Source of the DNA: an uncultured Clostridia bacterium | Lineage (GTDB): Bacteria > Bacillota > Clostridia > Christensenellales > CAG-138 | DNA length: 64,000 nucleotides | Assembly (NCBI GenBank): GCA_944336625.1 | Contig: CALVLF010000101.1 | Location: 1,029-65,028, forward strand | Direction of reading: 5' to 3' | Shown here: one piece after another, positions 1 through 64,000 of the stretch | How the letters are laid out: every line of letters begins with the position of its first letter | How positions within the stretch are numbered: position 1 is the stretch's first letter | Program-made: the position numbers and the translations under genes | The notes under the pieces: model-generated | Told to the model about the DNA's origin: nothing | The model's input: only the letters and a program-made list of their open reading frames with translations | The model's database searches: none

Positions 1-85
1 AGAATTGTTCTACCACTTCGTGGCCATTGGCCTTGAGCTGGGCAACGGCGGTTTTATCCATGCCATCGGTTACAAGAATACGCAT
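1..85 (-). CDS. serA: NAD-dependent 2-hydroxyacid dehydrogenase, probably D-3-phosphoglycerate dehydrogenase; N-terminal fragment, gene runs off the window start
   Basis: Reverse-strand ATG at 85-83 with AAAGGAGG 7 nt upstream. Translation MRILVTDGMDKTAVAQLKANGHEVVEQF resembles N-termini of this dehydrogenase family. It starts 15 nt after the serC stop, the common serC-serA order. Only 28 aa are visible, so the call rests mostly on context. Confidence 0.5.
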   Translation of the reverse strand, partial: MRILVTDGMDKTAVAQLKANGHEVVEQF

Positions 86-100
86 TGCTTTGCCTCCTTT

Positions 101-1192
101 TTATTGATGCTGGGCCTCATATTCCTTCAGGAAAGCCACCAGGGCCTCCACGCCCTCCTTGGGCATGGCGTTGTAGATGGAAGCCCGCAGGCCCCCTACG
201 CTCTTATGGCCCTTGAGGTTATCGAAGCCGGCGGCTTTCGTGGCCTTTACCACCTCTGCGTCCTTCTCCTTGCTTTCGGTACCGAAGGGCACGTTCGTCA
301 GTGAGCGGTATTCCTTTTCCACCGTGCCCTTGAACATCTTGGAGCTATCCAGGAAGTCGTAAAGGACCTTGGCCTTTTCCTCGTTCCGGCGGGCCATCTC
401 CTCCAGGCCGCCGATGCTCTTAAGGTATTTGAATACCTTGCCGCAGACGTAGATGCACCAGCAGTTGGGGGTGTTATACATGGAGTCGTTATTGGCATGG
501 GTATCGTAGCGCATATAGACGGGGATGCGGGGATCTAGGTCGTCGGTACGGATCAGATCCTCCCGGATGATGACGATGGCCATGCCGGCAGGGCCTACGT
601 TCTTCTGTACGCCGCCGTAGATCATGCCATAGTCTGAAACGTTGCAGGGCTTGGAAAGGAACATGGAGGATTGATCCGCTACCAGCACCTTGCCCTTGGT
701 ATTGGGGAGCTGCTGGTAGGTGGTGCCGTGAATGGTCTCGTTTTCGCAGATGTAAACGTAGTCCGCATCCGGGCTGATGGGCAGGTCGGAGCAGTCGGGA
801 ATATAGCTGTAGTTCCGGTCCTCGCTGGTGGCCACCAGGTTGATTTTGCCGTATTTCTTGGCCTCGGTATAGGCCTTTTTGCTCCAGGAGCCAGAGACGA
901 TATAGTCGGCCACGCCGTTTTTCATCAGGTTCATGGGGATCATGGCGAACTGGAGGGTAGCGCCGCCCTGAATGAAAAGGACCTTGTAATTATCCGGGAT
1001 GTTCATCAGTTCCCGCAAATCGGCCTCGGCCTCTTGGGCGATGGTTTTAAAAACCTCTGAGCGGTGGCTCATTTCCATAACGCTCATGCCGGAGCCTCTG
1101 TAGTTGAGCACTTCCGCTGCGATCTCTTCCAATACGGGTTCGGGCAGCATGCTGGGGCCTGCGGAGAAGTTGTAGATGCGATCGTACTTCAT
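101..1192 (-). CDS. serC: 3-phosphoserine/phosphohydroxythreonine aminotransferase
   Basis: 363-aa ORF. The N-terminus MKYDRIYNFSAGPSMLPEPVLEE and the C-terminal GGLRASIYNAMP are classic SerC (class V aminotransferase) signatures. RBS AAGGAGAG lies 6 nt upstream. Confidence 0.95.
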   Translation of the reverse strand: MKYDRIYNFSAGPSMLPEPVLEEIAAEVLNYRGSGMSVMEMSHRSEVFKTIAQEAEADLRELMNIPDNYKVLFIQGGATLQFAMIPMNLMKNGVADYIVSGSWSKKAYTEAKKYGKINLVATSEDRNYSYIPDCSDLPISPDADYVYICENETIHGTTYQQLPNTKGKVLVADQSSMFLSKPCNVSDYGMIYGGVQKNVGPAGMAIVIIREDLIRTDDLDPRIPVYMRYDTHANNDSMYNTPNCWCIYVCGKVFKYLKSIGGLEEMARRNEEKAKVLYDFLDSSKMFKGTVEKEYRSLTNVPFGTESKEKDAEVVKATKAAGFDNLKGHKSVGGLRASIYNAMPKEGVEALVAFLKEYEAQHQ

Positions 1193-1297
1193 GATAGACT
1201 CTCCTTAATTATGTATTGCAAATGAAAGGCGGCACGATGCCGTCCGAAAAGGGGAAAGGGCCGGGCAAGGCAAAAAAAGCCATGCCCTATTAAGCTG

Positions 1298-1326
1298 ATT
1301 ATATACCACCTGCTGTCTTAAAGCAA
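1298..1326 (-). promoter_or_regulatory. Sigma-A type promoter for serC-serA
   Basis: On the reverse strand: TTGCTT (rc of 1321-1326), a 17-nt spacer, then TATAAT (rc of 1298-1303). It sits about 100 nt upstream of the serC ATG. Confidence 0.5.
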
Positions 1327-1373
1327 TCCGAAAAGCAAATATTTTAATAGGTCGCAAAAAAATATTTTTGATA

Positions 1374-1404
1374 AATAAAAAACATCCCTGGGAGTTCCCC
1401 AGGG
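1374..1404 (-). terminator. Rho-independent terminator after the zinc-ribbon gene
   Basis: Reverse strand reads CCCTGGG-gaact-CCCAGGG followed by aTGTTTTTTATTT. It begins about 30 nt after the stop at 1434. Confidence 0.55.
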
Positions 1405-1433
1405 ACGCAAAACCTCGGAAAGGGGCGGGGCCG

Positions 1434-1871
1434 TCAGTGGAGCTGGGTGCCGCAGTCGCCGCAGAATTTGGAGCCGGCGGCAATGGTAGCGCCGCATACG
1501 GGGCAGGTTTCCGTGCCGGCAGCAGTGGCGGCCTTGGCCTGGCGGGCCTGCTCCCTGGCCTCCTGGCGGGCCTCCGCCTTGGCCCGGCGCAGGTCATCCT
1601 GCTCCTGCTTAATCTGCTGGATCTCCTCCTGCATGGCCCGTATGTTGGCCTTGCGCTCCCGGATGGCCAAGCAGATCACCGTGGCCCGTTCATCCATGGC
1701 CACGCCGGATTCAAACTTTTCGAATATATATTCTCCCAGGTCGAAATAATGCTGCTCGATGGAATCCTCCTCCCCGTGGATGCGGGAATTCAGCTTGCCG
1801 ATCTCCAGCATATCGTTGGTTTTATCCCCTACGCTTTTTGCAAGATCCCCCAGCTTGTTAAAAAAATCCAT
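1434..1871 (-). CDS. Zinc-ribbon domain protein with coiled-coil middle region
   Basis: The ORF ends with CPVCGATIAAGSKFCGDCGTQL (two CxxC pairs). I prefer ATG at 1871 (MDFFNKLGDLAK) because AAGAGGTG lies 6 nt upstream. The GTG start used in the track lies inside that RBS. Confidence 0.8.
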   Translation of the reverse strand: MDFFNKLGDLAKSVGDKTNDMLEIGKLNSRIHGEEDSIEQHYFDLGEYIFEKFESGVAMDERATVICLAIRERKANIRAMQEEIQQIKQEQDDLRRAKAEARQEAREQARQAKAATAAGTETCPVCGATIAAGSKFCGDCGTQLH

Positions 1872-1914
1872 ATTTTTCACCTCTTAGCTTGGCTTCCACA
1901 AAAATACATTCTGT

Positions 1915-1943
1915 ATTATGCCATAAATAGGCCTGTTTGGCAA
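1915..1943 (-). promoter_or_regulatory. Sigma-A type promoter (extended -10) for the zinc-ribbon gene
   Basis: Reverse strand: TTGCCA (rc 1938-1943), a 17-nt spacer, then TGgCATAAT (rc 1915-1923). Confidence 0.5.
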
Positions 1944-1978
1944 GCCAAAGGGCCATATGGAGCCTGTTCTCAGGATAT

Positions 1979-2170
1979 CTTAATGTAGGGATACACGATT
2001 TTCGCGGCCTGTGCGCCCCCAGGAAACGCTTCGCCCTGAAAAGGCCTGCTTTGGTGCAGTGCAGGGCAGCAGAGCGATGGACTAGCAGCGCTCATTCGAG
2101 GGTTGGTAACCAGAAATGGGTCAAAGCAGACCCTTTCAGGCGTGTAGCCCCCTGTATACTAAGGGTATGC
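1979..2170 (-). ncRNA. Unclassified structured element, copy A; homologous to 38601-38877
   Basis: In reverse orientation it shares ordered blocks with copy B: GCATACCCTTA, ACACGCCTGA, CCCATTTCT, a 20/20 identical core AGCGCTGCTAGTCCATCGCT (rc of 2073-2092), CAAAGCAGGCC and CGTGTATCCC. Its ends and inner arms are mutually complementary, giving a long imperfect hairpin. Whether it is an RNA gene or a DNA repeat is unresolved. Confidence 0.35.
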
Positions 2171-2236
2171 GCAGGGCCGGAAAAAAATGCCGGCCCGGGC
2201 TATGCTGCCCGGGCCTTCCTTCTGCAAGAAAAGGGA

Positions 2237-2998
2237 CTATACCTCTACCAGCTTTACGCCGGCCTTTTGGGCCGCATCCAGGAAATCCTGGGGCAGGGGG
2301 CCGTCCCCCACAAAAATATCCACATCCTCCAGGGTGGCGAAGGTAAAGGGCAATGTCCTGCCCTGCTTGGAGCTATCCATGAGCAGGATGGTACGGGCAG
2401 CCTTTTGAATCACCTTGCGCTTGAGCTGGCTTTCTGCATAGGAGCCGATGGTAAATCCCCCCTGTTCCGAATAGCCGGAGGCGGAAAGAACCGCCGTATC
2501 GATATTGATCATATCTACAAAGGCCTCTGCCTGGGGCCCGCTCAGGGCCAGGGTGGCGCCGCTGATCTCCCCACCCAGGCAGGTGACATTCATCTCCACC
2601 CGTTGAGAAAGCTCCATGGCAATATTGGCGCCGCTGGTCACCACCACATAATGCTGGTTGGGCAGCTGCTTGGCTAGGTTCATAATGGTGCTTCCGGAAT
2701 CCAGAAAGATGGAGGAATTTATATCCAGGAAGGGCAGGGCGGCGCAAGCAATGCGGCGCTTGGCCTCGCTGTTTTCATGCATACGGTTGAAATACAGGTT
2801 CTCCTTATCCCACCGGGCGTTATTGGAAATGGCGCCGCCCCGGATACGGCGAATGGCGCCCTCCTCCTCCAGCCGCTTGAGGTAGCGCCATATGGTCATC
2901 TTGGAGCAGCCATCGCACAGTTCCACCAGTTCATCCACGGTAACCTCGCCGTGAAGGTCGATATATTTGCGTACGTTCTCAATGCGTCTGTTTGCCAT
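2237..2998 (-). CDS. DeoR/GlpR family transcriptional regulator
   Basis: 253 aa. N-terminal wHTH (VTVDELVELCDGCSKMTIWRYLKRLEEEGAIRRIRGGA) followed by a DeoR C-terminal sensor domain (LDSGSTIMNLAKQL...). RBS AAAGGAGG lies 6 nt upstream. Confidence 0.9.
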   Translation of the reverse strand: MANRRIENVRKYIDLHGEVTVDELVELCDGCSKMTIWRYLKRLEEEGAIRRIRGGAISNNARWDKENLYFNRMHENSEAKRRIACAALPFLDINSSIFLDSGSTIMNLAKQLPNQHYVVVTSGANIAMELSQRVEMNVTCLGGEISGATLALSGPQAEAFVDMINIDTAVLSASGYSEQGGFTIGSYAESQLKRKVIQKAARTILLMDSSKQGRTLPFTFATLEDVDIFVGDGPLPQDFLDAAQKAGVKLVEV

Positions 2999-3181
2999 AT
3001 GGAGCCTCCTTTATCTTCGCCGGGCAAAAGAGGATAGCCCGGTAGTTCTGTCGGTAGTATGCGCGCCGTACAGGCGGCAGGTGGGCTTGTTGGGATGGGC
3101 GGATGGGGTGCCAAAAATGCGCGGAGCTCCGCCGCAAGGAATCTTGCCTGGGGCAGAGCTGGTTTCCAGCAGATGCGCCCG

Positions 3182-4333
3182 CTAAGGAAGCGGGCGGGAA
3201 GCTTCTTTTTCTCCCAGCAAAAGCAGGGAGATCACCCCGTCCATGAGCCGGGCCATGTCCGCTTTGCAGGTTTTCCGCACCTGCTCCATATCCCCTGCCT
3301 GGGATATGGAAGCAAAGGCCGCCGTAATTCCCTGGGCATAGGTTTCCTCCGCTCCGGGCCCCAGGGAGCCGCACAGGGCGATGCAGGGTACCCCAGCCCG
3401 CTGGCAGCGCCGGGCTACCCCCACGGGGAGCTTGCCCCGGGCGCTCTGCCAATCCAGCCGCCCTTCCCCGGTAAAGACCAGGTCTGCATCCTCCAGTTCC
3501 CGGTCGAAGCCGATGGTATCCAGCAACAGATCTACCCCAGGGACCAGCTTACCGCCCAAAAAGGCTACGACGCCTGCCCCCAGGCCGCCTGCAGCCCCTG
3601 CCCCCGGCAGCGCCGCCACATCCGCCCCTAGCTCCGCCTGAAGCAGCCGGGCCATATTGGCCATACCCGCCTCCAGGCGCTCCAGCTGGGAGCCTTCTGC
3701 GCCTTTCTGGGGGCCGAAGGTATAGGTAGCGCCCTGGGGGCCCAGCAAGGGGTTATCCACGTCACAGGCAGCGGTCACCCGCAGCTCCAGAGGCTGCTCC
3801 GGAGGCCGAATATGGGCGATTCTTCCCATATTTGCCGCCAGGGGCTCCAGCGCCCGGCCCTGTTCATCCAAAAAGCCATAGCCCAGGGCTGCCGCCATGC
3901 CAATGCCGCAGTCGTTGGTGGCGCTTCCTCCCAGGCCCAGCAATACCTCCTGCACCCCCATGGATGCCATATGGCGAAGGAGTTCTCCTAGGCCATAGGT
4001 GCTGGCCCGCTCCGGGTCTCGCTGCTGCCCTACCAGGGGCAGACCAGCGCAGGCCGCCATTTCCAGCACGGCCCTGCCACCAGGCAGCAGGCCATACTGG
4101 GCCTCTACCGGAACGCCAAAAGGGCCCTGTACGGAAGCGCGGCCTTCCTGGCCCCCGCACAGGGATAGATATGCCTGCACCATCCCTTCCCCGCCATCTG
4201 CCAGGGGAAAGGCCCTGCATTGGGCTTGGGGAATCCGGTACTGAATGGCCTGGGCCCATATGGCGCAGATGGTCTGGGCGTCCATGGTGCCCTTAAAGGA
4301 ATCCGGGGCAAGAATAAATCGATACATCATCAT
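3182..4333 (-). CDS. glxK: Glycerate kinase
   Basis: 383 aa. FILAPDSFKGTMDA near the N-terminus and the C-terminal ADLVFTGEGRLDWQS motif are typical of the glycerate kinase family. Three consecutive ATGs sit at the start; the second or third fits the AGAGG RBS better. Confidence 0.9.
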   Translation of the reverse strand: MMMYRFILAPDSFKGTMDAQTICAIWAQAIQYRIPQAQCRAFPLADGGEGMVQAYLSLCGGQEGRASVQGPFGVPVEAQYGLLPGGRAVLEMAACAGLPLVGQQRDPERASTYGLGELLRHMASMGVQEVLLGLGGSATNDCGIGMAAALGYGFLDEQGRALEPLAANMGRIAHIRPPEQPLELRVTAACDVDNPLLGPQGATYTFGPQKGAEGSQLERLEAGMANMARLLQAELGADVAALPGAGAAGGLGAGVVAFLGGKLVPGVDLLLDTIGFDRELEDADLVFTGEGRLDWQSARGKLPVGVARRCQRAGVPCIALCGSLGPGAEETYAQGITAAFASISQAGDMEQVRKTCKADMARLMDGVISLLLLGEKEASRPLP

Positions 4334-4756
4334 AACCTCTAAGATTCATCTATAACAACTGGTTGCTGTTTTTGGCCGCGCCCCGCCAAAGCAGCAGGCC
4401 GGCAGCAGAAAGAGGCTTTAGAATACAAGCGGATGCAGAATAATAAAAAGCCTTGTCTTTCAAAGTTCTCTCCCAATGATTCGCACCCCGCTGCAAAAGG
4501 GGAACCATCTGCGAAACCTGACAGGGCAAACATTTTTTAGCGATTGCATAAGGTACGGTATTTGCGGCATATCATAAGTAATCATTATAAACAATACTCC
4601 ATGCCAGCCCTTCCGTCAATAGAAAAATATGGTAAAATATCCTTATTTTTCTAAAAATGTCCAAATCTTATTTTTCTTGCGGGCCAGCATGACTATGCTA
4701 TACAATAAAAATATATACAGACGAAAAACCGGATTATAAGCAAGGAGGCTGCTGCC

Positions 4757-5716
4757 ATGACAAAAATCGTGGTACTGGATGGCTATACGGAAAACCCGGG
4801 CGACCTGAGCTGGGCAGGCCTTGGGGCCCTGGGCGAGCTGCAGGTTTACGACCGCACGCCGCCGGAGCTGGTAGCCCTGCGGATTGGCGATGCGGATATT
4901 GTCTATACCAATAAAACGCCCATCACCCGGAGCGTTTTGGGATCCTGCCCCAGCATACGGATGATCTCCGTCCTGGCTACGGGCTATAACATCGTGGATT
5001 GCCAGGCCTGCCGGGAGCGGGGCATTCCCGTGACCAACGTGCCTTCCTATGGCACGGCGGCGGTGGCCCAGGCCGCCATAGCCATGCTGCTGGAGATCTG
5101 CAACCGGGTGGGCCACCATGACCAGGCCGTCCACGCCGGCCGCTGGGCCCAGAGCCCGGACTGGTGCTTCTGGGACTACCCCCTGATAGAGCTTGCTGGG
5201 AAGACCATGGGCATCATCGGCTTTGGCCGCATTGGCCAGGCCACGGGCCGCATCGCCCGCTCCCTGGGCATGGAGGTGCTGGCCTATGACCGCTTCCCTA
5301 CGGAGGCGGGCCGGGCCACCGGCGCCTATGTGGACCTGGATACCCTGCTTGCCTCTGCCCATGTGGTATCCCTTCACTGCCCCCTCTTCCCGGATACGGA
5401 GGGGCTCATCAACCGGGAAACCATCGGCAAGATGCGGGATGGAGCCATTCTTCTCAACAATAGCCGGGGCCCTCTGGTGGTGGAGGCAGATCTGGCGGAG
5501 GCACTGAACAGCGGCAAGCTTTACGCCGCCGCCCTGGACGTCGTCTCCCTGGAACCCATCCAGCCGGATAACCCCCTGCTGAAGGCCAGAAATTGCATCA
5601 TCACCCCCCATATTTCCTGGGCCTCCCGGGAGAGCCGCCAGCGGCTCATGGATATTGCCGTGGAAAACTGCGCCGCCTTCCTCCGGGGCCAACCCCAGAA
5701 CGTGGTCAACGGCTAG
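4757..5716 (+). CDS. D-isomer-specific 2-hydroxyacid dehydrogenase (glycerate dehydrogenase/hydroxypyruvate reductase-like)
   Basis: 319 aa. NAD-binding GxGxxG motif (GIIGFGRIGQATG). Catalytic region LLNNSRGPLV...ALDV...ITPHISW. RBS AAGGAGG upstream. Confidence 0.9.
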   Translation: MTKIVVLDGYTENPGDLSWAGLGALGELQVYDRTPPELVALRIGDADIVYTNKTPITRSVLGSCPSIRMISVLATGYNIVDCQACRERGIPVTNVPSYGTAAVAQAAIAMLLEICNRVGHHDQAVHAGRWAQSPDWCFWDYPLIELAGKTMGIIGFGRIGQATGRIARSLGMEVLAYDRFPTEAGRATGAYVDLDTLLASAHVVSLHCPLFPDTEGLINRETIGKMRDGAILLNNSRGPLVVEADLAEALNSGKLYAAALDVVSLEPIQPDNPLLKARNCIITPHISWASRESRQRLMDIAVENCAAFLRGQPQNVVNG

Positions 5717-5718
5717 GC

Positions 5719-6612
5719 ATGCTTACCCGGCAGCTTCGAATCGGCCCCCAGGAGGCAGGGCGCACCGTTGAGAGCCTCCTTCGGGGGGAGCTGGGCCTTT
5801 CCCAGGGGCTGATCGCCCGCCTCAAGCGGCGGCCCTTGGGCATCCGCTGTAACGGCCAGCGGGTATTCACCAACGCCCGCCTGGCGGAAGGGGATCTGCT
5901 GGAGGCGGAGGTAGGGGACTGGCCGGTGAAGCGGGCCCTGCCCATGGAATACCCCCTTTCCATCCTGTATGAAGATGCATACCTGCTGGTGTTGGATAAG
6001 CCGGCGGGCCTAGCCGTCCATGCCTCTACCCGCAGCCCCGGGGAGCTCACCTTGGAAAACGCCCTTGCCTATTACCTGCCCCCGGAGGCGGGGGCCCACC
6101 CGGTGAGCCGGCTGGACCGGGGTACCACCGGGGTAATGACCTGGGCCAAAAGCGGCTATATGCATGCCCTTTTACGCCGCCAGGTCCATACGCCGGACTT
6201 TTTTAAGGCCTATACGGCCATAGCTTTGGGCTCTGTTTTCCCAGCCCACGGCCATATTCGCCTGCCCATAGGCTTCGCCCCCGGCTCCCATTATCAGCGG
6301 GCCATAGAGCCCCAGGGCCAGCCCGCCCATACGGAGTATTTCGTCCTGGCCCGGGGCGGGGGCTATACCTTTCTCCGGCTCATTCCCCATACGGGGCGGA
6401 CCCACCAGCTTCGGGTTCATATGGCAGCCCTGGGCTACCCCCTGGCAGGCGACTGGCTTTATGGCCAGCCCTCCCCCGCCATTGCCCGGCCCGCTCTCCA
6501 TGCCAGCCACCTTTCCCTGCAGCATCCCCTGACAGGGGAACGCCTTTCCCTGGAGGCGCCCCTTCCCCCGGACATGGCCCGCCTCCTCTTTTCTTCCGGC
6601 ATAACCTGCTAA
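5719..6612 (+). CDS. RluA-family pseudouridine synthase (RluD/RluC-like, with S4 domain)
   Basis: The conserved region starts at MLTRQLRIGPQEAGRTVESLL (S4-like). Catalytic motif HPVSRLDRGTTGVMTWAK and HQLRVHMAALGYPLAGD are present. The upstream 42 codons of the track ORF overlap the preceding gene and were rejected. Confidence 0.9.
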   Translation: MLTRQLRIGPQEAGRTVESLLRGELGLSQGLIARLKRRPLGIRCNGQRVFTNARLAEGDLLEAEVGDWPVKRALPMEYPLSILYEDAYLLVLDKPAGLAVHASTRSPGELTLENALAYYLPPEAGAHPVSRLDRGTTGVMTWAKSGYMHALLRRQVHTPDFFKAYTAIALGSVFPAHGHIRLPIGFAPGSHYQRAIEPQGQPAHTEYFVLARGGGYTFLRLIPHTGRTHQLRVHMAALGYPLAGDWLYGQPSPAIARPALHASHLSLQHPLTGERLSLEAPLPPDMARLLFSSGITC

Positions 6613-6616
6613 GGTC

Positions 6617-7392
6617 CTACGCGGACGGCGGCGCTAAGCGCGCGGCTATAGCGCGCGCAGACGTTAGCGGGTAGTCTTCCGCAGTGCCCGCGCCCTTCCT
6701 TAAAAGCCGCCGGGGGCCGTAGATTATGGCCCCCGGCTTTTTCCAGCCGCGCGCAAGCGGGGCCTTATCCATACCGCAAAAGGCCCAAAGTAAGGCGGAG
6801 CGTCGCAAAGGCGCTTGCAACTGAGCAGCGGAGCCGTAGCGACGGCCTTTTGCGGAGAGGAAGAGCAAGGGAGCGACGCGACGGCGGCTTTTTCGCCTAC
6901 AGCTAAAAAGCCGCCGGAGTAAAGCGGACTTTGCGATGACGAGCCGCCGGGCGAAATCCGGTTCGCCCGGCTTTGGCGGGGCGGCTGAAAGGAACGTTCG
7001 TGGAAATACGCAAACGAGGCGGCGGGCGCGCACAGCGCGCACAAAGCAAGGGCAGGGGCTTTGCCCCTGCCCTTGCTTTGGTTTGGCGGCCCTTCGGCCC
7101 GCCAAACGCCGCCGCCCCCTCCTTACCCCCGCCTGCGCAAAGCACCCCCATCCCAAAGGATGGGGGTGCTTTGGTTGCCGCAAAAGGGCTGCTTAGCCCC
7201 TTTTCCACAGGCTGACGCCGGCGGAGCGGATTCTTCCGCCCTGCCTTGTTCGCTTTGCTCATGGCAAGGCTGCTATATAAGGAATGCCCGGCTTAGGCCG
7301 GGCCCTGCCCTTCTGCCGCACCTGCCGCCAGAAGGGGTTGCGCCTCGGGGCTGCGCCCCGAGGCATGAAAACGATTCTTCGGCAGGCTGCCC
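6617..7392. repeat. Modular GC-rich multi-hairpin repeat locus R1
   Basis: Lies between convergent gene ends. Contains block T (6617-6705), terminator-like hairpin H (6706-6742), blocks X and G (6771-6981), three-hairpin cassette type A (7016-7119), and further perfect hairpins (for example 7138-7173, 16 bp). The blocks recur at six other loci. Confidence 0.9.
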
Positions 7393-9621
7393 TTAAGCGC
7401 TGGCGCTATGGCTGCGCTGCCGCACCCGCCTAAGCTGCAGGGCAATGACGCCGATGAGAATAACCAGGCCGATGCTGTCCGTCACAATGCCGGGGATGAT
7501 CATGGCCAGGCCGCCGCCTACGAGAAGGATGCGCTCATACCAGGTGCAACGGTCCTGCACAAAGCCCGTCAAGCCCCCGGACAGGGCATACATGCCCACC
7601 AGGGCCGTACAGGTGCTCAGGATGATATCCCCTACGGAAGAATCGATCATCAGCATCACCGGGTTGAGCACGAAGATGTAGGGCACGATAAAGGCCCCTA
7701 TGGCGATTCGTGTGGCCGTAACCCCCGTTTTAAAGGGGTCGCCCTTGGCGATAGCAGCCCCTGCCATGGCAGCCAGGGCCACCGGCGGCGTAATATCCGC
7801 GATGATGCCAAAGTAGAACACGAACAGGTGGGCGCTCATGATGATGGCCATGGTGGGCTCTGCCAGGCCGTTCATGGATACCAGCACGTTGATCAGCGCC
7901 GAGGCGCAGATGGTAGAGGTGATGAGGTAATTAGCCGTGGTGGGCACGCCCATGCCCAGGACAATGGAGGACAGCATGGTGAAGAACATCAGCAGGAAGA
8001 TATTGTTCCCAGCGATGCTAGCTAGGCCTGTGGCGAATTTCAGGCCGATGCCCGTCAGAGTAACGGTGCCCACGATCATGCCTGCCATGGCGCAGGCAAC
8101 GGCCACGGAAAGGACGCTGCGGGCGCCGCTCTTAAGGGCGTCCATAATGTCCATGGGGTCAAAGCCCAGCTTATCCGCCAGCTTGGGCCCCCGCTTCCAG
8201 TTGATGATAGGCGCCAGGATGAGCCAGAGCACCAGAGACCATACGGCATACTGGGTAAAGCGGATCTCCCCGATGCCAAACTGGGCCAGGAGCCCCGGGA
8301 ACCAGTTGTGGGCCTGCATGCAGGTGAGCATAAGGCCGATGGGGATGAGAGAATACCAACGGATGCTGTGGGCCATGTGGGAAGTAAGGATGGCCCCCAG
8401 GGCGGCATAAGTGGGGGTAGTTTTGCTGGAAAGCATATAGATCATGAAAATCAGGGGCAGAAGCAGGTGGCCCCCCTCGGCCATGACCTTGCCCAGCTTG
8501 GGGATTTCATCCGCAGACATGCCCCTTAGGCCGATCTTGCGGGCCTCATGATGGACGCTAATGAGGATGCCGGAAAAATAGAGGATGGCGGGGATGATGG
8601 CGGATTTAACCACCTCCGCATAGGGGAAGCCCGTAGCGTCCGCCATGAGGAAAGCCGCCGCCCCCATGATGGGGGGCATGAGCTGGCCGCCGGTGGAAGC
8701 CGCCGCCTCCACCGCCCCGGCGAATTCCGGGCTATAGCCCAGCTTTTTCATGGTAGGGATGGTAAAGGAGCCGGAGCCCACCGTATTGGCCACGGAGGAG
8801 CCGGATACGGTCCCTTCCAGGGCGGAGGCGATAACGGCCACCTTGGCCGGGCCGCCCACCCGCTTGCCCGCCAGGGCATTGGCCAGGTCGATGAATAGCT
8901 TGCCCACCCCCGTCTTTTCCAGGAAGGCGCCAAAGAGGATGAACAGGAAGATATAGGTGGAGGATACCCCCAGGGGCGTGCCGAATACGCCGTTGAGGGT
9001 GAAATACATATGGGTGACCACCTGTTTTACGCTGTAGCCCCGGTGCCCAAAGGAGCCGGGGATATATTTGCCGAATACGGCATAGGCCAGGAACAGCAGC
9101 ACGATGATGAGGATGGGCAGACCTACTACCCGGCGGCAGGCTTCCATCAGCAATACCATGCCTACCAGGCCGGCGATGATCTCCACCGTGCCAAAGTTGC
9201 CTACGTTCCGGACGATATATTCATAGTTGAAGGGAATATACAATACGGCGGCCAGCGCCAGCAGGCCCAGGACGATATCATACCAGGCGATCTTATCCTT
9301 TCTAAGATCCCGCCTGGCCGGATAGAGCATATAGACCAGGAAAAGCACAAAGGCCAGGTGTACGGCCCGGAGGACCTGGGGCGGGATGGTCCAGATGCTG
9401 GTGTAGATCTGGAAAAGGGAAAAGGCGATGAGCGTGATGGAGATGATCAGGGCAGGCGGGCCTTTGAGCCGGTTGCGGTAGGCGGCCTCCTTATCGTATT
9501 TCTCCAGAACGGCCTCCGCCTCCAGCCGGGCCCGCTCATCTTCGCTCAGGCCCTCCAGGTTCAGCTCGGGGCTGGGCGGGGGCTGGGGGGCATTTTCTTT
9601 TTTCTTTTTACGTCGTTCCAT
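7393..9621 (-). CDS. TRAP transporter fused permease (TAXI-type, DctQ-DctM fusion)
   Basis: About 742 aa, highly hydrophobic with many TM segments. The N-terminal cytoplasmic K/E-rich tail followed by LKGPPALIISITLIAFSLFQIY is typical of TAXI-associated fused permeases. I prefer the start MERRKKKK (GGGAGG RBS). Confidence 0.9.
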   Translation of the reverse strand: MERRKKKKENAPQPPPSPELNLEGLSEDERARLEAEAVLEKYDKEAAYRNRLKGPPALIISITLIAFSLFQIYTSIWTIPPQVLRAVHLAFVLFLVYMLYPARRDLRKDKIAWYDIVLGLLALAAVLYIPFNYEYIVRNVGNFGTVEIIAGLVGMVLLMEACRRVVGLPILIIVLLFLAYAVFGKYIPGSFGHRGYSVKQVVTHMYFTLNGVFGTPLGVSSTYIFLFILFGAFLEKTGVGKLFIDLANALAGKRVGGPAKVAVIASALEGTVSGSSVANTVGSGSFTIPTMKKLGYSPEFAGAVEAAASTGGQLMPPIMGAAAFLMADATGFPYAEVVKSAIIPAILYFSGILISVHHEARKIGLRGMSADEIPKLGKVMAEGGHLLLPLIFMIYMLSSKTTPTYAALGAILTSHMAHSIRWYSLIPIGLMLTCMQAHNWFPGLLAQFGIGEIRFTQYAVWSLVLWLILAPIINWKRGPKLADKLGFDPMDIMDALKSGARSVLSVAVACAMAGMIVGTVTLTGIGLKFATGLASIAGNNIFLLMFFTMLSSIVLGMGVPTTANYLITSTICASALINVLVSMNGLAEPTMAIIMSAHLFVFYFGIIADITPPVALAAMAGAAIAKGDPFKTGVTATRIAIGAFIVPYIFVLNPVMLMIDSSVGDIILSTCTALVGMYALSGGLTGFVQDRCTWYERILLVGGGLAMIIPGIVTDSIGLVILIGVIALQLRRVRQRSHSASA

Positions 9622-9798
9622 GTGGTTTCCTCCCAATGCGATGTTGCTGGGCCGCCAGGAACCGGCCCATAGGCTGGGGAAAAAGGGAGATTCTATCCCT
9701 TCCCCGGGTTTGGGCGGCCCAAAGCGGCCGCAGCCGGAAGCAATCTCCTTTGGCGGCCCCGCCCAGGGGCTTGCGCCCCTCCTGAAAAGGGGCGGCCC

Positions 9799-10326
9799 CT
9801 AGCCGGCCCCCAGGAGGCAATCGAGCAGGCTGGCCCTCTCCACGCCCAGGCGGACAAAGGTCCCCGCAGGCGCCAGCTCCAGAAGCCGCCTTTCCCCGCC
9901 CCGGTACAGGAGCCGCTGGTCCGGCACCTCCTGCAAAAGGATGGGAATGCTATCCTGCTTTTTGTCAATATCCGAAAGAAGAAATCCCTCCGGCGTATTT
10001 TCGAAGCTGCCCCCAATTCCATCTGCCAGCACCGGCATCCCCCAGCCATAGGCGGAAAACAGGGTGCTTTCCAATACCAGGCTCCCGCCGGATACCCGCA
10101 GGGTATCGGTGACGGGGGTCAGGTTGACGGAATGGGTATAGCAGAGGGCAATGGTCTCCCCTTCCCGAAGGGGAAGCAGAAGGAGCCGTTCCCCCGTCCG
10201 CCCGTTCCGCAGAACAAGGGCCGGAAACAATGGCAGGCAAAGGGCCAGGGCAAGGGCCAGAATGAGGGCCGGGAGCAGGAGACGGCGCCCCCTGCTTCCC
10301 AGTAAGTTTTTGCGCAATGGCTTCAT
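9799..10326 (-). CDS. DUF1850 domain protein (TAXI-TRAP accessory)
   Basis: 175 aa with an N-terminal TM or signal segment. It sits between the TAXI binding protein and the fused permease, which is the conserved position of DUF1850. Motif YTHSVNLTPV. Confidence 0.75.
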   Translation of the reverse strand: MKPLRKNLLGSRGRRLLLPALILALALALCLPLFPALVLRNGRTGERLLLLPLREGETIALCYTHSVNLTPVTDTLRVSGGSLVLESTLFSAYGWGMPVLADGIGGSFENTPEGFLLSDIDKKQDSIPILLQEVPDQRLLYRGGERRLLELAPAGTFVRLGVERASLLDCLLGAG

Positions 10327-10338
10327 CCGAAGGATGGC

Positions 10339-11385
10339 TTACTCGATGGTAATCCCCTGTTCTTCATAGTAGCGCAGGGCGCCGGGATGGAAGGGAACGG
10401 TAATGCCGTCCGCTACTTTGTTGATATCCAGGTCGTTGCCCCGGGCATGGCCGGCAGCCAGCTCATCCTGGTGCTCGAAGAGGGCTTTGGTGATCTGATA
10501 GGCGACCTCCTCATCCATATCCTCGGTGCAGGCCAGGGTAGCGATAATGGCTACGCTCTCCGCCTCTGCATCCCCGTAAACATCCGCGCCGATGGTGGTG
10601 CGGGCATAGAAGGGGTATTGGGCGATGAGGGCATCCGCCGTTTCCCCGCCGATGGGCACCACCACGATATCCGTGGTATTGGCCAGCTCCACAATGGCCG
10701 TATTGGGCAGGGCGGAGGTAGCGAAGGCCGCGTCCACCGTGCCGTTCTGCATGGCGGTGGAAGCATCGGAGAAGCTCAGGTACTGTACATCAAAGTCGTC
10801 ATAGCTCAGGCCAGCCGCCTCCAGGATCTGCTTGGCATTCACTTCAGAGCCGGAGCCCGCGTCTCCCACGCAGACCCGCTTGCCCTTCAGGTCCTGGATG
10901 GAAGTAATGTTGGAGGATTCCAGGGCCACCAGCTGGATCACCTCCGGATACATGCCGGCAATGGCCCGCAGCTTGGGCATAGCCCCGTCCTCCGCCATGG
11001 AATCCGTGCCGGAATAGGCATAGCCCAGCACGTCGTTCTGGAGGATGGCCAGCTCCGCCTCGCCGTTGTTCAAAGAGCGGGCGTTGGCAGCGGAAGCGCC
11101 AGAGGTGGTGGCAGTTACCTCCAGATTATTCACGTTGGCAGTGAGCACGTTGGCAAGAACGCCGCCCAGGGAATAATAGGTGCCTGCATCGCCGCCGGTC
11201 ACCATGAGCAGCCGCTGGAGGCTGGCGATTCCCTCGCCGGTGGCCGCGGAATCCGTAGCAGCAGTATCCGCAGCAGCGGTATCCGCAGCGGCAGTATCCG
11301 CTTCCTGGCCGCAGGCAACGGCGCTGAGGGCCAGCAGGCCGATCAGCAGGAGGGACAGCAGCTTTTTCATAGCAGTGTGTTTCAT
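10339..11385 (-). CDS. TAXI-family TRAP transporter solute-binding lipoprotein
   Basis: Lipoprotein signal LLALSAVAC|G. The mature part, TGGDAGTYYSLGGVLANVL...VCVGDAGSGSE, is typical of TAXI/Imp proteins. I prefer the start MKHTAMKK (GGAGGAG RBS). Confidence 0.9.
   Translation of the reverse strand: MKHTAMKKLLSLLLIGLLALSAVACGQEADTAAADTAAADTAATDSAATGEGIASLQRLLMVTGGDAGTYYSLGGVLANVLTANVNNLEVTATTSGASAANARSLNNGEAELAILQNDVLGYAYSGTDSMAEDGAMPKLRAIAGMYPEVIQLVALESSNITSIQDLKGKRVCVGDAGSGSEVNAKQILEAAGLSYDDFDVQYLSFSDASTAMQNGTVDAAFATSALPNTAIVELANTTDIVVVPIGGETADALIAQYPFYARTTIGADVYGDAEAESVAIIATLACTEDMDEEVAYQITKALFEHQDELAAGHARGNDLDINKVADGITVPFHPGALRYYEEQGITIE
11251..11301. repeat. 15-bp tandem repeat (about 3.4 copies) inside the TAXI gene
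   Basis: The sequence atccgtagcagcagt / atccgcagcagcggt / atccgcagcggcagt / atccgc encodes the (ADTAA)n linker just after the lipobox cysteine. Confidence 0.85.
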
Positions 11386-11680
11386 GTGTTTCTCCTCCAC
11401 GTTTATTTTTATTTTATCCGGCATCCGCCCCAAGGATAAGATAATCCCGGGAGCAGATGATCCTTTTATAGAAAAGCAGGTTTTCTTTAAGAATTGGTTG
11501 GATACGCGTATACAGTAAAAAATATGATTATAGCATACCCGTTTTCCGCTTAACTTTCAAGTAGTTTTGCAATATATCCCTTCCATGGGCTATAATGGGG
11601 GCAGCGGTGTCCCTTCCGGCCCGCCACAAAAGGGCCGAAGGCCCCCTTTTTCATCTTGCATCCAGGGAAGAGAGGCTACC

Positions 11681-14600
11681 ATGTATACGGCAGATCTGCA
11701 TATTCATTCCAAATATTCCCGGGCCACCAGCCAGGATTGCGACGGGCCCCATCTGGAGCTATGGGCCCGGTATAAGGGAATAAGCCTGCTGGGCACCGGG
11801 GATTTTACCCACCCTGCCTGGCGGCAGGAGCTGGAAGCATGCCTGGAGGAAGCGGAGGAGGGGCTTTATACCTTAAAAGAAGCCTTCCGCCTGCCGGAGG
11901 GCCCCCGGGAAACCCTGCCCCGCTTCGTGGTCAGCGGGGAGGTGAGCTGCATTTATAAGCGCCATGGGAAGACCCGCAAGGTCCATAACCTCATCCTCCT
12001 TCCCGGCCTGGAGGCGGCGGACCGGCTTTCCGCCCGGCTGGAAATCCTGGGGAATATCCGCTCCGACGGCCGCCCCATCCTGGGGCTGGATAGCCGGGAC
12101 TTGCTGGAAGTCACCCTGGAAGCCTGCCCGGAGGCCATCTTCATTCCCGCCCATATCTGGACCCCCCATTTCTCCATATTCGGGGCTTTTTCCGCCTTTT
12201 CCTCGGTAGAGGAATGCTTCGGAGATCTAAGCCCCCATATCCGGGCTCTGGAAACGGGCCTTTCTGCTGACCCGCCCATGCTCTGGCGGGTCAGCGGGCT
12301 GGATGGCTATACCCTCCTCTCCCATTCCGATGCCCATTCCCCCAGCAAACTGGCCCGGGAGGCCGATTTGCTGGATGCCCCCCTGTCCTACCCGGGCCTG
12401 CGCCAGGCTCTTACAGAAGGGACAGGCTTTCTGGGGACGCTGGAATTCTTCCCGGAAGAAGGCAAGTATCATTTGGATGGCCACCGGGCCTGCGGCGTAT
12501 GCCTTACGCCGGCGGAAGCGGAGGCGCTGGGCGGGATCTGTCCCGTCTGCGGGAAGAAGCTCACCATCGGCGTGGAGCACCGGGCCCTGGAACTGGCGGA
12601 TAGGCCCCAGGGCTTCCAGCCCCCGGGGGCAAAGCCCTTTGCAAGCATCATGCCCCTTATGGAGGTGCTGGGGGAAAGCCTGGGCCTTTCCCCCGCTTCC
12701 AAGGGAATCCAGCGGGCCTACTTTTCCCTGCTGGAAGCCCTGGGGCCGGAGCTCTATATTCTGCGGGAGGCTCCTCTGGAGGAAATCGGCCGGTCGGCCG
12801 GGCCTCTGTTGGCAGAGGGGATTCGCCGCCTGCGGGCGGGGGAGGTAAAGCGGCAGCCGGGCTTTGATGGCCAGTATGGCAAGATCTCCCTCTTCGCCCC
12901 GGAGGAGCGGGAAGCTTTCGGCGGGCAGACGGCCCTTCTGGATTTATCCGCCCTGGCAAAGAAAAGGGAAAAGGCCTTCCCCGCCCCTTCCCTGCCCAAG
13001 GCACCTTCCCCGGCGGAGGCGGAAACCCCCACCGGCCCGGCCCCCGGCCCCAACCCCCGCCAGCTGGCCGCCATAGAGAGCGATGCCCCGGCCCTGGGGG
13101 TGGTGGCCGGGCCGGGCACGGGTAAAACCAGCACCCTGGTGGACCGTATCCTGTACCTCATACAGAAAAAAGGGGTGTCCCCCCGGGAGATCACGGCGGT
13201 CACCTTTACCAACCTGGCAGCCCAGGAGCTGCAAAGCCGCATCCGGGCCGCCCTAGGGCCCCGGGAAGCCCGAGGCCTTACAGCCGGCACCTTTCACAGC
13301 ATCAGCCTGGGCCTGCTCCCTGCAAAGCCCCTTCTGGGCCGGCAGGAAGCCCTGGGGCTGCTGGCGCCCATCCTGGCCCGGGAAGGCTATGACCTTTCCC
13401 CCGCCCAGGCCCTGGAGGGCATCAGCCGCCGCAAGGCCGGGCTGGAGTCCCCGCTGCCGGAAGGCTTATATGAAGCCTATGAAGCCGCCTGCCAGGAGCG
13501 GGGCTGCCGGGATCTGGACGGCCTGCTGCTGGAAGCCCTAAAGCAGGATGCAGCCGGCCACCGGGCTTTTACCCACCTGCTGGTGGATGAATTTCAGGAT
13601 ATCAACCCGGTGCAGCGCAGGCTGGTATGCCACTGGATGCAGCCCGGCGGCAGCCTTTTCGTCATTGGGGATCCGGATCAATCCATCTATGGCTTCCGGG
13701 GGGCCAGCGCCGCCTGCTTTGCCGAGCTGAAAGCCCAGGTTCCCTGCCTGTCCATTCTCACATTGGAAGAAAATTACCGCTCCACCCCCCAGATTGTGGA
13801 AGCGGCTACCGGCCTGCTTCAGGCAGGGGATGGCCGGCCCCGGCCCCTACGGCCCTGCCGGTCCGGGGGCGTGCCCCTGCGCTTTCTCATGGCCCCTACC
13901 CCCTTTGAGGAAGCCCTGTGGATCGCCAAGGAAATCAGCCGCCTGGCCGGGGGGCTGGATATGCTGGAAGCCGCCGGGGGAGAAAAGCCCCGGGCCTTTG
14001 AAGAGATGGCCATCCTCTGCCGTACCCACCGGCAGCTGGATTTGATCGAAAGCTGCCTGCGGCACGACAGCATCCCCTGCGTAATCCGCGGCCGGGAGGA
14101 TTATCTGCTGGACCCGGCAGTAGAGGGGGCCCTGGGATTTTTCCGCGCGCTCCTGCAGCCGGAGGATACCCCAGGGCTGGTGGCCTGCCTTTCTCATGTA
14201 TGGAACTGCCCGGCGGACCTTATAGAGCAGGCAGCCCGGGTGTATGCTTCCATGCAATCGCCAGACCCGGATGCCCTCCGTGAAAGCCTGGGGGATTCCG
14301 GCCACCTGTCCCTGTGGCTGGAAGAAGTGGCGGCCTATGGGCCCCGGATAAAAAAAGAGAAGCCCCGGCGGCTTTTCCTGGATTGGGCCAAGGACCATGG
14401 CCCTAGCCTGGCCCTGGATAAGCTGGCCAGCGCCGCCGCCTTCCACGATACCCTGGCGGACTTCCTCCTGGCCCTTTATGTGGGGGAAGAGGGGGATCTG
14501 CGCCGGGCCTCTGGTAAGGCCTATGCTTCCGGCGCCGTCCAGCTCATGACCCTCCATGGGGCCAAGGGGTTGGAATTCCCCCTGGTGTTCCTGGCTGGCT

Positions 14601-14812
14601 TGCAGGAGGGGATGCTCCCCCTCTGCCGTCCTGGCCTCCCAGAGGATATAGAGGAGGAGCGGCGTCTTCTTTACGTAGGCATGACCCGGGCCAAGGAGGC
14701 CCTCATCCTGACGGGCAGCGGCCAGCCCTCCTCCTTTGCTAAGGACCTGCCCCTTTCTCCCCTGCCCCTTCCCCGCCGGGCCCGGCAGGGGGAGCAGCTT
14801 TCCTTTTTCTAA
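11681..14812 (+). CDS. Fusion protein: N-terminal PHP-domain endonuclease Q-like module plus C-terminal UvrD/PcrA-type superfamily-1 helicase
   Basis: N-terminal part: MYTADLHIHSKYSRATS...GTGDFTHPAW...HIWTPHFS...SHSDAHSP, plus the zinc finger CGVC...CPVCG (TIGR00375/EndoQ-like). C-terminal part carries helicase motifs AGPGTGKT (I), LLVDEFQDIN (II), FVIGDPDQSIYGFRGA (III), YRSTPQI (IV), MTLHGAKGLEFP (V) and VGMTRAKEAL (VI). Start chosen at ATG 11681 (RBS GGGAAGAGAGG). Confidence 0.85.
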   Translation: MYTADLHIHSKYSRATSQDCDGPHLELWARYKGISLLGTGDFTHPAWRQELEACLEEAEEGLYTLKEAFRLPEGPRETLPRFVVSGEVSCIYKRHGKTRKVHNLILLPGLEAADRLSARLEILGNIRSDGRPILGLDSRDLLEVTLEACPEAIFIPAHIWTPHFSIFGAFSAFSSVEECFGDLSPHIRALETGLSADPPMLWRVSGLDGYTLLSHSDAHSPSKLAREADLLDAPLSYPGLRQALTEGTGFLGTLEFFPEEGKYHLDGHRACGVCLTPAEAEALGGICPVCGKKLTIGVEHRALELADRPQGFQPPGAKPFASIMPLMEVLGESLGLSPASKGIQRAYFSLLEALGPELYILREAPLEEIGRSAGPLLAEGIRRLRAGEVKRQPGFDGQYGKISLFAPEEREAFGGQTALLDLSALAKKREKAFPAPSLPKAPSPAEAETPTGPAPGPNPRQLAAIESDAPALGVVAGPGTGKTSTLVDRILYLIQKKGVSPREITAVTFTNLAAQELQSRIRAALGPREARGLTAGTFHSISLGLLPAKPLLGRQEALGLLAPILAREGYDLSPAQALEGISRRKAGLESPLPEGLYEAYEAACQERGCRDLDGLLLEALKQDAAGHRAFTHLLVDEFQDINPVQRRLVCHWMQPGGSLFVIGDPDQSIYGFRGASAACFAELKAQVPCLSILTLEENYRSTPQIVEAATGLLQAGDGRPRPLRPCRSGGVPLRFLMAPTPFEEALWIAKEISRLAGGLDMLEAAGGEKPRAFEEMAILCRTHRQLDLIESCLRHDSIPCVIRGREDYLLDPAVEGALGFFRALLQPEDTPGLVACLSHVWNCPADLIEQAARVYASMQSPDPDALRESLGDSGHLSLWLEEVAAYGPRIKKEKPRRLFLDWAKDHGPSLALDKLASAAAFHDTLADFLLALYVGEEGDLRRASGKAYASGAVQLMTLHGAKGLEFPLVFLAGLQEGMLPLCRPGLPEDIEEERRLLYVGMTRAKEALILTGSGQPSSFAKDLPLSPLPLPRRARQGEQLSFF

Positions 14813-15304
14813 GGCCCAAGGGAAATACAGCTCTTTCCACCGGCAAGCGGCGAGGGGGGGAACGGCCCCGCCCGCTTCCCGCCTCCTCCGCCCCCTCCGG
14901 ATCTACACCCCGGCATAAGGCGCAGGCAACCGCCCTATAAGGGCCCCTATGCTGAAACATGTTTCCCTTTAATTTGTGCGGCGGCCGTATCCCTCCCTTG
15001 CCGGGCAAAAGGCGGCAGCTTTGGGGCAGAACCATCTTCCCCGCGCCCTAATAGAGCGCTATGAGAGCGCCTGGGCTTAGATAGAATGGGCCCTTTTGCA
15101 GCCGTTTTTCTGCTCTGCTCTTGCGAAGCAGCGCTCCTTCCTATACAATGAGAGTATACAAGTCTATAATTGGGGCTGCTGCCATGTTTTTGCCATAATT
15201 AACGGATTATTAAAACCTTATACACATTTTCCGCTGAGAAAAAGGGTACAATAGAATCGCACAGGGATCATACCCGCAAGAGCATGTTTTAAGGAGGGAT
15301 TATC

Positions 15305-16489
15305 GTGAACAGAAAACTTTACAGGGCATTGGCTCTGGCCCTGGCCCTGGCCTTCGTGCTGAGCATGGCAGGGGTAGCCCTGGCTGACGCTACCTTCAGC
15401 GCCTCTTCCGGCACGGCTTACGCCACCGAGGCCGTCAACGTCCGCTCCGGCCCCGGCACCAGCTACAGCGTGCTGGGTTACCTGAGCCGCGGCGAAAAGG
15501 TCACCATTACCGGTACCGTCAGCAACGGCTGGACCCAGATCCGGCTGCCCGGCGGCTATTATGGTTATGTGAGCAGCGCCTATCTGAGCCGCTCTTACCC
15601 CACCGGCGGCAGCACCATCATCACCCCCTCGGGGGATCGCTATAAGGTTACCGCCGGCGCCCTGAACGTACGCCGAGGCCCTGGTACCAACTATAGCGTC
15701 GTTGCCGTGCTGGATAAAGGGGATATCGTTACCCGCATCGGCCAGAGCGGCAAATGGTTTAAAGTAGCCACCTCTGACGGTTCCGATGCCTGGGTATCCT
15801 CCAAGTATCTGGCCAGCGTCAGCGATACCGTGGTCGTTCCTGGGGGTACCACTACCATGTATGCCACCACCGGCGTCAACGTCCGCTCCGGCCCCAGCAC
15901 CAACTACAGCATCGTAGGCGGTCTGGAGCGGGGGGATAAAGTGACCCGTACCGGCACCAGCGGCAACTGGACCCGTATTTCCTGGGGCAATGGCAGCGCC
16001 TATGTATTCAGCAAATACCTCCAGACCAGCCCTATCAGCGGCGGAAATAACTGGACCTCCGGCAGCACCTATACCCGCTATACCACCACCCTGCTCAACA
16101 TCCGCTCCGGCCCCAGCACCAGTTATTCCATTGTAGGCACCGTGAGCAAGGGCCAGCCCCTTTCCTGCGTAGGTACCAGCGGCAACTGGACCAAGATCGT
16201 CTGGGGCAGCGGCTATGCCTATGCTTACACCAGCTACCTCACCAGCAGCCCTTACTATGGCAATATCTGGGGCAGCAGCCAGGATGTAATCTTTGGCAGC
16301 AACCGGGTCATGATGCAGACCTCGGCCCCCATCTATACCATTGCTAATTCCAGCTCCATGTACTATGTGCAAACCCTGCCTGCGGGAACCCGGGCCACCC
16401 TGCTGGCCATGAACGATGGCTGGGCCAAGATCCTCTACAATAACCAGGTCTATTATACCTGGGGCAGCAACCTGGCTTACGCAGATTAA
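15305..16489 (+). CDS. Secreted protein with five SH3b (bacterial SH3) repeats
   Basis: GTG start with AAGGAGGGA RBS. Signal peptide MNRKLYRALALALALAFVLSMAGVALA. Five repeats of the type (V/L)N(V/I)R(S/R)GPxTxYSxxGxxxxGxxV...W. No catalytic domain is recognisable. Confidence 0.85.
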   Translation: MNRKLYRALALALALAFVLSMAGVALADATFSASSGTAYATEAVNVRSGPGTSYSVLGYLSRGEKVTITGTVSNGWTQIRLPGGYYGYVSSAYLSRSYPTGGSTIITPSGDRYKVTAGALNVRRGPGTNYSVVAVLDKGDIVTRIGQSGKWFKVATSDGSDAWVSSKYLASVSDTVVVPGGTTTMYATTGVNVRSGPSTNYSIVGGLERGDKVTRTGTSGNWTRISWGNGSAYVFSKYLQTSPISGGNNWTSGSTYTRYTTTLLNIRSGPSTSYSIVGTVSKGQPLSCVGTSGNWTKIVWGSGYAYAYTSYLTSSPYYGNIWGSSQDVIFGSNRVMMQTSAPIYTIANSSSMYYVQTLPAGTRATLLAMNDGWAKILYNNQVYYTWGSNLAYAD

Positions 16490-16511
16490 GCCGGGCGGCA
16501 TCTGAAACGCC

Positions 16512-16541
16512 GGGGCATGCCAATGGGCATGCCCCTTTTTT
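16512..16541 (+). terminator. Rho-independent terminator
   Basis: GGGGCATGC-caatgg-GCATGCCCC followed by TTTTTT. It begins 23 nt after the SH3b gene stop. Confidence 0.75.
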
Positions 16542-16562
16542 GCCCCCTTCCTTCCTCCCTTA

Positions 16563-16830
16563 GCCTGGCCCCCGGGTCCTGCGCGGACGGCGATAGCGCG
16601 CGCGAACGTTGGCGGAAAACGATGGTTAGAGCCCGCGTCTTTTCTTAAGCGCCGCCCGGCCCCGTAGATTATGGGGCCGGGCTTTCGCCGGAGGCTGAAA
16701 GAAGCCTTCGTGGAAATAGGCAAGGTGGGGCGGCGGGTGCGCGGAGCGCACACAAAGGAAGGGCCGGGGCTTTGCCCCGGCCCTTCCTTTGGTTTGGCGG
16801 CCCTTCGGGCCGCCAAACGCCGCCGCCCTC
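16563..16830. repeat. Modular multi-hairpin repeat locus R2 (T-H-cassette A, forward orientation)
   Basis: T about 16563-16650, H 16651-16685, cassette A 16727-16828. A GC-rich tail with weaker similarity continues to about 16960. Confidence 0.9.
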
Positions 16831-17151
16831 CCCGCCGGGAGCCGAAGGCAAAAGTCCTCTTGCAAAGGGTTGCCATTAGGCCGAAGCGCCGCGGGAGCGC
16901 TCCCCCCGCTTCCACCCATAAAAGCCATTCGGGCGTCAGAAGCGCAAGAGCCCGGCACAGCCGTGCTTTGCCTGTATAGCCCTGGCCATTTTTGCGAAAG
17001 GGCGAAGCCCTGCCGGAGGCATATCGGGGTAGCGCCCCCGCCAGGGGTATGCTATAATGATTTTAGCAATTCCTTTTTCTGCCCTTCGTGTACAAGGGTA
17101 TCTTCTTATCCAGAACATTTCCAAAACATTCTGAAAGAAAGGACCTTTCTT

Positions 17152-18540
17152 ATGGAAACTCAGTTGAAAAAACGATATGGCCTGCTTACTGCCATATGCA
17201 TGGTTGTGGGCATCGTCATCGGCTCCGGCGTATTCTTCAAGGCGACCCGGGTTCTGTCCAGCACCGGCGGGGACATGGGCAAAAGCCTGCTTACCGTAGG
17301 CATCGTAGGGCTGATCATGATCATCTGCTCCTATGTCTTTGCCACCCTTGCCACCCGTTATGCCCGGGTGAACGGCATTGTAGACTATGCAGAGGTCACC
17401 ATAGGCCGGACCTATGCCTACTATGTAGGCTGGTTCCTTTCCATCCTCTATTACCCTGCCCTTACTGGCTGCCTGGCCTGGGTCAGCGCCCAGTATGCCG
17501 CCATCCTCTTTGGCCTGCCCGTAGGGGGCAGCGCCCATGTGGCCCTGGGCGCCTTTTTCCTGATCTGCGGCTATGTGGTCAATGCCCTTTCCCCCCGGCT
17601 GGCCGGGCATTTCCAGGTATCCGCTACCCTGATCAAGCTGGTGCCCCTGCTGCTTATGGCCCTGGCCGGCACCATTTCCGGCCTGCGCAACGGGCTTACC
17701 ATACAGGCCTTCGATTCTGCCGCCACCGGCCTTTCCCAGTCCGGCGGCGGCGGTATTTTTGGGGGTATTGTCGCCTTTGCCTTCGCCTATGAGGGCTGGA
17801 TCATCGCCACGTCCATCAATGCAGAGCTGAAGGATTCCAAAAAGAACCTGCCCCGGGCCCTGACCCTGGGCTCCCTGATTGTGGTGCTGGTCTACCTGGG
17901 CTATTTTCTGGGGCTAACGGGGGTGCTGCCCGTTTCCCAGATCGCTGCCGCAGGGGATGACCTGCCCCGCCTGGCCTTCACCAGCCTTCTGGGGGAAGTG
18001 GGGGGCACCCTGGTCTTCGTCATCATCGTCATCTCCTGCCTGGGCACCATGAACGGCCTGATGCTGGGCTGTTGCCGGGGCGTCTATTCCCTGGCGGTGC
18101 GGGGCATGGGCCCTGCGCCCAGAATATTCTCCCAGGTGGACCCGGAAACCAATATGCCCACCAATTCCTCCATCCTGGGCCTTCTCATGTGCGGGATCAT
18201 CTATGCCTACTGGCAGGCCTGCTTTTATGAAACCCGGGTCTTGGGCACGGCAAACCTGCCTGCTTTCCTGAGCTGGGAGCCGGATGAGCTGCCCATCATC
18301 ACCCTTTATGCAGCCTATATGCCTATCTTCTTCGTTATGATGAAGCGGGAAAAGGGGCTTTCCCCCTTCAAGCGCTTCGTTATGCCCTGCCTGGGGCTGT
18401 TAAGCTGCCTGTTCATGGTATTCTGCGCCTTTTACGCCTACCGCATGGATGCTGTCTATTACCTGATGGCCTTTGCCCTGGTCATGGCCCTGGGCTGGTT
18501 TTTCAACCGGAAAAAGCGCACGGGCGGCAGCCCCTCCTAA
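17152..18540 (+). CDS. APC-superfamily amino acid permease
   Basis: The conserved part starts at METQLKKRYGLLTAICMVVGIVIGSGVFFKA (a typical APC N-terminal motif), with about 12 TM segments. The track ORF start at 16789 reads through repeat R2 and was rejected. Confidence 0.9.
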   Translation: METQLKKRYGLLTAICMVVGIVIGSGVFFKATRVLSSTGGDMGKSLLTVGIVGLIMIICSYVFATLATRYARVNGIVDYAEVTIGRTYAYYVGWFLSILYYPALTGCLAWVSAQYAAILFGLPVGGSAHVALGAFFLICGYVVNALSPRLAGHFQVSATLIKLVPLLLMALAGTISGLRNGLTIQAFDSAATGLSQSGGGGIFGGIVAFAFAYEGWIIATSINAELKDSKKNLPRALTLGSLIVVLVYLGYFLGLTGVLPVSQIAAAGDDLPRLAFTSLLGEVGGTLVFVIIVISCLGTMNGLMLGCCRGVYSLAVRGMGPAPRIFSQVDPETNMPTNSSILGLLMCGIIYAYWQACFYETRVLGTANLPAFLSWEPDELPIITLYAAYMPIFFVMMKREKGLSPFKRFVMPCLGLLSCLFMVFCAFYAYRMDAVYYLMAFALVMALGWFFNRKKRTGGSPS

Positions 18541-18549
18541 GGTGCCGGG

Positions 18550-20172
18550 ATGCAGCGCGCGCAGCAAGACCGTAATTTTCTCTTTGGCACCATGCTTGTC
18601 TTTGCCCTGGCCTTTATGGCCACGGGGCTGTGCCTGGGGAACCCCTTTCCCGGCCTTTGGAAAATCTGGAGCAGCGGCAATGCCCTGGTGACGGATGCCG
18701 CCGCCCGGGGGGGCCTGCCTGCCGCCCTGTTTAATGGGGGGCTTATGGCCCTTCTCTCCGGAACGGTGCTGTTTTTTGCCGGCGCCCGTCCCGCGGGCCG
18801 GGCCTTTTCCCCCTTCTTCGCCTGCTTGGCCACAGGCCTTCTGGGGGCCAACCCCCTTACGGCCCTGCCCATTCTCCTGGGAGGGCTGCTATATGCTGCC
18901 GTCCGCCGGGAGCCCATGGGCCGGGTTCTGCCTTATACCCTCCAGGGCTTTGCCCTTACCCCGGCGGTAGCCGCCTTTTACCAGGGCAGTACCGGCCACC
19001 CCACCCCCTGGAGCATCCTCCTGGGGATCTTCGCCGGCCTTACCGCCGGCTTTTTCTGCCGGCCGCTGGCCCTCAGCACCCGGCCCGTGCACCAGGGTTT
19101 CAATCTGTATTCCATGGGTCTTCCCCTGGGGGTGATGGCGCCTATCCTCTTTGGCGTTTATGAAGCCCTTACCGGCCTGCCCCCCAGCCTCTCCTGGAAC
19201 CATACCCAGCACCTCATAACCGGCCAGGCCTATCCCCAGGTTTATTTGCCCCTGCTGGCCCTCCTCTTTGGGGGGCTATGCCTGGCGGGACTGCTCCTGG
19301 GCCGGTCCGGGGGCGCTTCCTATTCCGCCCTGCTGGCCCATGCTGGCCTGGAGGCGGATTTTCTCTCCCTGTTCGGCCTTTCCGGCCTGCTGCTGAATAT
19401 GGGGGTTATGGGCTTGCTGTTCCTGGGGGTTTTTGTTCTGTTTTCTATCCCTCTGGATGGCCTGGCCCTGGCCGCCCTGTTCTTCGGCCTTTGCTGCAGC
19501 GGCGCCGGCGCCCATCCGCGAAATATTGCCCCGATCTTCCTGGGCTATTGCCTGGCTGCCCTGTTTATGCGCCTGCCCCTGCGCACCCCCTCCCTGGTAA
19601 TGGGCTTGGGTTTTTCCGCAGGCCTGGCCCCCCTGGGCAGCAAGACCCGGCTGCCCTATGGAATCCTGGCCGGTTTTTTCCATGCCTGCCTCATGCCTTC
19701 CATCCTGGGTTATGGCGGGGGCTTCAACCTTATGACCGGTTCCCTGGCCTGCGCCATGGTAGCCCTGGCCCTCTTTCCCATGCTGCGCCGCTCCCGCCAG
19801 CGCTATGAACGGCGGGCCTGGGAAGCTGAAGCCAGCATGCCTCCCCAAAAAGAGCCGGAACCGGGCCCAGGCCTTCCCGAGGCCCCCCGGCCTGCCCGGA
19901 GCCCCGGCTTCTTTCTGCGGCTGCGGAATATCTTCGCCTGCCTGGCAGCCCTGCTTTTTATCCTGACCCTGGTTCCCGGCATGGGGCTGGGAGATTCCAG
20001 CAGCCGCCTGCGGGCTCTGGCTTACATCCTGGGAGCCGTGGCCTATGGGGCGGAAATTCTCATGCTCACTCATTTTTTTCAAAAAAAAGCCCCCCTGCAG
20101 GAAATGCTCATGCCCTATCTCTTCGGCGTCCTATATATAGCATTGGGCCTGGGCTATCTGCTGGGCCATTGA
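18550..20172 (+). CDS. Polytopic integral membrane protein of unknown function (possibly DUF1576-like)
   Basis: 540 aa and very hydrophobic (more than 10 predicted TM segments). A P/E-rich linker is followed by a 3-TM C-terminal module. It starts 10 nt after the permease stop with AAGGTG RBS. The family assignment is tentative. Confidence 0.65.
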   Translation: MQRAQQDRNFLFGTMLVFALAFMATGLCLGNPFPGLWKIWSSGNALVTDAAARGGLPAALFNGGLMALLSGTVLFFAGARPAGRAFSPFFACLATGLLGANPLTALPILLGGLLYAAVRREPMGRVLPYTLQGFALTPAVAAFYQGSTGHPTPWSILLGIFAGLTAGFFCRPLALSTRPVHQGFNLYSMGLPLGVMAPILFGVYEALTGLPPSLSWNHTQHLITGQAYPQVYLPLLALLFGGLCLAGLLLGRSGGASYSALLAHAGLEADFLSLFGLSGLLLNMGVMGLLFLGVFVLFSIPLDGLALAALFFGLCCSGAGAHPRNIAPIFLGYCLAALFMRLPLRTPSLVMGLGFSAGLAPLGSKTRLPYGILAGFFHACLMPSILGYGGGFNLMTGSLACAMVALALFPMLRRSRQRYERRAWEAEASMPPQKEPEPGPGLPEAPRPARSPGFFLRLRNIFACLAALLFILTLVPGMGLGDSSSRLRALAYILGAVAYGAEILMLTHFFQKKAPLQEMLMPYLFGVLYIALGLGYLLGH

Positions 20173-20220
20173 GCCCGGCCGGTATGCAAAAAAATGATAT
20201 CCCTATAAGTAAAATCCCTA

Positions 20221-20250
20221 TTCTGAAGGAGATATAAAACGTGGTATTAT
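20221..20250 (+). promoter_or_regulatory. Candidate extended -10 promoter for purA-purB
   Basis: TGgTATTAT at 20242-20250. The -35 region is poor (TTCTGA). It lies about 40 nt upstream of the purA ATG. Confidence 0.35.
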
Positions 20251-20287
20251 AGGAATGTACCCAAGAGAACAAAAGGAGGAAGCAACT

Positions 20288-21562
20288 ATGGCGAATTGCG
20301 CGATCGTAGGCGTCAACTGGGGTGATGAAGGCAAGGGCCGCATGGTGGACCTGCTGGCCAGCGATTATGACGTGGTGGTGCGCTATCAGGGAGGGAACAA
20401 CGCAGGGCATACGGTTATCAACCAATATGGCAAGTTTGCTCTGCATCTGCTTCCCAGCGGTATTTTCCGGCCGGAAGTGATCAACGTGCTGGGCAATGGT
20501 ACAGTGATCGACCCGGAAGCCCTGCTGGGGGAGATGGAATCCCTGCGCCAGGCGGGAGTCAGCCTGACCCCGGATAATTTCAAAATCAGCGACCGGGCTA
20601 CCATCGTATTCCCCTTCCACCGGGCCCAGGATTCCCTGGAGGAGGAACGGCTCAAGGATGCGAAATACGGCTCCACCAAGCGGGGCATTGCGCCGGTTTA
20701 CAGCGATAAATTCCAGAAAAAGACCATTATGATGGGCGAATTGCTGGATATGGATTATCTGGCGGGCCGCTTGAAGGGCATTCTGGAATGGAAAAACCTT
20801 ACCATCGAAAAGGTCTATGGGGCCCAGCCCTATGATTTCCAGGAGATGCTCAATTGGCTGGAAAAGTTCGGAGGCCAGCTCCGTCCCTATATCTGCGATG
20901 TGGGGAGCGTGCTGCGCAAGGCCCAGCTCAGGGGCAAGAGCATCCTCTTTGAGGCCCAGCTGGGCGCCCTAAGGGATATTGACTATGGCATTTACCCCTA
21001 TACCTCCTCCTCCACCCCCCTGGCGGCCTATGCGCCCATCGGCTGCGGCGCGCCGGATCTGCGGGTAGATGAGGTACTGGGCGTCGTAAAGGCCTATTCC
21101 ACCTGCGTGGGCGAGGGGCCCTTCGTAGCGGAATGGTTTGGCCCGGAGGCGGAAAAGCTCCGGGAAGCCGGCGGGGAATATGGCGCCGCTACCGGCCGGC
21201 CCCGGCGGGTAGGCCCCCTGGATATCGTGGCTACCCGCTATGGTGTGAAGGTCCAGGGCGCTACCTCCATCGCCCTGACCAAGCTGGACGTCCTATCCTA
21301 TATGGAAGAGATCCCCGTCTGCACCGAATATTCCATCGACGGGAAAACCACCGGGGATTTCCCCTTCCCTTCCGCCCTTGCAAAGGCCCAGCCCGTTTTT
21401 GAAACGCTGCCCGGCTGGGGCTGCGATATCAGCGGCGTGCGCCATTGGGAGGACCTGCCAGAGGCGGCCCGGGATTATGTCCTGTATATCGAAGATCAAA
21501 TCGGCTGCGCCATCTCCTACGTTTCCGTAGGGGCGGATCGGGACGCCATCATCGAGCGGTAA
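20288..21562 (+). CDS. purA: Adenylosuccinate synthase
   Basis: MANCAIVGVNWGDEGKGRMVDLL... (P-loop GDEGKGK-type). GNNAGHT and TTGRPRR-like ATGRPRRVG motifs are present. RBS AAAAGGAGGA. Confidence 0.95.
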   Translation: MANCAIVGVNWGDEGKGRMVDLLASDYDVVVRYQGGNNAGHTVINQYGKFALHLLPSGIFRPEVINVLGNGTVIDPEALLGEMESLRQAGVSLTPDNFKISDRATIVFPFHRAQDSLEEERLKDAKYGSTKRGIAPVYSDKFQKKTIMMGELLDMDYLAGRLKGILEWKNLTIEKVYGAQPYDFQEMLNWLEKFGGQLRPYICDVGSVLRKAQLRGKSILFEAQLGALRDIDYGIYPYTSSSTPLAAYAPIGCGAPDLRVDEVLGVVKAYSTCVGEGPFVAEWFGPEAEKLREAGGEYGAATGRPRRVGPLDIVATRYGVKVQGATSIALTKLDVLSYMEEIPVCTEYSIDGKTTGDFPFPSALAKAQPVFETLPGWGCDISGVRHWEDLPEAARDYVLYIEDQIGCAISYVSVGADRDAIIER

Positions 21563-21565
21563 GCC

Positions 21566-22981
21566 ATGAAAGACCGCTATGAAAGCCCCCTTGCGGGCCG
21601 CTATGCCTCCAGGGCCATGCAGGCCCTCTTCTCCCCGGATTCCCGCTATGGCCTCTGGCGCAGACTCTGGGCGGAGCTGGCCCGGGTAGAGCATGAACTG
21701 GGCCTGCCTATTACCCAGGAGCAGGTGGAGGAGCTACGCGCCCATGCCAATGACCCCATCGATTACGAAGCCGTAGCCGCCCGGGAAAGGCTGGTGCGCC
21801 ATGACGTCATGGCCCATATTCACGTCTTTGGCCAGGCCTGCCCCAAGGCTGCGGGTATCATCCATCTGGGGGCTACCAGCTGCTATGTAACGGATAATGC
21901 AGACCTGATCCTTTACCGGGACGCCCTCCGCCTGCTGGAAGGGCAGCTTAAGGCCACCCTGGAGGCCCTGGCTAAATTCGCGGCGAAAAACCGGGATGTA
22001 GCCACCCCCGGCTATACCCACTTTCAGCCGGCCCAGCCTGTAACGGTAGGGAAGCGGGCCTGCCTATGGATGCAGGATCTTATGCTGGATCTGGAGGAGC
22101 TGCAGGATGTGCTCCGCTCCCTCCGCTTCCTGGGCTGCCGGGGCACCACCGGCACGGAGGCCAGCTTTTTGGAGCTTTTCAACGGGGACAGGGCCAAAAT
22201 CGACGAGATGAACCGCCGCCTTGCGCAGGCCTTTGGCTTTTCCCGCTGCTATCCCGTTTGCGGCCAGACCTACCCCCGCAAGGCGGATAGCCGCATCCTT
22301 TCCCTCCTTTCCTCCATCGCCCAAAGCGCTTACCGCTTTGCCGGGGATATCCGCCTTTTGCAGCATGAGCGCCAGGTGGAGGAGCCCTTTGAGGAAAGCC
22401 AGGTGGGCTCCTCTGCCATGGCCTATAAGCGGAACCCCATGCGCTCGGAGCGGATCTGCGCCCTGGCCCGCTTCGTCATGGCCGATGCCCTCAACGGGCC
22501 TATGACCGCCTCTTCCCAGTGGCTAGAGCGGACGCTGGATGATTCCGCCAACCGCCGACTTTCCCTGCCCGAGGGCTTCCTGGCGGTAGATGCTATCCTG
22601 CGGCTGTATTATAACGTAGCCTCGGGCCTGGTGGTAAACCGGGCGGTAATCCGCCGGGCCATGGGGGAATATCTGCCTTTTGCCGCCACGGAAAACCTCC
22701 TCATGGAAGGGGTGAAGCGCGGGGGCGACCGGCAGGCCCTTCACGAAATCATCCGTACCCATTCCATGGCCGCAGCAGCCGCCAGGAAGGAAGGGAAGGA
22801 TTGCGACCTCCTAGCCCGGCTGGGCTCGGACCCGGCCTTCCCCCTTTCCCGGGAAGAGATCGACGCCCTGCTGGACCCCCAGGCCTTCATCGGCCGGGCG
22901 CCGGAGCAGGTGGATGCCTTCCTGCAGGAAATCCAGCCCCTTCTTTCCGGGGCCGCCGAGATGGAAGAGGTGGGCCTGTAG
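21566..22981 (+). CDS. purB: Adenylosuccinate lyase
   Basis: 471 aa. MKDRYESPLAGRYAS N-terminus, fumarate-lyase signature GSSAMAYKRNP, and a C-terminal ADSL domain. Confidence 0.95.
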   Translation: MKDRYESPLAGRYASRAMQALFSPDSRYGLWRRLWAELARVEHELGLPITQEQVEELRAHANDPIDYEAVAARERLVRHDVMAHIHVFGQACPKAAGIIHLGATSCYVTDNADLILYRDALRLLEGQLKATLEALAKFAAKNRDVATPGYTHFQPAQPVTVGKRACLWMQDLMLDLEELQDVLRSLRFLGCRGTTGTEASFLELFNGDRAKIDEMNRRLAQAFGFSRCYPVCGQTYPRKADSRILSLLSSIAQSAYRFAGDIRLLQHERQVEEPFEESQVGSSAMAYKRNPMRSERICALARFVMADALNGPMTASSQWLERTLDDSANRRLSLPEGFLAVDAILRLYYNVASGLVVNRAVIRRAMGEYLPFAATENLLMEGVKRGGDRQALHEIIRTHSMAAAAARKEGKDCDLLARLGSDPAFPLSREEIDALLDPQAFIGRAPEQVDAFLQEIQPLLSGAAEMEEVGL

Positions 22982-23450
22982 CCCTTTGCCGCAATAAAAA
23001 GCGCCCTCTTTGGAGCGGCGCTGCAATAGAACGCCGGCTCCTTTGGAGAGGTGCGGAATTACAAAAGGACGGAGGTATCCCCCCCGCCCTTTTTTATGCT
23101 TTATGCAGGATGAAGTTGCTGCAGGGCATCGCCGGAATCCGCGCCCTGGCGCCTTTGCTGTTCTCCGTGCCGTATGGAGCGCAAGGGTTTCCTTCCGGCG
23201 GGCAGTGGATGCTTTCAAAGGGGCGAAAAGATATTTCTTCGTCCCCTTTTTTTATGACGAAGACGGGATGATAACATTGGTTTGGCCCGTCCCCCTGTGG
23301 AGTTCTGGAAATAAGGGCCCGCCTTTCCATCCTGGCCCGCCGGAAAGGCGCTAGCTCCTTTTTTTTGTTCCTGCTACTTGGCGCCCCATAAAAACGGTGC
23401 GGAGGAATGGCTCCGCCGCATGGCTCGGACAGGATCCAGGGCGGATAAGA

Positions 23451-23474
23451 AAAAGCCGCTTGCAGCGGCCTTTC
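23451..23474 (-). terminator. Rho-independent terminator after the DUF2461 gene
   Basis: Reverse strand: GGCCGCT-gca-AGCGGC followed by TTTTTC, starting 4 nt after the stop at 23478. Confidence 0.6.
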
Positions 23475-23477
23475 ATC

Positions 23478-24146
23478 CTACATGCCTACACAAAACCGGT
23501 ACAGCGGCCCCAGTTCCAGGAAGGCGGCCCGAACCTCATCCAGCAGCTCCGGCTTAAGGGTGGGAGTTAGGCGCTGGTGAAAGCACTCCCAGCCGATCCC
23601 TTTGTGGTTTAAGTAGGGCTTCAGCTCCTCCGGCGTGCCCGGCGGGGTATGGTCCCGCTTATAGGCAGGGCCCGTAAGGGCGTATTTTTCCATGCCCGGC
23701 CCCATAACCAGGGCGCGGAAGCCCGCCGGGTCTGCCAGAATCCGCTGGCGCAGGGCGGCCATAGCCTCCGGATTGCCGCCGTACATGCCCATGCCGTAGC
23801 CATAGCCCTGGGGCGTAATCTCAAAATACAGGACAATCCCTTCGCTTAGCCGCTGGCCCGGCCGCCGGAAGCCCAGCCAGGCATGGTCCCGATAGGGCCG
23901 CTTATCCTTTGTAAAGCGGGTATCCCGGTAAATCCGGGAAAGGATGCTGGTCATGCGGGTATTGAAGGAAGGGTCGATATCCAGGGCCGTGGGCAGCAGA
24001 TCCAGGGCCAGGGCCTCCATGGGCGCCTTTACGTTGGCCCGGTAGCGGCCCTGGTTTGCATGATAGAATTCCTTATTATTGTTGAAAGCCAGCTCGATGA
24101 GGAATTTATAGGTATCCTCATTAAACCCCTGAAAGGCCTGGGCCAT
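23478..24146 (-). CDS. DUF2461 (TIGR02453) family protein
   Basis: 222 aa. FxGFNEDTYKFLIELAFNNNKEFYHANQGRY and IYRDTRFTKDKRPYRDH are characteristic of this family. Confidence 0.85.
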   Translation of the reverse strand: MAQAFQGFNEDTYKFLIELAFNNNKEFYHANQGRYRANVKAPMEALALDLLPTALDIDPSFNTRMTSILSRIYRDTRFTKDKRPYRDHAWLGFRRPGQRLSEGIVLYFEITPQGYGYGMGMYGGNPEAMAALRQRILADPAGFRALVMGPGMEKYALTGPAYKRDHTPPGTPEELKPYLNHKGIGWECFHQRLTPTLKPELLDEVRAAFLELGPLYRFCVGM

Positions 24147-24149
24147 GGT

Positions 24150-25055
24150 TCACACCCCTTCCCGGCGGGCAGCGGCCGCCATATTCTTTTCCGGAAGCTG
24201 GGAAAGGACCAGGGCCCCCAAAATCAGCAGGCAACCCATCCCCGTCCGGGCCGTAAAGGGCTCCCCCAGAAGCAGCACGCCAAAAAGGCAGCCAAAGGCC
24301 GATTCCGTGCTCATAAACAGGGAAGCATAGGCCGGAGAGGCATATTTTATGCCGATGTTCATCATGGTGAGGGCCAGGAGGGTAGCGCAGATGCCGCAAT
24401 AGGCTAGCTCCCCGATCATATCCGCCGTAAAGGCGGCGGGGAAGGTTTCAAAGCAAAGGCCGGCGATCCAGGCCAAGGCCGCCGCAAAGACGAATTGCAG
24501 GCAGGTGAGCTGCATAACGTCCTCCTCCTTAAAGGCATCCACCACGCAGATGTGGAGGGCATACAGGATGCCGCAGAGGAATGTCAGCAAATCCCCCATG
24601 TTTATGCCGCCCTCCCCCTCCAGAGAAAGGAGGGCGATGCCCAGGAGCATCAGCAGAGCCGCTCCCATGATCCGCCGGCCCGGCCGCACCCCTTTCCAGG
24701 CCCAGAGCAGCAGCGGCACCAGCACCACGTATACGGCGGTAATCAGGGCATTTTTTCCCGCCGTAGTAAACATTAAACCGTAGGTCTGGGTGGCAAAGGC
24801 GCTGTAGATGCAGGCCCCCGCCGCCATTCCCCCTAAAACGGTCCGCCGGCGGAGGGGCCGCCGCCGGGAAAAGAGGCAATAGGAAAGGCCCAGGGCCCCA
24901 ATGGTAAAGCGGAAGGCCAGCAGATAGTTGGTCGATATGGAGCTGAGGGCGCTTTTCATGGCCACAAAGCCCCCGCCCCAGAGGGCCCCCGTGAGAAGGA
25001 GCATACAATTTGCCAGGCGGCGCCTGGCTTTTTCATTCAGTCGCATCATATCCAT
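24150..25055 (-). CDS. DMT-superfamily (EamA-type) transporter
   Basis: 10-TM protein with two EamA repeats. I prefer the start MDMMRLNEK (about 301 aa, the typical size). The longer track ORF (to 25163) would overlap the divergent promoter at 25127-25155. The start remains uncertain. Confidence 0.8.
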   Translation of the reverse strand: MDMMRLNEKARRRLANCMLLLTGALWGGGFVAMKSALSSISTNYLLAFRFTIGALGLSYCLFSRRRPLRRRTVLGGMAAGACIYSAFATQTYGLMFTTAGKNALITAVYVVLVPLLLWAWKGVRPGRRIMGAALLMLLGIALLSLEGEGGINMGDLLTFLCGILYALHICVVDAFKEEDVMQLTCLQFVFAAALAWIAGLCFETFPAAFTADMIGELAYCGICATLLALTMMNIGIKYASPAYASLFMSTESAFGCLFGVLLLGEPFTARTGMGCLLILGALVLSQLPEKNMAAAARREGV

Positions 25056-25126
25056 GCCCACCACTATAGCACAGCCCGCCCCGAGGGGCAAGCCCGGGAA
25101 TTGGCCAAAAAATTTTTCCAGTCCCA

Positions 25127-25155
25127 TTGACAGCGGGATGCCGGCGTGGTATTCT
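25127..25155 (+). promoter_or_regulatory. Sigma-A type promoter for the GntR-ABC operon
   Basis: TTGACA (25127-25132), a 17-nt spacer, then TATTCT (25150-25155) with the TG of an extended -10 at 25147-25148. An inverted repeat TAACT-n4-AGTTA (25179-25192) lies between this promoter and the RBS. Confidence 0.5.
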
Positions 25156-25220
25156 AGTCTCATGGTTAATTGCTCAAGTAACTAACCAGTTAACACGAGA
25201 AACAGAAAGGAGGTACCCGC

Positions 25221-25592
25221 TTGTTCGGAAGCAATGATGGGGAACGGCCCCTGTTTTTGCAGGTAGAGACCCTGCTGGAGGAGGCCATCCTCTCCGGGGC
25301 TTATCCGGAGGAGGGCCAGATTCCCTCCATTACGGAGCTTTCCGTAAGCTGTAAGATCAACCCCGCCACCGCCTTAAAGGGCGTAAACCTGCTGGTGGAA
25401 AGGGGGCTGGTCTATAAAAAGCGGGGTTTGGGCATGTTCGTTGCGCCAGGCGCCAGGGAGCGCCTTCAGGAGGAAAGGCGGCGGCAGTTTTTTGCCGGGT
25501 ATATCCAGCCCCTTCTTGCAGAGGCGGAAAAGCTGGGATTCACCCGGGAGATGGTAGCCAAAATGATATGGGAAGGAGGGGACGAAGCATGA
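25221..25592 (+). CDS. GntR-family transcriptional regulator, YtrA subfamily
   Basis: 123 aa. TTG start with AAAGGAGG RBS. wHTH motif QIPSITELSVSCKINPATALKGVNLLVERGLVYKKRGLGMFV. The short C-terminal helical region is typical of YtrA-type regulators. Confidence 0.9.
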   Translation: MFGSNDGERPLFLQVETLLEEAILSGAYPEEGQIPSITELSVSCKINPATALKGVNLLVERGLVYKKRGLGMFVAPGARERLQEERRRQFFAGYIQPLLAEAEKLGFTREMVAKMIWEGGDEA

Positions 25593-26446
25593 TGCAGCTT
25601 GTGAATATTTCCAAGTCCTTCGGCCGCGTTCAGGCGCTCAGCGGGGTCAGCCTTACCCTGGAGGGAACGGGCATCTATGGCCTGCTGGGCAATAACGGGG
25701 CGGGCAAAACCACCCTTTTGAATATCCTCACCAGCCGCATCTTCCCCGATGGGGGCAGCCTTACCCTGGATGGCCAGCCCATGCTGGATAGGGACGAGGC
25801 CCTGAGCCAGATTTTCATGATGGGGGAGCTGAACCTTTACCCGGAGGATATGCGGGTGCGCCGGGCCCTGGAGATAACGGGCTATATGTATCCCCGCTTC
25901 CGCATGGAGGAGGCGCTGGCCCTGGGGGAGCGCTTTGGCCTGAACCTGAAAAGCCGGATCACCGCCCTTTCCACGGGTTACCGCTCCATCTTTCGCATCG
26001 TTACAGCCCTTTCCGTCCATACTCCTTACCTGCTGCTGGATGAGCCGGTATTGGGCCTGGATGCCCGGCACAGGGATCTTTTTTACAAGCTGCTGCTGGA
26101 ATCCTATGGCAATGACCCCCGCTGCATCCTGCTTTCCACCCACCTGATTCAGGAGGCGGAGCCCCTCATCGAGGAGGCGGTTATCCTCCAGGCGGGCCGC
26201 ATCCTGCGCCAGGGCTCTGTGGAAAAGCTGCTTTCCGGGGCATATCAGCTTTCCGGCCCAGCCGGGCTGGTGGATAATTTCCTGGGAAGCCGCAAGCCCC
26301 TGGCCCAAACCAGCCTGGGGGGCCTGAAAACCGTCTATCTGGAAGGGGCCCGCCCCCAAAGCTGCCCCGCCGGGCTGGAAATTTCCCCCGCCGGGCTCCA
26401 AGGCTACTTTATCGCCCTGATGGAAGAGGAGGAAAGTAAATGCTAA
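25589..26446 (+). CDS. ABC transporter ATP-binding protein
   Basis: Walker A GNNGAGKTT, signature LSTGYRS, Walker B LLLDEP. Its ATG overlaps the regulator stop (ATGA). Confidence 0.9.
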   Translation: MMQLVNISKSFGRVQALSGVSLTLEGTGIYGLLGNNGAGKTTLLNILTSRIFPDGGSLTLDGQPMLDRDEALSQIFMMGELNLYPEDMRVRRALEITGYMYPRFRMEEALALGERFGLNLKSRITALSTGYRSIFRIVTALSVHTPYLLLDEPVLGLDARHRDLFYKLLLESYGNDPRCILLSTHLIQEAEPLIEEAVILQAGRILRQGSVEKLLSGAYQLSGPAGLVDNFLGSRKPLAQTSLGGLKTVYLEGARPQSCPAGLEISPAGLQGYFIALMEEEESKC

Positions 26447-27183
26447 AGGCAAAGTGGAAAGGCGTTCTGGCCTATGAAATAGAGGAAAGCGGCAAGACGC
26501 ACGGCCTGTTTTTCGGGATCATGTTTATTGTATACCTGTCGATCCTGCTCCTTTCCGGCGGGGATATCAGCGGGGGCTCCTTCAGCGGCAGCGCGGAAAT
26601 CTTTTCCTTCGTGGTGGGCATCGTCTCCGTGCGGCAGGATCTGCGCCTTTTCCTGCAAAATGGAAAGGGGCGGCGCACCGTATTCCTGGCCCAGGTGTTC
26701 CTGGCCCTGGGGAATGCCCTGTTCATGGCCTTGGCCCTGCCCCTGTTGGGCATATTGATCCAGGTGCTGGCCTCCACCTTATTCCCCGGCACCTCCGGCG
26801 TTCTTTGGGGGGAGTTCTCCTTCCTATACAGCGGCGTTCAGGCAAGCCTTCCCGTCATGATCGCCCTGGCCTTTCTGGCCAATTTCGCCGTCTTCTTCCT
26901 GGGCATGTGCATCTCCCTGATCTATTACCGGCTGAATAAGCTGGGGAAGCTGCTGGTCTCCCTGGGGGTGCCGGCCCTCATCATCCTGCTGGCCATCCAG
27001 GGGGTCCGCACAGAAAGCCTGCATGCGGTTCTCCGCTTCCTGCTGGATCTCCCCTCCCCCCTGGCCGTCTATGCCGTTATCTGCATACCCGCAGCCTTCC
27101 TGTGCGCCGGGGCCAGCTGGCTCCTGCTACGCCGGGCGCCGGTAACGGGGAGCGGCGCCTCCTCCCTTTCCCTGAAAGGATAA
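26440..27183 (+). CDS. Membrane protein, putative permease partner of the YtrA-type ABC system
   Basis: 247 aa with about 6 TM segments. It overlaps the ATPase stop by 7 nt and has a GAGGAGGAAAG RBS. Confidence 0.7.
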   Translation: MLKAKWKGVLAYEIEESGKTHGLFFGIMFIVYLSILLLSGGDISGGSFSGSAEIFSFVVGIVSVRQDLRLFLQNGKGRRTVFLAQVFLALGNALFMALALPLLGILIQVLASTLFPGTSGVLWGEFSFLYSGVQASLPVMIALAFLANFAVFFLGMCISLIYYRLNKLGKLLVSLGVPALIILLAIQGVRTESLHAVLRFLLDLPSPLAVYAVICIPAAFLCAGASWLLLRRAPVTGSGASSLSLKG

Positions 27184-27218
27184 AGCGGCCATAAGGAAAG
27201 GTTTTGCAAATAAAATCA

Positions 27219-27253
27219 GGGCGGCTGGTATACACCAGCCGCCCCATTTCTAT
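27219..27253 (+). terminator. Rho-independent terminator
   Basis: GGGCGGCTGGT-atac-ACCAGCCGCCC followed by cATTTCTAT. It begins 36 nt after the operon's last stop. Confidence 0.6.
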
Positions 27254-27456
27254 CAAAGGGCACCATTGCAAGGCCGCAGCCGCTTCCTTTTTCTTCTGGT
27301 AATAATCTGCCTTTCCCCTTCCCCTGCCTTTTGTAAATCTGGGTGAAAGGGAGGGGCTGTAGCCTTCATATAAAGCAGCCGTTTTTCCCGGAGGGAAAGG
27401 CCGGACGCCCGACCCAAAAGGCCCCCTTATATAAATAGAACTTTACAGGTCTATTT

Positions 27457-28623
27457 TTACCCTTTATGTAGCTTTTTTATCAAGCGGGCGTGCATATAGG
27501 TCATCAGGCACCAGAGCAACAGTAGATATACCGGCAGTAGGGCGGCGCTGATATGGTTGGCGATAAGGCCAAACAGGGGCGGCATAAGGCTGGTCCCTAC
27601 ATAGGCGGAAGCCATCTGGACGCCGATCATGGCCTGGGAGCGTTCCGGGCCGAAATAATCCGGCGTGGAATGGAGTACGGAGGGATAGATGGGCGCGCAG
27701 CCCAGGCCCATGAGCCCAAAGCCTGCAAGGGCGCTTCCCGGGCCGAAGGAGAAAAGCAGCAGCAGGGCCCCGATTAGAAGGATTCCCTGGCCCAGGCGGA
27801 TCATCTGCAGGTCGCTTAATTTCAGGGTTAAAAAGCCGCTCAGGGCCCGCCCCGCCGTAATGCCCAAGAAAAACAGGCTCGCAAAACCCGCCGCCGTCTC
27901 CGCCCCCATGCCATGGCGCAGCACCAGGTAGCTGCTGGCCCAAAGGCCGGCGGTCTGCTCCAGGGAGCAGTAGCAGAAGAAGGTTACCATGACCTCCCGT
28001 GCCCCCGGCAGCTTCCAAATCTGCCCCAGGGTAAGGGCGCGGGCCCGGGCGGTTTTCCCGCCCTCCTCCCGGGGCCCGCCCTTTTTCCAAAGGGGCAGGC
28101 TGAAAACCATAAGGGCCGTCAGGGCAAACTGCAGCAGGGCGATATAGCGGTAACCCATATGCCAGCCCTGGCCCCCCGTAAGGGCATAGCTCATGACATA
28201 GGGCCCCAGGGAAGCCCCAATCCCCCACATGCAGTGGAGCCAGCTCATATGCCGGCTGGCATAATGGAGGGCTACATAGTTATTCAGGGCCGCATCCACG
28301 CTGCCCGCTCCCAGGCCAAAGGGCAAAGACCAGAGGCAAAGGGCCCAGAAGGAATTGCTGACGGAAAAGCCAAAAAGGCCCAGGGCCGTCAGGAATACGC
28401 TGAAGGCCGTCACCTTCCCCGTGCCAAAGCGCCGGGTAAGCCGGTCGCTCAGAAGGCTGGAAAGGATGGTGCAGCCGGAGCAAAGCATGGAAAGGATCCC
28501 CGCATAGGAAACGGGCACGGAAAACCCCTGGTACATGGAGGGCCAGGCCGCCCCCAGGATGGCATCCGGCAGCCCCAGGCTGATGAAAGCCAGATAGATG
28601 ATAATCAACAGAAATTGAAACAT
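27457..28623 (-). CDS. MFS transporter
   Basis: 388 aa with 12 TM segments. MFS loop motif DRLTRRFGTGK. RBS TAGGAGAAG. Confidence 0.9.
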   Translation of the reverse strand: MFQFLLIIIYLAFISLGLPDAILGAAWPSMYQGFSVPVSYAGILSMLCSGCTILSSLLSDRLTRRFGTGKVTAFSVFLTALGLFGFSVSNSFWALCLWSLPFGLGAGSVDAALNNYVALHYASRHMSWLHCMWGIGASLGPYVMSYALTGGQGWHMGYRYIALLQFALTALMVFSLPLWKKGGPREEGGKTARARALTLGQIWKLPGAREVMVTFFCYCSLEQTAGLWASSYLVLRHGMGAETAAGFASLFFLGITAGRALSGFLTLKLSDLQMIRLGQGILLIGALLLLFSFGPGSALAGFGLMGLGCAPIYPSVLHSTPDYFGPERSQAMIGVQMASAYVGTSLMPPLFGLIANHISAALLPVYLLLLWCLMTYMHARLIKKLHKG

Positions 28624-28743
28624 TCCCGCTTCTCCTAAAAATTATTCCTCAAAAGGATAGCGCCTCATCTCCCTTGCAGCAAGGCATATTTGGCCATATA
28701 ATATAAAAAAACCGCCAAATCCGGCAGCAGGAGGTGCTTTACC

Positions 28744-29715
28744 ATGGCCGTGCAATCCGGCGGGCTCATCCTGGGGCGGGGCGCCCAGGAGCTCCAGCCC
28801 CACGGCAGCCTGGAATTCCCCTGTGCCGCCTATTCCTCCCACCATACGGAGCGCCCCCAGGATACCATTCCCTGGCACTGGCACGAGGAGCTGGAAATCA
28901 TCCATATCCAGGCCGGGCGCATGTCCGTCAAAACCCCGGCGTCTGCCTTTGTGCTGGATGCAGGGGGCTTTGCCGTTATCAATTCCAATACCCTGCACTT
29001 TGCCGCTGCCCAAGGCGCCTGCGACCTCCGCTCCCTGGTGTTCAGCCCGGCCCTGGTGGCCGGCGGGGAGGGCTCCGTCTTTGCCCGGAAATATATCCGG
29101 CCCCTTCTGGCCTGCCCCGGCTTTTCCGGCTACCCCATCGGCCCTGAAGGGGCAGCGGATTTCGCCTGCTGGTTCCAGGAGGCGTTTACGGCCCTTATGC
29201 AGGGCCAGAGGGGCTATGAATTCGCCGTGCGGGACTGTCTTTCCCGCATATGCCTGTTTTTATATGAAAATTTCGCCGGCCAGCTGGGGGAAAAGCCCCG
29301 GGCCCTCCGGCAGGATGGGCTGCGGATCAAGGCCATGCTGGATTTTATCCATAAAAATTACGGGGAGCATATCTCCCTGCTGCAAATCTCCGGCGCCGCC
29401 GGCATCAGCCAGCGGGAGTGCCTGCGCTGCTTTAAAAAGACCATTCAGCTTTCCCCTATTCAGTATCTGCTCAAATACCGGGTCATGCAGGGGGCGGAGC
29501 TGCTCCTTTCCGACCCCGGGCAAAGCATTTCACAAGTGGCTACCAGCTGCGGCTTCGACAGCCCCAGCAACTTCGCCCAGACCTTCCGCCGCTTCTATGG
29601 CTGCGCTCCCCGGGAATACCAAAGGGCCCGCCAGGCGGAGACCCCTCCGTCCCCTTATGATCCCCTTCCGCCGGCAGGGATTCTCCCCCTTGCGCAAAAG
29701 CGCCCAGTTCGTTAG
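28744..29715 (+). CDS. AraC-family transcriptional regulator (cupin sensor plus HTH)
   Basis: N-terminal cupin (HWHEELEIIHIQAGR). C-terminal AraC HTH (SLLQISGAAGISQRECLRCFKK...GFDSPSNFAQTFRRFYGCAPREY). RBS AGGAGGTG. It is divergent from the MFS gene. Confidence 0.9.
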   Translation: MAVQSGGLILGRGAQELQPHGSLEFPCAAYSSHHTERPQDTIPWHWHEELEIIHIQAGRMSVKTPASAFVLDAGGFAVINSNTLHFAAAQGACDLRSLVFSPALVAGGEGSVFARKYIRPLLACPGFSGYPIGPEGAADFACWFQEAFTALMQGQRGYEFAVRDCLSRICLFLYENFAGQLGEKPRALRQDGLRIKAMLDFIHKNYGEHISLLQISGAAGISQRECLRCFKKTIQLSPIQYLLKYRVMQGAELLLSDPGQSISQVATSCGFDSPSNFAQTFRRFYGCAPREYQRARQAETPPSPYDPLPPAGILPLAQKRPVR

Positions 29716-29786
29716 AATGGAATAAGAAACCCTTCTTGGAAACTACCCCCATCTTAGCAAATCGAATTTATACGGAGGCATGGCTT

Positions 29787-31121
29787 ATGATCCAATACAC
29801 CCATTCCATCGGCGTAAAGGTGCCGGAAGTTTTGCTCCCCAGGGAGGATGTGGATATGACCAAGTGGGCCGTAGTAGCCTGCGACCAGTTTACCTCCCAG
29901 CCGGAATACTGGGAAGAGACGGAGGCCATCGTGGGGGACGCCCCCAGCACCCTGCGCATCATGCTGCCGGAGCTCTACCTAGAGGCGCCGGATGTGGACG
30001 CCCGGATCCAAAGCATCAACGACCATATGCGGGCATATATGGAGCAGGGCATTTTGGAAAACAAAGGCCCGGGCTTCGTTTTCGTCCGCCGGCAGGTAGA
30101 TGGAAAGACCCGCCAGGGCTTGATCGTGGCCCTGGATTTGGAGGATTACGACTATACCAAGGGCTCCACCACCCTGATCCGCGCTACGGAGGGGACCATT
30201 GTGGAGCGCATACCCCCCCGGCTTCGCATCCGTAAGGACGCGCCCCTGGAGATGCCCCACATCCTGGTGCTCATCGACGACCCGGGCCGCACCGTTATCG
30301 AGCCCCTGGGGGCCGATCTTGCGGGGCTTCCAAAGCTCTATGACTTCCAGCTGATGCAGGGCGGCGGCCATATCGAGGGCTACCATGTAAAGGACGCGGC
30401 GCAGATCCAATCCGTCCTCCAGGCCCTTGCCGCTCTCATGGAGCCCGGGGCTTATAGGGAAAAATACGGCACGGAGCAGCCTCCTCTCCTTTTTGCCATG
30501 GGGGATGGGAACCATTCCTTTGCCACGGCCAAGGCCAACTGGGAAAGAATCAAGGCGGAAAAGGGCCTTACTGCCCAGGATGACCACCCTGCCCGCTATG
30601 CCTTGGTGGAGCTGGAAAACGTCCACGATACGGGCATCGTATTCGAACCCATCCACCGGGTTCTGTTTCAGGTACCGGAAGGGGCCCTGGGCTGGCTGGA
30701 AAGGAAGCTGGCAGAGCAGAACGGAGCCTGCCGGCAGGAAAGCTATTCCAGCCTGGAAGCGGCCAAGGAGGCTGCAGCCCAGGCAAAGGGCCATGCCCTT
30801 CCCTTTGTAACGGAGGGGAGCGCAGGTTGCTACTTTGTGGAAAATCCCACTGCCCAGCTGGCGGTAGGCACCCTGCAGCACGCCCTGGATGCCCTGCGGG
30901 AGGCTTACCCGGCCTGCGGTATTGACTATATCCATGGAGAAGACGTGGTCATGGACTTGGGGAGCCGGCCTGGTAACCTGGGCTTCCTCCTGCCCCCCAT
31001 GGATAAGAGTGCTTTCTTCCCCACGGTGATATTCGATGGAGCCCTGCCCCGAAAAACCTTCTCCATGGGCGAGGCACATGAAAAGCGGTATTATCTGGAA
31101 TGCCGCAGCATTCTGAAATAG
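29787..31121 (+). CDS. DUF1015 domain protein
   Basis: The motifs WAVVACDQFTSQPEYW, LIRATEGT, GDGNHS and YFxECR match my recollection of the DUF1015 family. Start chosen at ATG 29787 (ACGGAGG 8 nt upstream). Confidence 0.8.
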   Translation: MIQYTHSIGVKVPEVLLPREDVDMTKWAVVACDQFTSQPEYWEETEAIVGDAPSTLRIMLPELYLEAPDVDARIQSINDHMRAYMEQGILENKGPGFVFVRRQVDGKTRQGLIVALDLEDYDYTKGSTTLIRATEGTIVERIPPRLRIRKDAPLEMPHILVLIDDPGRTVIEPLGADLAGLPKLYDFQLMQGGGHIEGYHVKDAAQIQSVLQALAALMEPGAYREKYGTEQPPLLFAMGDGNHSFATAKANWERIKAEKGLTAQDDHPARYALVELENVHDTGIVFEPIHRVLFQVPEGALGWLERKLAEQNGACRQESYSSLEAAKEAAAQAKGHALPFVTEGSAGCYFVENPTAQLAVGTLQHALDALREAYPACGIDYIHGEDVVMDLGSRPGNLGFLLPPMDKSAFFPTVIFDGALPRKTFSMGEAHEKRYYLECRSILK

Positions 31122-31143
31122 CCGGCTCAGGCCGGCATATTCT

Positions 31144-31182
31144 GGGCGGCGGAGCGCCGGACGTTCCGCCGCCCTTTCCTTT
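31144..31182 (+). terminator. Rho-independent terminator
   Basis: GGGCGGCGGA-n11-TCCGCCGCCC followed by TTTCCTTT. It begins 23 nt after the stop. Confidence 0.55.
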
Positions 31183-31209
31183 GACCTGCGCCCTTTTCTG
31201 GAACCGCCT

Positions 31210-32154
31210 ATGATCGAAACGCTTTTCCATTCCGCTTCCGCCGTCATCGTAGTGCTGCTGCTGGCAGGCACCGGCTATTTCCTGGGCCGCATCGGCTATC
31301 TAAAAAGCGAGCATAAGCCCATGATCACCAAGCTGTGCATCAACGTAAGCCTGCCTTGTATGTGCATCAGCAACCTGCTCTCCCAGTTTACCCGCCAGTC
31401 CCTCCAGGCGGCGGCGCCCCTGCTCATCGTACCCCTGCTGGTATCCCTGGGGTGCGTTCTGCTCTGCTTTATTGCCCTGAAATTTCTTCATCTGCCCCAT
31501 AACCGCAAGGGCGTATTCGTGGTAATGGCCGCTTTCAACAATTCCACCTTCATCGGCCTGCCCATGTGCGTGGAGCTTTTTGGGGAGGCAGCTATCCCCT
31601 ATGTTACCTGTTATTATCTGGTGAATACCACCCTCTTCCAAACCCTGGGCATCGCCCTTTTGAGCTGGTCCGGCCGCCCGGCGGAGGCAAAGCCCGGCCT
31701 GGGCAGCCTGCTGCTGGGGCTGCTGAAAAAGCCCCCCATGCTGGCCATTTTCCTGGCGCTTTTCCTGATCTGGTTCGAAATCTCCCTGCCCCCCATCCTG
31801 GAAAGCTATGTGGGTTATATGGGGGATATGGTAGCCCCCCTGGGACTGCTGTATACGGGCTTTGTCATCTATGAGCACGGGCTTCGAAACCTGCGGATGG
31901 AACGGGGCATGGCCCCTATGCTTCTCTTCCGCTTTATCATCTCCCCAGCCATATGCCTGGCCCTCTGCCCTCTCTTTGGCATCGCGGGCCTGGCCCGGGG
32001 GGTATATCTGGTGCAGGCAGCCCTGCCCACCATGACCCAGAGCGTAGTGCTGGCCGGGCTTCTGGGGGCCGATGAGGATTATGCCGCCCAGGGCGCGGCC
32101 CTTTCCACCCTGCTCTGTTTTGCGGTAATTCCCCTTGTCATGCTGCTTGTGTAG
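31210..32154 (+). CDS. AEC-family (auxin efflux carrier) transporter
   Basis: 314 aa with about 10 TM segments. The N-terminus MIETLFHSASAVIVVLLLAGTGYFLGRIGYL is typical of AEC permeases. Confidence 0.85.
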   Translation: MIETLFHSASAVIVVLLLAGTGYFLGRIGYLKSEHKPMITKLCINVSLPCMCISNLLSQFTRQSLQAAAPLLIVPLLVSLGCVLLCFIALKFLHLPHNRKGVFVVMAAFNNSTFIGLPMCVELFGEAAIPYVTCYYLVNTTLFQTLGIALLSWSGRPAEAKPGLGSLLLGLLKKPPMLAIFLALFLIWFEISLPPILESYVGYMGDMVAPLGLLYTGFVIYEHGLRNLRMERGMAPMLLFRFIISPAICLALCPLFGIAGLARGVYLVQAALPTMTQSVVLAGLLGADEDYAAQGAALSTLLCFAVIPLVMLLV

Positions 32155-32211
32155 GTAGCAGCCTATATTTTCTACCGCTCTAGGGCTTGACTCTATACAC
32201 TGCGGCGCACA

Positions 32212-32240
32212 AAAGGCTGCCCCGCTATGGGGCAGCCTTT
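32212..32240. terminator. Stem-loop, possible terminator
   Basis: AAAGGCTGCCCC-gctat-GGGGCAGCCTTT (12-bp stem). The U-tract is limited to the TTT within the stem end, so function is uncertain. Confidence 0.4.
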
Positions 32241-32541
32241 GCCTGTGGAAAAGTTTTTCCAGGTTCCCGTGAATCCTTTGCGCCTGCGGCGAAGATGTTG
32301 CCCGCATGAAAGACGCCGGATGCAGATATTCTGTTTATAGCCCAGCTTCTGGATTGCCTACAAGCTAATCCTGCGGCCATGAGGCCCTTGCTGGTAAGGT
32401 TTTTGCGGATTTGCCGCATATGCTGCTGCTGCAACTTCGGTTATATGCGGTGGATTACGCACCCCAGCCCTCTGAGGGCTTTTGGCCGAGACCTTACCTT
32501 TTCTGCCGCCCACAGCCAGGAATTCGTTGGCGCTGCCAGGC

Positions 32542-33120
32542 TCACCGCTTGGAATCCGCTTCCGCTTCCCGTTTTTTCCGCAAGGCTGCAAAGTGCCGCT
32601 GCCGGCACCGCTCCTCCTCACTGAAAACGCAGCCGCAGTATTTCTGCATATACAGCCCCGCCTCACGGGCAGCCTGCTGCCCGGCTTTAAAGCGGGGGCG
32701 GAAATCCCGGTACAGGAACTGGACGCCGTATTGCTCCCCGGCGGCCTGGGCGATCCGCTGCATGGCCCCGTGATCCTGATAGGGGCTGATGAACAGGGTG
32801 CTGGTAAAGGCCTCAAACCCATGGGCAGCGGCGTACTGGGCCGCATAGCCCAGCCGCAGGGTATAGCAGGTTTCGCAGCGGTTTTCCCAGTCCGGCAGGG
32901 CGGATAGGAATTCCCTTAGGCCATAGTCCCCTGCCTCAATCAGGGAAACACCTACGGCGGGCATATAGGCCCGCACGGCCTCCCGCCGGGCCCGGTATTC
33001 TGTAAAGGGGTGGATGTTGGGGTTATACCAAAGGGCCACCGGTTCTATCCCCTCTTCCCGCAGCTGCTCTATACAGGCCACGGAACAGGGGGCGCAGCAA
33101 ACGTGCAGGAGCACATCCAT
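32542..33120 (-). CDS. queH: Epoxyqueuosine reductase QueH (DUF208)
   Basis: MDVLLHVCCAPCS...CxxCY(TLR)...YCGC cysteine pattern of QueH. RBS GGGAGGGA. The upstream extension of the track ORF was rejected. Confidence 0.85.
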   Translation of the reverse strand: MDVLLHVCCAPCSVACIEQLREEGIEPVALWYNPNIHPFTEYRARREAVRAYMPAVGVSLIEAGDYGLREFLSALPDWENRCETCYTLRLGYAAQYAAAHGFEAFTSTLFISPYQDHGAMQRIAQAAGEQYGVQFLYRDFRPRFKAGQQAAREAGLYMQKYCGCVFSEEERCRQRHFAALRKKREAEADSKR

Positions 33121-33196
33121 AATCCAATCCCTCCCGATCGCTGGCAAAGTGCCTTTTTTCAACAAAAGTAAAGCACAGCCCCTGCATAAAGTCAAG

Positions 33197-33696
33197 GCCA
33201 GCCTCCCCCGGGTCCTGCGCGCACGGCGGCGCTAAGCGCGCGGCTATAGTCGCGCGCGGAAGTTGGCGGGAAGCAGTGGTTTGAGCCCGCGTCTTTCGTT
33301 GTAAGCCGCCCGGCCCCGCAAATCATGGGGCCGGGCTTTTCCCTTCCTCGCGCAGACGGAAGGGCATCCCTTTCTAGCTGCCTTTCCTGCCGCCGGGGCC
33401 CTGGATTATGGGCCCCGGCTTTTTCCGCAGGTGAAGCGGGGCGTTGGTGGAAATACGCGGGGGGCGGCGGGTGCGCAGAGCGCACACAAATGCAGGGCCG
33501 GGGCGCAGCCCCGGCCCTGCATTTGGTTTGGCGGCCCTTGGGGCCGCCAAACGCCGCCGCCCCCTCGCCGGAGTTTTTGCTGACCTTCCTTCCCGGCGGC
33601 AAGGAGCGGAAAAAGCGAGAAGTCAGCCCAGTTGCAAAGGAGCGCAAGGAAGGGCTCTTGCGCCCCCAAGGGCTTTTTGCTTTCCGGTTGGCCCGG
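33197..33696. repeat. Modular multi-hairpin repeat locus R3 (T-H-H-cassette A, forward orientation)
   Basis: T about 33197-33304, H 33305-33340 and 33389-33424, cassette A 33459-33564. A GC-rich tail runs to the putP stop. Confidence 0.9.
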
Positions 33697-35271
33697 CTAG
33701 GCCGGATCCGCCCCGGTTTTCGCCCGCTGGAATTCCGCCTGGATCTCCTGGCTGGGTGCAGGGGTCAGCAGGGATACGATGAGAATAGCCAGGCAGCTGA
33801 GGATGAAGGCGGGGAATAGCTCGTAAATGCCGAATACGCCGCCCAGGGGCTTTAAAACCAAGTTCCAGAAGAATACCATCACGCCGCCAGTGAGCATACC
33901 TGCTATGGCCCCGGCCTGGGTAGTCCGCTTCCAGAAGAGAGAGAAGAGCATGATGGGGCCGAAAACGGCGCCAAAGCCCGCCCAGGCAAAGGATACGATG
34001 GTAAAGATGACGCTGTTCTCATCCAGGGCGATCACCATGCCGATGATGGCGATGAGCAGCAGGATGATCCGGCTCATGGTCATAACCTGCTTATCCGTAG
34101 CCTCTTTTTTCAAAATACCCTTATAGATATTCATGGAGAAAGCGGAGGCGGCTATGAGCAGGTAGGAATCCGAGGAGCTGATGGTGGCCGCCAATATGCC
34201 CGCCATCACCAGGCCCGCCAGGAGGGGGGGCAGCAGATGCCGGGAGAGAACAATGAATACGTTCTCCGCGCCGCTGGCCGTATTGAGGGTTTCATGCACG
34301 GGGAACATGGCCCGGCCTACCAGGCCGATGCACACCGCTGCCCCCAGGGAGATGATTACCCATATGGTAGCGATGCGCCGGGAGCGGACCAGCTCCTGGG
34401 GCCTGCGGATGGCCATGAAGCGAAGGAGTACCTGGGGCATGCCGAAATAGCCGAATCCCCAGGACATGGTGGAAATAATGGTCAGCAGGCCATAGCTGCC
34501 CGCTTCCCCAAAGACGGGTGCTCCATTGGCCACCTGCTGGACCCCGGCGGCATCCACCGTGGGGTTGGCAATGCCGATAAAGGTAAGGAAGCCGGGAATG
34601 CTCCGGGCATTGTCTATCACGGCCCCCAGGCCTCCTGCGGCGGCTGTGCCCACCGCCAGCACCACCGTAAGGGCGAATATCATCACCAGGGCCTGCATAA
34701 AGTCGCTGGCGCTTTCCGCCAGGAAGCCCCCCAGGAAGGTATACAGCAGCACGAACAGGGCCCCCACCACCATCATGGATTGATAGGAGGCGCCAAAGAG
34801 GGTGCTGAAAAGCTTGCCGCAGGTTACAAAGCAGCTGGAAGCGTATACCGTAAAGAAGATCAGGATGAACAGGGCTGCGATGGTCATGATGACCTTTTTC
34901 TTCTCATGGAAGCGATTGGAGAAGAAATCCGGAATGGTGATGGCATCCCCGGCGATGGCGGAGTAGCGCCGGAGCCGGCGGGCCACCAGCAGCCAGTTGA
35001 TATAGGTGCCCAGGGCCAGGCCGATGGCCGTCCATACGGCGTCGCTCAGGCCGCTCCAGTAGGCTACCCCTGGCAGGCCCATAAGCAGCCAGCCGCTCAT
35101 ATCCGAAGCCTCGGCGCTCATGGCCGTAACCCAGGGCCCCAGGGAGCGCCCGCCCAGGAAATATTCCTCGCTGCTCCGGTTGGAACGCTTGGCAAAGTAA
35201 ATGCCTATAACGATGACCACCGCCATATAGCAAACCATGGCGATGAGGATCTGCAGGCTGCTGGAATCCAT
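33697..35271 (-). CDS. putP: Sodium/proline symporter (SSS family)
   Basis: MDSSSLQILIAMVCYMAVVIVIGIYFAKRSNRSSEEYFLGGRSLGPWVTAMSAEASDMSGW is the canonical PutP N-terminus. About 13 TM segments. The upstream 37 codons of the track ORF were rejected. Confidence 0.9.
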   Translation of the reverse strand: MDSSSLQILIAMVCYMAVVIVIGIYFAKRSNRSSEEYFLGGRSLGPWVTAMSAEASDMSGWLLMGLPGVAYWSGLSDAVWTAIGLALGTYINWLLVARRLRRYSAIAGDAITIPDFFSNRFHEKKKVIMTIAALFILIFFTVYASSCFVTCGKLFSTLFGASYQSMMVVGALFVLLYTFLGGFLAESASDFMQALVMIFALTVVLAVGTAAAGGLGAVIDNARSIPGFLTFIGIANPTVDAAGVQQVANGAPVFGEAGSYGLLTIISTMSWGFGYFGMPQVLLRFMAIRRPQELVRSRRIATIWVIISLGAAVCIGLVGRAMFPVHETLNTASGAENVFIVLSRHLLPPLLAGLVMAGILAATISSSDSYLLIAASAFSMNIYKGILKKEATDKQVMTMSRIILLLIAIIGMVIALDENSVIFTIVSFAWAGFGAVFGPIMLFSLFWKRTTQAGAIAGMLTGGVMVFFWNLVLKPLGGVFGIYELFPAFILSCLAILIVSLLTPAPSQEIQAEFQRAKTGADPA

Positions 35272-35528
35272 GATAAATTCCCCCTTTTTTTCCGGTAATG
35301 CCGCCGCCCGCGCCCCTTTGCGGGCTGCCGGCGGGCAGCTGTAATGTAAATTATAACAAAGGGCCTCTTCCGATTCAATCAAAACATCTCATGATATCCA
35401 ATATATTTTTTCATGTATAGGCGTGCGATTCCCGCTCCGCCCACATCTCCCCCCCGGCGCTATTTTCCGCCCATAAGACCCGGCGGTTGTGTTATACTAT
35501 ATGGGAGTAAAGCCAAGGAGGATTGCAT

Positions 35529-37313
35529 ATGGCACAACTTACCAGAAAGGAAATGGATCCCCGCTTTCAGTGGGACCTGACCCATATATTCCCGGATGAC
35601 GCCGCCTGGGAGGCGGCCCTAGAGGAAGCCCTGGCCACTGCGGAAGAAATCAGCGCCTACCGGGGCACCCTGCATACCCCCCAGGGGGCCCGCAAGGCCC
35701 TGGACGCCTATTATGCCATGGCGGAGCGGGCAGAGCGGATCTATCTTTACGGAGAGCTGACCAAATCCGGGGATAATGGGGACCCCCGGGGCCAGGCCAT
35801 GCAGGACCGGGCCATGGGCCTGCTGGTGCGGCTGGGGGCTGCCGCCAGCTTCCTTACGCCGGAGCTGGCCGCCCTGCCCGTAGAGACCCTGGAGGCCTAT
35901 GCCCAGGATGAACTCCTAGCCCCCTACCGGCATGGCATCCTGGATATCCTGCGGGGGCGGGCCCATGTTCTCCCCCCGGAGCAGGAGCATATGCTGGCCC
36001 TGCTGGCGGATCCGGCCCAAACCCCGGATAATGCCTTTTCCATGCTTTCCGAGGTGGATATGCGCCTTCCCATGATCCAGAATGAAAAGGGGGAAATGGT
36101 GCAGCTTACCCATGGCAACTTTGGCTGCTTCCGGGAAAGCCCGGATAGAGCCCTGCGCAAAGCTGCCTTCGAGGCCTACTTTGGGGCCTTTAACCAGTAT
36201 ATCCATACCTTTGCCGCCCTCTATGGGGGCAGCGTGAAGATGGATGGCTTTTATGCCCAGGTGCGGCACCATGAAAGCCCCCTTTCCGGCGCCCTCTTCG
36301 CCAATAATATCCCCTCGGCAGTCTATGATAGCCTGCTCACTGCCGTCCATGCAAACTTTCCCGCCATGGAGCGGTATCTGGCCCTGCGCAAAAAGGTCCT
36401 GGGCCTTTCGGAGCTCCATATGTACGACCTGTATTGCCCTATAGTGGAGGGCGTTTCCGCTTCCTATCCCTTTGAAAGGGCAAAGGCCATGGTGAAGGAA
36501 GCCCTGGCGCCCCTGGGGCCTGCCTATGGCGCCCTGCTGGATAAGGCTTACCAGGAAGGCTGGATCGACGTCTATGAAAACAAGGGGAAAACCACCGGCG
36601 CCTTCTCCTGCGGGGTCTATGGGGTCCATCCCTATGTGCTCCTCAATTATACGGATACCCTGGATGATGTATTTACCCTGGCCCATGAGCTGGGCCATGC
36701 CATCCATTCCTACCGCTCGGACGGAGCCCAGACCTATGCCAACCACGATTATGCCATCTTCGTGGCGGAGGTGGCCTCCACGGTAAATGAGGTCCTCCTC
36801 ACCTACCACCTGCTGGATGGGGAGAAGGACCCCCGGCGCCGGGCCTATTACCTGAACCATTTCCTGGAGGGCTTCCGCACCACCCTTTTCCGCCAGACCC
36901 TCTTCGCGGAATTTGAAAAGGAAGCCCACAATATGGCCCAGGCCGGCCAGCCTCTAACCCCGGAGGCCCTGAACGGCCTGTACCGCCGGCTCAACCAGGC
37001 ATATTATACCGGCGCTGTGGTGGATCCGCTGCAAGATACGGAGTGGGCCCGGATTCCCCATTTTTACAATGCCTTCTACGTATACCAGTATGCTACGGGC
37101 TACAGCGCCGCCGTAGCCATTGCCTCCCACATTCGGGAAACCGGGGATGCGGAAGGCTACCTCCGCTTCCTGGAGACCGGCGGCAGCGATTATCCCATGG
37201 AGGAGCTGAAGCTGGCGGGGGTGGACCTTAGTCGGCCGGAAACCATAGAAAATGCCCTGGCCGTATTCGCAAAGGGCGTGGATGAGCTGGAAGCCCTCCT
37301 CCAGCAGCTATAA
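35529..37313 (+). CDS. pepF: Oligoendopeptidase F (M3B)
   Basis: About 594 aa with zinc motif HELGHAIH. The N-terminal region resembles PepF (RFQWDLTHIF). RBS AAGGAGGA lies 6 nt before ATG 35529. Confidence 0.9.
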   Translation: MAQLTRKEMDPRFQWDLTHIFPDDAAWEAALEEALATAEEISAYRGTLHTPQGARKALDAYYAMAERAERIYLYGELTKSGDNGDPRGQAMQDRAMGLLVRLGAAASFLTPELAALPVETLEAYAQDELLAPYRHGILDILRGRAHVLPPEQEHMLALLADPAQTPDNAFSMLSEVDMRLPMIQNEKGEMVQLTHGNFGCFRESPDRALRKAAFEAYFGAFNQYIHTFAALYGGSVKMDGFYAQVRHHESPLSGALFANNIPSAVYDSLLTAVHANFPAMERYLALRKKVLGLSELHMYDLYCPIVEGVSASYPFERAKAMVKEALAPLGPAYGALLDKAYQEGWIDVYENKGKTTGAFSCGVYGVHPYVLLNYTDTLDDVFTLAHELGHAIHSYRSDGAQTYANHDYAIFVAEVASTVNEVLLTYHLLDGEKDPRRRAYYLNHFLEGFRTTLFRQTLFAEFEKEAHNMAQAGQPLTPEALNGLYRRLNQAYYTGAVVDPLQDTEWARIPHFYNAFYVYQYATGYSAAVAIASHIRETGDAEGYLRFLETGGSDYPMEELKLAGVDLSRPETIENALAVFAKGVDELEALLQQL

Positions 37314-37365
37314 CCGGCAGGGCCAGTCCCTGCCCCAACCGCTTATAGGAAAGGAGAAGAAAACG

Positions 37366-37680
37366 ATGACCTACGGAGTTGACATGCAGGAAATGCGGGC
37401 ATATATTCTGGATAAATTCCAAAAGGAAGGGGATTTCGACTTCCTGCAGGAAGGGGAGCTGGAGGCCATGGTGGATGCCATGCTGGCGGCGGACGCGGCC
37501 TATATGGAGCCCCTGCCCGAGGACGGGGAATATGATGACGACGCAGCCTATGAAGCCCTTTATGCGGACCTGCAGCAGCGCTTCCCCGCTTATAAGATGT
37601 ATGCCATGCGCCTGAGCGAGGATTATCTGGACTTTGCAGAGGAATACCTGGTGAGCGTGGACGCCATCGAGTGGGATTAA
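37366..37680 (+). CDS. Small acidic hypothetical protein
   Basis: 104 aa, RBS AAAGGAGAAG. Composition looks coding (MTYGVDMQEMRAYILDKFQKEGDFDF...). I recognise no family. Confidence 0.55.
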   Translation: MTYGVDMQEMRAYILDKFQKEGDFDFLQEGELEAMVDAMLAADAAYMEPLPEDGEYDDDAAYEALYADLQQRFPAYKMYAMRLSEDYLDFAEEYLVSVDAIEWD

Positions 37681-37716
37681 AGCCAGGCCCCAAAGGGCGG
37701 CTTTTGCCCGGACCCT

Positions 37717-37745
37717 GGGCGGGGGGCTTTCCCCCTGCCCTTTTT
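37717..37745 (+). terminator. Rho-independent terminator
   Basis: GGGCGGGGGG-cttt-CCCCCTGCCC followed by TTTTT. Confidence 0.65.
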
Positions 37746-37814
37746 CATGGCTGCTTTTTAATGGAAAGCCGCCTGTTTCCCAGCAACGGAAGCATAACAG
37801 GCCGCACGAAAACG

Positions 37815-37840
37815 GAAAAAAGCCCTGCTTTCGCAGGGCT
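37815..37840 (-). terminator. Rho-independent terminator after the DUF1540 gene
   Basis: Reverse strand: AGCCCTGC-gaaa-GCAGGGCT followed by TTTTTT. Confidence 0.65.
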
Positions 37841-37895
37841 TCCCCAGGAAGGATGGGCTTTTCTCCTCGAAGGTAATCGACCAAAAGCCGCATTT

Positions 37896-38069
37896 TTATC
37901 GGGATTTATAGCTTCCGCAAAGGCTTTCGTCACAGGGTTCTCCCGTGTGGCAGCCGTTCCGGGGCTGCACCTCGATCTGATCCAGATCGCAGCTGCAACC
38001 GCTCTTGTTATAGGCGCAGCTGGCAACCCGGCAACCGATGGTCTGGCAGCCGGCTTTCTGCTTGGGCAT
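37896..38069 (-). CDS. DUF1540 domain protein (small Cys-rich)
   Basis: MPKQKAGCQTIGCRVASCAYNKSGCSCDLDQIEVQ... matches the Cys-rich pattern of DUF1540. RBS GGAAGGAGGTG. Confidence 0.75.
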   Translation of the reverse strand: MPKQKAGCQTIGCRVASCAYNKSGCSCDLDQIEVQPRNGCHTGEPCDESLCGSYKSR

Positions 38070-38149
38070 GGGCTCACCTCCTTCCCAGTCGCAGAACACC
38101 CATGGCCTGTTGGGCGCATTTTACGATAATTTATTTTTTTAATTACAAA

Positions 38150-38419
38150 TTATCTGGCAGGAACATCGTAAAATATTCCTATACCGTGTTCTACTTCGCT
38201 ATTAATATGGCTCCTGCCTGCGGATATTATGGCTGGAAAGCGTTGTTTTTTTGCCATTTCTTTACAAAAATAGACGCCGGGCCGGAGCTTTTGTTCACCT
38301 TTGCGCCAAAAGAGGATTCGGCTGTTCCCCGCCTTGCTTTTTTGGATGATTGCCAGTATACTATGAATACGGATAGCACTGTTAGCTGCCCGTTGCGTAC
38401 CTTCCATAAAATACCACAA
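38150..38419 (-). pseudogene. Possible decayed ORF inside a low-GC (~40%) island
   Basis: This is the only protein-like reading frame in 38100-38590 (..ARIDENVILWYFMEGTQRAANSAIRIHSILAIIQKSK..). It has no ATG start or RBS, and a stop lies about 80 nt upstream in frame. I recognise no family. Confidence 0.2.
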
Positions 38420-38600
38420 TATTACATTCTCATCTATCCTGGCCTCCAGGAATTCTACGCTTTCCTGCTTTCGAGCTTGAACGGCAGCGCGGCGCAGTTA
38501 TTTCTGCCGGCTGGAAAGGGGTGTGAGGGTCTGGTTTCTTATCCAGAAGAAAAGAGTTTTCTTTCCTTTCCCTAGCCCAGTTATTTCTATTACAACTGCA

Positions 38601-38877
38601 TACCCTTAACGAACAAGGGTATACACGCCTGAGCAGGCCTTCTTTGGCCCATTTCTTTGTTGCAGTCGCTCGAATTAGCGCTGCTAGTCCATCGCTCCTG
38701 CGCCGCGAACTGGGCGCAAAGCAGGCCTGCTAAGGTCGAAGAGTTTTGGTGGGCTGGGCCGCTAGAGAGCAAGGCGTGGCCCCGCAGCCATAGTGGACCC
38801 TATTGCAAGGGGCCACAACGATGCTATCTGGCGGCCCAGCCCGCCAAAACCGTGTATCCCCTTGTCCGTTAAGGGTA
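38601..38877 (+). ncRNA. Unclassified structured element, copy B; homologous to 1979-2170 and carrying a ~100-nt nested-hairpin insertion
   Basis: The 27-nt ends are complementary (TACCCTTAACGAACAAGGGTATACACG / CGTGTATCCCCTTGTCCGTTAAGGGTA). An inner helix forms between CCTGAGCAGGCCTTCTTTG and CAAAGCAGGCCTGCTAAGG. The conserved core AGCGCTGCTAGTCCATCGCT is at 38677-38696. The extra hairpin GGTGGGCTGGGCCGC...GCGGCCCAGCCCGCC spans 38748-38845. The element ends 28 nt before the glgB RBS. Confidence 0.35.
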
Positions 38878-38906
38878 CTTATTTCGCAAAATAACTGTTA
38901 GAGTAG

Positions 38907-40895
38907 GTGAGGTCAGCATTGAACGCGAACATCCAGCAAAAAGACTTATATTTGTGGGGCGAGGGCACAAATATCTATTCCTACCTCACCCTGGGCTGTC
39001 ACGCCGTAGAAAAGGATGGTTACCCTGCATACCGGTTTGCCGTATGGGCCCCAAATGCTGTATCCGTAAGCGTAGTGGGGGATTTCAATGGCTGGAATCT
39101 AGAAGCGGATCCCATGGAGATGATCGGCACCACAGGGGTTTGGCAGGCTTTTATTGGCATTGCCCATGAAGGGGACGCCTACAAATTCGCCATCCGTACC
39201 AAAGACGGGGATATCCTCTATAAGGCAGATCCTTTTGCCTTTGCCAGCCAGCTCCGCCCCAATACCGCCTCCCGCATCTGGGATATCGGGGGCTACCAAT
39301 GGTCAGACCAGGTCTATATGGCCCGGCGGGCTGTGCAGGACCACCACACCTCCCCCATGAATATCTATGAGGTGCATCTCGGCTCCTGGAAGAAAGACCT
39401 TTCCTTCACGGAGCTGAGCGAAGAGCTGGTTCGCTATGTGGTGGATATGGGCTATACCCATATCGAGCTGATGCCCCTGTGCGAATATCCTCTGGATGAA
39501 AGCTGGGGTTACCAGATTACCGGTTATTTTTCCATCACTGCCCGCTATGGCACGCCCCAGGATTTCCAGCATTTCGTAGATGTTTGCCATCGCAACGGCA
39601 TCGGTGTAATCCTGGACTGGGTACCCGCCCATTTCTGCCGGGACGAGCAGGGTTTGCGCCGCTTCGATGGCACGCCCCTTTTTGAGCACCCGGATTCCCG
39701 CCGTGCAGAGCAGCCCCACTGGGGTACCCTCCTCTTCAATTATGAAAAAAACGAAGTCCGCTCCTTCCTCCTTTCCAATGCCATGTATTTCCTGCGGGAG
39801 TTCCATGTGGACGGCCTGCGGGTAGATGCGGTGAGCTGCATGCTGTACCTGGATTATGGCAGGCAAGGGGGGGAGTGGCTCCCCAACCGCTATGGCGGCA
39901 AGGAAAACCTGGGGGCTATCGACCTATTCCGCCAGCTTTCCCTTGCCGTCCGCCAGGAATTCCCCGGCGCCCTGCTTATCGCCGAGGAGAGCACTGCCTT
40001 TGCCGGGGTCACTGCCTCGCCGGAGGAAGGGGGGCTGGGCTTCGATTATAAATGGAACATGGGCTGGATGAACGATACTCTCAGCTATATGTCCATGGAC
40101 AGCCTTTTCCGTAAATGGCACCATAACCAGGTGACCTTCTCCATGTGCTACGCGTTTTCCGAGCACTATATCCTGCCTTTCTCCCACGATGAGGTGGTGC
40201 ACGGCAAGTGCTCCCTCATCAACCGGATGCCGGGGGAATATGAGGATAAATTCCGGCAGCTCAGGCTGCTGCTGATGTACCAGTTTGCCCACCCCGGCAA
40301 AAAGCTCAACTTCATGGGCTACGAATTCGGCCAGTTCATCGAGTGGGATTTCCGCAAGAGCCTGGATTGGTTCCTGCTGGGCTATCCGGCCCACCGGGAT
40401 ATGCAGGTTTTCACCCGGCAGCTGAACCGCTTCTATTCCCGTACCCCCGCCCTTTACGAGCAGGATGATGGCTGGCAGGGCTTTGAATGGGTCAGTGTGG
40501 ATGATGATGTGCACAGCATCCTGGCCTTTATCCGGCGGGATAGCAAGGGAAACGAGCTGCTGTGCGCCTTCAACTTCACCCCCGTCAAGCATGACCCTTA
40601 CCGCATTCAGCTGCCCCGGCCCTATCTTCTTTCCCAGGCCATGTCCAACGTGGATTTCCGGGAAATGCACGGCATCCAGAGCCAGGAAGACCCCCAAGGC
40701 GGGGAATATGTGGATATTATGCTGTCGCCGTATGAGGCGGTATATTACTATCTAACGGTACAGCCCCGGCCCAAGCCGAAGCCCAAACTTCAGCGGGGAA
40801 GGCGGACTGTGATCACACAGGAGGGAGCGAAGAACCATGATCAAGAAAAAAGTGGTAGCCATGTTGTTGGCCGGGGGACAAGGCAGCCGTCTTAG
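38907..40895 (+). CDS. glgB: 1,4-alpha-glucan branching enzyme
   Basis: GH13 branching-enzyme motifs: [30 protein letters not shown]. The start is GTG 38907 or, fitting the AGGTGAGG RBS better, TTG 38919. Confidence 0.95.
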
Positions 40896-42084
40896 CGTCC
40901 TGACCAACCGTATGGCAAAGCCGGCCGTACCCTTTGGCGGGAGATATCGTATCATCGATTTCCCCCTGTCCAACTGCGTCAATTCCGATATCGACACCGT
41001 GGGCGTCCTTACCCAGTATGAACCCATGGAGCTCAACGCCTATATCGGCACGGGACAGGCCTGGGATCTGGACCGGAACAGCGGCGGCGTTTTCGTGCTC
41101 CCGCCCTATGTTTCCGGCAGCCACGGGGAATGGTATTCCGGCACCGCCAACGCCATCTACCAGAATATCGCCTTTATTGACCGCTATGACCCGGAATACG
41201 TCCTCATCCTTTCCGGCGATCATATCTATAAAATGGATTATTCCAAAATGCTCCATGAGCACGAGGTAAACCATGCGGATGCCACCATCGCCGTGCGCAG
41301 CGTTCCCATGGAGGAGGCCCACCGCTTTGGCATCATGAATACCGATGCTGAAGGCAACATTATCGAATTCGAGGAAAAGCCCCAGCACCCCAAAAGCAAC
41401 AAGGCCTCCATGGGAATCTACATCTTTACCTGGCCGGTGCTGCGCCAGTATCTTATGGCAGATGCTTCGGACGCTGCCTCGGAAAACGACTTCGGCAAAA
41501 ATATCATTCCCAAGATGCTCAAAGCCGGCTGCCGGATGCATGCCTATGAATTCAACGATTACTGGAAGGATGTAGGTACCGTCCAAAGCCTGTGGGAAGC
41601 CAATATGGACCTTCTGTCCGATCCGCCCCTGCTGGATCTTTCCAGCGAGGTAGATCACAATAAAGAATGGCGCATTTACAGCAAATCCCCCATCATGCCC
41701 CCCCATTATGTGGGCAAGAATGCTAGCATCACCAATGCCCTGGTTACGGAAGGCTGCGAGGTTTTGGGCACCGTGTGCCACAGCATCTTGTTTGCGGGCT
41801 GCACCATCGAAGAGGGGGCTATGGTAACTGATTGCGTCCTCATGCCCGGTGCCCACGTGAAAAAAGATGCGGTGATCCATAAATCCATCATCGGCGAAAA
41901 CTGCGTCATCGGGGAAGGCGCCGTAGTAGGAGACGATCGCCAGGAGGTAGACGGGGAATATGATACCCATTTGACGGGAGATATTACCCTCATCGCCAGC
42001 GGCACGGAGATCGCCGATCACTGCCGGGTCCCAGTGGGCATGATCGTCAATACAGGCATCTATAGCCGGAATAAGGAGGCCTAA
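40837..42084 (+). CDS. glgC: Glucose-1-phosphate adenylyltransferase
   Basis: [50 protein letters not shown] is the canonical GlgC N-terminus. A left-handed beta-helix C-terminus follows. Confidence 0.95.
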
Positions 42085-42088
42085 AATC

Positions 42089-43213
42089 ATGCATGGCAAG
42101 GTATTCGGTTTGATCTACACGGGCGAATCCAGCATGCAGCTGCGGGATTTGACCTATTCCCGCTCAGTGGCCGCCGTTCCCTTTGCGGGGCGCTACCGCT
42201 GCATCGATTTCGTCCTTTCCAGCCTAGTGAATACGGGCATCTACAACGTGGGCATCATCGCCCAGAAGAACTACCATTCCCTCATGGACCACCTGGGGAG
42301 CGGCAAGGAATGGGAGCTGCACCGCAAGAAAGACGGCCTTTTCATCCTGCCGCCTTTCGTCACCCGGGAAAACACGGGCATCTATAAGGGCACGCTGGAC
42401 GCCCTGCGCTCCGTCCTGGGGTATATCCGCCGCAGTTCCCAGCGCTACGTCATCATGACGGGGAGCCATACCGTATTCAATACCACCTTTCACGCCATGA
42501 TCGAGCAGCATATTGAAACCTGCGCGGATATTACCATCATGTATAACGATGTGCCCGTTGGCCATAATGACGACCAATTCGACGAGCTGCGGATGGACCT
42601 TCGGGAGGATGGCCGGGTGCAGGATCTGCAGCTTAACCCCTACAGGCCCACCAGCTGCCATTCTTCCTGCGATGTTTTCATGATGGAAAAGAACCTGCTG
42701 GAGTATCTGGTGGAAGAAGGGGTAAGCCACGGATATACGGATTTCATCCGGGATGTGCTGCTGCGCAAGGTCAATACCCTTAAGCTTTATGGCTGGCGGT
42801 ATGATGGCTACATTGGCTGCCTGAGCTCCATCGATTCCTATTTTACCCACAATATGAACTGCCTGAAGCAGGAGGTGCGCCGGGATCTTTTCAATACAGA
42901 GCATCCCATCTATACCAAGGTCAAAGATGAGGTGCCGGCCCGGTACCTGCCCGGCGCCAAGGTGACCAACAGCCTGGTGGCGGATGGCTGCGTGATCGAA
43001 GGGGAGGTGGATTCCTGCATTCTCTTCCGCGGGGTACGGATTGCCAAGGGAACCCGGGTTTCCAACTGTCTGGTATTGCAGGGCTGCGATATTCAAGAAA
43101 ACTGTGAGCTGGACCATGTGATCTTCGATAAAGGCTGTACCGTCCACAGCGGCCGCCGTCTGGCGGGATACGATAGCTTCCCCGTGATCATCCGCAAGGG
43201 GAGCTCCATATAG
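42089..43213 (+). CDS. glgD: Glucose-1-phosphate adenylyltransferase, GlgD subunit
   Basis: A paralog of GlgC that lacks the GGxGxRL motif (VAAVPFAGRYRCIDFVLSSLVNTG). It sits directly after glgC, as in Firmicute glg operons. Confidence 0.9.
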   Translation: MHGKVFGLIYTGESSMQLRDLTYSRSVAAVPFAGRYRCIDFVLSSLVNTGIYNVGIIAQKNYHSLMDHLGSGKEWELHRKKDGLFILPPFVTRENTGIYKGTLDALRSVLGYIRRSSQRYVIMTGSHTVFNTTFHAMIEQHIETCADITIMYNDVPVGHNDDQFDELRMDLREDGRVQDLQLNPYRPTSCHSSCDVFMMEKNLLEYLVEEGVSHGYTDFIRDVLLRKVNTLKLYGWRYDGYIGCLSSIDSYFTHNMNCLKQEVRRDLFNTEHPIYTKVKDEVPARYLPGAKVTNSLVADGCVIEGEVDSCILFRGVRIAKGTRVSNCLVLQGCDIQENCELDHVIFDKGCTVHSGRRLAGYDSFPVIIRKGSSI

Positions 43214-43223
43214 CGCCCTGCTT

Positions 43224-43257
43224 TCACCCTCGATTCTTTGGCATCGAGGGTGAATTT
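43224..43257 (+). terminator. Stem-loop after glgD (weak or partial terminator)
   Basis: TCACCCTCGAT-n8-ATCGAGGGTGA followed by aTTTg. The short U-tract suggests at most partial termination. Confidence 0.4.
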
Positions 43258-43437
43258 GCGTCTTTCCCTGTTTTCCCCCGGCGCACCAGGCGCCATGGGG
43301 CGGCCGTTTCCCCAGGCCCCATTTTTCGCCGGAGGGTTTGCAAGGCGGCCCCGGGCATATATAATGATAATAGCCCCCTCCCAAAAGGAAGGAGGCAAGG
43401 CCGGGCCCGGCGGGTCGGGCCGGAAAGGAAAGCCCAT

Positions 43438-45135
43438 ATGGATTCTTTGGATATAAAAGCCCCCCGCCCGGTGCAGTCCACTGCCCCGGCCGTAATCGTG
43501 GGGCGGGAAGCCTCCCCCCAGGGGGCGCAAAATAAATCCCCTTCCCCTAACCCTTCTGACCGGAAGAAACGGGGAAGCGCCAAGGCCGCCTCCAGCAAAA
43601 AGGCAGCCCTGCCTGATGCGCCGGCCTCCAGCCCGGAGGAAGCAGAGAAGATAGAAAGCCAGCCTACCAAAGAGGAGGGAATACCCGTGGAAACTACGCC
43701 GCCCTTACGCGTTCTGATCGCTGCCAGCGAGTGCGTTCCCTTTGTAAAGACCGGAGGATTGGCCGATGTGATCGGCGCCCTGCCCCAGGCCCTGAAGAAG
43801 CTGGGGGCGGACGTGCGGGTCATCCTGCCCAAGTACGGTTCCATCCCGGAGGAATACAAGAGGCGCATGACCCATGTTTGCGACTTTCCCGTTCCCCTGG
43901 GCTGGCGGAGCCAGTATTGCGGCATCGAAGCCCTGGAGGAAGGGGGCCTGACCTACTATTTTGTGGATAATGAATATTACTTTGCCCGGGGATATATTTA
44001 TGGCCACTTCTGCAACGACGAGGCGGAGCGCTTCGCCTATTTTTCCAAGGCCGTGCTGGACTGCATGCCCCATATCGGCTTTTTCCCCCAGGTGCTCCAC
44101 TGTCATGACTGGCAGACGGCCATGTCCATCGCCCTTTTGAAGCTGCAATACAGCTGCCTGCCGGATTATTCCCCCATCCGCACCCTGTTTACCATTCATA
44201 ACCTGCGGTACCAGGGGGTATTCGACTGGCCCTTCGTATCGGAGCTGCTTAGCCTGGGAGGCGGCTGCTTCCGCCAGGACTGCCTAGAATATTACGGCAA
44301 GGCCAATTTCATGAAGGCAGCCCTGGTGCTGGCGGATGCGGTGACTACCGTAAGCCCTTCCTATGCCTCGGAGATTCAATCCAGCACCTATGGGGAAACC
44401 CTGGATGGGGTGCTGCGGGCCCGAGGCAGGGTCAGCGGCATCCTCAACGGCCTGGATGAGCACCTGTATGACCCGTCTACAGACCCCCATATTGCCGCCC
44501 ATTACAGCCCGGATGACTGCAGCGGCAAGGCCGCCTGCAAGCGGGAGCTTCAGGGCTATTTTCACCTGGATCCGGATCCGGAGGTGGCCATCGTGGGCAT
44601 GGTAACCCGGCTGACGGACCAGAAGGGCCTGGATCTGATTGAGCAGGCCATGGAGGAATTCATGCTCCGGCGCATGCAGTTCGTCATATTGGGCACGGGA
44701 GACAGGCGGTATGAGCAGCTCTTTTCCTGGGCCTGCTGGCGCTGGCCCGGCCGGGTGGGCTGCTGGATGGAGCATAACCCCCCTATGGCCAACCGGGTTT
44801 ACGCGGGCAGCGATATGTTCCTCATGCCCTCCCAGTTTGAGCCCTGCGGACTGGCCCAGCTCATTGCCCTGCGGTATGGCTCCGTGCCCATCGTTCGGGA
44901 AACCGGCGGTCTGAAGGACAGCATCACCCCCTACAATAAGTTTACCGACGAGGGCCTGGGCTTTACCTTTGCCCGGTATGATGTATGGGATATGCTGGGC
45001 GCCCTGAACCGGGCCCTGGAAAGCTTTTACGATTACCCCGCCTCCTGGCACAGCCTCATGACCCGGGGTATGCGAGCCCACTTCACCTGGGATAAGAGCG
45101 CCCGCCAGTATATGGATCTTTACCGGAGCTTATAA
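43438..45135 (+). CDS. glgA: Glycogen synthase (ADP-glucose type)
   Basis: The conserved core begins at RVLIAASECVPFVKTGGLADV (about 43702), with C-terminal PSQFEPCGLAQL and GGLKDSI. The ATG at 43438 gives an 83-aa K/S/P/A-rich extension. An alternative GTG at 43687 with a strong RBS (AGAGGAGGGA, 6 nt) gives a canonical 482-aa protein. Confidence 0.9.
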   Translation: MDSLDIKAPRPVQSTAPAVIVGREASPQGAQNKSPSPNPSDRKKRGSAKAASSKKAALPDAPASSPEEAEKIESQPTKEEGIPVETTPPLRVLIAASECVPFVKTGGLADVIGALPQALKKLGADVRVILPKYGSIPEEYKRRMTHVCDFPVPLGWRSQYCGIEALEEGGLTYYFVDNEYYFARGYIYGHFCNDEAERFAYFSKAVLDCMPHIGFFPQVLHCHDWQTAMSIALLKLQYSCLPDYSPIRTLFTIHNLRYQGVFDWPFVSELLSLGGGCFRQDCLEYYGKANFMKAALVLADAVTTVSPSYASEIQSSTYGETLDGVLRARGRVSGILNGLDEHLYDPSTDPHIAAHYSPDDCSGKAACKRELQGYFHLDPDPEVAIVGMVTRLTDQKGLDLIEQAMEEFMLRRMQFVILGTGDRRYEQLFSWACWRWPGRVGCWMEHNPPMANRVYAGSDMFLMPSQFEPCGLAQLIALRYGSVPIVRETGGLKDSITPYNKFTDEGLGFTFARYDVWDMLGALNRALESFYDYPASWHSLMTRGMRAHFTWDKSARQYMDLYRSL

Positions 45136-45140
45136 AAGCT

Positions 45141-45710
45141 GTGCTGCGCGCAGGTTGATATTCGCGCGCAGACGCCTGCGGGAAACCTGCCGCAGTGCCC
45201 GCGTCCTTCCTTAAGAGCCGCCGGGGCCCTGGATTATGGGCCCCGGCTTTATCTTTCCTTGCGCAGGCGGAAGGGCTCCCTTTCCGACTGACTTTTCTTC
45301 CGCCGGGGGCCAGGATTATAGCCCCCGGCTTTCCCGGCGGCTGGAAGGGAAGTTGGCGAAGATACGGGAGGGGCGGCGGCGGGAGCGCGAAGCGCTCCTG
45401 GAGGGGCCCTTTGGGCCCCTCCCCTTCGCAAGGGGCCGGGATGCCAGCATCCCGGCCCCTTGCGAAGCGCCGCCGCCCCCCTGCGAGGCTTCTTCAAGGC
45501 CCCTTTTCAGCCCCGCCAAAGCCGGGCAAGCCGAACCTTGCCCGGCGGCATATACGGCCCCTTCCATCGGGATAAGGCCCCGCTTCCGCGAGGATGGAAA
45601 AAGCCGGGGGCCATGGCCAACGGCCCCCGGCGATTCTTAAGAAAGGGCGCGGGCACAAGCCACCGCTTCCCGCAAACGCTTGCGCGCGAATATCGCCGTG
45701 TGCGTAGCAC
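45141..45710. repeat. Modular multi-hairpin repeat locus R4 (inverted-arm composite around a type B cassette)
   Basis: The left arm (T+H, 45141-45250) and right arm (45598-45710) are about 75% identical inverted copies. Internal H at 45301-45332, cassette B at 45370-45481, and an inverted G hairpin near 45498-45530. Confidence 0.9.
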
Positions 45711-45804
45711 CCCTTTCTCCGCTAAAAGTCACCATCCGTGGGCTGAATTGTGACAATGTTGAAAAAGCGCTTGTTGGCACCTCTTTTTATGTTAAAATAA
45801 ACCC

Positions 45805-47718
45805 ATGAGTTTGCACGATATTTATCATGATTCCAGGCGGCTCCGGTATAGAACGCCCTTCGGTGCAGCCAAGCAGGGGGAGCCGGTGCGGCTGATGGCG
45901 GAATATCAGGGGCCGAACCGGCTTCTGTTGCGGCTCTGGGTGGAAGGCCGGGAAGCGCTTATGGAGGGCCGCAGGGAAGGCGGCTGCGTAGAATACACCT
46001 TCTCGCCGGAGAATACGGGGCTGATCTGGTATTATTTCATCGAGGAAGGACCGGGGGGCCAGCGGCGGTATTATGGGGCCGAGGGCAACCGGGGCGCCGG
46101 GCGGATCTACGATCAGCCGCCCCCCTCCTGGCAGCTGACGGTTTATGACCCGGCCTTTGAAACCCCTGCCTGGTTTCGGGAAGGGATCGCCTATCAGATT
46201 TTTCCGGACCGCTTTTACCGCAGCGGGCCCGTGGAAGGGGTACAGGCCCATGAAGCCCTGGGGCACCGGGTGGTGCTGCATACGGCTTGGGAAGAGCAGC
46301 CCGCCTATCTGCCCCAGCCGGGGGAAGCTTATTACGACCCCTGTGATTTTTACGGGGGAAACCTGCGGGGCATACAGGAAAAGCTCCCTTATTTGGCTTC
46401 CCTGGGGGTGCGTTGCCTCTACCTGAACCCCATCTTCCTCTCCCCCTCCAACCACCGGTATAATACGGCGGATTACCGCCGTATCGACCCCATGCTGGGT
46501 ACGGAGGAGGATCTTATAGCCCTGGTGCGGGAAGGGGAACGCTATGGCATCCGCATCATGCTGGATGGCGTCTTTTCCCATACGGGGGCGGACAGCGTCT
46601 ATTTCGACCAAAATGGCGTTTATGGCAACGGTGCATGCAGCAATCCCGCCTCCCCTTACCGGGCCTGGTATGAATTCAGCCACTATCCCGGGGAATATAA
46701 AAGCTGGTGGGGCTTCCGCTCCCTGCCGGAGGTAAAGGAGATGGAGCCCAGCTATATGGATTTCATCGCAGGCACCCTGGCCCGGTATCACAGCCTGGGG
46801 GTCAGCAGCTGGCGGCTGGATGTGGCAGATGAGCTGCCGGATGCTTTCATCGCCTTTCTTAGGGAAAAGCTAAAGGCCCTGGATAGCCAGGGGGTGCTCC
46901 TGGGGGAGGTATGGGACGATGCCTCCAATAAAGAGGGCTTTGGCGCCCGGCGCAAATATGTGGATGGGGCCGAGCTGGACAGCGCCATGGGCTATCCCTT
47001 CAAGGATGCGGTTCTGGCTTTCCTTCTGGGGCAAATCCCGGCGGAAGAGCTGCAGAGGCGGCTCATGACCCTTTGGGAAAACTATCCCCAGCCCTTTTAT
47101 GCTGCCCAGCTCAACATCCTAGGCAGCCATGATACCATCCGGGCCCAGACGGTGCTCTCCGGCGCCCCGGGCCGGGATGCCCTGCCCCGGGAGGAGCAGG
47201 CCAAATGGCAGCCCAGCCCGGAGAACAGGGCTCTGGGCCTGGCCCGGCTCCGCCTGGGCGCCCTGCTGCAATTCGGCCTGCCGGGGGTGCCCTGCATCTA
47301 TTATGGGGATGAGGCCGGGCTTACGGGTATGGCAGACCCCTTCTGCCGGGGGACCTACCCCTGGGGCAGGGAGGATGGGACGCTGCTGGCCTTTTATCGG
47401 GCCATCGCCGCCGCCCGGAAAGGCTGCGCTGCCCTGTATAGGGGGGGCTGCGCCATGGCGGCCCTTTCCCCGGATGTATTCGCCGCCCTGCGCTGCGAAT
47501 GGGAAAGCGGGGCCATCCTGCTGGTAAATCGGGGTAACCAGGCCTATCATGCTGTTCTGGGGCTGGATCGGTTCCAGGAAGGGCCGGATGTGGGCCGGAT
47601 GTGGATTTCCGGCCGGTACCGGGATGCGGCTACCGGGGCGGAGTATCAGGCGGAAAAAGGGACGCTTTCCTTGCGCCTTGGCCCCCTGCAGGGGCTGTTA
47701 CTGATCAGAATCGACTGA
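45805..47718 (+). CDS. GH13 alpha-glucosidase/neopullulanase-type glycoside hydrolase
   Basis: 637 aa. GH13 conserved regions YQIFPDRF, GGNLRGIQEKLPYLASLGVRCLYLNPIF, GIRIMLDGVFSH, SWRLDVADEL, GEVWDD and LGSHDT. Confidence 0.9.
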   Translation: MSLHDIYHDSRRLRYRTPFGAAKQGEPVRLMAEYQGPNRLLLRLWVEGREALMEGRREGGCVEYTFSPENTGLIWYYFIEEGPGGQRRYYGAEGNRGAGRIYDQPPPSWQLTVYDPAFETPAWFREGIAYQIFPDRFYRSGPVEGVQAHEALGHRVVLHTAWEEQPAYLPQPGEAYYDPCDFYGGNLRGIQEKLPYLASLGVRCLYLNPIFLSPSNHRYNTADYRRIDPMLGTEEDLIALVREGERYGIRIMLDGVFSHTGADSVYFDQNGVYGNGACSNPASPYRAWYEFSHYPGEYKSWWGFRSLPEVKEMEPSYMDFIAGTLARYHSLGVSSWRLDVADELPDAFIAFLREKLKALDSQGVLLGEVWDDASNKEGFGARRKYVDGAELDSAMGYPFKDAVLAFLLGQIPAEELQRRLMTLWENYPQPFYAAQLNILGSHDTIRAQTVLSGAPGRDALPREEQAKWQPSPENRALGLARLRLGALLQFGLPGVPCIYYGDEAGLTGMADPFCRGTYPWGREDGTLLAFYRAIAAARKGCAALYRGGCAMAALSPDVFAALRCEWESGAILLVNRGNQAYHAVLGLDRFQEGPDVGRMWISGRYRDAATGAEYQAEKGTLSLRLGPLQGLLLIRID

Positions 47719-47731
47719 AGTTGAGGTATCC

Positions 47732-48160
47732 ATGGGATTTTTCAATCGTTTATTCCAGGGCCGGTATGGCCCGGATAAATTCAGTCTGGCCCTGCTCTGG
47801 GCCGGCGTTATCCTGAGCCTGGTCAATGGCTTTTTCATGGGCATCCCGGTGGTTTATAGGATCCTCCGGGTGCTAGTACTGGCCCTGTATATCTTTGGCA
47901 TATTCCGGATGTTTTCCCGGAATTTTGCTGCCCGTCACCGGGAGCTGGCCTGGTATAACGGCCTGGTCGGCCAGATAAAGGGCCTGTGGCGTCGGGTTCG
48001 CTATGGCAGCCGGAATGTGGTAAACCTGAATGCGGAACGGAAAAAATACAAATACCTCATCTGCCCCCAGTGCCGGCAAAAGCTCCGGGTGCCCAAGGGC
48101 AAAGGCAACCTCAGGGTAACTTGCTCCAAATGCGGTTGCAAATTCAACGCGAAAAGTTAA
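47732..48160 (+). CDS. Membrane-anchored zinc-ribbon protein
   Basis: 142 aa with two N-terminal TM segments. C-terminal CPQC...CSKCGC zinc ribbon. RBS GAGG. Confidence 0.7.
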   Translation: MGFFNRLFQGRYGPDKFSLALLWAGVILSLVNGFFMGIPVVYRILRVLVLALYIFGIFRMFSRNFAARHRELAWYNGLVGQIKGLWRRVRYGSRNVVNLNAERKKYKYLICPQCRQKLRVPKGKGNLRVTCSKCGCKFNAKS

Positions 48161-48296
48161 GCGCCCCTTTCAGAGGCCGGCGCCAAAAAGAGAAAATACC
48201 GCCCCTTTTTCTCCAGCCTGTGTTATAATACTGTAGAGATTCGCATAAGCTAACTTTTGCGGACAGGATAAATCAACAAAAGGAGAGACTTTTTAC

Positions 48297-48500
48297 ATGA
48301 CCATCGATAAAACCATGAACATCGTAGAGCTCCTGGGCGTCAACGAAGGGATCGCGGACATCCTCATGGAGAGCGGCATGCATTGCCTGGGCTGCATCAT
48401 GGCCCACGGGGAAACTTTAGAGCAGGCCTGCGCCGTCCACGGCATCGATGCGGATGCCCTGGAAGCCAAGATCAACGATTACCTGGCTGCTCAGGCTTAA
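48297..48500 (+). CDS. DUF1858 domain protein (hybrid-cluster-protein-associated redox disulfide family)
   Basis: 67 aa. The MHCLGCxMAxxETLEQAC motif is typical of the family. RBS AAAGGAGAG. Confidence 0.8.
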   Translation: MTIDKTMNIVELLGVNEGIADILMESGMHCLGCIMAHGETLEQACAVHGIDADALEAKINDYLAAQA

Positions 48501-48545
48501 GCATGGCCCTAACACACCCAAAGCGGGCGCTCCCTGCCACCTTGT

Positions 48546-49255
48546 AGGTGCTAAGTGCAGGGCTGCTATAGCCGCGCACAAACATTTTTTAAACGATTGT
48601 TTGTGCCCGCGTCTTTTTCTTACCGCCGCCGGGGCCTAGGCCATGGCCCCCCGGGTGCTACGCGCACGGCAATATTCGCGCACGAACGTTGGCGGGAAGT
48701 GGCGGTTTGCGCCCGCATCCCTCAGTTACCGCCGCCCGGCCCCGTAGATTATGGGGCCGGGCTTTTTTCTGCCGAAAAAACCATCTGGGGTTTAGGAGCC
48801 GCAGCCCCATACCGCAAAAGGCCCAAAGCAAGGCGGAGCGTTGCGAAGGCGCCTGCAACTGAGCAGCGACGGCCTTTTACGGAGAGGAGGGCAGAGCCGA
48901 GCGCTGCCTGTGGCAGATGAAGCGAGGCGGAAGCCCAGTGAGCAAGGGAGTGCTAGGAAGGGCCCCCTGGCCCGACGCAGCACGACCATTGCGAACTGAG
49001 AGGTTACGCCGGATACTATGCACCGCCCCCAAACCTCACCGCAGCTAAGCGGACTTTGCGACGACGAGCCGCCGGGCAAGGTTCGGCTTGCCCGGCTTTG
49101 GCGGGGCTGAAAAGGGGCCTTGAAGAAGCCTCGCAGGGGGGCGGCGGGTGCGCACAGCGCACACAAAGGCAGGGCCGGGGCAGAGCCCGGCCCTGCCTTT
49201 GGTTTGGCGGCCCCAAGGGCCGCCAAACGCCGCCGCCCCCCTTCCGCCGCCCCCT
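48546..49255. repeat. Modular multi-hairpin repeat locus R5 (T-H-T-H-X-G-cassette A, forward orientation)
   Basis: H at 48625-48657 and 48731-48768. Blocks X and G at 48809-49105 (homologous to 6771-6981). Cassette A at 49136-49240. It lies between convergent gene ends. Confidence 0.9.
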
Positions 49256-49260
49256 GCAGG

Positions 49261-50265
49261 CTATCCTTCCGCTTCCCATTCCTCCAGGGGGGCAATGGTA
49301 ACGCCGGTATAATAGTGCTCCAGGATTTCCCGGAAATCCGCCCCTTCCAGGGCCATGGCCCGGGCGCCATACTGGCTCAGGCCCACCCCGTGGCCATAGC
49401 CCTGGGTGGTGATTTCCACCTGTTCCCCGGAAATGTCGATTTGAAAATTGGCGCTGCGCAGGTCCAGCAGCTTGCGCAGATCCCGGCCGGAAATGGTCAC
49501 GTTTCCCAGCTGAAGCTGGGCTACCTGGCCGCTCTCGTAGCGGGAAAGTACTTCTACCTGCTCCTCCAGCTTGCTTTGTGAAAGCTTTGCCTTGGCATAA
49601 GTTCCGTTGACAGCTTCCGTAAATTCCTCCCTGGAGAAAGTGCGGGTCTGCTGATAGTTGGCCGCATCCTCTTCGCCGGGGCTATCCACCCCCACGAGGT
49701 AGGGCAGGGCAGCGGAAAATACATTCTGCGCATCCTCGGTATGCCCCCCGGCGGCGCTGTGATACAGGGCCTCGATGGGTTCCCCGTCATAGAGGGCGAT
49801 GAGGCCATGGGTCCCGCTTACCGCCTCTAAGAGTTTGTCCTGATACGCTTCTGCGTTATCCCCCCAGGTATCTGCCAGTTCCGCCTCTGTGCGGTAGCTC
49901 TGGCAGCATGTGCTGTCCGTGCAGATATCCGCCCCGCCCCGGCCACAGGGGTTCCCGCCCAGGGCCTTCATGCGGCGGACGGTATAGGTGCGGGCGGCAA
50001 CGGCCTGGGCCTTGAGGGCCTCCAGGGGAAAGGAAGCGGGCATCTCCCCGCCGATCACACCATAAAGATAAGCGTCTAGATCCATCTCCACCGTGCGCGC
50101 CTCCTTATGCAGGTAAACGGTGAGGGAAGGCCCTTCCAGGTCCATTGCCTCTTCGGAAGCCCTGGAAAGGCGCCAGCCCCGCAGGGCCGCCACCAGCAGG
50201 CATAAAAGAAGGCATAATAGCAGCAGCGGGGCCAGGCGCCCCTGTTTTTTCCATCCATATCCCAT
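49261..50265 (-). CDS. spoIID: Stage II sporulation protein D (SpoIID/LytB domain lytic transglycosylase)
   Basis: N-terminal TM segment. SpoIID motifs LKAQAVAARTY, CTDSTCCQSY, HSAAGGHTE and GHGVGLSQYGA. The start is ambiguous between 50265 (AGGA RBS) and 50301. Confidence 0.85.
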   Translation of the reverse strand: MGYGWKKQGRLAPLLLLCLLLCLLVAALRGWRLSRASEEAMDLEGPSLTVYLHKEARTVEMDLDAYLYGVIGGEMPASFPLEALKAQAVAARTYTVRRMKALGGNPCGRGGADICTDSTCCQSYRTEAELADTWGDNAEAYQDKLLEAVSGTHGLIALYDGEPIEALYHSAAGGHTEDAQNVFSAALPYLVGVDSPGEEDAANYQQTRTFSREEFTEAVNGTYAKAKLSQSKLEEQVEVLSRYESGQVAQLQLGNVTISGRDLRKLLDLRSANFQIDISGEQVEITTQGYGHGVGLSQYGARAMALEGADFREILEHYYTGVTIAPLEEWEAEG

Positions 50266-50412
50266 AGGATATCCTATGATGTAAAGAGTTTTTAAATGCA
50301 TTGCGGTTGCGGCAGAATTGCTTTATACTGTAGGCATCGGGTTCTGCGCGGCAGCGGTTTTCCCGCTGCAGCCTTCGTGCAGGCAAAATCCTTGATTCGC
50401 GGAGGTGGGCAT

Positions 50413-51144
50413 ATGGCCCTGGATGGAGAAGCGCTGCGGGCAATTCTCAAGCAATATATCGGCTCGGCTTATGACCGGGCGCTGCGCAATACCGGTGGCG
50501 ATGCGGAGGCGGCCCGGGAGGCTACCCGGCGAGCTATGGAGCTTTTAAAGCGGGCCTGCCAGGAAGGGGTGGAACCCAATAAGGCCCTGGTCCTTCGCAT
50601 TACGGACGATTGCTGCAATGAAAATGCCTTCTTCAACCGGCAGATGGAGCAGGAACGCCGCCGGGCCCAAGAGGAAAAGCCCTGCCCGGCCCCTGTAGCA
50701 GCAACGCCTGCCCCCCCGGCAGCAGCAGCGGACTCCGTAGTTCCTGCCGCCGCATCCCTTCCTGTAAAGGAACAAAAGGCCCCAGCGGCGCCCCGCACTG
50801 CGCCAAAGGCGCCGGTAAGGCCCCAGGCGGCGCAGAAAGCTCCCGCCCAACTCCGGCGGGCAGCTGCGCCCGTTCCTCCGCCCTCCCTCTGGGATCCGGA
50901 TCCGGAGGAAGAGGAAGAAGAGGCGGAAGCGCAGGCCCCCGCTTCCTACCGGCGGAGCCGGAAAGAAGCGGAGCGGGTTTCCGCCGGCACGGTGCTGGTG
51001 GTCATGTTCTTCTCCCTGCTCATCATCGCCCTGGTGCTGGTATTCGTGCTGCTGCTGGCTTCCGGCTATCTTCCCCTGGAGGGGGAAGGGCCCCTGGCCC
51101 GCTTTACGGCCTGGTTCAACGCCCATGTATACCCGCTGTTCTAA
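50413..51144 (+). CDS. Hypothetical membrane-anchored protein (helical N-domain, P/A-rich linker, C-terminal TM)
   Basis: RBS GGAGGTG lies 5 nt before ATG 50413. Coding-like N-domain (MALDGEALRAILKQYIGSAYDRAL...) and a C-terminal TM segment VLVVMFFSLLIIALVLVFVLLLA. I recognise no family. Confidence 0.55.
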   Translation: MALDGEALRAILKQYIGSAYDRALRNTGGDAEAAREATRRAMELLKRACQEGVEPNKALVLRITDDCCNENAFFNRQMEQERRRAQEEKPCPAPVAATPAPPAAAADSVVPAAASLPVKEQKAPAAPRTAPKAPVRPQAAQKAPAQLRRAAAPVPPPSLWDPDPEEEEEEAEAQAPASYRRSRKEAERVSAGTVLVVMFFSLLIIALVLVFVLLLASGYLPLEGEGPLARFTAWFNAHVYPLF

Positions 51145-51207
51145 GGGCCTTTGCCCTTCTTCCCCATCTCCCTTCCCCATGGCTGTTTGAAAGGAGGATT
51201 TTTCCCT

Positions 51208-51729
51208 TTGACTGTATTGGAATACCTGCTGGGCTGGAATTTCCCGGCGATCCTTTGCCTGTTGCTGGGCCTGGGCTTATTGATCTATGAAATGTTCACC
51301 CCGGGCATGGGCGTTCCGGGGGCTCTGGGCCTGATATTCCTGGTAGCTGCGGTGGTTTTGCGGGCAGATTCCATCCAGACTGCCGCCATCACCGTGCTCC
51401 TGATTCTCATCCCCGTGATCATCGCTGCGGTAATCATTTTCCGCTCCTTTTCCAAAGGCGCCCTTTCCCGCTCCCCCCTGGTCCTTAAAGACCAGATCCA
51501 GGCCGAATCCACCGACCTGGGCGGCGCAGATATGCAGGCCCTCCTGGGCCGGGAAGGCGTTTGCCTCACGCCCCTTCGGCCCAGCGGCAACGCGGATTTT
51601 GATGGGGAAAAGCTGGATGTGGTCAGCGACGGGGAGTTCATCCCCAAGGGGGCCCGGGTCCGGATCGTCCGGATCCAGGGACTGCGGATCTTAGTAAAGG
51701 CCTGTGCCCATGAAAATGAAGTTTTGTAA
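51208..51729 (+). CDS. NfeD-family membrane protein
   Basis: TM segments are followed by a C-terminal OB-fold region (GREGVCLTPLRPSGNADFDGEKLDVVSDGEFIPKGARVRIVRIQG). It lies upstream of floA, as yqeZ does in Bacillus. TTG start with AAAGGAGGA RBS; the start is uncertain. Confidence 0.75.
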   Translation: MTVLEYLLGWNFPAILCLLLGLGLLIYEMFTPGMGVPGALGLIFLVAAVVLRADSIQTAAITVLLILIPVIIAAVIIFRSFSKGALSRSPLVLKDQIQAESTDLGGADMQALLGREGVCLTPLRPSGNADFDGEKLDVVSDGEFIPKGARVRIVRIQGLRILVKACAHENEVL

Positions 51730-51961
51730 GGTTTGCGGCACCATTTATGATCCCAGCGCAGGTCCCTGCCCCAAATGCACCGAGCGGGAGCTGATGGAAC
51801 AGGAGGCAGAGCGCCAGGCCTACGATGAAACCATGAACCCGGAAGCCCAGAAAAAGGCCCGGAAGCGGGACTGGATTCAGCTGGTTATCGGCGTGCCTGC
51901 CATGATCGGGCTGTTCTATCTGGTGTTTTATCTGGCAAAGCTTTTTATGGATAAAGCTTGA
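51710..51961 (+). CDS. Small zinc-ribbon membrane protein
   Basis: About 83 aa. CKVCG...CPKC zinc ribbon and a C-terminal TM segment (LVIGVPAMIGLFYLVFYLA). It overlaps the nfeD end. Confidence 0.55.
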   Translation: MKMKFCKVCGTIYDPSAGPCPKCTERELMEQEAERQAYDETMNPEAQKKARKRDWIQLVIGVPAMIGLFYLVFYLAKLFMDKA

Positions 51962-52015
51962 TGCATGCCCTTAAGGGTAAATAATTAGACAGCAAAAAAG
52001 GAGGAACCTTCGAAA

Positions 52016-52993
52016 ATGGAAGTCGTCTTGTCTATCGCCCTCATCATCGCCATCATCGTGGTGCTGGCCATTTTCTTCAGCTTCGTGCCCATTGGGCTGT
52101 GGATTTCCGCCACGGCGTCGGATGTAAAGGTGGGCCTTTTCCAGCTGATCGCCATGCGCATCCGCAAGGTTGTGCCCAGCCGCATCATCAACCCCCTCAT
52201 CAAGGCCACCAAAGCCGGCCTAGACATCAACCTCAATAAGCTGGAAGCCCATTACCTGGCTGGCGGTAATGTAGACCGGGTGGTCAACGCCCTGATTGCC
52301 GCCCAGCGGGCGGGCATTCCCCTGGATTTCGAGCGGGCCTGCGCCATTGACCTGGCGGGCCGGGATGTGCTCAATGCCGTGCAGATGAGCGTTAACCCTA
52401 AGGTCATCGAGACCCCCATCGTGGCCGCCATCGCTAAGGATGGCATCGAGCTAAGGGCCAAGGCCCGGGTCACTGTGCGGGCCAATATCGACCGGCTGGT
52501 GGGCGGTTCCGGCGAGGAGACCATCATCGCCCGAATCGGCGAGGGCATCGTCACCACCGTTGGTTCCTCCGTCAGCCATAAGGACGTGCTGGAAAATCCC
52601 GACCGCATCTCCCAGACGGTGCTCAATAAGGGCCTGGATGCAGGCACAGCCTTTGAAATCCTTTCCATCGATATCGCCGATGTGGACGTGGGCCGCAACG
52701 TAGGTGCCCAGCTCCAGATCGACCAGGCGGAAGCGGATAAGCGCATCGCCCAGGCCAAGGCAGAAGAGCGCCGGGCCATGGCCGTTGCCCAGGAGCAGGA
52801 AAACAAGGCGGAAGTCCAGGGCATGCGGGCCAGGGTTATCGAGGCGGAAGCCGAAGTTCCCCGGGCCATTGCCGCTGCCTTCCGGGATGGCAAGCTGGGT
52901 ATCATGGATTATTACAACATGCAGAACATTCTGGCGGATACCCGTATGCGGGAATCCATCGCCGGGGAAGCGCCGGAGGACCGCAAGCAATAG
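52016..52993 (+). CDS. floA: Flotillin-like protein FloA (UPF0365/YqfA)
   Basis: 325 aa. An N-terminal TM segment is followed by [28 protein letters not shown]...[23 protein letters not shown], the conserved FloA sequence. Strong RBS AAAAAAGGAGGA. Confidence 0.9.
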
Positions 52994-53024
52994 CCTGCCC
53001 CTCCCTGAAGCATAAGGAGTTGCT

Positions 53025-53765
53025 ATGGATGGATTGATCTTTATCGCTATCGTTGTTTGGGCGATATACTCCAGCGCCAAAAGGAAGGCCAAGAAAAAGC
53101 AGGCGGCAAACCGGCGGCCGGCTCAGCAGGCCCGGCCCGCCCAGCCTGCCCAGCCGGTCGAGGGGGAATCCTTTCCCCAGATGGCCTTTGATTTTTCCGG
53201 AGCAGAAGCGGCAGAGCCTGCTTCCCAGCCCCAGCCCAAGCCGGTAATGCCGGCCTGGGGCCCCTGGGATATGCCCGGCGCCGCCCGGGCTGCCCAGCAG
53301 GATGCGGCTCCCGCTCCTTTGGCCCAGCCCTCCGTTCCGGGGGAAGGCCAGGGCGCTGGGGGAAGCATGGGCCGCACCTTGCGGGAAGGGAGCGTCAGCC
53401 TGGAGAGCCAGCCCGTCCTTTCTGGCGAGGGGCGGGGGGCCTTCCGGGGGAGCCTGGAGGGTACCTCCAGCGAAGGGATGCGCTTGGAGGGCCTGTCACC
53501 TTCTATGGAAGGCGGCGCTCCCCATGTGGTAGCCCCCTTTACGGAAAGCCGCCACAGCCATACGGAAAACAGCATGACCGGCGGTGCACCCTGCCCGCCT
53601 AAGCGTCGGGCTGCCGTCCCGGCTGCCCCCCAGATGGAACCTTCCCTTCGCACGGCCTATGGCCTGTCCTTTGACCGGCAGAGCCTGGTGGCAGGCTTCC
53701 TCTATGGGGAAATTTTAAGCAGGCCCAAAGCCCTGCGTAACCGTACCTATGGTTACCGGCGCTGA
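53025..53765 (+). CDS. Hypothetical membrane-anchored P/A/Q-rich protein
   Basis: RBS AAGGAG. An N-terminal TM segment (LIFIAIVVWAIY) is followed by low-complexity sequence. It is the last gene of the nfeD-floA cluster. Confidence 0.55.
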   Translation: MDGLIFIAIVVWAIYSSAKRKAKKKQAANRRPAQQARPAQPAQPVEGESFPQMAFDFSGAEAAEPASQPQPKPVMPAWGPWDMPGAARAAQQDAAPAPLAQPSVPGEGQGAGGSMGRTLREGSVSLESQPVLSGEGRGAFRGSLEGTSSEGMRLEGLSPSMEGGAPHVVAPFTESRHSHTENSMTGGAPCPPKRRAAVPAAPQMEPSLRTAYGLSFDRQSLVAGFLYGEILSRPKALRNRTYGYRR

Positions 53766-53787
53766 AAAGGGCTAGCTCTATGTAACC

Positions 53788-53825
53788 AAAGGCCCATGGC
53801 AAAAAAGCCATGGGCCTTTTTATTT
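53788..53825. terminator. Bidirectional rho-independent terminator
   Basis: AAAGGCCCATGGC-aaaaaa-GCCATGGGCCTTTTTATTTTATT lies between convergent genes, with A/T tracts on both sides. Confidence 0.75.
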
Positions 53826-53917
53826 TATTAAAAACTGCTGGGCTACGGGGAGCTCCGAGAGCTTCCAGCCCCCCTTCCCCGGGAAACGGGGCCTGTCCGG
53901 CCGGGCCCGGCGCCCCT

Positions 53918-54760
53918 TCATTCCAGTTCCTGCAGATAAGTCAAAACCCCTTTTATCACGCCCTCTGCCAGCTTCCGCTGGTGGGCCGGCTGCTGGAGCA
54001 GGGCCTCGTCCTCGCTGTTGGAAAGAAAGCCGCATTCCACCAGTACGCTGGGGGCGGGGCTTTCCCGGATGATGAAATAATCCCCTGGGTTTGCCTTGCG
54101 CTGTGGGCTGCCAATGGCCTCGCAAACCGCCTCTATCACCATCTCCGCCAGTTTCTGCCCTTCTTCGCTGCCCTCCATATAAAAGGCCATAGGACCTTTT
54201 ACGGAGGGATCTGTAAATTTATTCATATGGATGCTGACCACAAGATCCACCTCCGGCTGGTTCATGATGGCCTTGCGGGCCTGCATATCCGCCTGCTTCC
54301 CCTCTGCCAGGGCCTCCTCTCCCTCCCGGGTGAGCCGCACTTCCACCCCCGCCTCCTCCAAGCCCGCCTGCACCAGCCTGGCCACGGTCAGGTTCAGCCC
54401 TGCCTCCACCACGCCGCTCTTGCTGCCTACGGCGCCTCCATCCGCCCCGCCATGGCCCGCATCCACCACCACGGTATGCTGGGGGGCCTGGAGGGCTGCC
54501 TCCGCCGGCGCAGAGGGTTCCGCCGCCTCTTCCGCCTTATCTCCCGCATACAGGGGAAGGGCTGCAAAGGCGCAAAACAGCACCAGAGCGGTGATGGTCA
54601 GGGTATCGAATACATGCCGCAGGGGCGTAGCAGGCAACTTTTTGGACGGACCGCCGGTTTTTTGCAAGAAGATCACCTCATAGTGACTATATTCGCTAAA
54701 ACCGCTGCTTATGCGTAAATTCCTCCCCACTTTCTTGGCATTTTTAGACCTTTTCTCCAT
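53918..54760 (-). CDS. cwlD: N-acetylmuramoyl-L-alanine amidase (Amidase_3; CwlD-like, germination-specific)
   Basis: A single N-terminal TM segment, then VVVDAGHGGADGGAVG...DLVVSIHMN...VLVECGFLSN (Amidase_3 zinc ligands). The size and architecture match CwlD. Confidence 0.8.
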   Translation of the reverse strand: MEKRSKNAKKVGRNLRISSGFSEYSHYEVIFLQKTGGPSKKLPATPLRHVFDTLTITALVLFCAFAALPLYAGDKAEEAAEPSAPAEAALQAPQHTVVVDAGHGGADGGAVGSKSGVVEAGLNLTVARLVQAGLEEAGVEVRLTREGEEALAEGKQADMQARKAIMNQPEVDLVVSIHMNKFTDPSVKGPMAFYMEGSEEGQKLAEMVIEAVCEAIGSPQRKANPGDYFIIRESPAPSVLVECGFLSNSEDEALLQQPAHQRKLAEGVIKGVLTYLQELE

Positions 54761-55040
54761 ATTTCCCCCCCTGCCTTCTGTATAGGCCGAGGAATTATGC
54801 AGCCCCCAAAAAGGGACATATCCACATTTCCAACATAGTTATCAACATGTGGAAAGGGCTAAATCCAGCCCTTATGCCATCTTTATCCCTTTTATCAACA
54901 GGCCTATGGATAAGCGCCTGTGGAGAATATGTGGACAGGTTTATGCATTTTGCATAGGCCCCCGCAGGGACTTTGCGCCCGGCCCGGAATATGATATAAT
55001 CACCTAAATCCACCCCCAATTGAAAGGAGCTGCAGGAATC

Positions 55041-55616
55041 ATGGCCAAACTGACCCTGGAGCGGGCCCAGGCCCTGCTGAAAAAACATACCACCGAGCCC
55101 CATCTTTTTACCCATGCCCTGGCCGTCAGCGCCGCCATGGGCGCCATGGCCCGGCATTTCGGGGAGGACCCGGAATATTGGCAGGCCATCGGCTATCTCC
55201 ATGATGTGGACTTTGAAAAATATCCGGAGGAGCATTGTAAGCATATCCGGGAACTGCTGGAAGGGGAAGATGTGGATCCTCAGGATGTGGATATCCTCAT
55301 CTCCCATGGTTACGGCCTCTGTACCCACGAGGTGGAACCCACCACCCCCATCATGAAAAGCCTCTATACTGTGGACGAGCTTACGGGCATCGTCATGGCG
55401 GCGGCCCTCATGCGGCCCACGGGCATTTCGGATATGGAAGTAAAGAGCCTGAAGAAAAAATTCAAGGATAAGGGCTTTGCTGCCAAATGCAACCGGGCCG
55501 TCATCCAGCAGGGCTGCGATATGCTGGGCATGGACCTTTCGGAGGTCATGGCCCTGACCATCCAGGGCATGCGAACGGAAGCGGAGGCCCTGGGCATCGG
55601 CCCCAAGGCCGAATAA
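55041..55616 (+). CDS. HD-domain (HDIG-type) metal-dependent phosphohydrolase
   Basis: H...HD motif (THALAVSAAM...GYLHDVDFEKYPEEH). About 191 aa from ATG 55041. Confidence 0.8.
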   Translation: MAKLTLERAQALLKKHTTEPHLFTHALAVSAAMGAMARHFGEDPEYWQAIGYLHDVDFEKYPEEHCKHIRELLEGEDVDPQDVDILISHGYGLCTHEVEPTTPIMKSLYTVDELTGIVMAAALMRPTGISDMEVKSLKKKFKDKGFAAKCNRAVIQQGCDMLGMDLSEVMALTIQGMRTEAEALGIGPKAE

Positions 55617-55682
55617 GTGGATTTTTCTCCCATGGGCCCTGCCGGCATGGACGGCGGGCCCGGGAAAGGATAGAATGAGAGT

Positions 55683-56141
55683 ATGGAATATATGGATGCA
55701 TCCCCTGATTGGACCCTTCTCTCCCGGGTACGGGAGGCCCTGGCCCTGCCGGGCCGGGACCCCCGGCAGCTCAGCCCTCTGGTGCTGGCCTATGTGGGGG
55801 ATACGGTCTATGACCTGTATGTGCGCACCCGGCTCATCCTCTCCACCGATGCCACGGCCCATGGCCTGCATATGCGAGCGGCAAGGCTGGTCTGCGCCGG
55901 GGCACAGGCGGCGGCGGTCCGCCCCATTTTGGACAGGCTCACAGAGGAGGAGCTGGCCGTTTATAAGCGGGGCCGCAACAGCCATATGGGCACCGTGCCC
56001 AAGCACGCCGCCATTCAGGATTACCGGGCCGCTACGGGGCTGGAAGCCCTGGTGGGCTATTTATATCTGGGAGGCCAGGACGCTAGGCTCACGGAGCTGA
56101 TGGCACTCTTGATGAGAGACGAGGAGAAGGAACATGCCTGA
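55683..56141 (+). CDS. mrnC: Mini-ribonuclease 3
   Basis: The LAYVGDTVYDLYVR and YRAATGLEALVGYLYL motifs identify Mini-III. Confidence 0.85.
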   Translation: MEYMDASPDWTLLSRVREALALPGRDPRQLSPLVLAYVGDTVYDLYVRTRLILSTDATAHGLHMRAARLVCAGAQAAAVRPILDRLTEEELAVYKRGRNSHMGTVPKHAAIQDYRAATGLEALVGYLYLGGQDARLTELMALLMRDEEKEHA

Positions 56142-56898
56142 AACAGTTTTAAAGGTGCGGCTTCTTTGCTGCACGCCGCAGCCGGCCCGGGCCGTAGCCC
56201 TGGGGGGGCGGCTCTGTTATAGCGATACGGATATTGAGCAGCTTTATGGGGATATGGCCCCCAAAAGCGAGGCCTTTGTAGATAAGCTGCTGGCTATGGG
56301 GCATCTTTCCCCCATCGAGCATGCCAGCTTTACCTTTGGCATCCAGGGGGTATCCCGGGCCCTGCTGGCCCAGATTACCCGCCATAGGATCGCCAGCTTT
56401 TCCGTCCAGTCCCAGCGGTATGTGGCCAAGGACCGGCTGGATTATGTCCTGCCCCCCAGCATACGGGCCCTGGGGCCGGAGGCTGTGGCGGAATTTGAAG
56501 CGGATATGGATGCCGCCTATGCTGCCTATGATAAATGGCGCCAGCGGGGAATCCCGGCGGAGGATGCCCGCTTCGCCCTGCCCAATGGGGCCGAAACCCG
56601 CATGCTGGTCACCATGAATGCCCGGGAGCTGCTGCATTTCTTCCAGCTGCGCTGCTGCAACCGGGCCCAGTGGGAAATTCGCCGCCTGGCCTGGTGCATG
56701 CTGGGCATGGCCCTGCGGGAAGCCCCGGCCATCTTTGCCCACGGGGGGCCAAATTGCCTGAGGCGGGGCTGTACGGAAGGGAAAATGTGCTGCGGAAAAG
56801 GGGAGGAAATCCAGGCCCTGGCCCAGGAGCTGGCCGCCTTTGTGGGGGAAGGGCCCAGCGATGCAGCCATCTGCAGCTGGGTATTGGCCCGGCTCTAA
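56134..56898 (+). CDS. thyX: FAD-dependent thymidylate synthase
   Basis: ThyX signature RHRIASFSVQSQRY and SPIEHASFTF. Confidence 0.9.
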   Translation: MPETVLKVRLLCCTPQPARAVALGGRLCYSDTDIEQLYGDMAPKSEAFVDKLLAMGHLSPIEHASFTFGIQGVSRALLAQITRHRIASFSVQSQRYVAKDRLDYVLPPSIRALGPEAVAEFEADMDAAYAAYDKWRQRGIPAEDARFALPNGAETRMLVTMNARELLHFFQLRCCNRAQWEIRRLAWCMLGMALREAPAIFAHGGPNCLRRGCTEGKMCCGKGEEIQALAQELAAFVGEGPSDAAICSWVLARL

Positions 56899-56928
56899 TC
56901 CCCGTATACAAACAAGGAGGAGAAGCAA

Positions 56929-57933
56929 ATGGCATATTCGGATAAACGGTCCGGCTATGGCCGCAATGGTGCCCAGGGAACGGGCCGGAGCGGCCGCTAT
57001 GGGGAAGAGAGCCGGGGAAGCCGCTATGGGGCGGAGGACCGCCCCCGCCGGGGCAGGGGGAATGCCCCCGCCAGCGGGAATGGAAAGGGCCGGGATGCCC
57101 GCCAGAAGGAGCGGGAGGCCGGCAGAAAGGCGGCAGAGGCGGCGAAACCGGCTCCCGTTGCCCCGGAGCGGGCCCCGCTGGAGGATGAACTTCCCTATAT
57201 CATCATGGGGCGCAACGCCGTAAAGGAGGCCCTGCGCAGCGGCAGGAGCATCGACCGCATTCTGGTGAATAAGGAGCTGGATGGCTCCCTGCGGGAGCTG
57301 GTCAATATGGCCCGGGACCGGAATATCCAGCTGCGGGAAGCGGATAAAGCCAAGCTGGCTGCCCTGTGTATGCCCTTTGGCCATGGCAGCAAGCCCGGCA
57401 ACCACCAGGGCATTGTGGCCCAGGTGCCAGGGGTGGAATACTGCGAGGTGGAGGATATCCTGGCCGTGGCTCGGGAGCGGGGGGAAAGCCCCTTCCTCAT
57501 CCTGTTGGATGGCATTGAAGACCCCCATAACCTGGGTTCCATCCTGCGCAGCGCCGAATGCGCCGGGGCCCATGGGGTTATTCTGCCCAAGCGGCGCAGC
57601 GCCTCCGTAACGGCGGCAGCCTGCAAGGCTTCCGCCGGGGCGGTGGAATATATCAAGGTAGCAAGGGTAGCCAATCTGGCGGATACCATGCGCCAGCTCA
57701 AGGCTAAGGGCCTGTGGCTGGCCGGGGCGGATATGGCCGGCACCCCCATGACCCAGGCCGATATGAAAGGCCCCCTGGGCCTAGTCATCGGCAGCGAGGG
57801 GGAGGGGCTGGGCCGTTTGGTGCGGGAAAGCTGCGATTTTCTTGTCTCCATCCCCATGGCCGGGCATCTGGACTCCCTCAATGCTGCCGTGGCGGCGGCC
57901 ATCCTCATGTTTGAAAAGAGAAGGCAGGGGTAA
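56929..57933 (+). CDS. rlmB: 23S rRNA (guanosine-2'-O)-methyltransferase RlmB (SpoU/TrmH family) with R/G-rich N-terminal extension
   Basis: SpoU motifs are present: LDGIEDPHNLGSILRSAECAGAHGVIL, LVIGSEGEGL and SLNAAVAAAILMFE. The first ~90 aa are RG-rich. RBS AAGGAGGAG. Confidence 0.9.
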   Translation: MAYSDKRSGYGRNGAQGTGRSGRYGEESRGSRYGAEDRPRRGRGNAPASGNGKGRDARQKEREAGRKAAEAAKPAPVAPERAPLEDELPYIIMGRNAVKEALRSGRSIDRILVNKELDGSLRELVNMARDRNIQLREADKAKLAALCMPFGHGSKPGNHQGIVAQVPGVEYCEVEDILAVARERGESPFLILLDGIEDPHNLGSILRSAECAGAHGVILPKRRSASVTAAACKASAGAVEYIKVARVANLADTMRQLKAKGLWLAGADMAGTPMTQADMKGPLGLVIGSEGEGLGRLVRESCDFLVSIPMAGHLDSLNAAVAAAILMFEKRRQG

Positions 57934-58536
57934 ATGGATATTGCGGATGAAGCCCTGGTAAGGCAGGCCCAGGCCGGCGACGGAGAGGCAGCGGAGCGCC
58001 TGTGCGAACGGTATAAGGATTTGGTGCGGGGATTGGCCCGGCCTTATTTCCTCCTGGGCGGAGACCGGGATGACCTGCTCCAGGAGGGGATGATCGGCCT
58101 GTATAACGCCATCCTCGGCTATGCGCCGGAGCGGGGGGCCCCCTTCCGCTCCTTTGCAGAGCTGTGCATCACCCGGCGAATCCTCAGCGCCGTGAAGATG
58201 GCCGCCCGCAACAAGCACCTGCCCCTGAACAACTACGTTTCCCTCAGCGGCCGCCTTACGGCAGACCCGGAGGACCAGCGCCAGCTTATGGATGCCCTGC
58301 CCCTGGGCGCCCAGAATCCGGAGGATACCTTTTTGCAAAAGGAGGCGGATGCCTATATGCAGTCCCTTCTGCAGGAACGGCTTTCCCCCTTTGAAAAGCA
58401 GGTGGTGGAGCTCTTTCTTTCCGGCCTCCGGTACCAGCAGATTGCCGAGGCCCTTTCCTGCTCCCGCAAGAGCGTGGATAACGCTCTGCAGCGGGTCCGG
58501 CGGAAGATTGCAGAGGCGCCGGAGGAGGGGCGCTGA
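57934..58536 (+). CDS. sigH: RNA polymerase sporulation sigma factor SigH
   Basis: The region 2 sequence DLLQEGMIGLYNAILGY....FRSFAELCITRRILSAVKMAARNKH is SigH-typical. The mrnC-rlmB-sigH neighbourhood is conserved in Firmicutes. Confidence 0.9.
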   Translation: MDIADEALVRQAQAGDGEAAERLCERYKDLVRGLARPYFLLGGDRDDLLQEGMIGLYNAILGYAPERGAPFRSFAELCITRRILSAVKMAARNKHLPLNNYVSLSGRLTADPEDQRQLMDALPLGAQNPEDTFLQKEADAYMQSLLQERLSPFEKQVVELFLSGLRYQQIAEALSCSRKSVDNALQRVRRKIAEAPEEGR

Positions 58537-58544
58537 GGGCGCGG

Positions 58545-58815
58545 GCACTGGGGGGCGGCGGCGTTTGGCGGCCCAAAGGGCCGCCAAACCAAAGGCAAGG
58601 CCGGGGCGCAGCCCCGGCCCTGCCTTTGTGCGCGCTCTGCGCGCCCGCCGCCCCCTTTGCGTATCTCCACAAACGTTCCTTTCAGCCTCCGGCGAAAGCC
58701 TGGCCCCATAATCGACGGGGCCGGGCGGCACGCAAGGAAGGGCGCGGGAACTGGGGCGGGCTGCCCGCCAGCGTCCGTGCGCTGTAGCCGCGCGCTAGCG
58801 CCTTCCGACCCCCCA
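58545..58815. repeat. Modular multi-hairpin repeat locus R6 (cassette A-H-T, reverse orientation)
   Basis: Cassette A at 58551-58655, H at 58695-58729, T about 58730-58815. It starts 9 nt after the sigH stop. Confidence 0.9.
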
Positions 58816-58991
58816 GAGGGGCCTTTTCGGCAGCATCGAGCCATTTCCGCGAGGAAGTGGCCTTTGTATAAATTCGATTGGGCTTCCGGCCCTTGCATTT
58901 CCATCCGGCTTCCCGTATAGTATGGATAGATTATCACGTATTTCCTTCTCTCATCTTCTCTCTTTTCCGCTCACTTTTTAAGGAGGCCCCT

Positions 58992-60323
58992 ATGGAATCC
59001 AATACAAAATCTGCCCGGATCTTTTCCTGGAATGGCATGCCGCCTTTGGGCCAAGCCCTTCCCCTGGCCCTGCAGCATGTAGTCGCTATGATTGTGGGCT
59101 GCGTAACCCCCTCCCTGGTTATCGCCGGCAGCGGCGTGGCCAATCTTTCCCCGGCGGACACCACCCTGCTGGTCCAGTCCGCCCTGTTCATCGCGGGCAT
59201 TGCCACCCTGGTGCAGCTTTTCCCCATCGGCAAACGGATCGGCGCAGGCCTGCCGGTGATCATGGGGGCCAGCTTCGCTTACCTGCCTACCCTCCAGTCC
59301 ATCGGCATCGAGTTCGGCATCGCCGCCATCTTCGGCTCCCAGCTCATCGGCGGAGCGGTGAGCATACTGGTGGGCATCTTCATCAAAAAGCTGCGGCCCT
59401 TCTTCCCGCCCCTGGTGACGGGCACGGTGGTATTCACCATCGGCCTTTCCCTGTATCCTACGGCCATCCGCTATATGGCCGGGGGGGATGGGAACCCGGC
59501 CTTCGGCTCCGTCCTCAACTGGGGGGTGGCGGTGGCTACCCTGCTGGTGGTTCTGGCCCTGAACCATTATACAAAGGGCTTCGTCAAGCTGGCCAGCCTC
59601 CTCATCGGCATGGTTGTGGGGTATGTCCTTTCCCTGTGCCTGGGGATGGTGGATTTTTCCCCGGTGGAGGAGGCCGCCTGGGTAGCCACGCCGGAACTTC
59701 TGCCCTTTGGCATAGCCTTTTATCCCACGGCAGTCATATCCATGGTGATCATGTATGTGGTAAATTCCGTCCAGGCCATCGGCGACCTTTCCGCTACCAC
59801 CGGCGGCGCCATGGACCGGGAGCCTACGGACCGGGAGCTTTCCGGGGGCATCGTGGGCAATGGCGCCACCAGCATACTGGGCTCCCTTCTGGGGGGCCTG
59901 CCCACGGCCACCTATAGCCAGAACGTAGGCATCGTTACCATCACCCGGGTGATCAACCGCTGGGTGCTGGGCCTGGCGGGCACCCTTATCCTCCTGGCAG
60001 CCTTTCTGCCCAAGTTCGCCAGCCTTTTGACCACCATTCCCCAGTGCGTGCTGGGTGGCGCTACTATTACGGTTTTCGCCTCCATCACCATGACGGGCAT
60101 GCGGCTCATTACCAGCCGGAAAATGCCCTACCGCAGCATGTCCATCGTAGGCCTGTCTGTAGCCCTGGGCCAGGGGATCATCGCCGTGCCCGGGGCCCTG
60201 GCGGGCTTCCCCTCCTGGGTGGATTCGGTTTTCGGCAGCTCCTCCGTGGTAATCGCCACCTGTACCGCCGTCATCATGAACCTGATCCTGCCCAAGGATA
60301 AGCCGGAGGACAATCCCGCCTAA
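58992..60323 (+). CDS. NCS2-family nucleobase:cation symporter (uracil/xanthine permease-like)
   Basis: LALQHVVAMIVGCVTP, YSQNVGIVTITRV and about 13 TM segments identify the family. RBS AAGGAGG lies before ATG 58992. The track start at 58878 was rejected. Confidence 0.9.
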   Translation: MESNTKSARIFSWNGMPPLGQALPLALQHVVAMIVGCVTPSLVIAGSGVANLSPADTTLLVQSALFIAGIATLVQLFPIGKRIGAGLPVIMGASFAYLPTLQSIGIEFGIAAIFGSQLIGGAVSILVGIFIKKLRPFFPPLVTGTVVFTIGLSLYPTAIRYMAGGDGNPAFGSVLNWGVAVATLLVVLALNHYTKGFVKLASLLIGMVVGYVLSLCLGMVDFSPVEEAAWVATPELLPFGIAFYPTAVISMVIMYVVNSVQAIGDLSATTGGAMDREPTDRELSGGIVGNGATSILGSLLGGLPTATYSQNVGIVTITRVINRWVLGLAGTLILLAAFLPKFASLLTTIPQCVLGGATITVFASITMTGMRLITSRKMPYRSMSIVGLSVALGQGIIAVPGALAGFPSWVDSVFGSSSVVIATCTAVIMNLILPKDKPEDNPA

Positions 60324-60385
60324 ATGCAGTTTATGCAGCGCAGCGCCCCTGCCTTCGTTATGGGAAGCAGGGGCGTTGCATATCG

Positions 60386-60411
60386 AAAAAGTGGCCCATG
60401 GGCCACTTTTT
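60386..60411 (+). terminator. Rho-independent terminator
   Basis: AAAAAGTGGCC-catg-GGCCACTTTTT is a perfect palindrome, 60 nt after the permease stop. Confidence 0.7.
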
Positions 60412-60539
60412 CGAGCTTTTCAGCTTTGGCTTGTTCGTACCGCACGGCCAGCCAAAACTGCGAAGAACCCTTGCTGCGCAAGGCCCTTCCCTGGGGATCC
60501 CTTGCGCACTGGGCGGATTTCTCGTTTTTCCGTCGCTTA

Positions 60540-61265
60540 CGGCCAAAAGGTAGCTTTGCAGAATCTCCGCCGGAGGGGGCGGCGGTGCTTCGCAGCGGGC
60601 CGGGATGCTGGCATCCCGGCCCGCTGCGAAGGGGAGGGGCCGGTTTTACCGGCCCCTCCAGGAGCGCTCCGCGCTCCCGCCGCCGCCCCCGCGTATTCCC
60701 GCCAGCCTTCCTTTTTGCCTATGGAGAAAGCCGGGGGCCATGGCCTAGGCCCCCGGCGGCACATACGTCCCCGTCCAGCGGGATAAGGCTTCGCTACCGC
60801 AAGGAAAGAAAAAGCCCGGCCCCATAACCTAGGGGCCGGGCGGGGCTTAAGGAAAGTCGCGGGCAGGAACCAGCGATTCCCACAAACGTCTGTGCGCGAA
60901 TATGGCCGTGCGCGTAGGACCGGGGCGGCGGCGTTTGGCGGCCCCAAGGGCCGCCAAACCAAAGGCAGGGCCGGGCTGTGCCCCGGCCCTGCCTTTGTGT
61001 GCGCTCCGCGCACCTGCCGCCCCCCGCCGGGCTTTCGCCGGCCTTCCTTTTCCCCTCCGCCAAAGCCGGGCGAACCGGATTTCGCCCGGCGGCAGGAAAG
61101 GCAGCTAGAAAGGTGTGCCCTTCCGCTTGCGCGAGAAAAGATAAAGCCGGGGCCCATAATCCAGGGCCCCGGCGGCACTTAAGGAACGGCGCGGGCTCTG
61201 CGCGGCAGGCTGCCCGCTTAACGTTTATGCGCGAATATCGCTGTCCGCGTAGGACCGGCGCTATA
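60540..61265. repeat. Modular multi-hairpin repeat locus R7 (cassette B-H-H-T-cassette A-G-H-T, reverse orientation)
   Basis: Cassette B at 60575-60690. H at 60727-60760, 60810-60845 and 61143-61176. T about 60846-60921 and 61177-61262. Cassette A at 60922-61025, with a G hairpin near 61066-61093. Confidence 0.9.
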
Positions 61266-61297
61266 GCCGGGCTTTTCAGGCAAAATGGCGCTCCTGC

Positions 61298-61594
61298 CTA
61301 TTCCTTCCGCCCCAGCCGCCGGATCACCAGCTTATACCCATCCGCCCCATATTGCAGGCACTTGTTCACCCGGGAGATGGTAGCCGTAGAGGCGCCGGTC
61401 TTTTCCACAATGGCGTTATACCGGCCGCCCTCTGCCAGCAGCTCCGCCACCTCAAGGCGCTGGGCCATATCCTCCAGCTCGCCGGCAGTGGCCACGTCCT
61501 CAAAAAAGCGGTAGCAATCCTCCCGGCTTTCCAGGGTGAGCAGGGCATCAAAGAAACGGTCCATGGAAAGGGATTCCATTTTGCTGTGGTACAT
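61298..61594 (-). CDS. YerC/YecD-family TrpR-like DNA-binding protein
   Basis: 98 aa. The sequence EDCYRFFEDVATAGELEDMAQRLEVAELL...YNAIVEKTGASTATISRVNKCL is the conserved YerC/YecD sequence. Confidence 0.85.
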   Translation of the reverse strand: MYHSKMESLSMDRFFDALLTLESREDCYRFFEDVATAGELEDMAQRLEVAELLAEGGRYNAIVEKTGASTATISRVNKCLQYGADGYKLVIRRLGRKE

Positions 61595-61626
61595 AGAGGT
61601 TTCTCCTCGATTGAAAAAAATTATTC

Positions 61627-62406
61627 CTACCGGACGGCCTGCAGGAAGGCCTGCAGCCGCTGGGATTTGGGCGAACCAAACAGGGCCTCTGGCGGGCCTT
61701 CCTCCGCAATGAGGCCGCCATCCATGAAGATGACCCGGCTGGATACATCCCGGGCAAAGCCCATCTCATGGGTGACGATAATCATGGTCATGTGCTGCTC
61801 CGCCAGCCGGCGGATGGCCCGGAGGACCTCGCCGGAAATCTCCGGGTCCAGGGCGGAGGTGGGCTCATCAAAGCAGAGGATATCCGGCTTCAGGGCCAGG
61901 GCCCGGGCAATGGCCACCCGCTGCTGCTGGCCGCCGGAAAGCTGATGGGGATAGGAATGGAGCTTATCCGCCAGGCCCACCTGCTCCAGAAGGGATTGGC
62001 CTTCCTCCTGGATCTCCGCTAAGATCCGGGCCCGGTCCTGGCGGTAATCCTCCCGCTCCCGGGCTAGGAGCTGAGGGGCCAGGGTGACGTTTTGCAGGGC
62101 CGTATATTGGGGGAACAGGTTGAAGGACTGGAATACCAGGCCAAAGTGCAGCCGCTTTTTCCGCACCCCGGCTTCTTTTTGCGTAGAAGGGTCGGCGGCG
62201 TCAAAGAGGCATTCCCCCTTGACGTGGATTTGGCCGCCGCTGGGGGTTTCCAGGAAGTTGAGGCAGCGCAAAAGGGTGGTCTTGCCGCTGCCGGAGGAGC
62301 CTATTACGGATAGGACTTCCCCCTTTTCCAGGGAAAAGCTGATGCCGTTGAGCACGTTTACCGGGCCGAAGTGTTTTTTCAGGTCCCGAACCTCTAATAT
62401 CGCCAT
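61627..62406 (-). CDS. Polar amino acid ABC transporter ATP-binding protein
   Basis: Walker [10 protein letters not shown], signature [15 protein letters not shown], Walker [13 protein letters not shown] (GlnQ/HisP type). Confidence 0.9.
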
Positions 62407-62418
62407 GTATCTCCCCTC

Positions 62419-63072
62419 CTATACCCGGAAATAGTCCAGCTTGCGCTCCGCATAGCCCATAAGCAGGGTAACGGCCCCTACAAAGGCCAGGAAGTACAAG
62501 CCTGTGGAGAACAGGGGGCCAATGAGGCCTTTGGCCGTATACTCCTGGGCCATCATGATGATCTCCTTGCAGGAGATGATCCGGGCCAGGGAGGTATCCT
62601 TCACCAGGGTGATGATTTCGTTGCCCATGGGGGGAACGATGCGCTTGATCACCTGCAGCAAGGTGACTTTAAAGAAGATCTGCCTCTTGGTCATGCCCAA
62701 TACCTGGCCTGCCTCATGCTGGCCCTTGGGTATGGTTTCAATGCCCCCCCGGAATATCTCGGAGAAATAGCAGGCATAGTTGATGACAAAGGCCACCGTG
62801 GCCGCAGCCAAACGCCCGTCCGCGCCTGCGGGCCAGGGGTTGGTCATGCCCATGAGGCCGGGGCCCAGGAAGATGATGAGCAGCTGGAGCATCAAGGGCG
62901 TGCCCCGGATGATCCATACGAAGGTCTTTACCGCATAAGCTAGGGGCTTGAACTTGCTCATGGAGCCGAAGGAAATGATCAAGCCCAGGGGCAGGGCGAA
63001 TAAAAGGGTTAGGCCAAACAGCTTGCAGTTGATCGCAAAGCCTTCAAACAGGCGTTCAATGATGACAGCCAT
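62419..63072 (-). CDS. Polar amino acid ABC transporter permease (His/Glu/Gln/Arg/opine family)
   Basis: EAA-loop region IPKGQHEAGQVLGMTKRQIFFKVTLLQ. 5 TM segments. RBS GGGGAGG lies before MAVIIERL. Confidence 0.9.
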   Translation of the reverse strand: MAVIIERLFEGFAINCKLFGLTLLFALPLGLIISFGSMSKFKPLAYAVKTFVWIIRGTPLMLQLLIIFLGPGLMGMTNPWPAGADGRLAAATVAFVINYACYFSEIFRGGIETIPKGQHEAGQVLGMTKRQIFFKVTLLQVIKRIVPPMGNEIITLVKDTSLARIISCKEIIMMAQEYTAKGLIGPLFSTGLYFLAFVGAVTLLMGYAERKLDYFRV

Positions 63073-63199
63073 AAACGAACCTCCCCAGGGCGCCAAAGGG
63101 CCCTATGCTCTTAGGGGAAGGGGGCGCTCCCATGGACCGGGAATTGCAAAGCAAAAGGGAAAGCCCGCCTAAGGGGCCAGCTTTTCCCACAAGCCCCAT

Positions 63200-63229
63200 C
63201 CAGGCGGCCCGGAAAGCCGGGCCGCCTGG
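63200..63229 (-). other. Intercistronic 13-bp GC stem-loop between the binding-protein and permease genes
   Basis: CCAGGCGGCCCGG-aaag-CCGGGCCGCCTGG with no U-tract. This position is typical of mRNA-stabilising or attenuating hairpins in ABC operons. Confidence 0.5.
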
Positions 63230-63258
63230 GCAAACATCGGGAATGGGTAAAGCGGGGG

Positions 63259-64000
63259 TTATTCGGCCAGCTCCAGGCTGTATTTATCCGCCAGGGCTTG
63301 GAGGCTGCCATCGGCCACCATCTCATCGAAGATGGCATTGACTTCATCCCGGACATTGGAGCCCTTGCGGAAGGCTACACCATAATATTCTACCGCAAGT
63401 TCATCCTTGATTGCAAGGTCCGCATAGTCGGTCCCCTCGCCGGTCATGGCCTTAGCCAGGGTCAGGTCCAGTACAGCGGCAGCGGCCGTGCCCGCCTTGA
63501 CCTCCATGAGGCACTCGGTTTGGACGCCCTTGCCTACAAAATCCGCCTGGGACAGATTGGGGTCATCCTGGATGGTAGTTTCACCAGCGCTGCCGATCTC
63601 CGCAACCACGGTCTGGCCGATGAGGGAGCTGGTATCCGTATATTCGGCGTCCGCCTTCATAACCACCACCTGGGCGTTCTTTACATAGGGCTGGGTGCAG
63701 GCCATATTCGCTTCCCGGTCTGCGTCCAGGGTCATGCCGTTCCAAATGCAGTCAATGGTTTTGCCGCTGAGCTCCACTTCCTTGGTATCCCAGTTGATCT
63801 CCTGGAATTCCGGGGTCACGCCCAGCCTCTCGCATACGGCGGTGGCCAATTCCGTGTCAAAGCCGGTGAATACGCCGTTTTCATCCGTATAGTTCATGGG
63901 TTCATACACCGTATAGCCGATGATCATGGAACCCTTTTCCTTTATATAGGCTAGGTCATCATCGGCAGCCGGTTCCTCCGCCGGGGCGGCCTCCTCCGCT
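63259..64000 (-). CDS. Polar amino acid ABC transporter substrate-binding protein (5' end beyond the window)
   Basis: The family-3 SBP sequence YEPMNYTDENGVFTGFDTELATAVCERLGV...DCIWNGMTL is present. The reading frame stays open to position 64000 (..AEEAAPAEEPAADDDLAYIKEKGSMIIGY), so the N-terminus is outside the window. Confidence 0.85.
   Translation of the reverse strand, partial: AEEAAPAEEPAADDDLAYIKEKGSMIIGYTVYEPMNYTDENGVFTGFDTELATAVCERLGVTPEFQEINWDTKEVELSGKTIDCIWNGMTLDADREANMACTQPYVKNAQVVVMKADAEYTDTSSLIGQTVVAEIGSAGETTIQDDPNLSQADFVGKGVQTECLMEVKAGTAAAAVLDLTLAKAMTGEGTDYADLAIKDELAVEYYGVAFRKGSNVRDEVNAIFDEMVADGSLQALADKYSLELAE

Follow-up and report, generated by a model that had tools for sequence, protein, structure and literature searches.

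A probably undescribed hairpin-modular family of intergenic repeats at gene 3′ ends in a human-gut clostridial clade

A REP unit is a single imperfect hairpin of 20-40 nt with a conserved GTAG at its 5′ side, and BIMEs alternate the orientation of such units. Pneumococcal BOX elements have the architecture boxA-boxB(n)-boxC, in which fixed end modules enclose a variable number of internal modules, and their mobilisation has been proposed to occur via a known insertion sequence, ISStso1. REP and BIME sequences are known from Enterobacteria, Pseudomonas and Stenotrophomonas. REP and SPRITE repeats are biased towards convergent genes, and BIMEs have effects on mRNA stability and are associated with recombination (PMC3184786). 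BOX elements, which have a Firmicute host, are strongly structured, intergenic, transcribed and non-autonomous (PMC3184786).

Here we describe a family of intergenic modules in a 64,000-nt stretch of DNA, referred to as the window, from an uncultured human-gut clostridial (Christensenellales-like) clade. Alignment of its long and short forms showed a polar composite of ~270-350 nt with the order T-H-(optional K-H2, G or X)-D9-C, where T-H is a GC-rich block of ~120 nt, made of small hairpins followed by the terminator-like hairpin H, and C is a cassette of 100-135 nt. The family resembles REP/BIME sequences, which are likewise GC-rich extragenic palindromes of high copy number, arranged with linkers into mosaics in either orientation and concentrated at convergent gene pairs and at the 3′ ends of genes. 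Those sequences are also recombination hot spots, and are thought to influence termination and the stability of mRNA and to owe their spread to a trans-acting enzyme, not to a transposase of their own (PMC3184786). The present family differs from them in its units of 100-350 nt, its fixed polar order and its closing four-way junction with an invariant stem, and no REP-associated transposase was found within the window. With BOX it shares a modular composite build with fixed ends and a variable interior, intergenic position, strong structure and lack of autonomy, whereas the sequences, compared by description, appear unrelated, the BOX host is AT-rich and BOX has no four-way-junction module. 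Classical MITEs (Correia/NEMIS, RUP, ERIC) likewise are short, lack coding capacity, fold strongly and carry terminal inverted repeats, but the cassette has no target-site duplications, T-H has no inverted ends, and the arms are hypervariable yet compensated.

A blastn comparison of the loci with the whole window confined family-related sequence to the seven loci placed by the first-pass annotation, matching 6613-7173, 16562-16838, 33205-33655, 45141-45712, 48591-49251, 58550-58802 and 60476-61261. The seven loci total 3,821 nt, 5.97% of the window as against the ~6% first estimated, and have a GC content of 0.65-0.73. The copy numbers given earlier were reproduced, with 10 full T-H units by nhmmer for block T, 13 copies of hairpin H (10 within T-H and 3 extra), 4 of hairpin G (at 6947, 61066, 45522 and 49072 by pattern search, two per compensated version), 2 of block X (direct-repeat families D14 and D15), and 8 of the ~105-nt cassette, six of type C1 and two of a variant, C2. 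An 18-mer of the cassette occurred 6 times where 0.02 occurrences were expected. In agreement with the annotation, a crude codon-usage gene caller found no credible ORF in any of the seven loci, and a Pfam scan of 50 window ORFs found no transposase, integrase or recombinase domains. Locus 7 also stood, except for its left edge, which begins further left, at ~60383, with a separate element, F. No Rfam family matched at the gathering threshold, the sub-threshold matches (E<=5) being generic hairpins only; blastn against plasmids and phages gave no match, and the family was not found in the literature searched, including a search for the repeat sequence itself. The earlier view of an unnamed, modular, structured intergenic family, BIME/REP- or MITE-like and touching gene 3′ ends, is thus supported.

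Free combination of the blocks, as first proposed, was not borne out: module order is fixed in the alignments, and the distance between T-H and cassette takes one of three ranges, 37-38, 114-122 or 271-368 nt, in other species too. Long and short forms differ by the K-H2 insert of ~84 nt. Linker D9 (GGCTGAAAG...GGAAATACGCAA; direct-repeat family D9, 4 copies) lies invariably just 5′ of the cassette. Hairpin G has the same flanks as H (GCCGCC...GGCTTT) and occurs in two compensated versions, CCGGGCGAA/TTCGCCCGG and CCGGGCAAG/CTTGCCCGG. The arms CCGCAAAAGGCC/GGCCTTTT(G/A)CGG, which had been taken to close the whole of block X, enclose only its first ~70-80 nt (6774-6855 and 48812-48882). Block X also contains a module of ~110 nt, Y.

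The full order can be followed on the plus strand of locus 1. Its T-H (6614-6745; nhmmer 6626-6745, E 2e-31) begins 2-5 nt past the stop codon of an RluD-like gene (stop at 6612) and consists of small hairpins and H at 6709-6737 followed by TTTTT, the top-ranked terminator-like site. Linker K (6746-6770) then precedes block X (6771-6943), which shares D14 and D15 with locus 5 and has its first sub-hairpin, CCGCAAAAGGCC/GGCCTTTTGCGG, at 6774-6855. Hairpin G in the CCGGGCGAA/TTCGCCCGG version (6941-6979; pattern search and alignment), D9 (6980-7013, by alignment) and a C1 cassette (7014-7120; 115 bits with covariance model R1, and alignment) complete the composite. The tail (7121-7392, no strand assigned) consists mostly of single-copy hairpins, with no repeat coverage past 7173, and runs up to the 3′ end of a TRAP DctM gene. 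Locus 2 is the short form, with T-H at 16563-16689 (nhmmer 16573-16689, E 8.5e-32), D9 at 16690-16724 (alignment) and C1 at 16725-16831 (R1 115.9 bits), all on the plus strand, and the whole locus folds with a z-score of -7.6. Locus 3, also on the plus strand, comprises T-H (33205-33345; nhmmer 33224-33345, terminator-like site at 33308), a K-H2 insert of linker and second H (33346-33426; partial nhmmer match 33350-33426, terminator-like site at 33392), D9 (33427-33458) and C1 (33459-33565; R1 114.3 bits), the last with fold z-scores of -12.9 as RNA and -12.8 as DNA.

The three hairpins of the cassette had been recognised, but its closure had been overlooked: an essentially invariant outer stem of 10-12 bp, GGGGCGGCGG/CCGCCGCCCC, closes them into a four-way junction. 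Outer stem and exactly three hairpins were found in 119 of 137 cassette sites folded, with fold z-scores of -10.5 to -12.9 on both strands and the same fold predicted with DNA parameters, and this architecture is preserved from species to species. Among 108 unique cassettes, each long arm has 88 distinct versions; 97.7% of the cells of the inner hairpins are paired, and 34 of 43 pairs show double (compensatory) changes. The covariation score was 0.476, compared to 0.097 in shuffles and <=0.092 in slid controls. Of ~5,500 pairs, ~99% are Watson-Crick on both strands, consistent with both strands being selected to fold. Processes at the DNA level can preserve perfect palindromes with no benefit to the host. 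The cassette itself has no U-tract, and variant C2 keeps the outer stem and first hairpin of C1 with different other arms.

The positional bias looked for was strong. Intergenic regions bearing cassettes were convergent in 42 cases, tandem in 16 and divergent in 2, against a background of 31, 223 and 81 (chi-square 125.5, p 6e-28), a p value that overstates independence because the loci were picked for containing a cassette and the intergenic regions, defined with a crude gene caller, are partly orthologous. Predicted genes contained just 3 of 117 cassettes. The H hairpins are the strongest terminator-like sites of the window, in the T-to-H direction only, and 5 of 10 pairs of their stem are compensated; GTAG in 10 of 18 H loops is only a lead. 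Orientation had been described as independent of flanking transcription, but for 14 of 20 T-H units the 5′ side adjoins the 3′ end of a co-oriented gene, the gap often being 3-54 nt. The other 6 of 20 face a gene 5′ end, so use as a terminator is not universal.

Both situations occur in locus 4, where a C2 cassette (45371-45478, plus strand, 36.5 bits) is common to two inverted elements. The left one (45138-45335, plus strand), with T-H at 45138-45256 and then K-H2 (nhmmer, terminator-like site, alignment), begins ~3 nt past the stop of glgA (45135), and the right T-H (45594-45714, minus strand; nhmmer E 2e-31, terminator-like site at 45631, minus) faces the start of a GH13 gene. G and a D9 variant (45470-45549, minus strand; inverted-repeat pair I8, 100% complementary) form one arm of an 80-nt perfect inverted repeat, whose other arm, at 49068-49147, lies in locus 5. 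On the plus strand of locus 5 are two tandem T-H units (48546-48770; a degenerate one at 48546-48650 and one at 48652-48770 with a terminator-like site at 48734), block X (48805-49066; D14 and D15, with Y at 48876-49003), G of the CCGGGCAAG/CTTGCCCGG version with a D9 variant (49068-49135), and C1 (49136-49241; R1 107.8 bits), which ends 20 nt from a minus-strand SpoIID stop. Locus 6 is on the minus strand, with C1 (58550-58656; R1 110.3 bits) beginning 14 nt past a sigma-factor stop, and D9 and T-H at 58657-58815 (nhmmer). Locus 7, also on the minus strand, starts with element F (60383-60484; hairpin CGAAAAAGTGGC...GCCACTTTTTCG, recognised by blastn to an insert in contig L191 and outside the earlier coordinates), followed by C2 (60574-60688; 39.9 bits), D9, H2, K and T-H (60689-60923, T-H at 60805-60923; nhmmer, terminator-like site, alignment), C1 (60920-61025; R1 102.2 bits), and D9, G (61066-61089), K and T-H (61137-61259) within 61026-61265 (nhmmer, pattern search, alignment). 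The T of this last unit lies 39 nt past the stop of a TrpR-like gene (minus strand, 61298).

The modules are widespread in related human-gut genomes. Model R1 matched 129 times in 833 kb of related loci and not once in 751 kb of controls, which were GC-rich sequences each with a chance copy of the cassette 18-mer; the T-H and Y profiles likewise had none in the controls, compared to 29 matches of Y in family loci. We give practically no weight to the idea that the repeats arose by faulty assembly or by local duplication only: the general proneness of repeats to mis-assembly is all that speaks for it, and it is refuted by the same modules in independent assemblies from many samples and in no fewer than two further named bins, UMGS474 and Candidatus Pelethousia gallinarum. 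Strains 98-99% identical differ by gain, loss or exchange of modules at family loci; module content differs at loci 5 and 7, and locus 6 has three alleles. For example, 58554-58738 (C1, D9 and H), flanked by a 17-nt direct repeat in the window copy, is missing from the conspecific contigs L231 and L232, and the locus 6 alleles could have arisen through short direct repeats, by deletion or by unequal recombination between them. For neither the cassette nor T-H did a clear-cut insertion matched by an empty site turn up. At locus 1, 7213-7300 is replaced in conspecific contig L237. Between loci 4 and 5, a segment of 3.5 kb is inverted among strains, with the junction of L126, relative to the window, inside the 12-nt outer stem common to C1 and C2, and that of L121 inside the 80-nt perfect inverted repeat. 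Together with C1 or C2 between identical flanks depending on the strain, and synteny breaks at repeat loci in related species, these junctions could mean that a site-specific recombinase which binds junctions acts on the cassette and that the loci are programmed inversion or shuffling switches. One such switch would flip the segment with GH13, a 142-aa protein and DUF1858. We consider this very improbable, as the window encodes no recombinase, ordinary homologous recombination needs no more than the 80-nt perfect inverted repeat, most cassettes stand singly between convergent genes, where flipping a segment has no evident consequence, and the junctions, seen in contigs from short-read metagenomes, may partly be assembly paths.

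It is unlikely, if less so, that the modules are ordinary MITEs, that is, deletion derivatives of insertion sequences moved by cut-and-paste by a DDE transposase whose gene lies elsewhere in the genome. The locus clusters would then be nests of insertions in safe intergenic DNA. The cassette does have MITE-typical size and perfect, invariant terminal inverted repeats of 10-12 bp, and its neighbour F (46 sites in family loci) fits the class fully, as a separate small true MITE whose terminal repeats are CAGCYTGTCGA and whose occupied and empty sites in relatives reveal a 5-bp duplication (GGGAT); in L061, F and Y are nested inside a cassette. However, no target-site duplication was found around the 108 cassettes, where the distribution was like that of shuffled flanks and never consistently >=2 bp, and the flanks often prolong the palindrome instead. 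The composite from T to C has no terminal inverted repeats, and 0.98 Mb of family loci held no autonomous copy, the sole long T-to-C interval containing housekeeping genes. Compensated hypervariable arms with an invariant stem are also unexpected under neutral MITE decay. Selection at the RNA level only, with T-H, Y and the cassette as cis-acting 3′-UTR RNAs or small RNA genes, we hold to be decidedly doubtful. Their multiplicity would then reflect a regulon, not mobile DNA. The strong covariation, the terminator-ended T-H usually behind a co-oriented stop codon, and Y, whose sequence is highly conserved across species with a tandem G-A internal loop in its consensus structure and which is co-oriented with the upstream gene in all 4 of 4 scorable cases, argue for it, as do G-U pairs, which are somewhat more numerous on the a-to-c strand (91 vs 50). 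Yet both orientations are seen, with cassettes in tandem intergenic regions co-oriented in 12 cases and anti-oriented in 5, and with the T-H units that face gene starts. G-U makes up just 1-2% of pairs and the fold is equal on both strands, which is unusual for RNAs selected on one strand; the density in the sequence and the presence/absence differences between strains, the lack of an Rfam match, and the lack of a conserved promoter-like motif in T also speak against it.

We believe, with modest confidence, that these modules form a previously undescribed, lineage-specific, hairpin-modular non-coding family of semi-selfish repeats, functionally similar to proteobacterial REP/BIME and pneumococcal BOX/SPRITE and retained at gene 3′ ends. 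As semi-selfish DNA, they may multiply and reshuffle mainly via recombination between copies and a putative trans-acting enzyme, whose recognition targets would be the invariant sequences together with the hairpins; nothing points to a classical transposase of the cut-and-paste type that duplicates its target. At gene 3′ ends the modules are probably tolerated or retained, and there H, judged from its sequence, would supply the terminator of the upstream gene. The strand-symmetric cassette would fold in transcripts from either direction, or extrude as a DNA cruciform, and the folded cassette predicted in this way would be a barrier to read-through or exonucleases between converging genes.

The seven loci total 3,821 nt (5.97% of the window), with a GC content of 0.65-0.73, and lie in chromosomal DNA of ~60% GC. 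When they were compared with the window by blastn, repeat-related sequence was found only at 6613-7173, 16562-16838, 33205-33655, 45141-45712, 48591-49251, 58550-58802 and 60476-61261 (loci 1 to 7 hereafter), which are the same places that the first-pass annotation had picked out by reading the sequence. A repeat finder recovered the same direct and inverted families, and an 18-mer of the cassette occurred 6 times in the window against 0.02 expected. The module counts of that annotation were also reproduced. A profile search found 10 T-H units, each consisting of small hairpins followed by the terminator-like hairpin H; with three extra hairpins this gives 13 copies of H. There were four G hairpins in two mutually compensated versions, two X blocks by the repeat finder, and eight cassettes, six of type C1 and two of the variant C2. 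As had been claimed, the loci hold no credible ORF, since a crude codon-usage gene caller placed 0 genes inside any of them, and Pfam scans of 50 window ORFs returned housekeeping functions only, with no transposase, integrase or recombinase. Two further direct repeats, D6 and D13 (15419-16252), have no relation to the intergenic family: they are within a coding region and correspond to four SH3_3 domains of a 394-aa protein encoded upstream of locus 2.

The cassette had been described as three hairpins. Three inner hairpins are indeed present, namely a (a short GCGC hairpin), b (AAAG...CTTT) and c (GTTTGGC...GCCAAAC), but that description missed an outer stem, GGGGCGGCGG...CCGCCGCCCC, which encloses them and closes a four-way junction. 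The four-way fold is obtained on both strands, with z from -10.5 to -12.9 under RNA parameters and from -11.6 to -12.8 under DNA parameters. C2 has the outer stem and first hairpin of C1, while its long arms are unrelated. The T-H unit (~120 nt) is made up of a hairpin of 4 bp whose loop is conserved (GTCC-TACGC-GGAC and compensated variants of it), further weak hairpins, a conserved CCCGCG, a linker, and H between GCCGCC and GGCTTT. The same two flanks surround G, which is a paralogue of H.

These modules come in a fixed order, from T-H through optional inserts (K-H2, G or X) and the linker D9 to the cassette, which is read in the a-to-c direction. The distance from T-H to the cassette comes in three classes: a short form with 37-38 nt (loci 2 and 6), a long form with 114-122 nt (locus 3, locus 7 and each of the two elements of locus 4), and 271-368 nt where X is present. 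The difference between the long and short forms is the ~84-nt K-H2 insert, and the long-form spacing was also observed in two other species (contigs L199 and L211). Locus 4 consists of two inverted elements with one cassette in common. The arms that were thought to close the whole of block X enclose only its first 70-80 nt. Within X sits a module of ~110 nt, Y (48876-49003), whose sequence has been kept far better between species than that of the other modules and which in relatives is often a tandem duplicate and often located at contig ends (L104 698-928, L227 180-409 and L122 13135-13257). Y folds with a symmetric tandem G-A internal loop (CAGT-GA-GCAA/TTGC-GA-ACTG) and had no match in Rfam. 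One frame is open through its tandem copies but has neither a start codon nor a ribosome-binding site, and its variable hairpin is compensated, so a coding role for Y seems unlikely. Block T was rejected as a promoter or small-RNA gene, since its -10-like TATAGC/GATATT is not kept across species.

A covariance model of the cassette (R1), built from nine cassettes, matched 129 times in 833 kb of family loci and never in 751 kb of negative controls, which were chance-match loci taken from an 18-mer scan of a genome collection. Profiles of T-H, of Y and of a separate small element, F, also matched in family loci only. The 18-mer scan was unspecific, most of the listed matches being chance occurrences in unrelated phyla; among the matches listed, true members of the family were those in two further genome bins, the human-gut UMGS474 and Candidatus Pelethousia gallinarum. 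A cassette pattern of higher specificity was found in 95 metagenome contigs, and all of those with a stated source were human-gut assemblies. This pattern had no match in viral contigs, and the family had none in plasmids and phages. The GH13 protein encoded between loci 4 and 5 has 99% identity to one from metagenome bin GCA_949284455.1 and 67% identity to a protein labelled Christensenellaceae. Exact-match searches with the GH13 protein and with those of glgA, the permease and the TrpR-like gene gave no hit. A distant relative at 67% protein identity had 0 repeats in 22 kb of syntenic DNA, and a relative at 76% protein identity had only a few. Behind orthologous sigma-factor genes, two inverted cassettes with much longer arms (125-135 nt) were found both in Candidatus Pelethousia (L104 5853-6213) and in a relative (L177 4712-5060). 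Occupancy of this gap therefore predates the species split, and its content has changed since. Rfam gave 0 matches at the gathering threshold, and at E<=5 only generic hairpins far below threshold; the searched literature, with the sequence itself included as a query, contained no description of the family.

An outer stem with exactly three hairpins is the fold of 119 of the 137 cassette sites, and each long arm occurs in 88 distinct versions among 108 unique cassettes. In the cassette alignment, which was fitted to the model with reverse-strand matches included and whose numbers thus lean towards structure, 97.7% of cells were in standard pairs, 34 of 43 pairs had changed on both sides, and the covariation score was 0.476, compared to 0.097 for shuffles and at most 0.092 for slid controls. 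Variation was essentially absent from the ten outer-stem pairs, and the difference between this invariant stem and the freely compensated arms is robust. The flanks of the cassette in many relatives lengthen the outer stem by further compensated pairs, and in the stem of H 5 of 10 pairs are compensated across species. Since only 1-2% of the cassette pairs are G-U (91 on the a-to-c strand and 50 on its complement, of ~5,500), the cassette pairs almost perfectly on both strands. Such pairing fits a two-way role in RNA or a role at the DNA level, and speaks against selection of an RNA on a single strand.

In the window, three loci are between convergent genes, as claimed earlier (RluD/DctM, DUF1858/SpoIID and permease/TrpR-like), four are between tandem genes and none between divergent ones. 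Among the de-duplicated family loci, the intergenic regions that contain a cassette were convergent in 42 cases, tandem in 16 and divergent in 2, compared to 31, 223 and 81 of those without a cassette; the chi-square of 125.5 (p 6e-28) comes from a crude gene caller and from loci selected for containing a cassette, and the p value is overstated because some of the intergenic regions are orthologous, while the direction of the bias is not in doubt. Only 3 of 117 cassettes were within predicted genes. For 14 of 20 T-H units the 5′ side faced the 3′ end of a co-oriented gene, in many of them at 3-54 nt from its stop codon, and for the remaining 6 it faced the 5′ end of a gene. T begins 2-5 nt past the stop codons of the RluD-like gene and glgA, leaving H as the sole terminator-like structure for both. 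The eight strongest terminator-like sites of the window were H hairpins, and they scored so only in the T-to-H direction. By sequence, they carry the feature of an intrinsic terminator or SPRITE-like element, a GC-rich stem-loop with a T-run directly behind it, oriented with the upstream gene, and H would thus be predicted to terminate upstream genes.

Contigs from other samples that were 98-99% identical to the window in flanking genes differed inside the loci. At locus 6, three alleles were found: a medium one, which is that of the window; a short one lacking the C1-D9-H segment at 58554-58738 (L231 and L232); and a long one with an extra G-Y-X-K-H-T element of ~650 nt. The missing segment is bracketed in the window by a 17-nt direct repeat, GGGCGCGGG(C/A)ACTGGGG, at 58538-58554 and 58723-58739, so that either the short allele arose by deletion between short repeats, or an insertion left an unusually long duplication in the window. 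Module content also differed between strains at loci 5 and 7, and in the otherwise single-copy tail of locus 1, 88 nt (7213-7300) were exchanged for ~11 nt in a 99% identical strain (L237 4917-4922). A 3.5-kb segment between loci 4 and 5 (45550-49067), containing the GH13 gene, a gene for a 142-aa protein and the DUF1858 gene, has the opposite orientation in the window and in the conspecific contig L126. Perfect 80-nt inverted arms (45470-45549 and 49068-49147) flank this segment. The junction in L126 falls within the 12-nt outer stem common to C1 and C2, and L121 showed a third junction, inside the 80-nt perfect inverted repeat. Synteny also breaks at repeat loci in related species. In a species with ~80% nucleotide identity (L152 5901-9816, L148, L214 and L166), the 3′ end of DctM faces that of the SH3 gene across a cassette; in the window, DctM borders locus 1 and the SH3 gene locus 2. 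Separately from these events, a ~250-nt insert was observed between the ThyX and SpoU methylase genes of the conspecific contig L232 (1657-1909), where the window has an empty site (56895/56900). It is 66% similar to window 38624-38875, itself an inverted-repeat partner of 2057-2125, and looks like a further repeat family unrelated to the hairpin modules.

The cassette has invariant terminal inverted repeats, GGGGCGGCGG/CCGCCGCCCC, of the kind expected of MITEs, but when 108 cassette sites were set against shuffled flanks, no direct repeat flanked them consistently. The composite, that is, the whole polar unit from T-H to cassette, was compared with IS200/IS605-derived palindrome-associated elements, which have subterminal hairpins, lack inverted ends and a duplication, and insert 3′ of a fixed tetra- or pentanucleotide. 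Its ends are hairpin-rich and it has neither inverted ends nor a duplication, but the left flanks of ten T units, as read from the sequence, share no fixed target, and no TnpA turned up in the tblastn search below. Among contigs at least 78% identical, there were no clean empty cassette sites, only F-element insertions and unrelated indels. An autonomous IS with the ends of this family was not seen in the window or the family loci, the only long interval between a T and a cassette (in L177) holding genes for a sigma factor, SpoU methylase, ThyX and mini-RNase III. REP/BIME repeats go with a RAYT (IS200-like Y1 transposase) gene in the genome that they flank. Approximate queries for RAYT and IS608 TnpA matched only at E>1 in tblastn against 0.98 Mb of family loci and the window, and the best of these matches, between two cassettes in L195, was in a lipoprotein gene. 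Since there was no cassette target-site duplication, no autonomous element and no RAYT/IS200-like gene in the window and family loci, the strain events look like recombination among copies rather than transposition. Element F, in comparison, has the target duplication that the cassette does not have. It is located at 60383-60484, at the left edge of locus 7, and contains the hairpin CGAAAAAGTGGC...GCCACTTTTTCG. Filled and empty sites in relatives (L191 5838-6037 with L222, and L217 with L226) revealed a 5-bp duplication (GGGAT) and terminal inverted repeats CAGCYTGTCGA, and one insertion was directly behind a terminator hairpin. F had 46 sites in family loci and 0 in controls, and is a classical MITE, separate from the cassette family.

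Membership in the MITEs thus fails for the cassette on target duplication. The likeness is to REP/BIME, BOX and SPRITE repeats, which are intergenic, high-copy and GC-rich modular hairpins with no encoded transposase, and which show a bias to 3′ ends and convergent genes, mimicry of terminators and recombination hot spots (PMC3184786). The family described here has this combination of features, including the extragenic location, high copy number (6% of the window) and enrichment at 3′ ends and between convergent genes that are traits of REP/BIME. However, REP/BIME repeats are built from one imperfect palindrome, 20-40 nt long, in which GT[AG]G is conserved at the 5′ side, whereas the units here are multi-hairpin composites of 100-350 nt that have GTAG only within the loop of H (10 of 18 copies). 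Membership in REP/BIME, BOX and SPRITE fails on the features of sequence and unit by which each is defined, and the family is no member of any named family tested. Since the biology is shared and the defining features are not, we read it as a distinct form of that kind, a polar composite that ends distally in a four-way junction, strand-symmetric and closed by an invariant stem. The repeat family reported in the first-pass annotation is thus confirmed, and its interpretation as something resembling, yet outside, known mosaic repeats is supported with the corrections described here.

As for function, the cassette may act on transcripts arriving from both directions, or as a cruciform, and a putative trans-acting enzyme would recognise the invariant sequences. 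A more specific proposal, which we regard as speculative and rather unlikely as a whole, is that the cassette is a new kind of repeat whose stem would be the recognition site of an enzyme, junction-binding or of HUH type, through which cassettes are copied or exchanged, whose arms would be selected for perfect pairing on both strands and so form a two-way transcript-end barrier or insulator between converging genes, and which together with T-H would make up a portable "gene-end module" on which this gut lineage would rely to terminate a large share of its operons.

The host clade is uncultured, human-gut, and known only from metagenomes. Because of the repeats, short-read assemblies of the species are fragmented: 16 of 21 contigs carrying the DUF1858 gene (window 48297-48500) are shorter than 2 kb, and many family loci have one of their ends within a cassette or Y module, contig L121 being 3,933 nt long. 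With the covariance model and profiles, the elements can be annotated and kept from being miscalled as genes or small RNAs. If the density of ~6% held genome-wide, this would be among the densest loads of structured repeats known outside the proteobacterial REPs. The repeats are sites of strain-level structural variation, such as the inversion of a starch-metabolism segment and the allelic module arrays, and a junction with an invariant stem and compensated arms between convergent genes is a candidate bidirectional transcript-end element, which also points to a candidate new repeat-mobilising enzyme.

Follow-up and report, generated by a model that had tools for sequence, protein, structure and literature searches.

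The window analysed here is a stretch of 64,000 nucleotides from an uncultured Clostridia bacterium, in which a repeat island (R3; Table 1) separates the stop codon of an SSF symporter gene from the start of the QueH gene. Within this island lies a palindromic cassette of about 105 nt, whose closing helix (GGGGGCGGCGG/CCGCCGCCCCC) encloses three abutting hairpins: H1 (GTGCGC-aga-GCGCAC), H2 (an 18-bp stem with the loop gca), and H3 (GTTTGGCGGCCC-ttg-GGGCCGCCAAAC). A covariance model built from the cassette copies finds eight of them in the window, six of a version termed type A and two of a version termed type B, and agrees within a few bases with the copies listed in an earlier reading of this DNA (the sequence-only reading). 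The exact pattern GGGGCGGCGG-N70-100-CCGCCGCCCC, which describes the inverted arms of the cassette, occurs five times in the window and not once in 100 shuffles.

Repeat islands and their modules

Rather than standing alone, the cassette belongs as one module to a mosaic repeat, and all eight window copies lie inside a larger repeat. The composite consists of a module M1, an optional module M2, a linker (D9), and the cassette as last module; this order is fixed across 10 composites, and chimeric orders and both orientations also occur. The conserved linker lies upstream of six of the eight cassettes; at the 49136 copy module M3 stands in its place, and at the corresponding position on the reverse strand at 61026-61057 the sequence is weakly similar to D9. 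The 60922 copy abuts the next M1 module directly. M1 ends at its 3' side in a GC hairpin with a variable stem (GC-to-CG swaps only, and no G-U pairs) and a conserved loop, (G/C)T(A/G)GATTATG, followed by a T-run, so that this end looks like an intrinsic terminator on the forward strand of the composite. Primary sequence is also conserved in the unpaired parts of M1 (CCTTCCTTAAG, ACGTT, and the GATTATG loop). The M3 copies at 49039 and 45482 are 100% complementary over 80 nt. Together the seven islands amount to 3.77 kb, or 5.9% of the window, with about one cassette per 8 kb; the copies are 2-17 kb apart and have housekeeping genes as neighbours.

Table 1. Positions of cassettes, repeat modules and islands in the window.
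Feature	Position	Strand	Remarks
Type A cassette (under study)	33459-33564	+	covariance-model match 33457-33567
Type A cassette	7016-7119	+	covariance-model match 7012-7122
Type A cassette	16727-16828	+	covariance-model match 16723-16833
Type A cassette	49136-49240	+	covariance-model match 49134-49243
Type A cassette	58551-58655	-	covariance-model match 58548-58658
Type A cassette	60922-61025	-	covariance-model match 60918-61027
Type B cassette	45370-45481	+	covariance-model match 45369-45480, lower score than type A
Type B cassette	60575-60690	-	covariance-model match 60575-60690, lower score than type A
M1 module	33229-33342	+	about 115 nt, primary sequence conserved
M1, further copies	6631-6743, 16576-16688, 45141-45253, 48547-48650 (divergent), 48654-48767	+	
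M1, further copies	45597-45711, 58693-58796, 60808-60921, 61140-61256	-	
M2 module	33349-33425	+	optional second terminator-like hairpin unit
M2, further copies	about 45254-45335 (+), 60724-60807 (-), 61058-61139 (-)		
D9 linker	33427-33460	+	34 nt, non-palindromic, contains GTGGAAATACGC; joins M1/M2 to the cassette
D9, further copies	6980-7013 (+), 16690-16723 (+), 45336-45369 (+), 58657-58690 (-), about 60691-60723 (-)		
M3 module	49039-49135	+	hairpin unit, then GGGGCCTTGAAGAAGCCTCGCAGG; adjoins the 49136 cassette
M3, further copies	45482-45549 (inverted), 6914-6982 (+)		
Repeat island R3	33202-33693		between SSF symporter stop and QueH start
Other islands	6613-7133, 16509-16838, 45141-45712, 48547-49295, 58518-58802, 60446-61268		

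The cassette exists in two interchangeable versions. The type B copy at 45370 has the closing helix of type A and a similar short H1 (GGAGCGC-gaa-GCGCTCC), whereas its H2 (10 bp) and H3 (20 bp) are unrelated to those of type A; all that the two types have in common are the arms and an H1-like hairpin, GNGCGC-rra-GCGCNC. The 60575 copy differs from the 45370 copy by paired changes in H2 and H3, as the sequence-only reading had described. Its account of the type A stems and loops, with H2 differences mirrored on the opposite arm, is likewise correct: the 7016 copy has GCGCGC in H1 and three mirrored differences in H2, the 16727 copy carries the H2 variant CAAAGGAAGGGCCGGGGC, and the 49136 copy has the H3 loop caa. 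A 1-nt deletion near the H2 apex is common to the 49136 and 60922 copies. The hairpins, which had been called perfect, are mostly so, the exceptions being one wobble-type mismatch in H2 of the 58551 copy (A.C, or G.T on the opposite strand) and a C.C mismatch in H3 of the 7016 copy, the single disruption of an H3 stem that is otherwise invariant among the type A copies of the window. Closing helices are perfect in five of the eight copies, with one mismatch each in the 7016 (A.C), 16727 and 60922 copies. The loops are 3-4 nt long; on the strand with the order arm-H1-H2-H3-arm those of H1 are rich in purines, and among those of H2 and H3 there are pairs that are exact reverse complements of each other (gca/tgc, ttg/caa, ttt/aaa). 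The cassette itself lacks a U-tract and leads into C-runs.

Fold and pairing of the cassette

In minimum free energy (MFE) folds every copy forms the closing helix and three abutting hairpins (-86 to -106 kcal/mol), in agreement with the four-way junction first proposed from the letters alone. Neither strand has an advantage over the other, whether folded as RNA or as DNA: for the 33459 copy the values are -101.2 and -99.6 kcal/mol as RNA and -66.3 and -64.5 as DNA (plus and minus strand, respectively), with z-scores of -11.2 to -12.5 and no shuffle folding equally well. When 15 type A copies are aligned, 98.1% of the cells form pairs and double changes are found in 17 of 48 pairs, values reached by none of 500 shuffles, and part of these double-change counts represents replacement of whole stems and not substitution within a stem. 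Nearly all pairs are of the Watson-Crick kind, with 4 G-U cells to 58 double-change cells. Forward-strand mismatches (three G.T, seven A.C) are without strand bias, in small numbers of low power, and the compensated changes among window copies are mostly transversions, again in a small number (about eight changes). The signature of a structured RNA, namely G-U intermediates and strand-specific tolerance, does not appear in these low-power pairing counts.

The proposal that the fold and not the sequence is maintained holds for H2 and for H2 and H3 of type B, and fails for the closing helix, H1 and H3, which are conserved as sequence too, even in Candidatus Pelethousia gallinarum. H2 combines perfect pairing with a hypervariable sequence, beside stems that show no variation, and when its stems were aligned across genera they were without position-by-position homology.

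Differences between strains

Contigs of related strains were retrieved through a 67-aa DUF1858 protein, and the comparisons below are between loci whose flanking genes are 98-99.7% identical to the window. They show a continual reshuffling of the islands. Between the conserved inverted arms GGGGCGGCGG/CCGCCGCCCC the three-hairpin interior is replaced by another or turned round: at island R4, between identical flanks, the window has type B in forward orientation and strain L029 has a type A interior inverted at the same site; at R5, type B in reverse (L032) corresponds to type A in the window; and L040 and L001 have an interior turned round with respect to D9 and M1. The breakpoints of swaps and inversions lie precisely within the arms of 10-12 bp. 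Conversion between copies takes place in short stretches, patchily inside M1, as with a 12-nt patch in the M1 loop that is also swapped between the window and L029 at R4. The modules that lie between direct M1 copies are lost or gained (about 650 bp of them are additional in L021 and L022, between two M1 copies), and the L031 lineage has no cassette at R5. Inverted islands can also invert the genes between them: in L030, window position 49239 is joined to 45549 in reverse across an inverted repeat of 172 nt, a 3.7-kb inversion of the amylase-DUF1858 segment between two islands, which like the cassette swaps is read from metagenome contigs and for which an assembly path error across the 170-190-nt inverted repeat has some residual probability. 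Several related contigs end inside islands.

Between strains the cassette diverges by 0.8-6.5%, flanking genes by 0.3-1.8%, and neighbouring spacer DNA by 4-8%. Mismatches in orthologous cassettes are uncompensated (the orthologue of the 58551 copy in L021 differs at three such positions), and the divergence of the cassette is near neutral, without sign of strong purifying selection.

These patterns bear on the use of covariation as evidence that a fold of RNA or single-stranded DNA is under selection. The double changes do exceed those of shuffled alignments, and yet conversion at the level of the palindrome, which the sequence-only reading had itself named as grounds for giving up its claim, is at work in these loci. 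Here covariation is not evidence of selection for the fold, because interiors are swapped and inverted between strains about 99% identical, because loops are reverse-complement pairs and G-U pairs are nearly absent without strand bias, and because transversions predominate and divergence is near neutral with uncompensated mismatches.

Distribution of the repeat family

Members of the family were found only in the species of the window, in a few gut contigs, and in Candidatus Pelethousia gallinarum; the loci sampled from relatives with 72-83% nucleotide identity lack it. In Pelethousia, palindromes that vary with the locus lengthen the closing stem, and one copy has TTTT after the lengthened stem. 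A scan for the hairpin-3 pattern gave 2 loci in genomes and 16 in metagenomes, 10 of the latter being unrelated simple terminator hairpins. A search with the translated island matched 4 proteins out of 5.8 billion, and the family is therefore rare in public data. Rfam gives no match at gathering thresholds, and at E<=1 only mir-4776, ftsZ-DE and ar35, far below threshold, all of which are generic long hairpins; the family is absent from Rfam and from the literature searched, and a known RNA family is accordingly rejected. An origin from phage or plasmid was also rejected, as the repeat has no blastn match in phage and plasmid collections and the hairpin-3 pattern was not found in viral contigs. 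That the cassettes are not tRNAs, as already supposed, is borne out by ARAGORN, which finds no tRNA, tRNA-derived or tmRNA gene; their loops of 3-4 nt are not the 7-nt anticodon and T loops.

Comparison with known repeat systems

The closest likeness is to the REP/BIME elements of Enterobacteria and Pseudomonas, GC-rich extragenic palindromes assembled into mosaics with conserved linkers, in high copy after the 3' ends of genes, with chimeric modules, with a copy number and arrangement that vary between strains, and with sequence classes that differ while complementarity is kept (PMC3333891, PMC2817692). Such complementarity-preserving differences between REP classes were already known (PMC3333891). 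The islands are mosaics of the BIME type in that palindromic units in both orientations are joined by linkers and vary between strains, a likeness of working and not membership by sequence of the E. coli family. The REP/REPIN class is defined by one imperfect palindrome, 20-40 nt long, with a conserved GTAG located 5' of the foot of its stem (PMC3333891), and the REPs themselves are hairpins of 30-40 nt with a required mismatch, whereas the cassette is a 105-nt branched unit of four nearly perfect helices; its arms begin with GGGGCGGCGG, with no GTAG at the foot, and it is not the single palindrome of REP/REPIN-RAYT systems. The host differs too, belonging to Clostridia and not to the proteobacteria. 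A matching Y1 (RAYT) transposase gene, as a rule with repeats on its flanks, belongs to REP/REPIN-RAYT systems; here no RAYT/Y1 gene was found among the 51 window ORFs (a subset) scanned with Pfam or the called genes of the fetched loci.

A second likeness is to structured MITE-like repeats found in Firmicutes and elsewhere (bcr1 of the Bacillus cereus group; BOX, RUP, Correia and ERIC), which are 100-400 bp long and, as here, without coding capacity. The arms are terminal inverted repeats and the whole unit can fold, the A-B-C modular build of BOX resembles that of the composite, and in bcr1 compensatory changes retain a cruciform-like fold while the distribution is not conserved between strains (PMC3184786). 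In contrast to a MITE, the cassette has no flanking direct repeats at any of about 20 copies inspected by eye (the eight of the window and those of Pelethousia, where the flanks are inverted repeats), no known related transposase or IS ends, and always lies within repeat modules or a larger palindrome, never as a clean insertion in unique DNA. A MITE with target-site duplication is rejected on these grounds and, with neither such a duplication nor a clean empty site found, transposition is no more than hypothetical.

Hairpins shaped by template switching (quasipalindromes) show multi-base mirrored changes, perfect stems, inverted loops, and few or no G-U intermediates (PMC8794818), as the cassette does. 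That work describes a mutational mechanism and no repeat family, and in the cassette the mechanism is read from patterns and not from phylogenetic reconstruction. Integron attC sites share with the cassette conserved outer inverted sites around a sequence-variable palindromic centre; their function depends on the folded single strand, and exchange takes place at the conserved ends. Unlike attC sites, the cassette has no promoterless gene cassettes nearby and no intI among the 51 ORFs of the window that were scanned; it lacks extrahelical bases and R''/L''-L'/R' core motifs, and its copies are dispersed among housekeeping genes. By these features it is not an attC site. An integron or CRISPR array was rejected on its wrong spacing, the housekeeping neighbours, and the lack of intI or cas among the scanned ORFs; nor did that Pfam scan find a transposase, recombinase or integrase.

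Origin and possible roles of the cassette

On our best reading, the family, an interspersed set of GC-rich intergenic repeats with nested palindromes, resembles the REP/BIME elements of E. coli more than a functional RNA gene. We consider it rather probable that the cassette is a lineage-restricted, DNA-level palindromic mosaic repeat module, REP/BIME- or MITE-like, in which template switching, gene conversion, and the spread of copies able to fold maintain complementarity, with effects at the RNA level secondary. Replication-linked template switching from arm to arm, together with ectopic gene conversion, would copy a change to the opposite arm in one step; reverse-complement loop pairs are the expected footprint of such switching (PMC8794818). 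Foldable copies alone may be preferentially propagated, possibly by a putative hairpin-recognising enzyme. The four-way junction would then be what either single strand adopts when unwound (as lagging-strand template) or transcribed, and any RNA-level effect, for which a very stable exonuclease block in 3' UTRs and termination at the T-runs of M1 and M2 are the candidates, would be a by-product or a secondarily co-opted role.

The placement of the islands has to be weighed in favour of a more direct role as cis-acting RNA, in which the 3' UTRs of transcripts include the islands, selection favours the junction as an RNA fold, either to stop 3'-to-5' exonucleases or to insulate neighbouring transcription units, and M1 and M2 are intrinsic terminators. 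All seven islands follow the 3' ends of genes (three in convergent and four in tandem spacers, none in divergent promoter regions). M1 has the same sense as the preceding gene in five of the seven, which fits a terminator role, and sometimes abuts the stop codon, beginning at or just past it in R1 and R4 and in L001 and L040; its hairpin and that of M2 bear T-runs on one strand and score as terminator-like; the fold is extremely stable as RNA (-100 kcal/mol, z about -11); and the REP elements of E. coli do act in this way (PMC3333891, PMC4550694). T-runs, M1 loop, and purine loops of H1 are strand-specific features that would fit a function on one strand. Against this role, the composites occur in both orientations relative to neighbouring genes and are antisense to both neighbours in R3 and R6, the interior is inverted or replaced while the flanks are unchanged, wobble pairs are not tolerated, orthologous copies drift near-neutrally with unrepaired mismatches, the cassette lacks its own U-tract, and a branched structure of 48 bp far exceeds what an exonuclease stop needs. 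We regard the cis-acting RNA as unlikely.

The arms themselves suggest another alternative, that together with H1 they are recognised as a folded single strand, as in attC or the HUH/Y1 systems (RAYT, IS200/IS605), by a candidate enzyme that excises, inverts and exchanges the interior. The position of the breakpoints inside the arms agrees with this, as do the restriction of shared features between types A and B to the arms and the H1-like hairpin, the strand asymmetry of the H1 loops, the varying orientation of the interior between loci and strains, the locus-specific extension of the Pelethousia closing stem, and, in L040, a large serine recombinase gene that ends about 110 nt from a cassette. 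Yet in the DNA examined no candidate enzyme has a distribution like that of the element, the arms bear neither GTAG/CTAC nor attC R-box motifs, gene cassettes are absent, and homologous recombination or gene conversion through the D9 and M3 flanks (for M3, 80 nt at 100%) explains the same outcomes, which makes a single-stranded recombination substrate distinctly improbable. The specific version in which the arms and the purine-looped H1 form a platform for a candidate HUH/Y1- or integrase-like recombinase, one that would cut the four-way junction at its base and swap or flip the interior in an attC-like shuffling of non-coding cassettes, is very improbable; were it true, the same system would also drive the inversions of genes between islands. 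Least credible of all is an independent structured RNA gene in which M1, D9 and the cassette are transcribed from their own promoter and act in trans, since its conserved unpaired M1 sequence, terminator-like 3' hairpin, and orientation independent of neighbouring genes are set against the absence of a sigma-70-type promoter in the three islands scanned and of any Rfam family match, terminator-like hairpins in mid-composite and not at its end, and a density of about one copy per 8 kb with variable modules, truncations, inversions and strain-specific presence, unlike a gene under selection.

Implications

For annotation, a repeat family that makes up about 6% of the window and has no entry in Rfam or the searched literature matters for metagenome-assembled genomes (MAGs) of gut Clostridia: the islands break assemblies, and gene callers predict spurious ORFs ("proteins") across them. 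H2 offers a clean natural case in which selection for a fold can be set against one-step template switching and gene conversion as the source of "compensatory" evolution. For genome dynamics, the islands coincide with the differences between strains (module swaps, the 650-bp indel, and the 3.7-kb inversion).

The cassette copies and their composite

The sequence at 33459-33564 matches its description in the sequence-only reading, which gave the stems, loops and mirrored differences of the copies correctly. The eight copies that it listed were recovered by a covariance model built from the cassette copies themselves. A search for the exact closing-helix pattern GGGGCGGCGG-N70-100-CCGCCGCCCC gives five matches in the window, against zero in 100 shuffles that preserve dinucleotides. 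Folding of each copy gives, as had been described, the closing helix and three abutting hairpins (-86 to -106 kcal/mol), and the two strands of the flagged copy fold alike, as RNA (-101.2 and -99.6 kcal/mol) and as DNA (-66.3 and -64.5), with z-scores of -11 to -12.5. Absent from the earlier description are a closing-helix mismatch in three copies, a wobble-type mismatch within hairpin 2 (H2) of the 58551 copy, and the loss of one nucleotide at the apex of hairpin 2, common to the 49136 and 60922 copies. The cassette is a real, striking and previously uncatalogued feature.

It has no free-standing existence: the cassette is a module within a larger composite, in which repeat analysis and alignment reveal a fixed order of M1, an optional M2, the D9 linker, and a cassette of type A or B. 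M1 (~115 nt, conserved in primary sequence) closes with a GC hairpin whose stem varies and whose loop, (G/C)T(A/G)GATTATG, is conserved, followed by a T-run; M2 is a second hairpin unit, D9 is non-palindromic (34 nt), and additional modules such as M3 join composites. Self-comparison of the window delimits seven repeat islands (R1 to R7), which occupy 5.9% of the window (3.77 kb in all).

Coordinates of cassettes, of repeat islands and of sites where M1 abuts a stop codon (window positions unless a contig is named)
Feature	Position	Strand	Basis
Type A cassette	7012-7122	+	covariance model
Type A cassette	16723-16833	+	covariance model
Type A cassette	33457-33567	+	covariance model
Type A cassette	49134-49243	+	covariance model
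Type A cassette	58548-58658	-	covariance model
Type A cassette	60918-61027	-	covariance model
Type B cassette	45369-45480	+	covariance model, score below type A
Type B cassette	60575-60690	-	covariance model, score below type A
Repeat island R1	6613-7133		self-comparison
Repeat island R2	16509-16838		self-comparison
Repeat island R3	33202-33693		self-comparison
Repeat island R4	45141-45712		self-comparison
Repeat island R5	48547-49295		self-comparison
Repeat island R6	58518-58802		self-comparison
Repeat island R7	60446-61268		self-comparison
M1 abutting stop codon	6610-6625		
M1 abutting stop codon	L001 ~6890-6900		
M1 abutting stop codon	L040 ~13825-13835	-	

Comparison of strains

The most informative result comes from strain contigs that match the window at 98-99.7% identity in the flanking genes. 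At R4 the interior is type B and forward in the window versus type A and inverted in contig L029, with flanks identical up to the arms, and within the M1 loop a patch of 12 nt has been exchanged for the variant of other M1 copies. At R5 the window has type A versus a reversed type B in MAG GCA_949284455.1. In that MAG the islands R4 and R5 make up a concordant inverted repeat, while in the window the pair is hybrid. Within the window, 80 nt of M3 and cassette arm (R4 45470-45549, R5 49068-49147) are 100% complementary despite the differing interiors, B and A, which implies a very recent conversion with its boundary in the arm. At R6, contigs L021 and L022 hold ~650 bp more modules between two direct M1 copies, and in the L031 lineage R5 lacks the cassette and the downstream gene is different. 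Contig L030 aligns with window 47310-49239 and then with 45549-38871 reversed, the two alignments sharing a 172-nt overlap at the inverted repeat of M3 and cassette, so that the amylase-DUF1858 segment is inverted there, barring an assembler path error across the repeat. R4 and R5 bracket this segment. Many strain contigs (L033-L039) terminate within islands, and the end of L021 (4200-4343) is a long perfect palindrome centred on a permease terminator hairpin, probably an assembly fold-back artefact.

Orthologous cassettes diverge between strains by 0.8-6.5%, flanking genes by 0.3-1.8% and adjacent spacer by 4-8%, and the R6 orthologues are three substitutions apart, all uncompensated; the stems thus drift roughly neutrally over short timescales.

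Covariation and loops

In an alignment of 15 type A copies to the model, 98.1% of cells pair, double changes occur in 17 of 48 pairs, none of 500 shuffles reaches the observed values, and in slid controls pairing falls to about 45-53%. The covarying pairs are unevenly placed (13 of the 17 in hairpin 2, one in hairpin 1, none in hairpin 3), and the closing helix scarcely varies in its inner eight pairs. Across genera hairpin 2 permits no base-by-base alignment, and the "covariation" is therefore partly whole-stem replacement. G-U pairs are near-absent (4 cells, versus 58 with double changes), and each mismatch is private to one copy; on the forward strand there are three G.T versus seven A.C or C.A mismatches, together with C.C, G.G, T.T and 1-nt indels. 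The M1 terminal hairpin has GC<->CG swaps only and zero wobble pairs, and compensated changes in the window copies are mostly transversions (G>C, C>A, G>T), for which no wobble intermediate exists.

Otherwise similar copies carry H2 or H3 loops that are exact reverse complements (gca/tgc, ttg/caa, ttt/aaa), three such pairs versus ~0.5 by chance. Hairpin-1 loops are purine-rich (aca, gga, aga, gaa, aaa) in all copies of both types, in the window and in the other loci, on the strand reading arm-H1-H2-H3-arm; H2 and H3 loops have no such asymmetry. Several hairpin-1 loops contain the GCGAAGC motif, a DNA mini-hairpin known for its unusual stability.

Distribution

A tRNA search was empty, in agreement with the view that these are not tRNAs. 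A match to a known Rfam model had been named as a possible objection; there was none at gathering thresholds, and E<=1 gave only sub-threshold generic hairpins. Phage and plasmid collections held nothing similar, and viral contigs had no match to the hairpin-3 pattern, which was found in one of 185,579 species genomes (Candidatus Pelethousia gallinarum, a chicken-caecum MAG, at two loci) and in 16 metagenome contigs, six with true cassettes (gut samples) and the rest with unrelated terminators. Pelethousia also has M1-like modules; in place of hairpin 2 it has unrelated perfect palindromes that vary in length, and its closing stem bears 14-16 bp palindromic extensions that differ at each locus. 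The proposal that fold rather than sequence is maintained holds for hairpin 2, where pairing is kept amid change, but not for the closing helix, hairpin 1 and hairpin 3, which are sequence-identical in Pelethousia and the window. Relatives' loci at 72-83% nucleotide identity lack both cassette and M1.

Proteins of 150-210 aa called straight through islands (L029 3836-4345, L030 1483-2064, window ORFs 33192-33647 and 6617-7183, both minus strand) are spurious ORFs. Used as a query, one island-translated protein had only four matches among 5.8 billion proteins, one of them on contig L040, which holds two more islands. At L040 7625-10510, an island with a type B cassette (10040-10165) and two M1 copies begins ~110 nt after the end of a RepA_N gene and a gene for a large serine recombinase (8288-9928); this island may mark the edge of an integrative element or the site at which it attaches.

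Gene context

All genes beside the islands have housekeeping roles, the host being a spore-forming Clostridia bacterium (~60% GC), and no transposase or recombinase was found among the 51 window ORFs scanned. Island spacers are convergent (three) or tandem (four) and never divergent; in five of seven islands the composite runs in the direction of the upstream gene, and in R3 and R6 it is antisense to the genes on either side. No sigma-70-type promoter was found in the three islands scanned, and M1 and M2 hairpins, read on the forward strand of the composite, have terminator-like scores. The M1 5' end (GGTCCTACGCGG) directly abuts the upstream gene's stop codon at three independent loci (TAA then GGTCC, TAG then GTCC, TAG then TCC); the repeat may have been inserted at the gene end, or may supply it. 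A role for the islands as 3'-UTR RNA is plausible for M1 and M2 and possible for the cassette.

Two other sets of repeats in the window are unrelated to the cassette. An inverted-repeat pair (2024-2170 and 38598-38746, ~147 nt each, ~71% complementary over 69 nt), the second copy lying just upstream of glgB (38907), has no Rfam match, and a gene with four tandem bacterial SH3 domains (15305-16489) has internal DNA repeats (15419-16252) that explain direct-repeat families D6 and D13.

Discussion

The closest functional analogy is the REP/BIME system (PMC3333891, PMC2817692), together with structured MITE-like repeats such as bcr1. Strict membership fails in both cases: the cassette lacks GTAG and is not a single 30-40-nt hairpin, as a REP would be, and it lacks the target-site duplication of a MITE. 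Complementarity-preserving differences have already been reported for REP/BIME and bcr1-type repeats (PMC3184786). Mirrored substitutions alone are no indication of a functional RNA; they are typical of this repeat class, and the DNA-level processes that generate them are evidenced directly here. Complementarity would be kept in two ways: template switching, which is documented for hairpins (PMC8794818), would carry a change on one arm over to the other, with gene conversion doing so between copies, and foldable copies would be those that persist or spread. The rival readings are the 3'-UTR RNA role given above and, as the most novel and a less probable one, a structure-specific ssDNA recombination system. 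What the analysis shows is that the cassette belongs, as one module, to a lineage-restricted mosaic of palindromes that is repetitive and active in recombination; the pairing in the cassette is Watson-Crick and strand-symmetric, and its interior is exchanged and inverted at conserved inverted arms.
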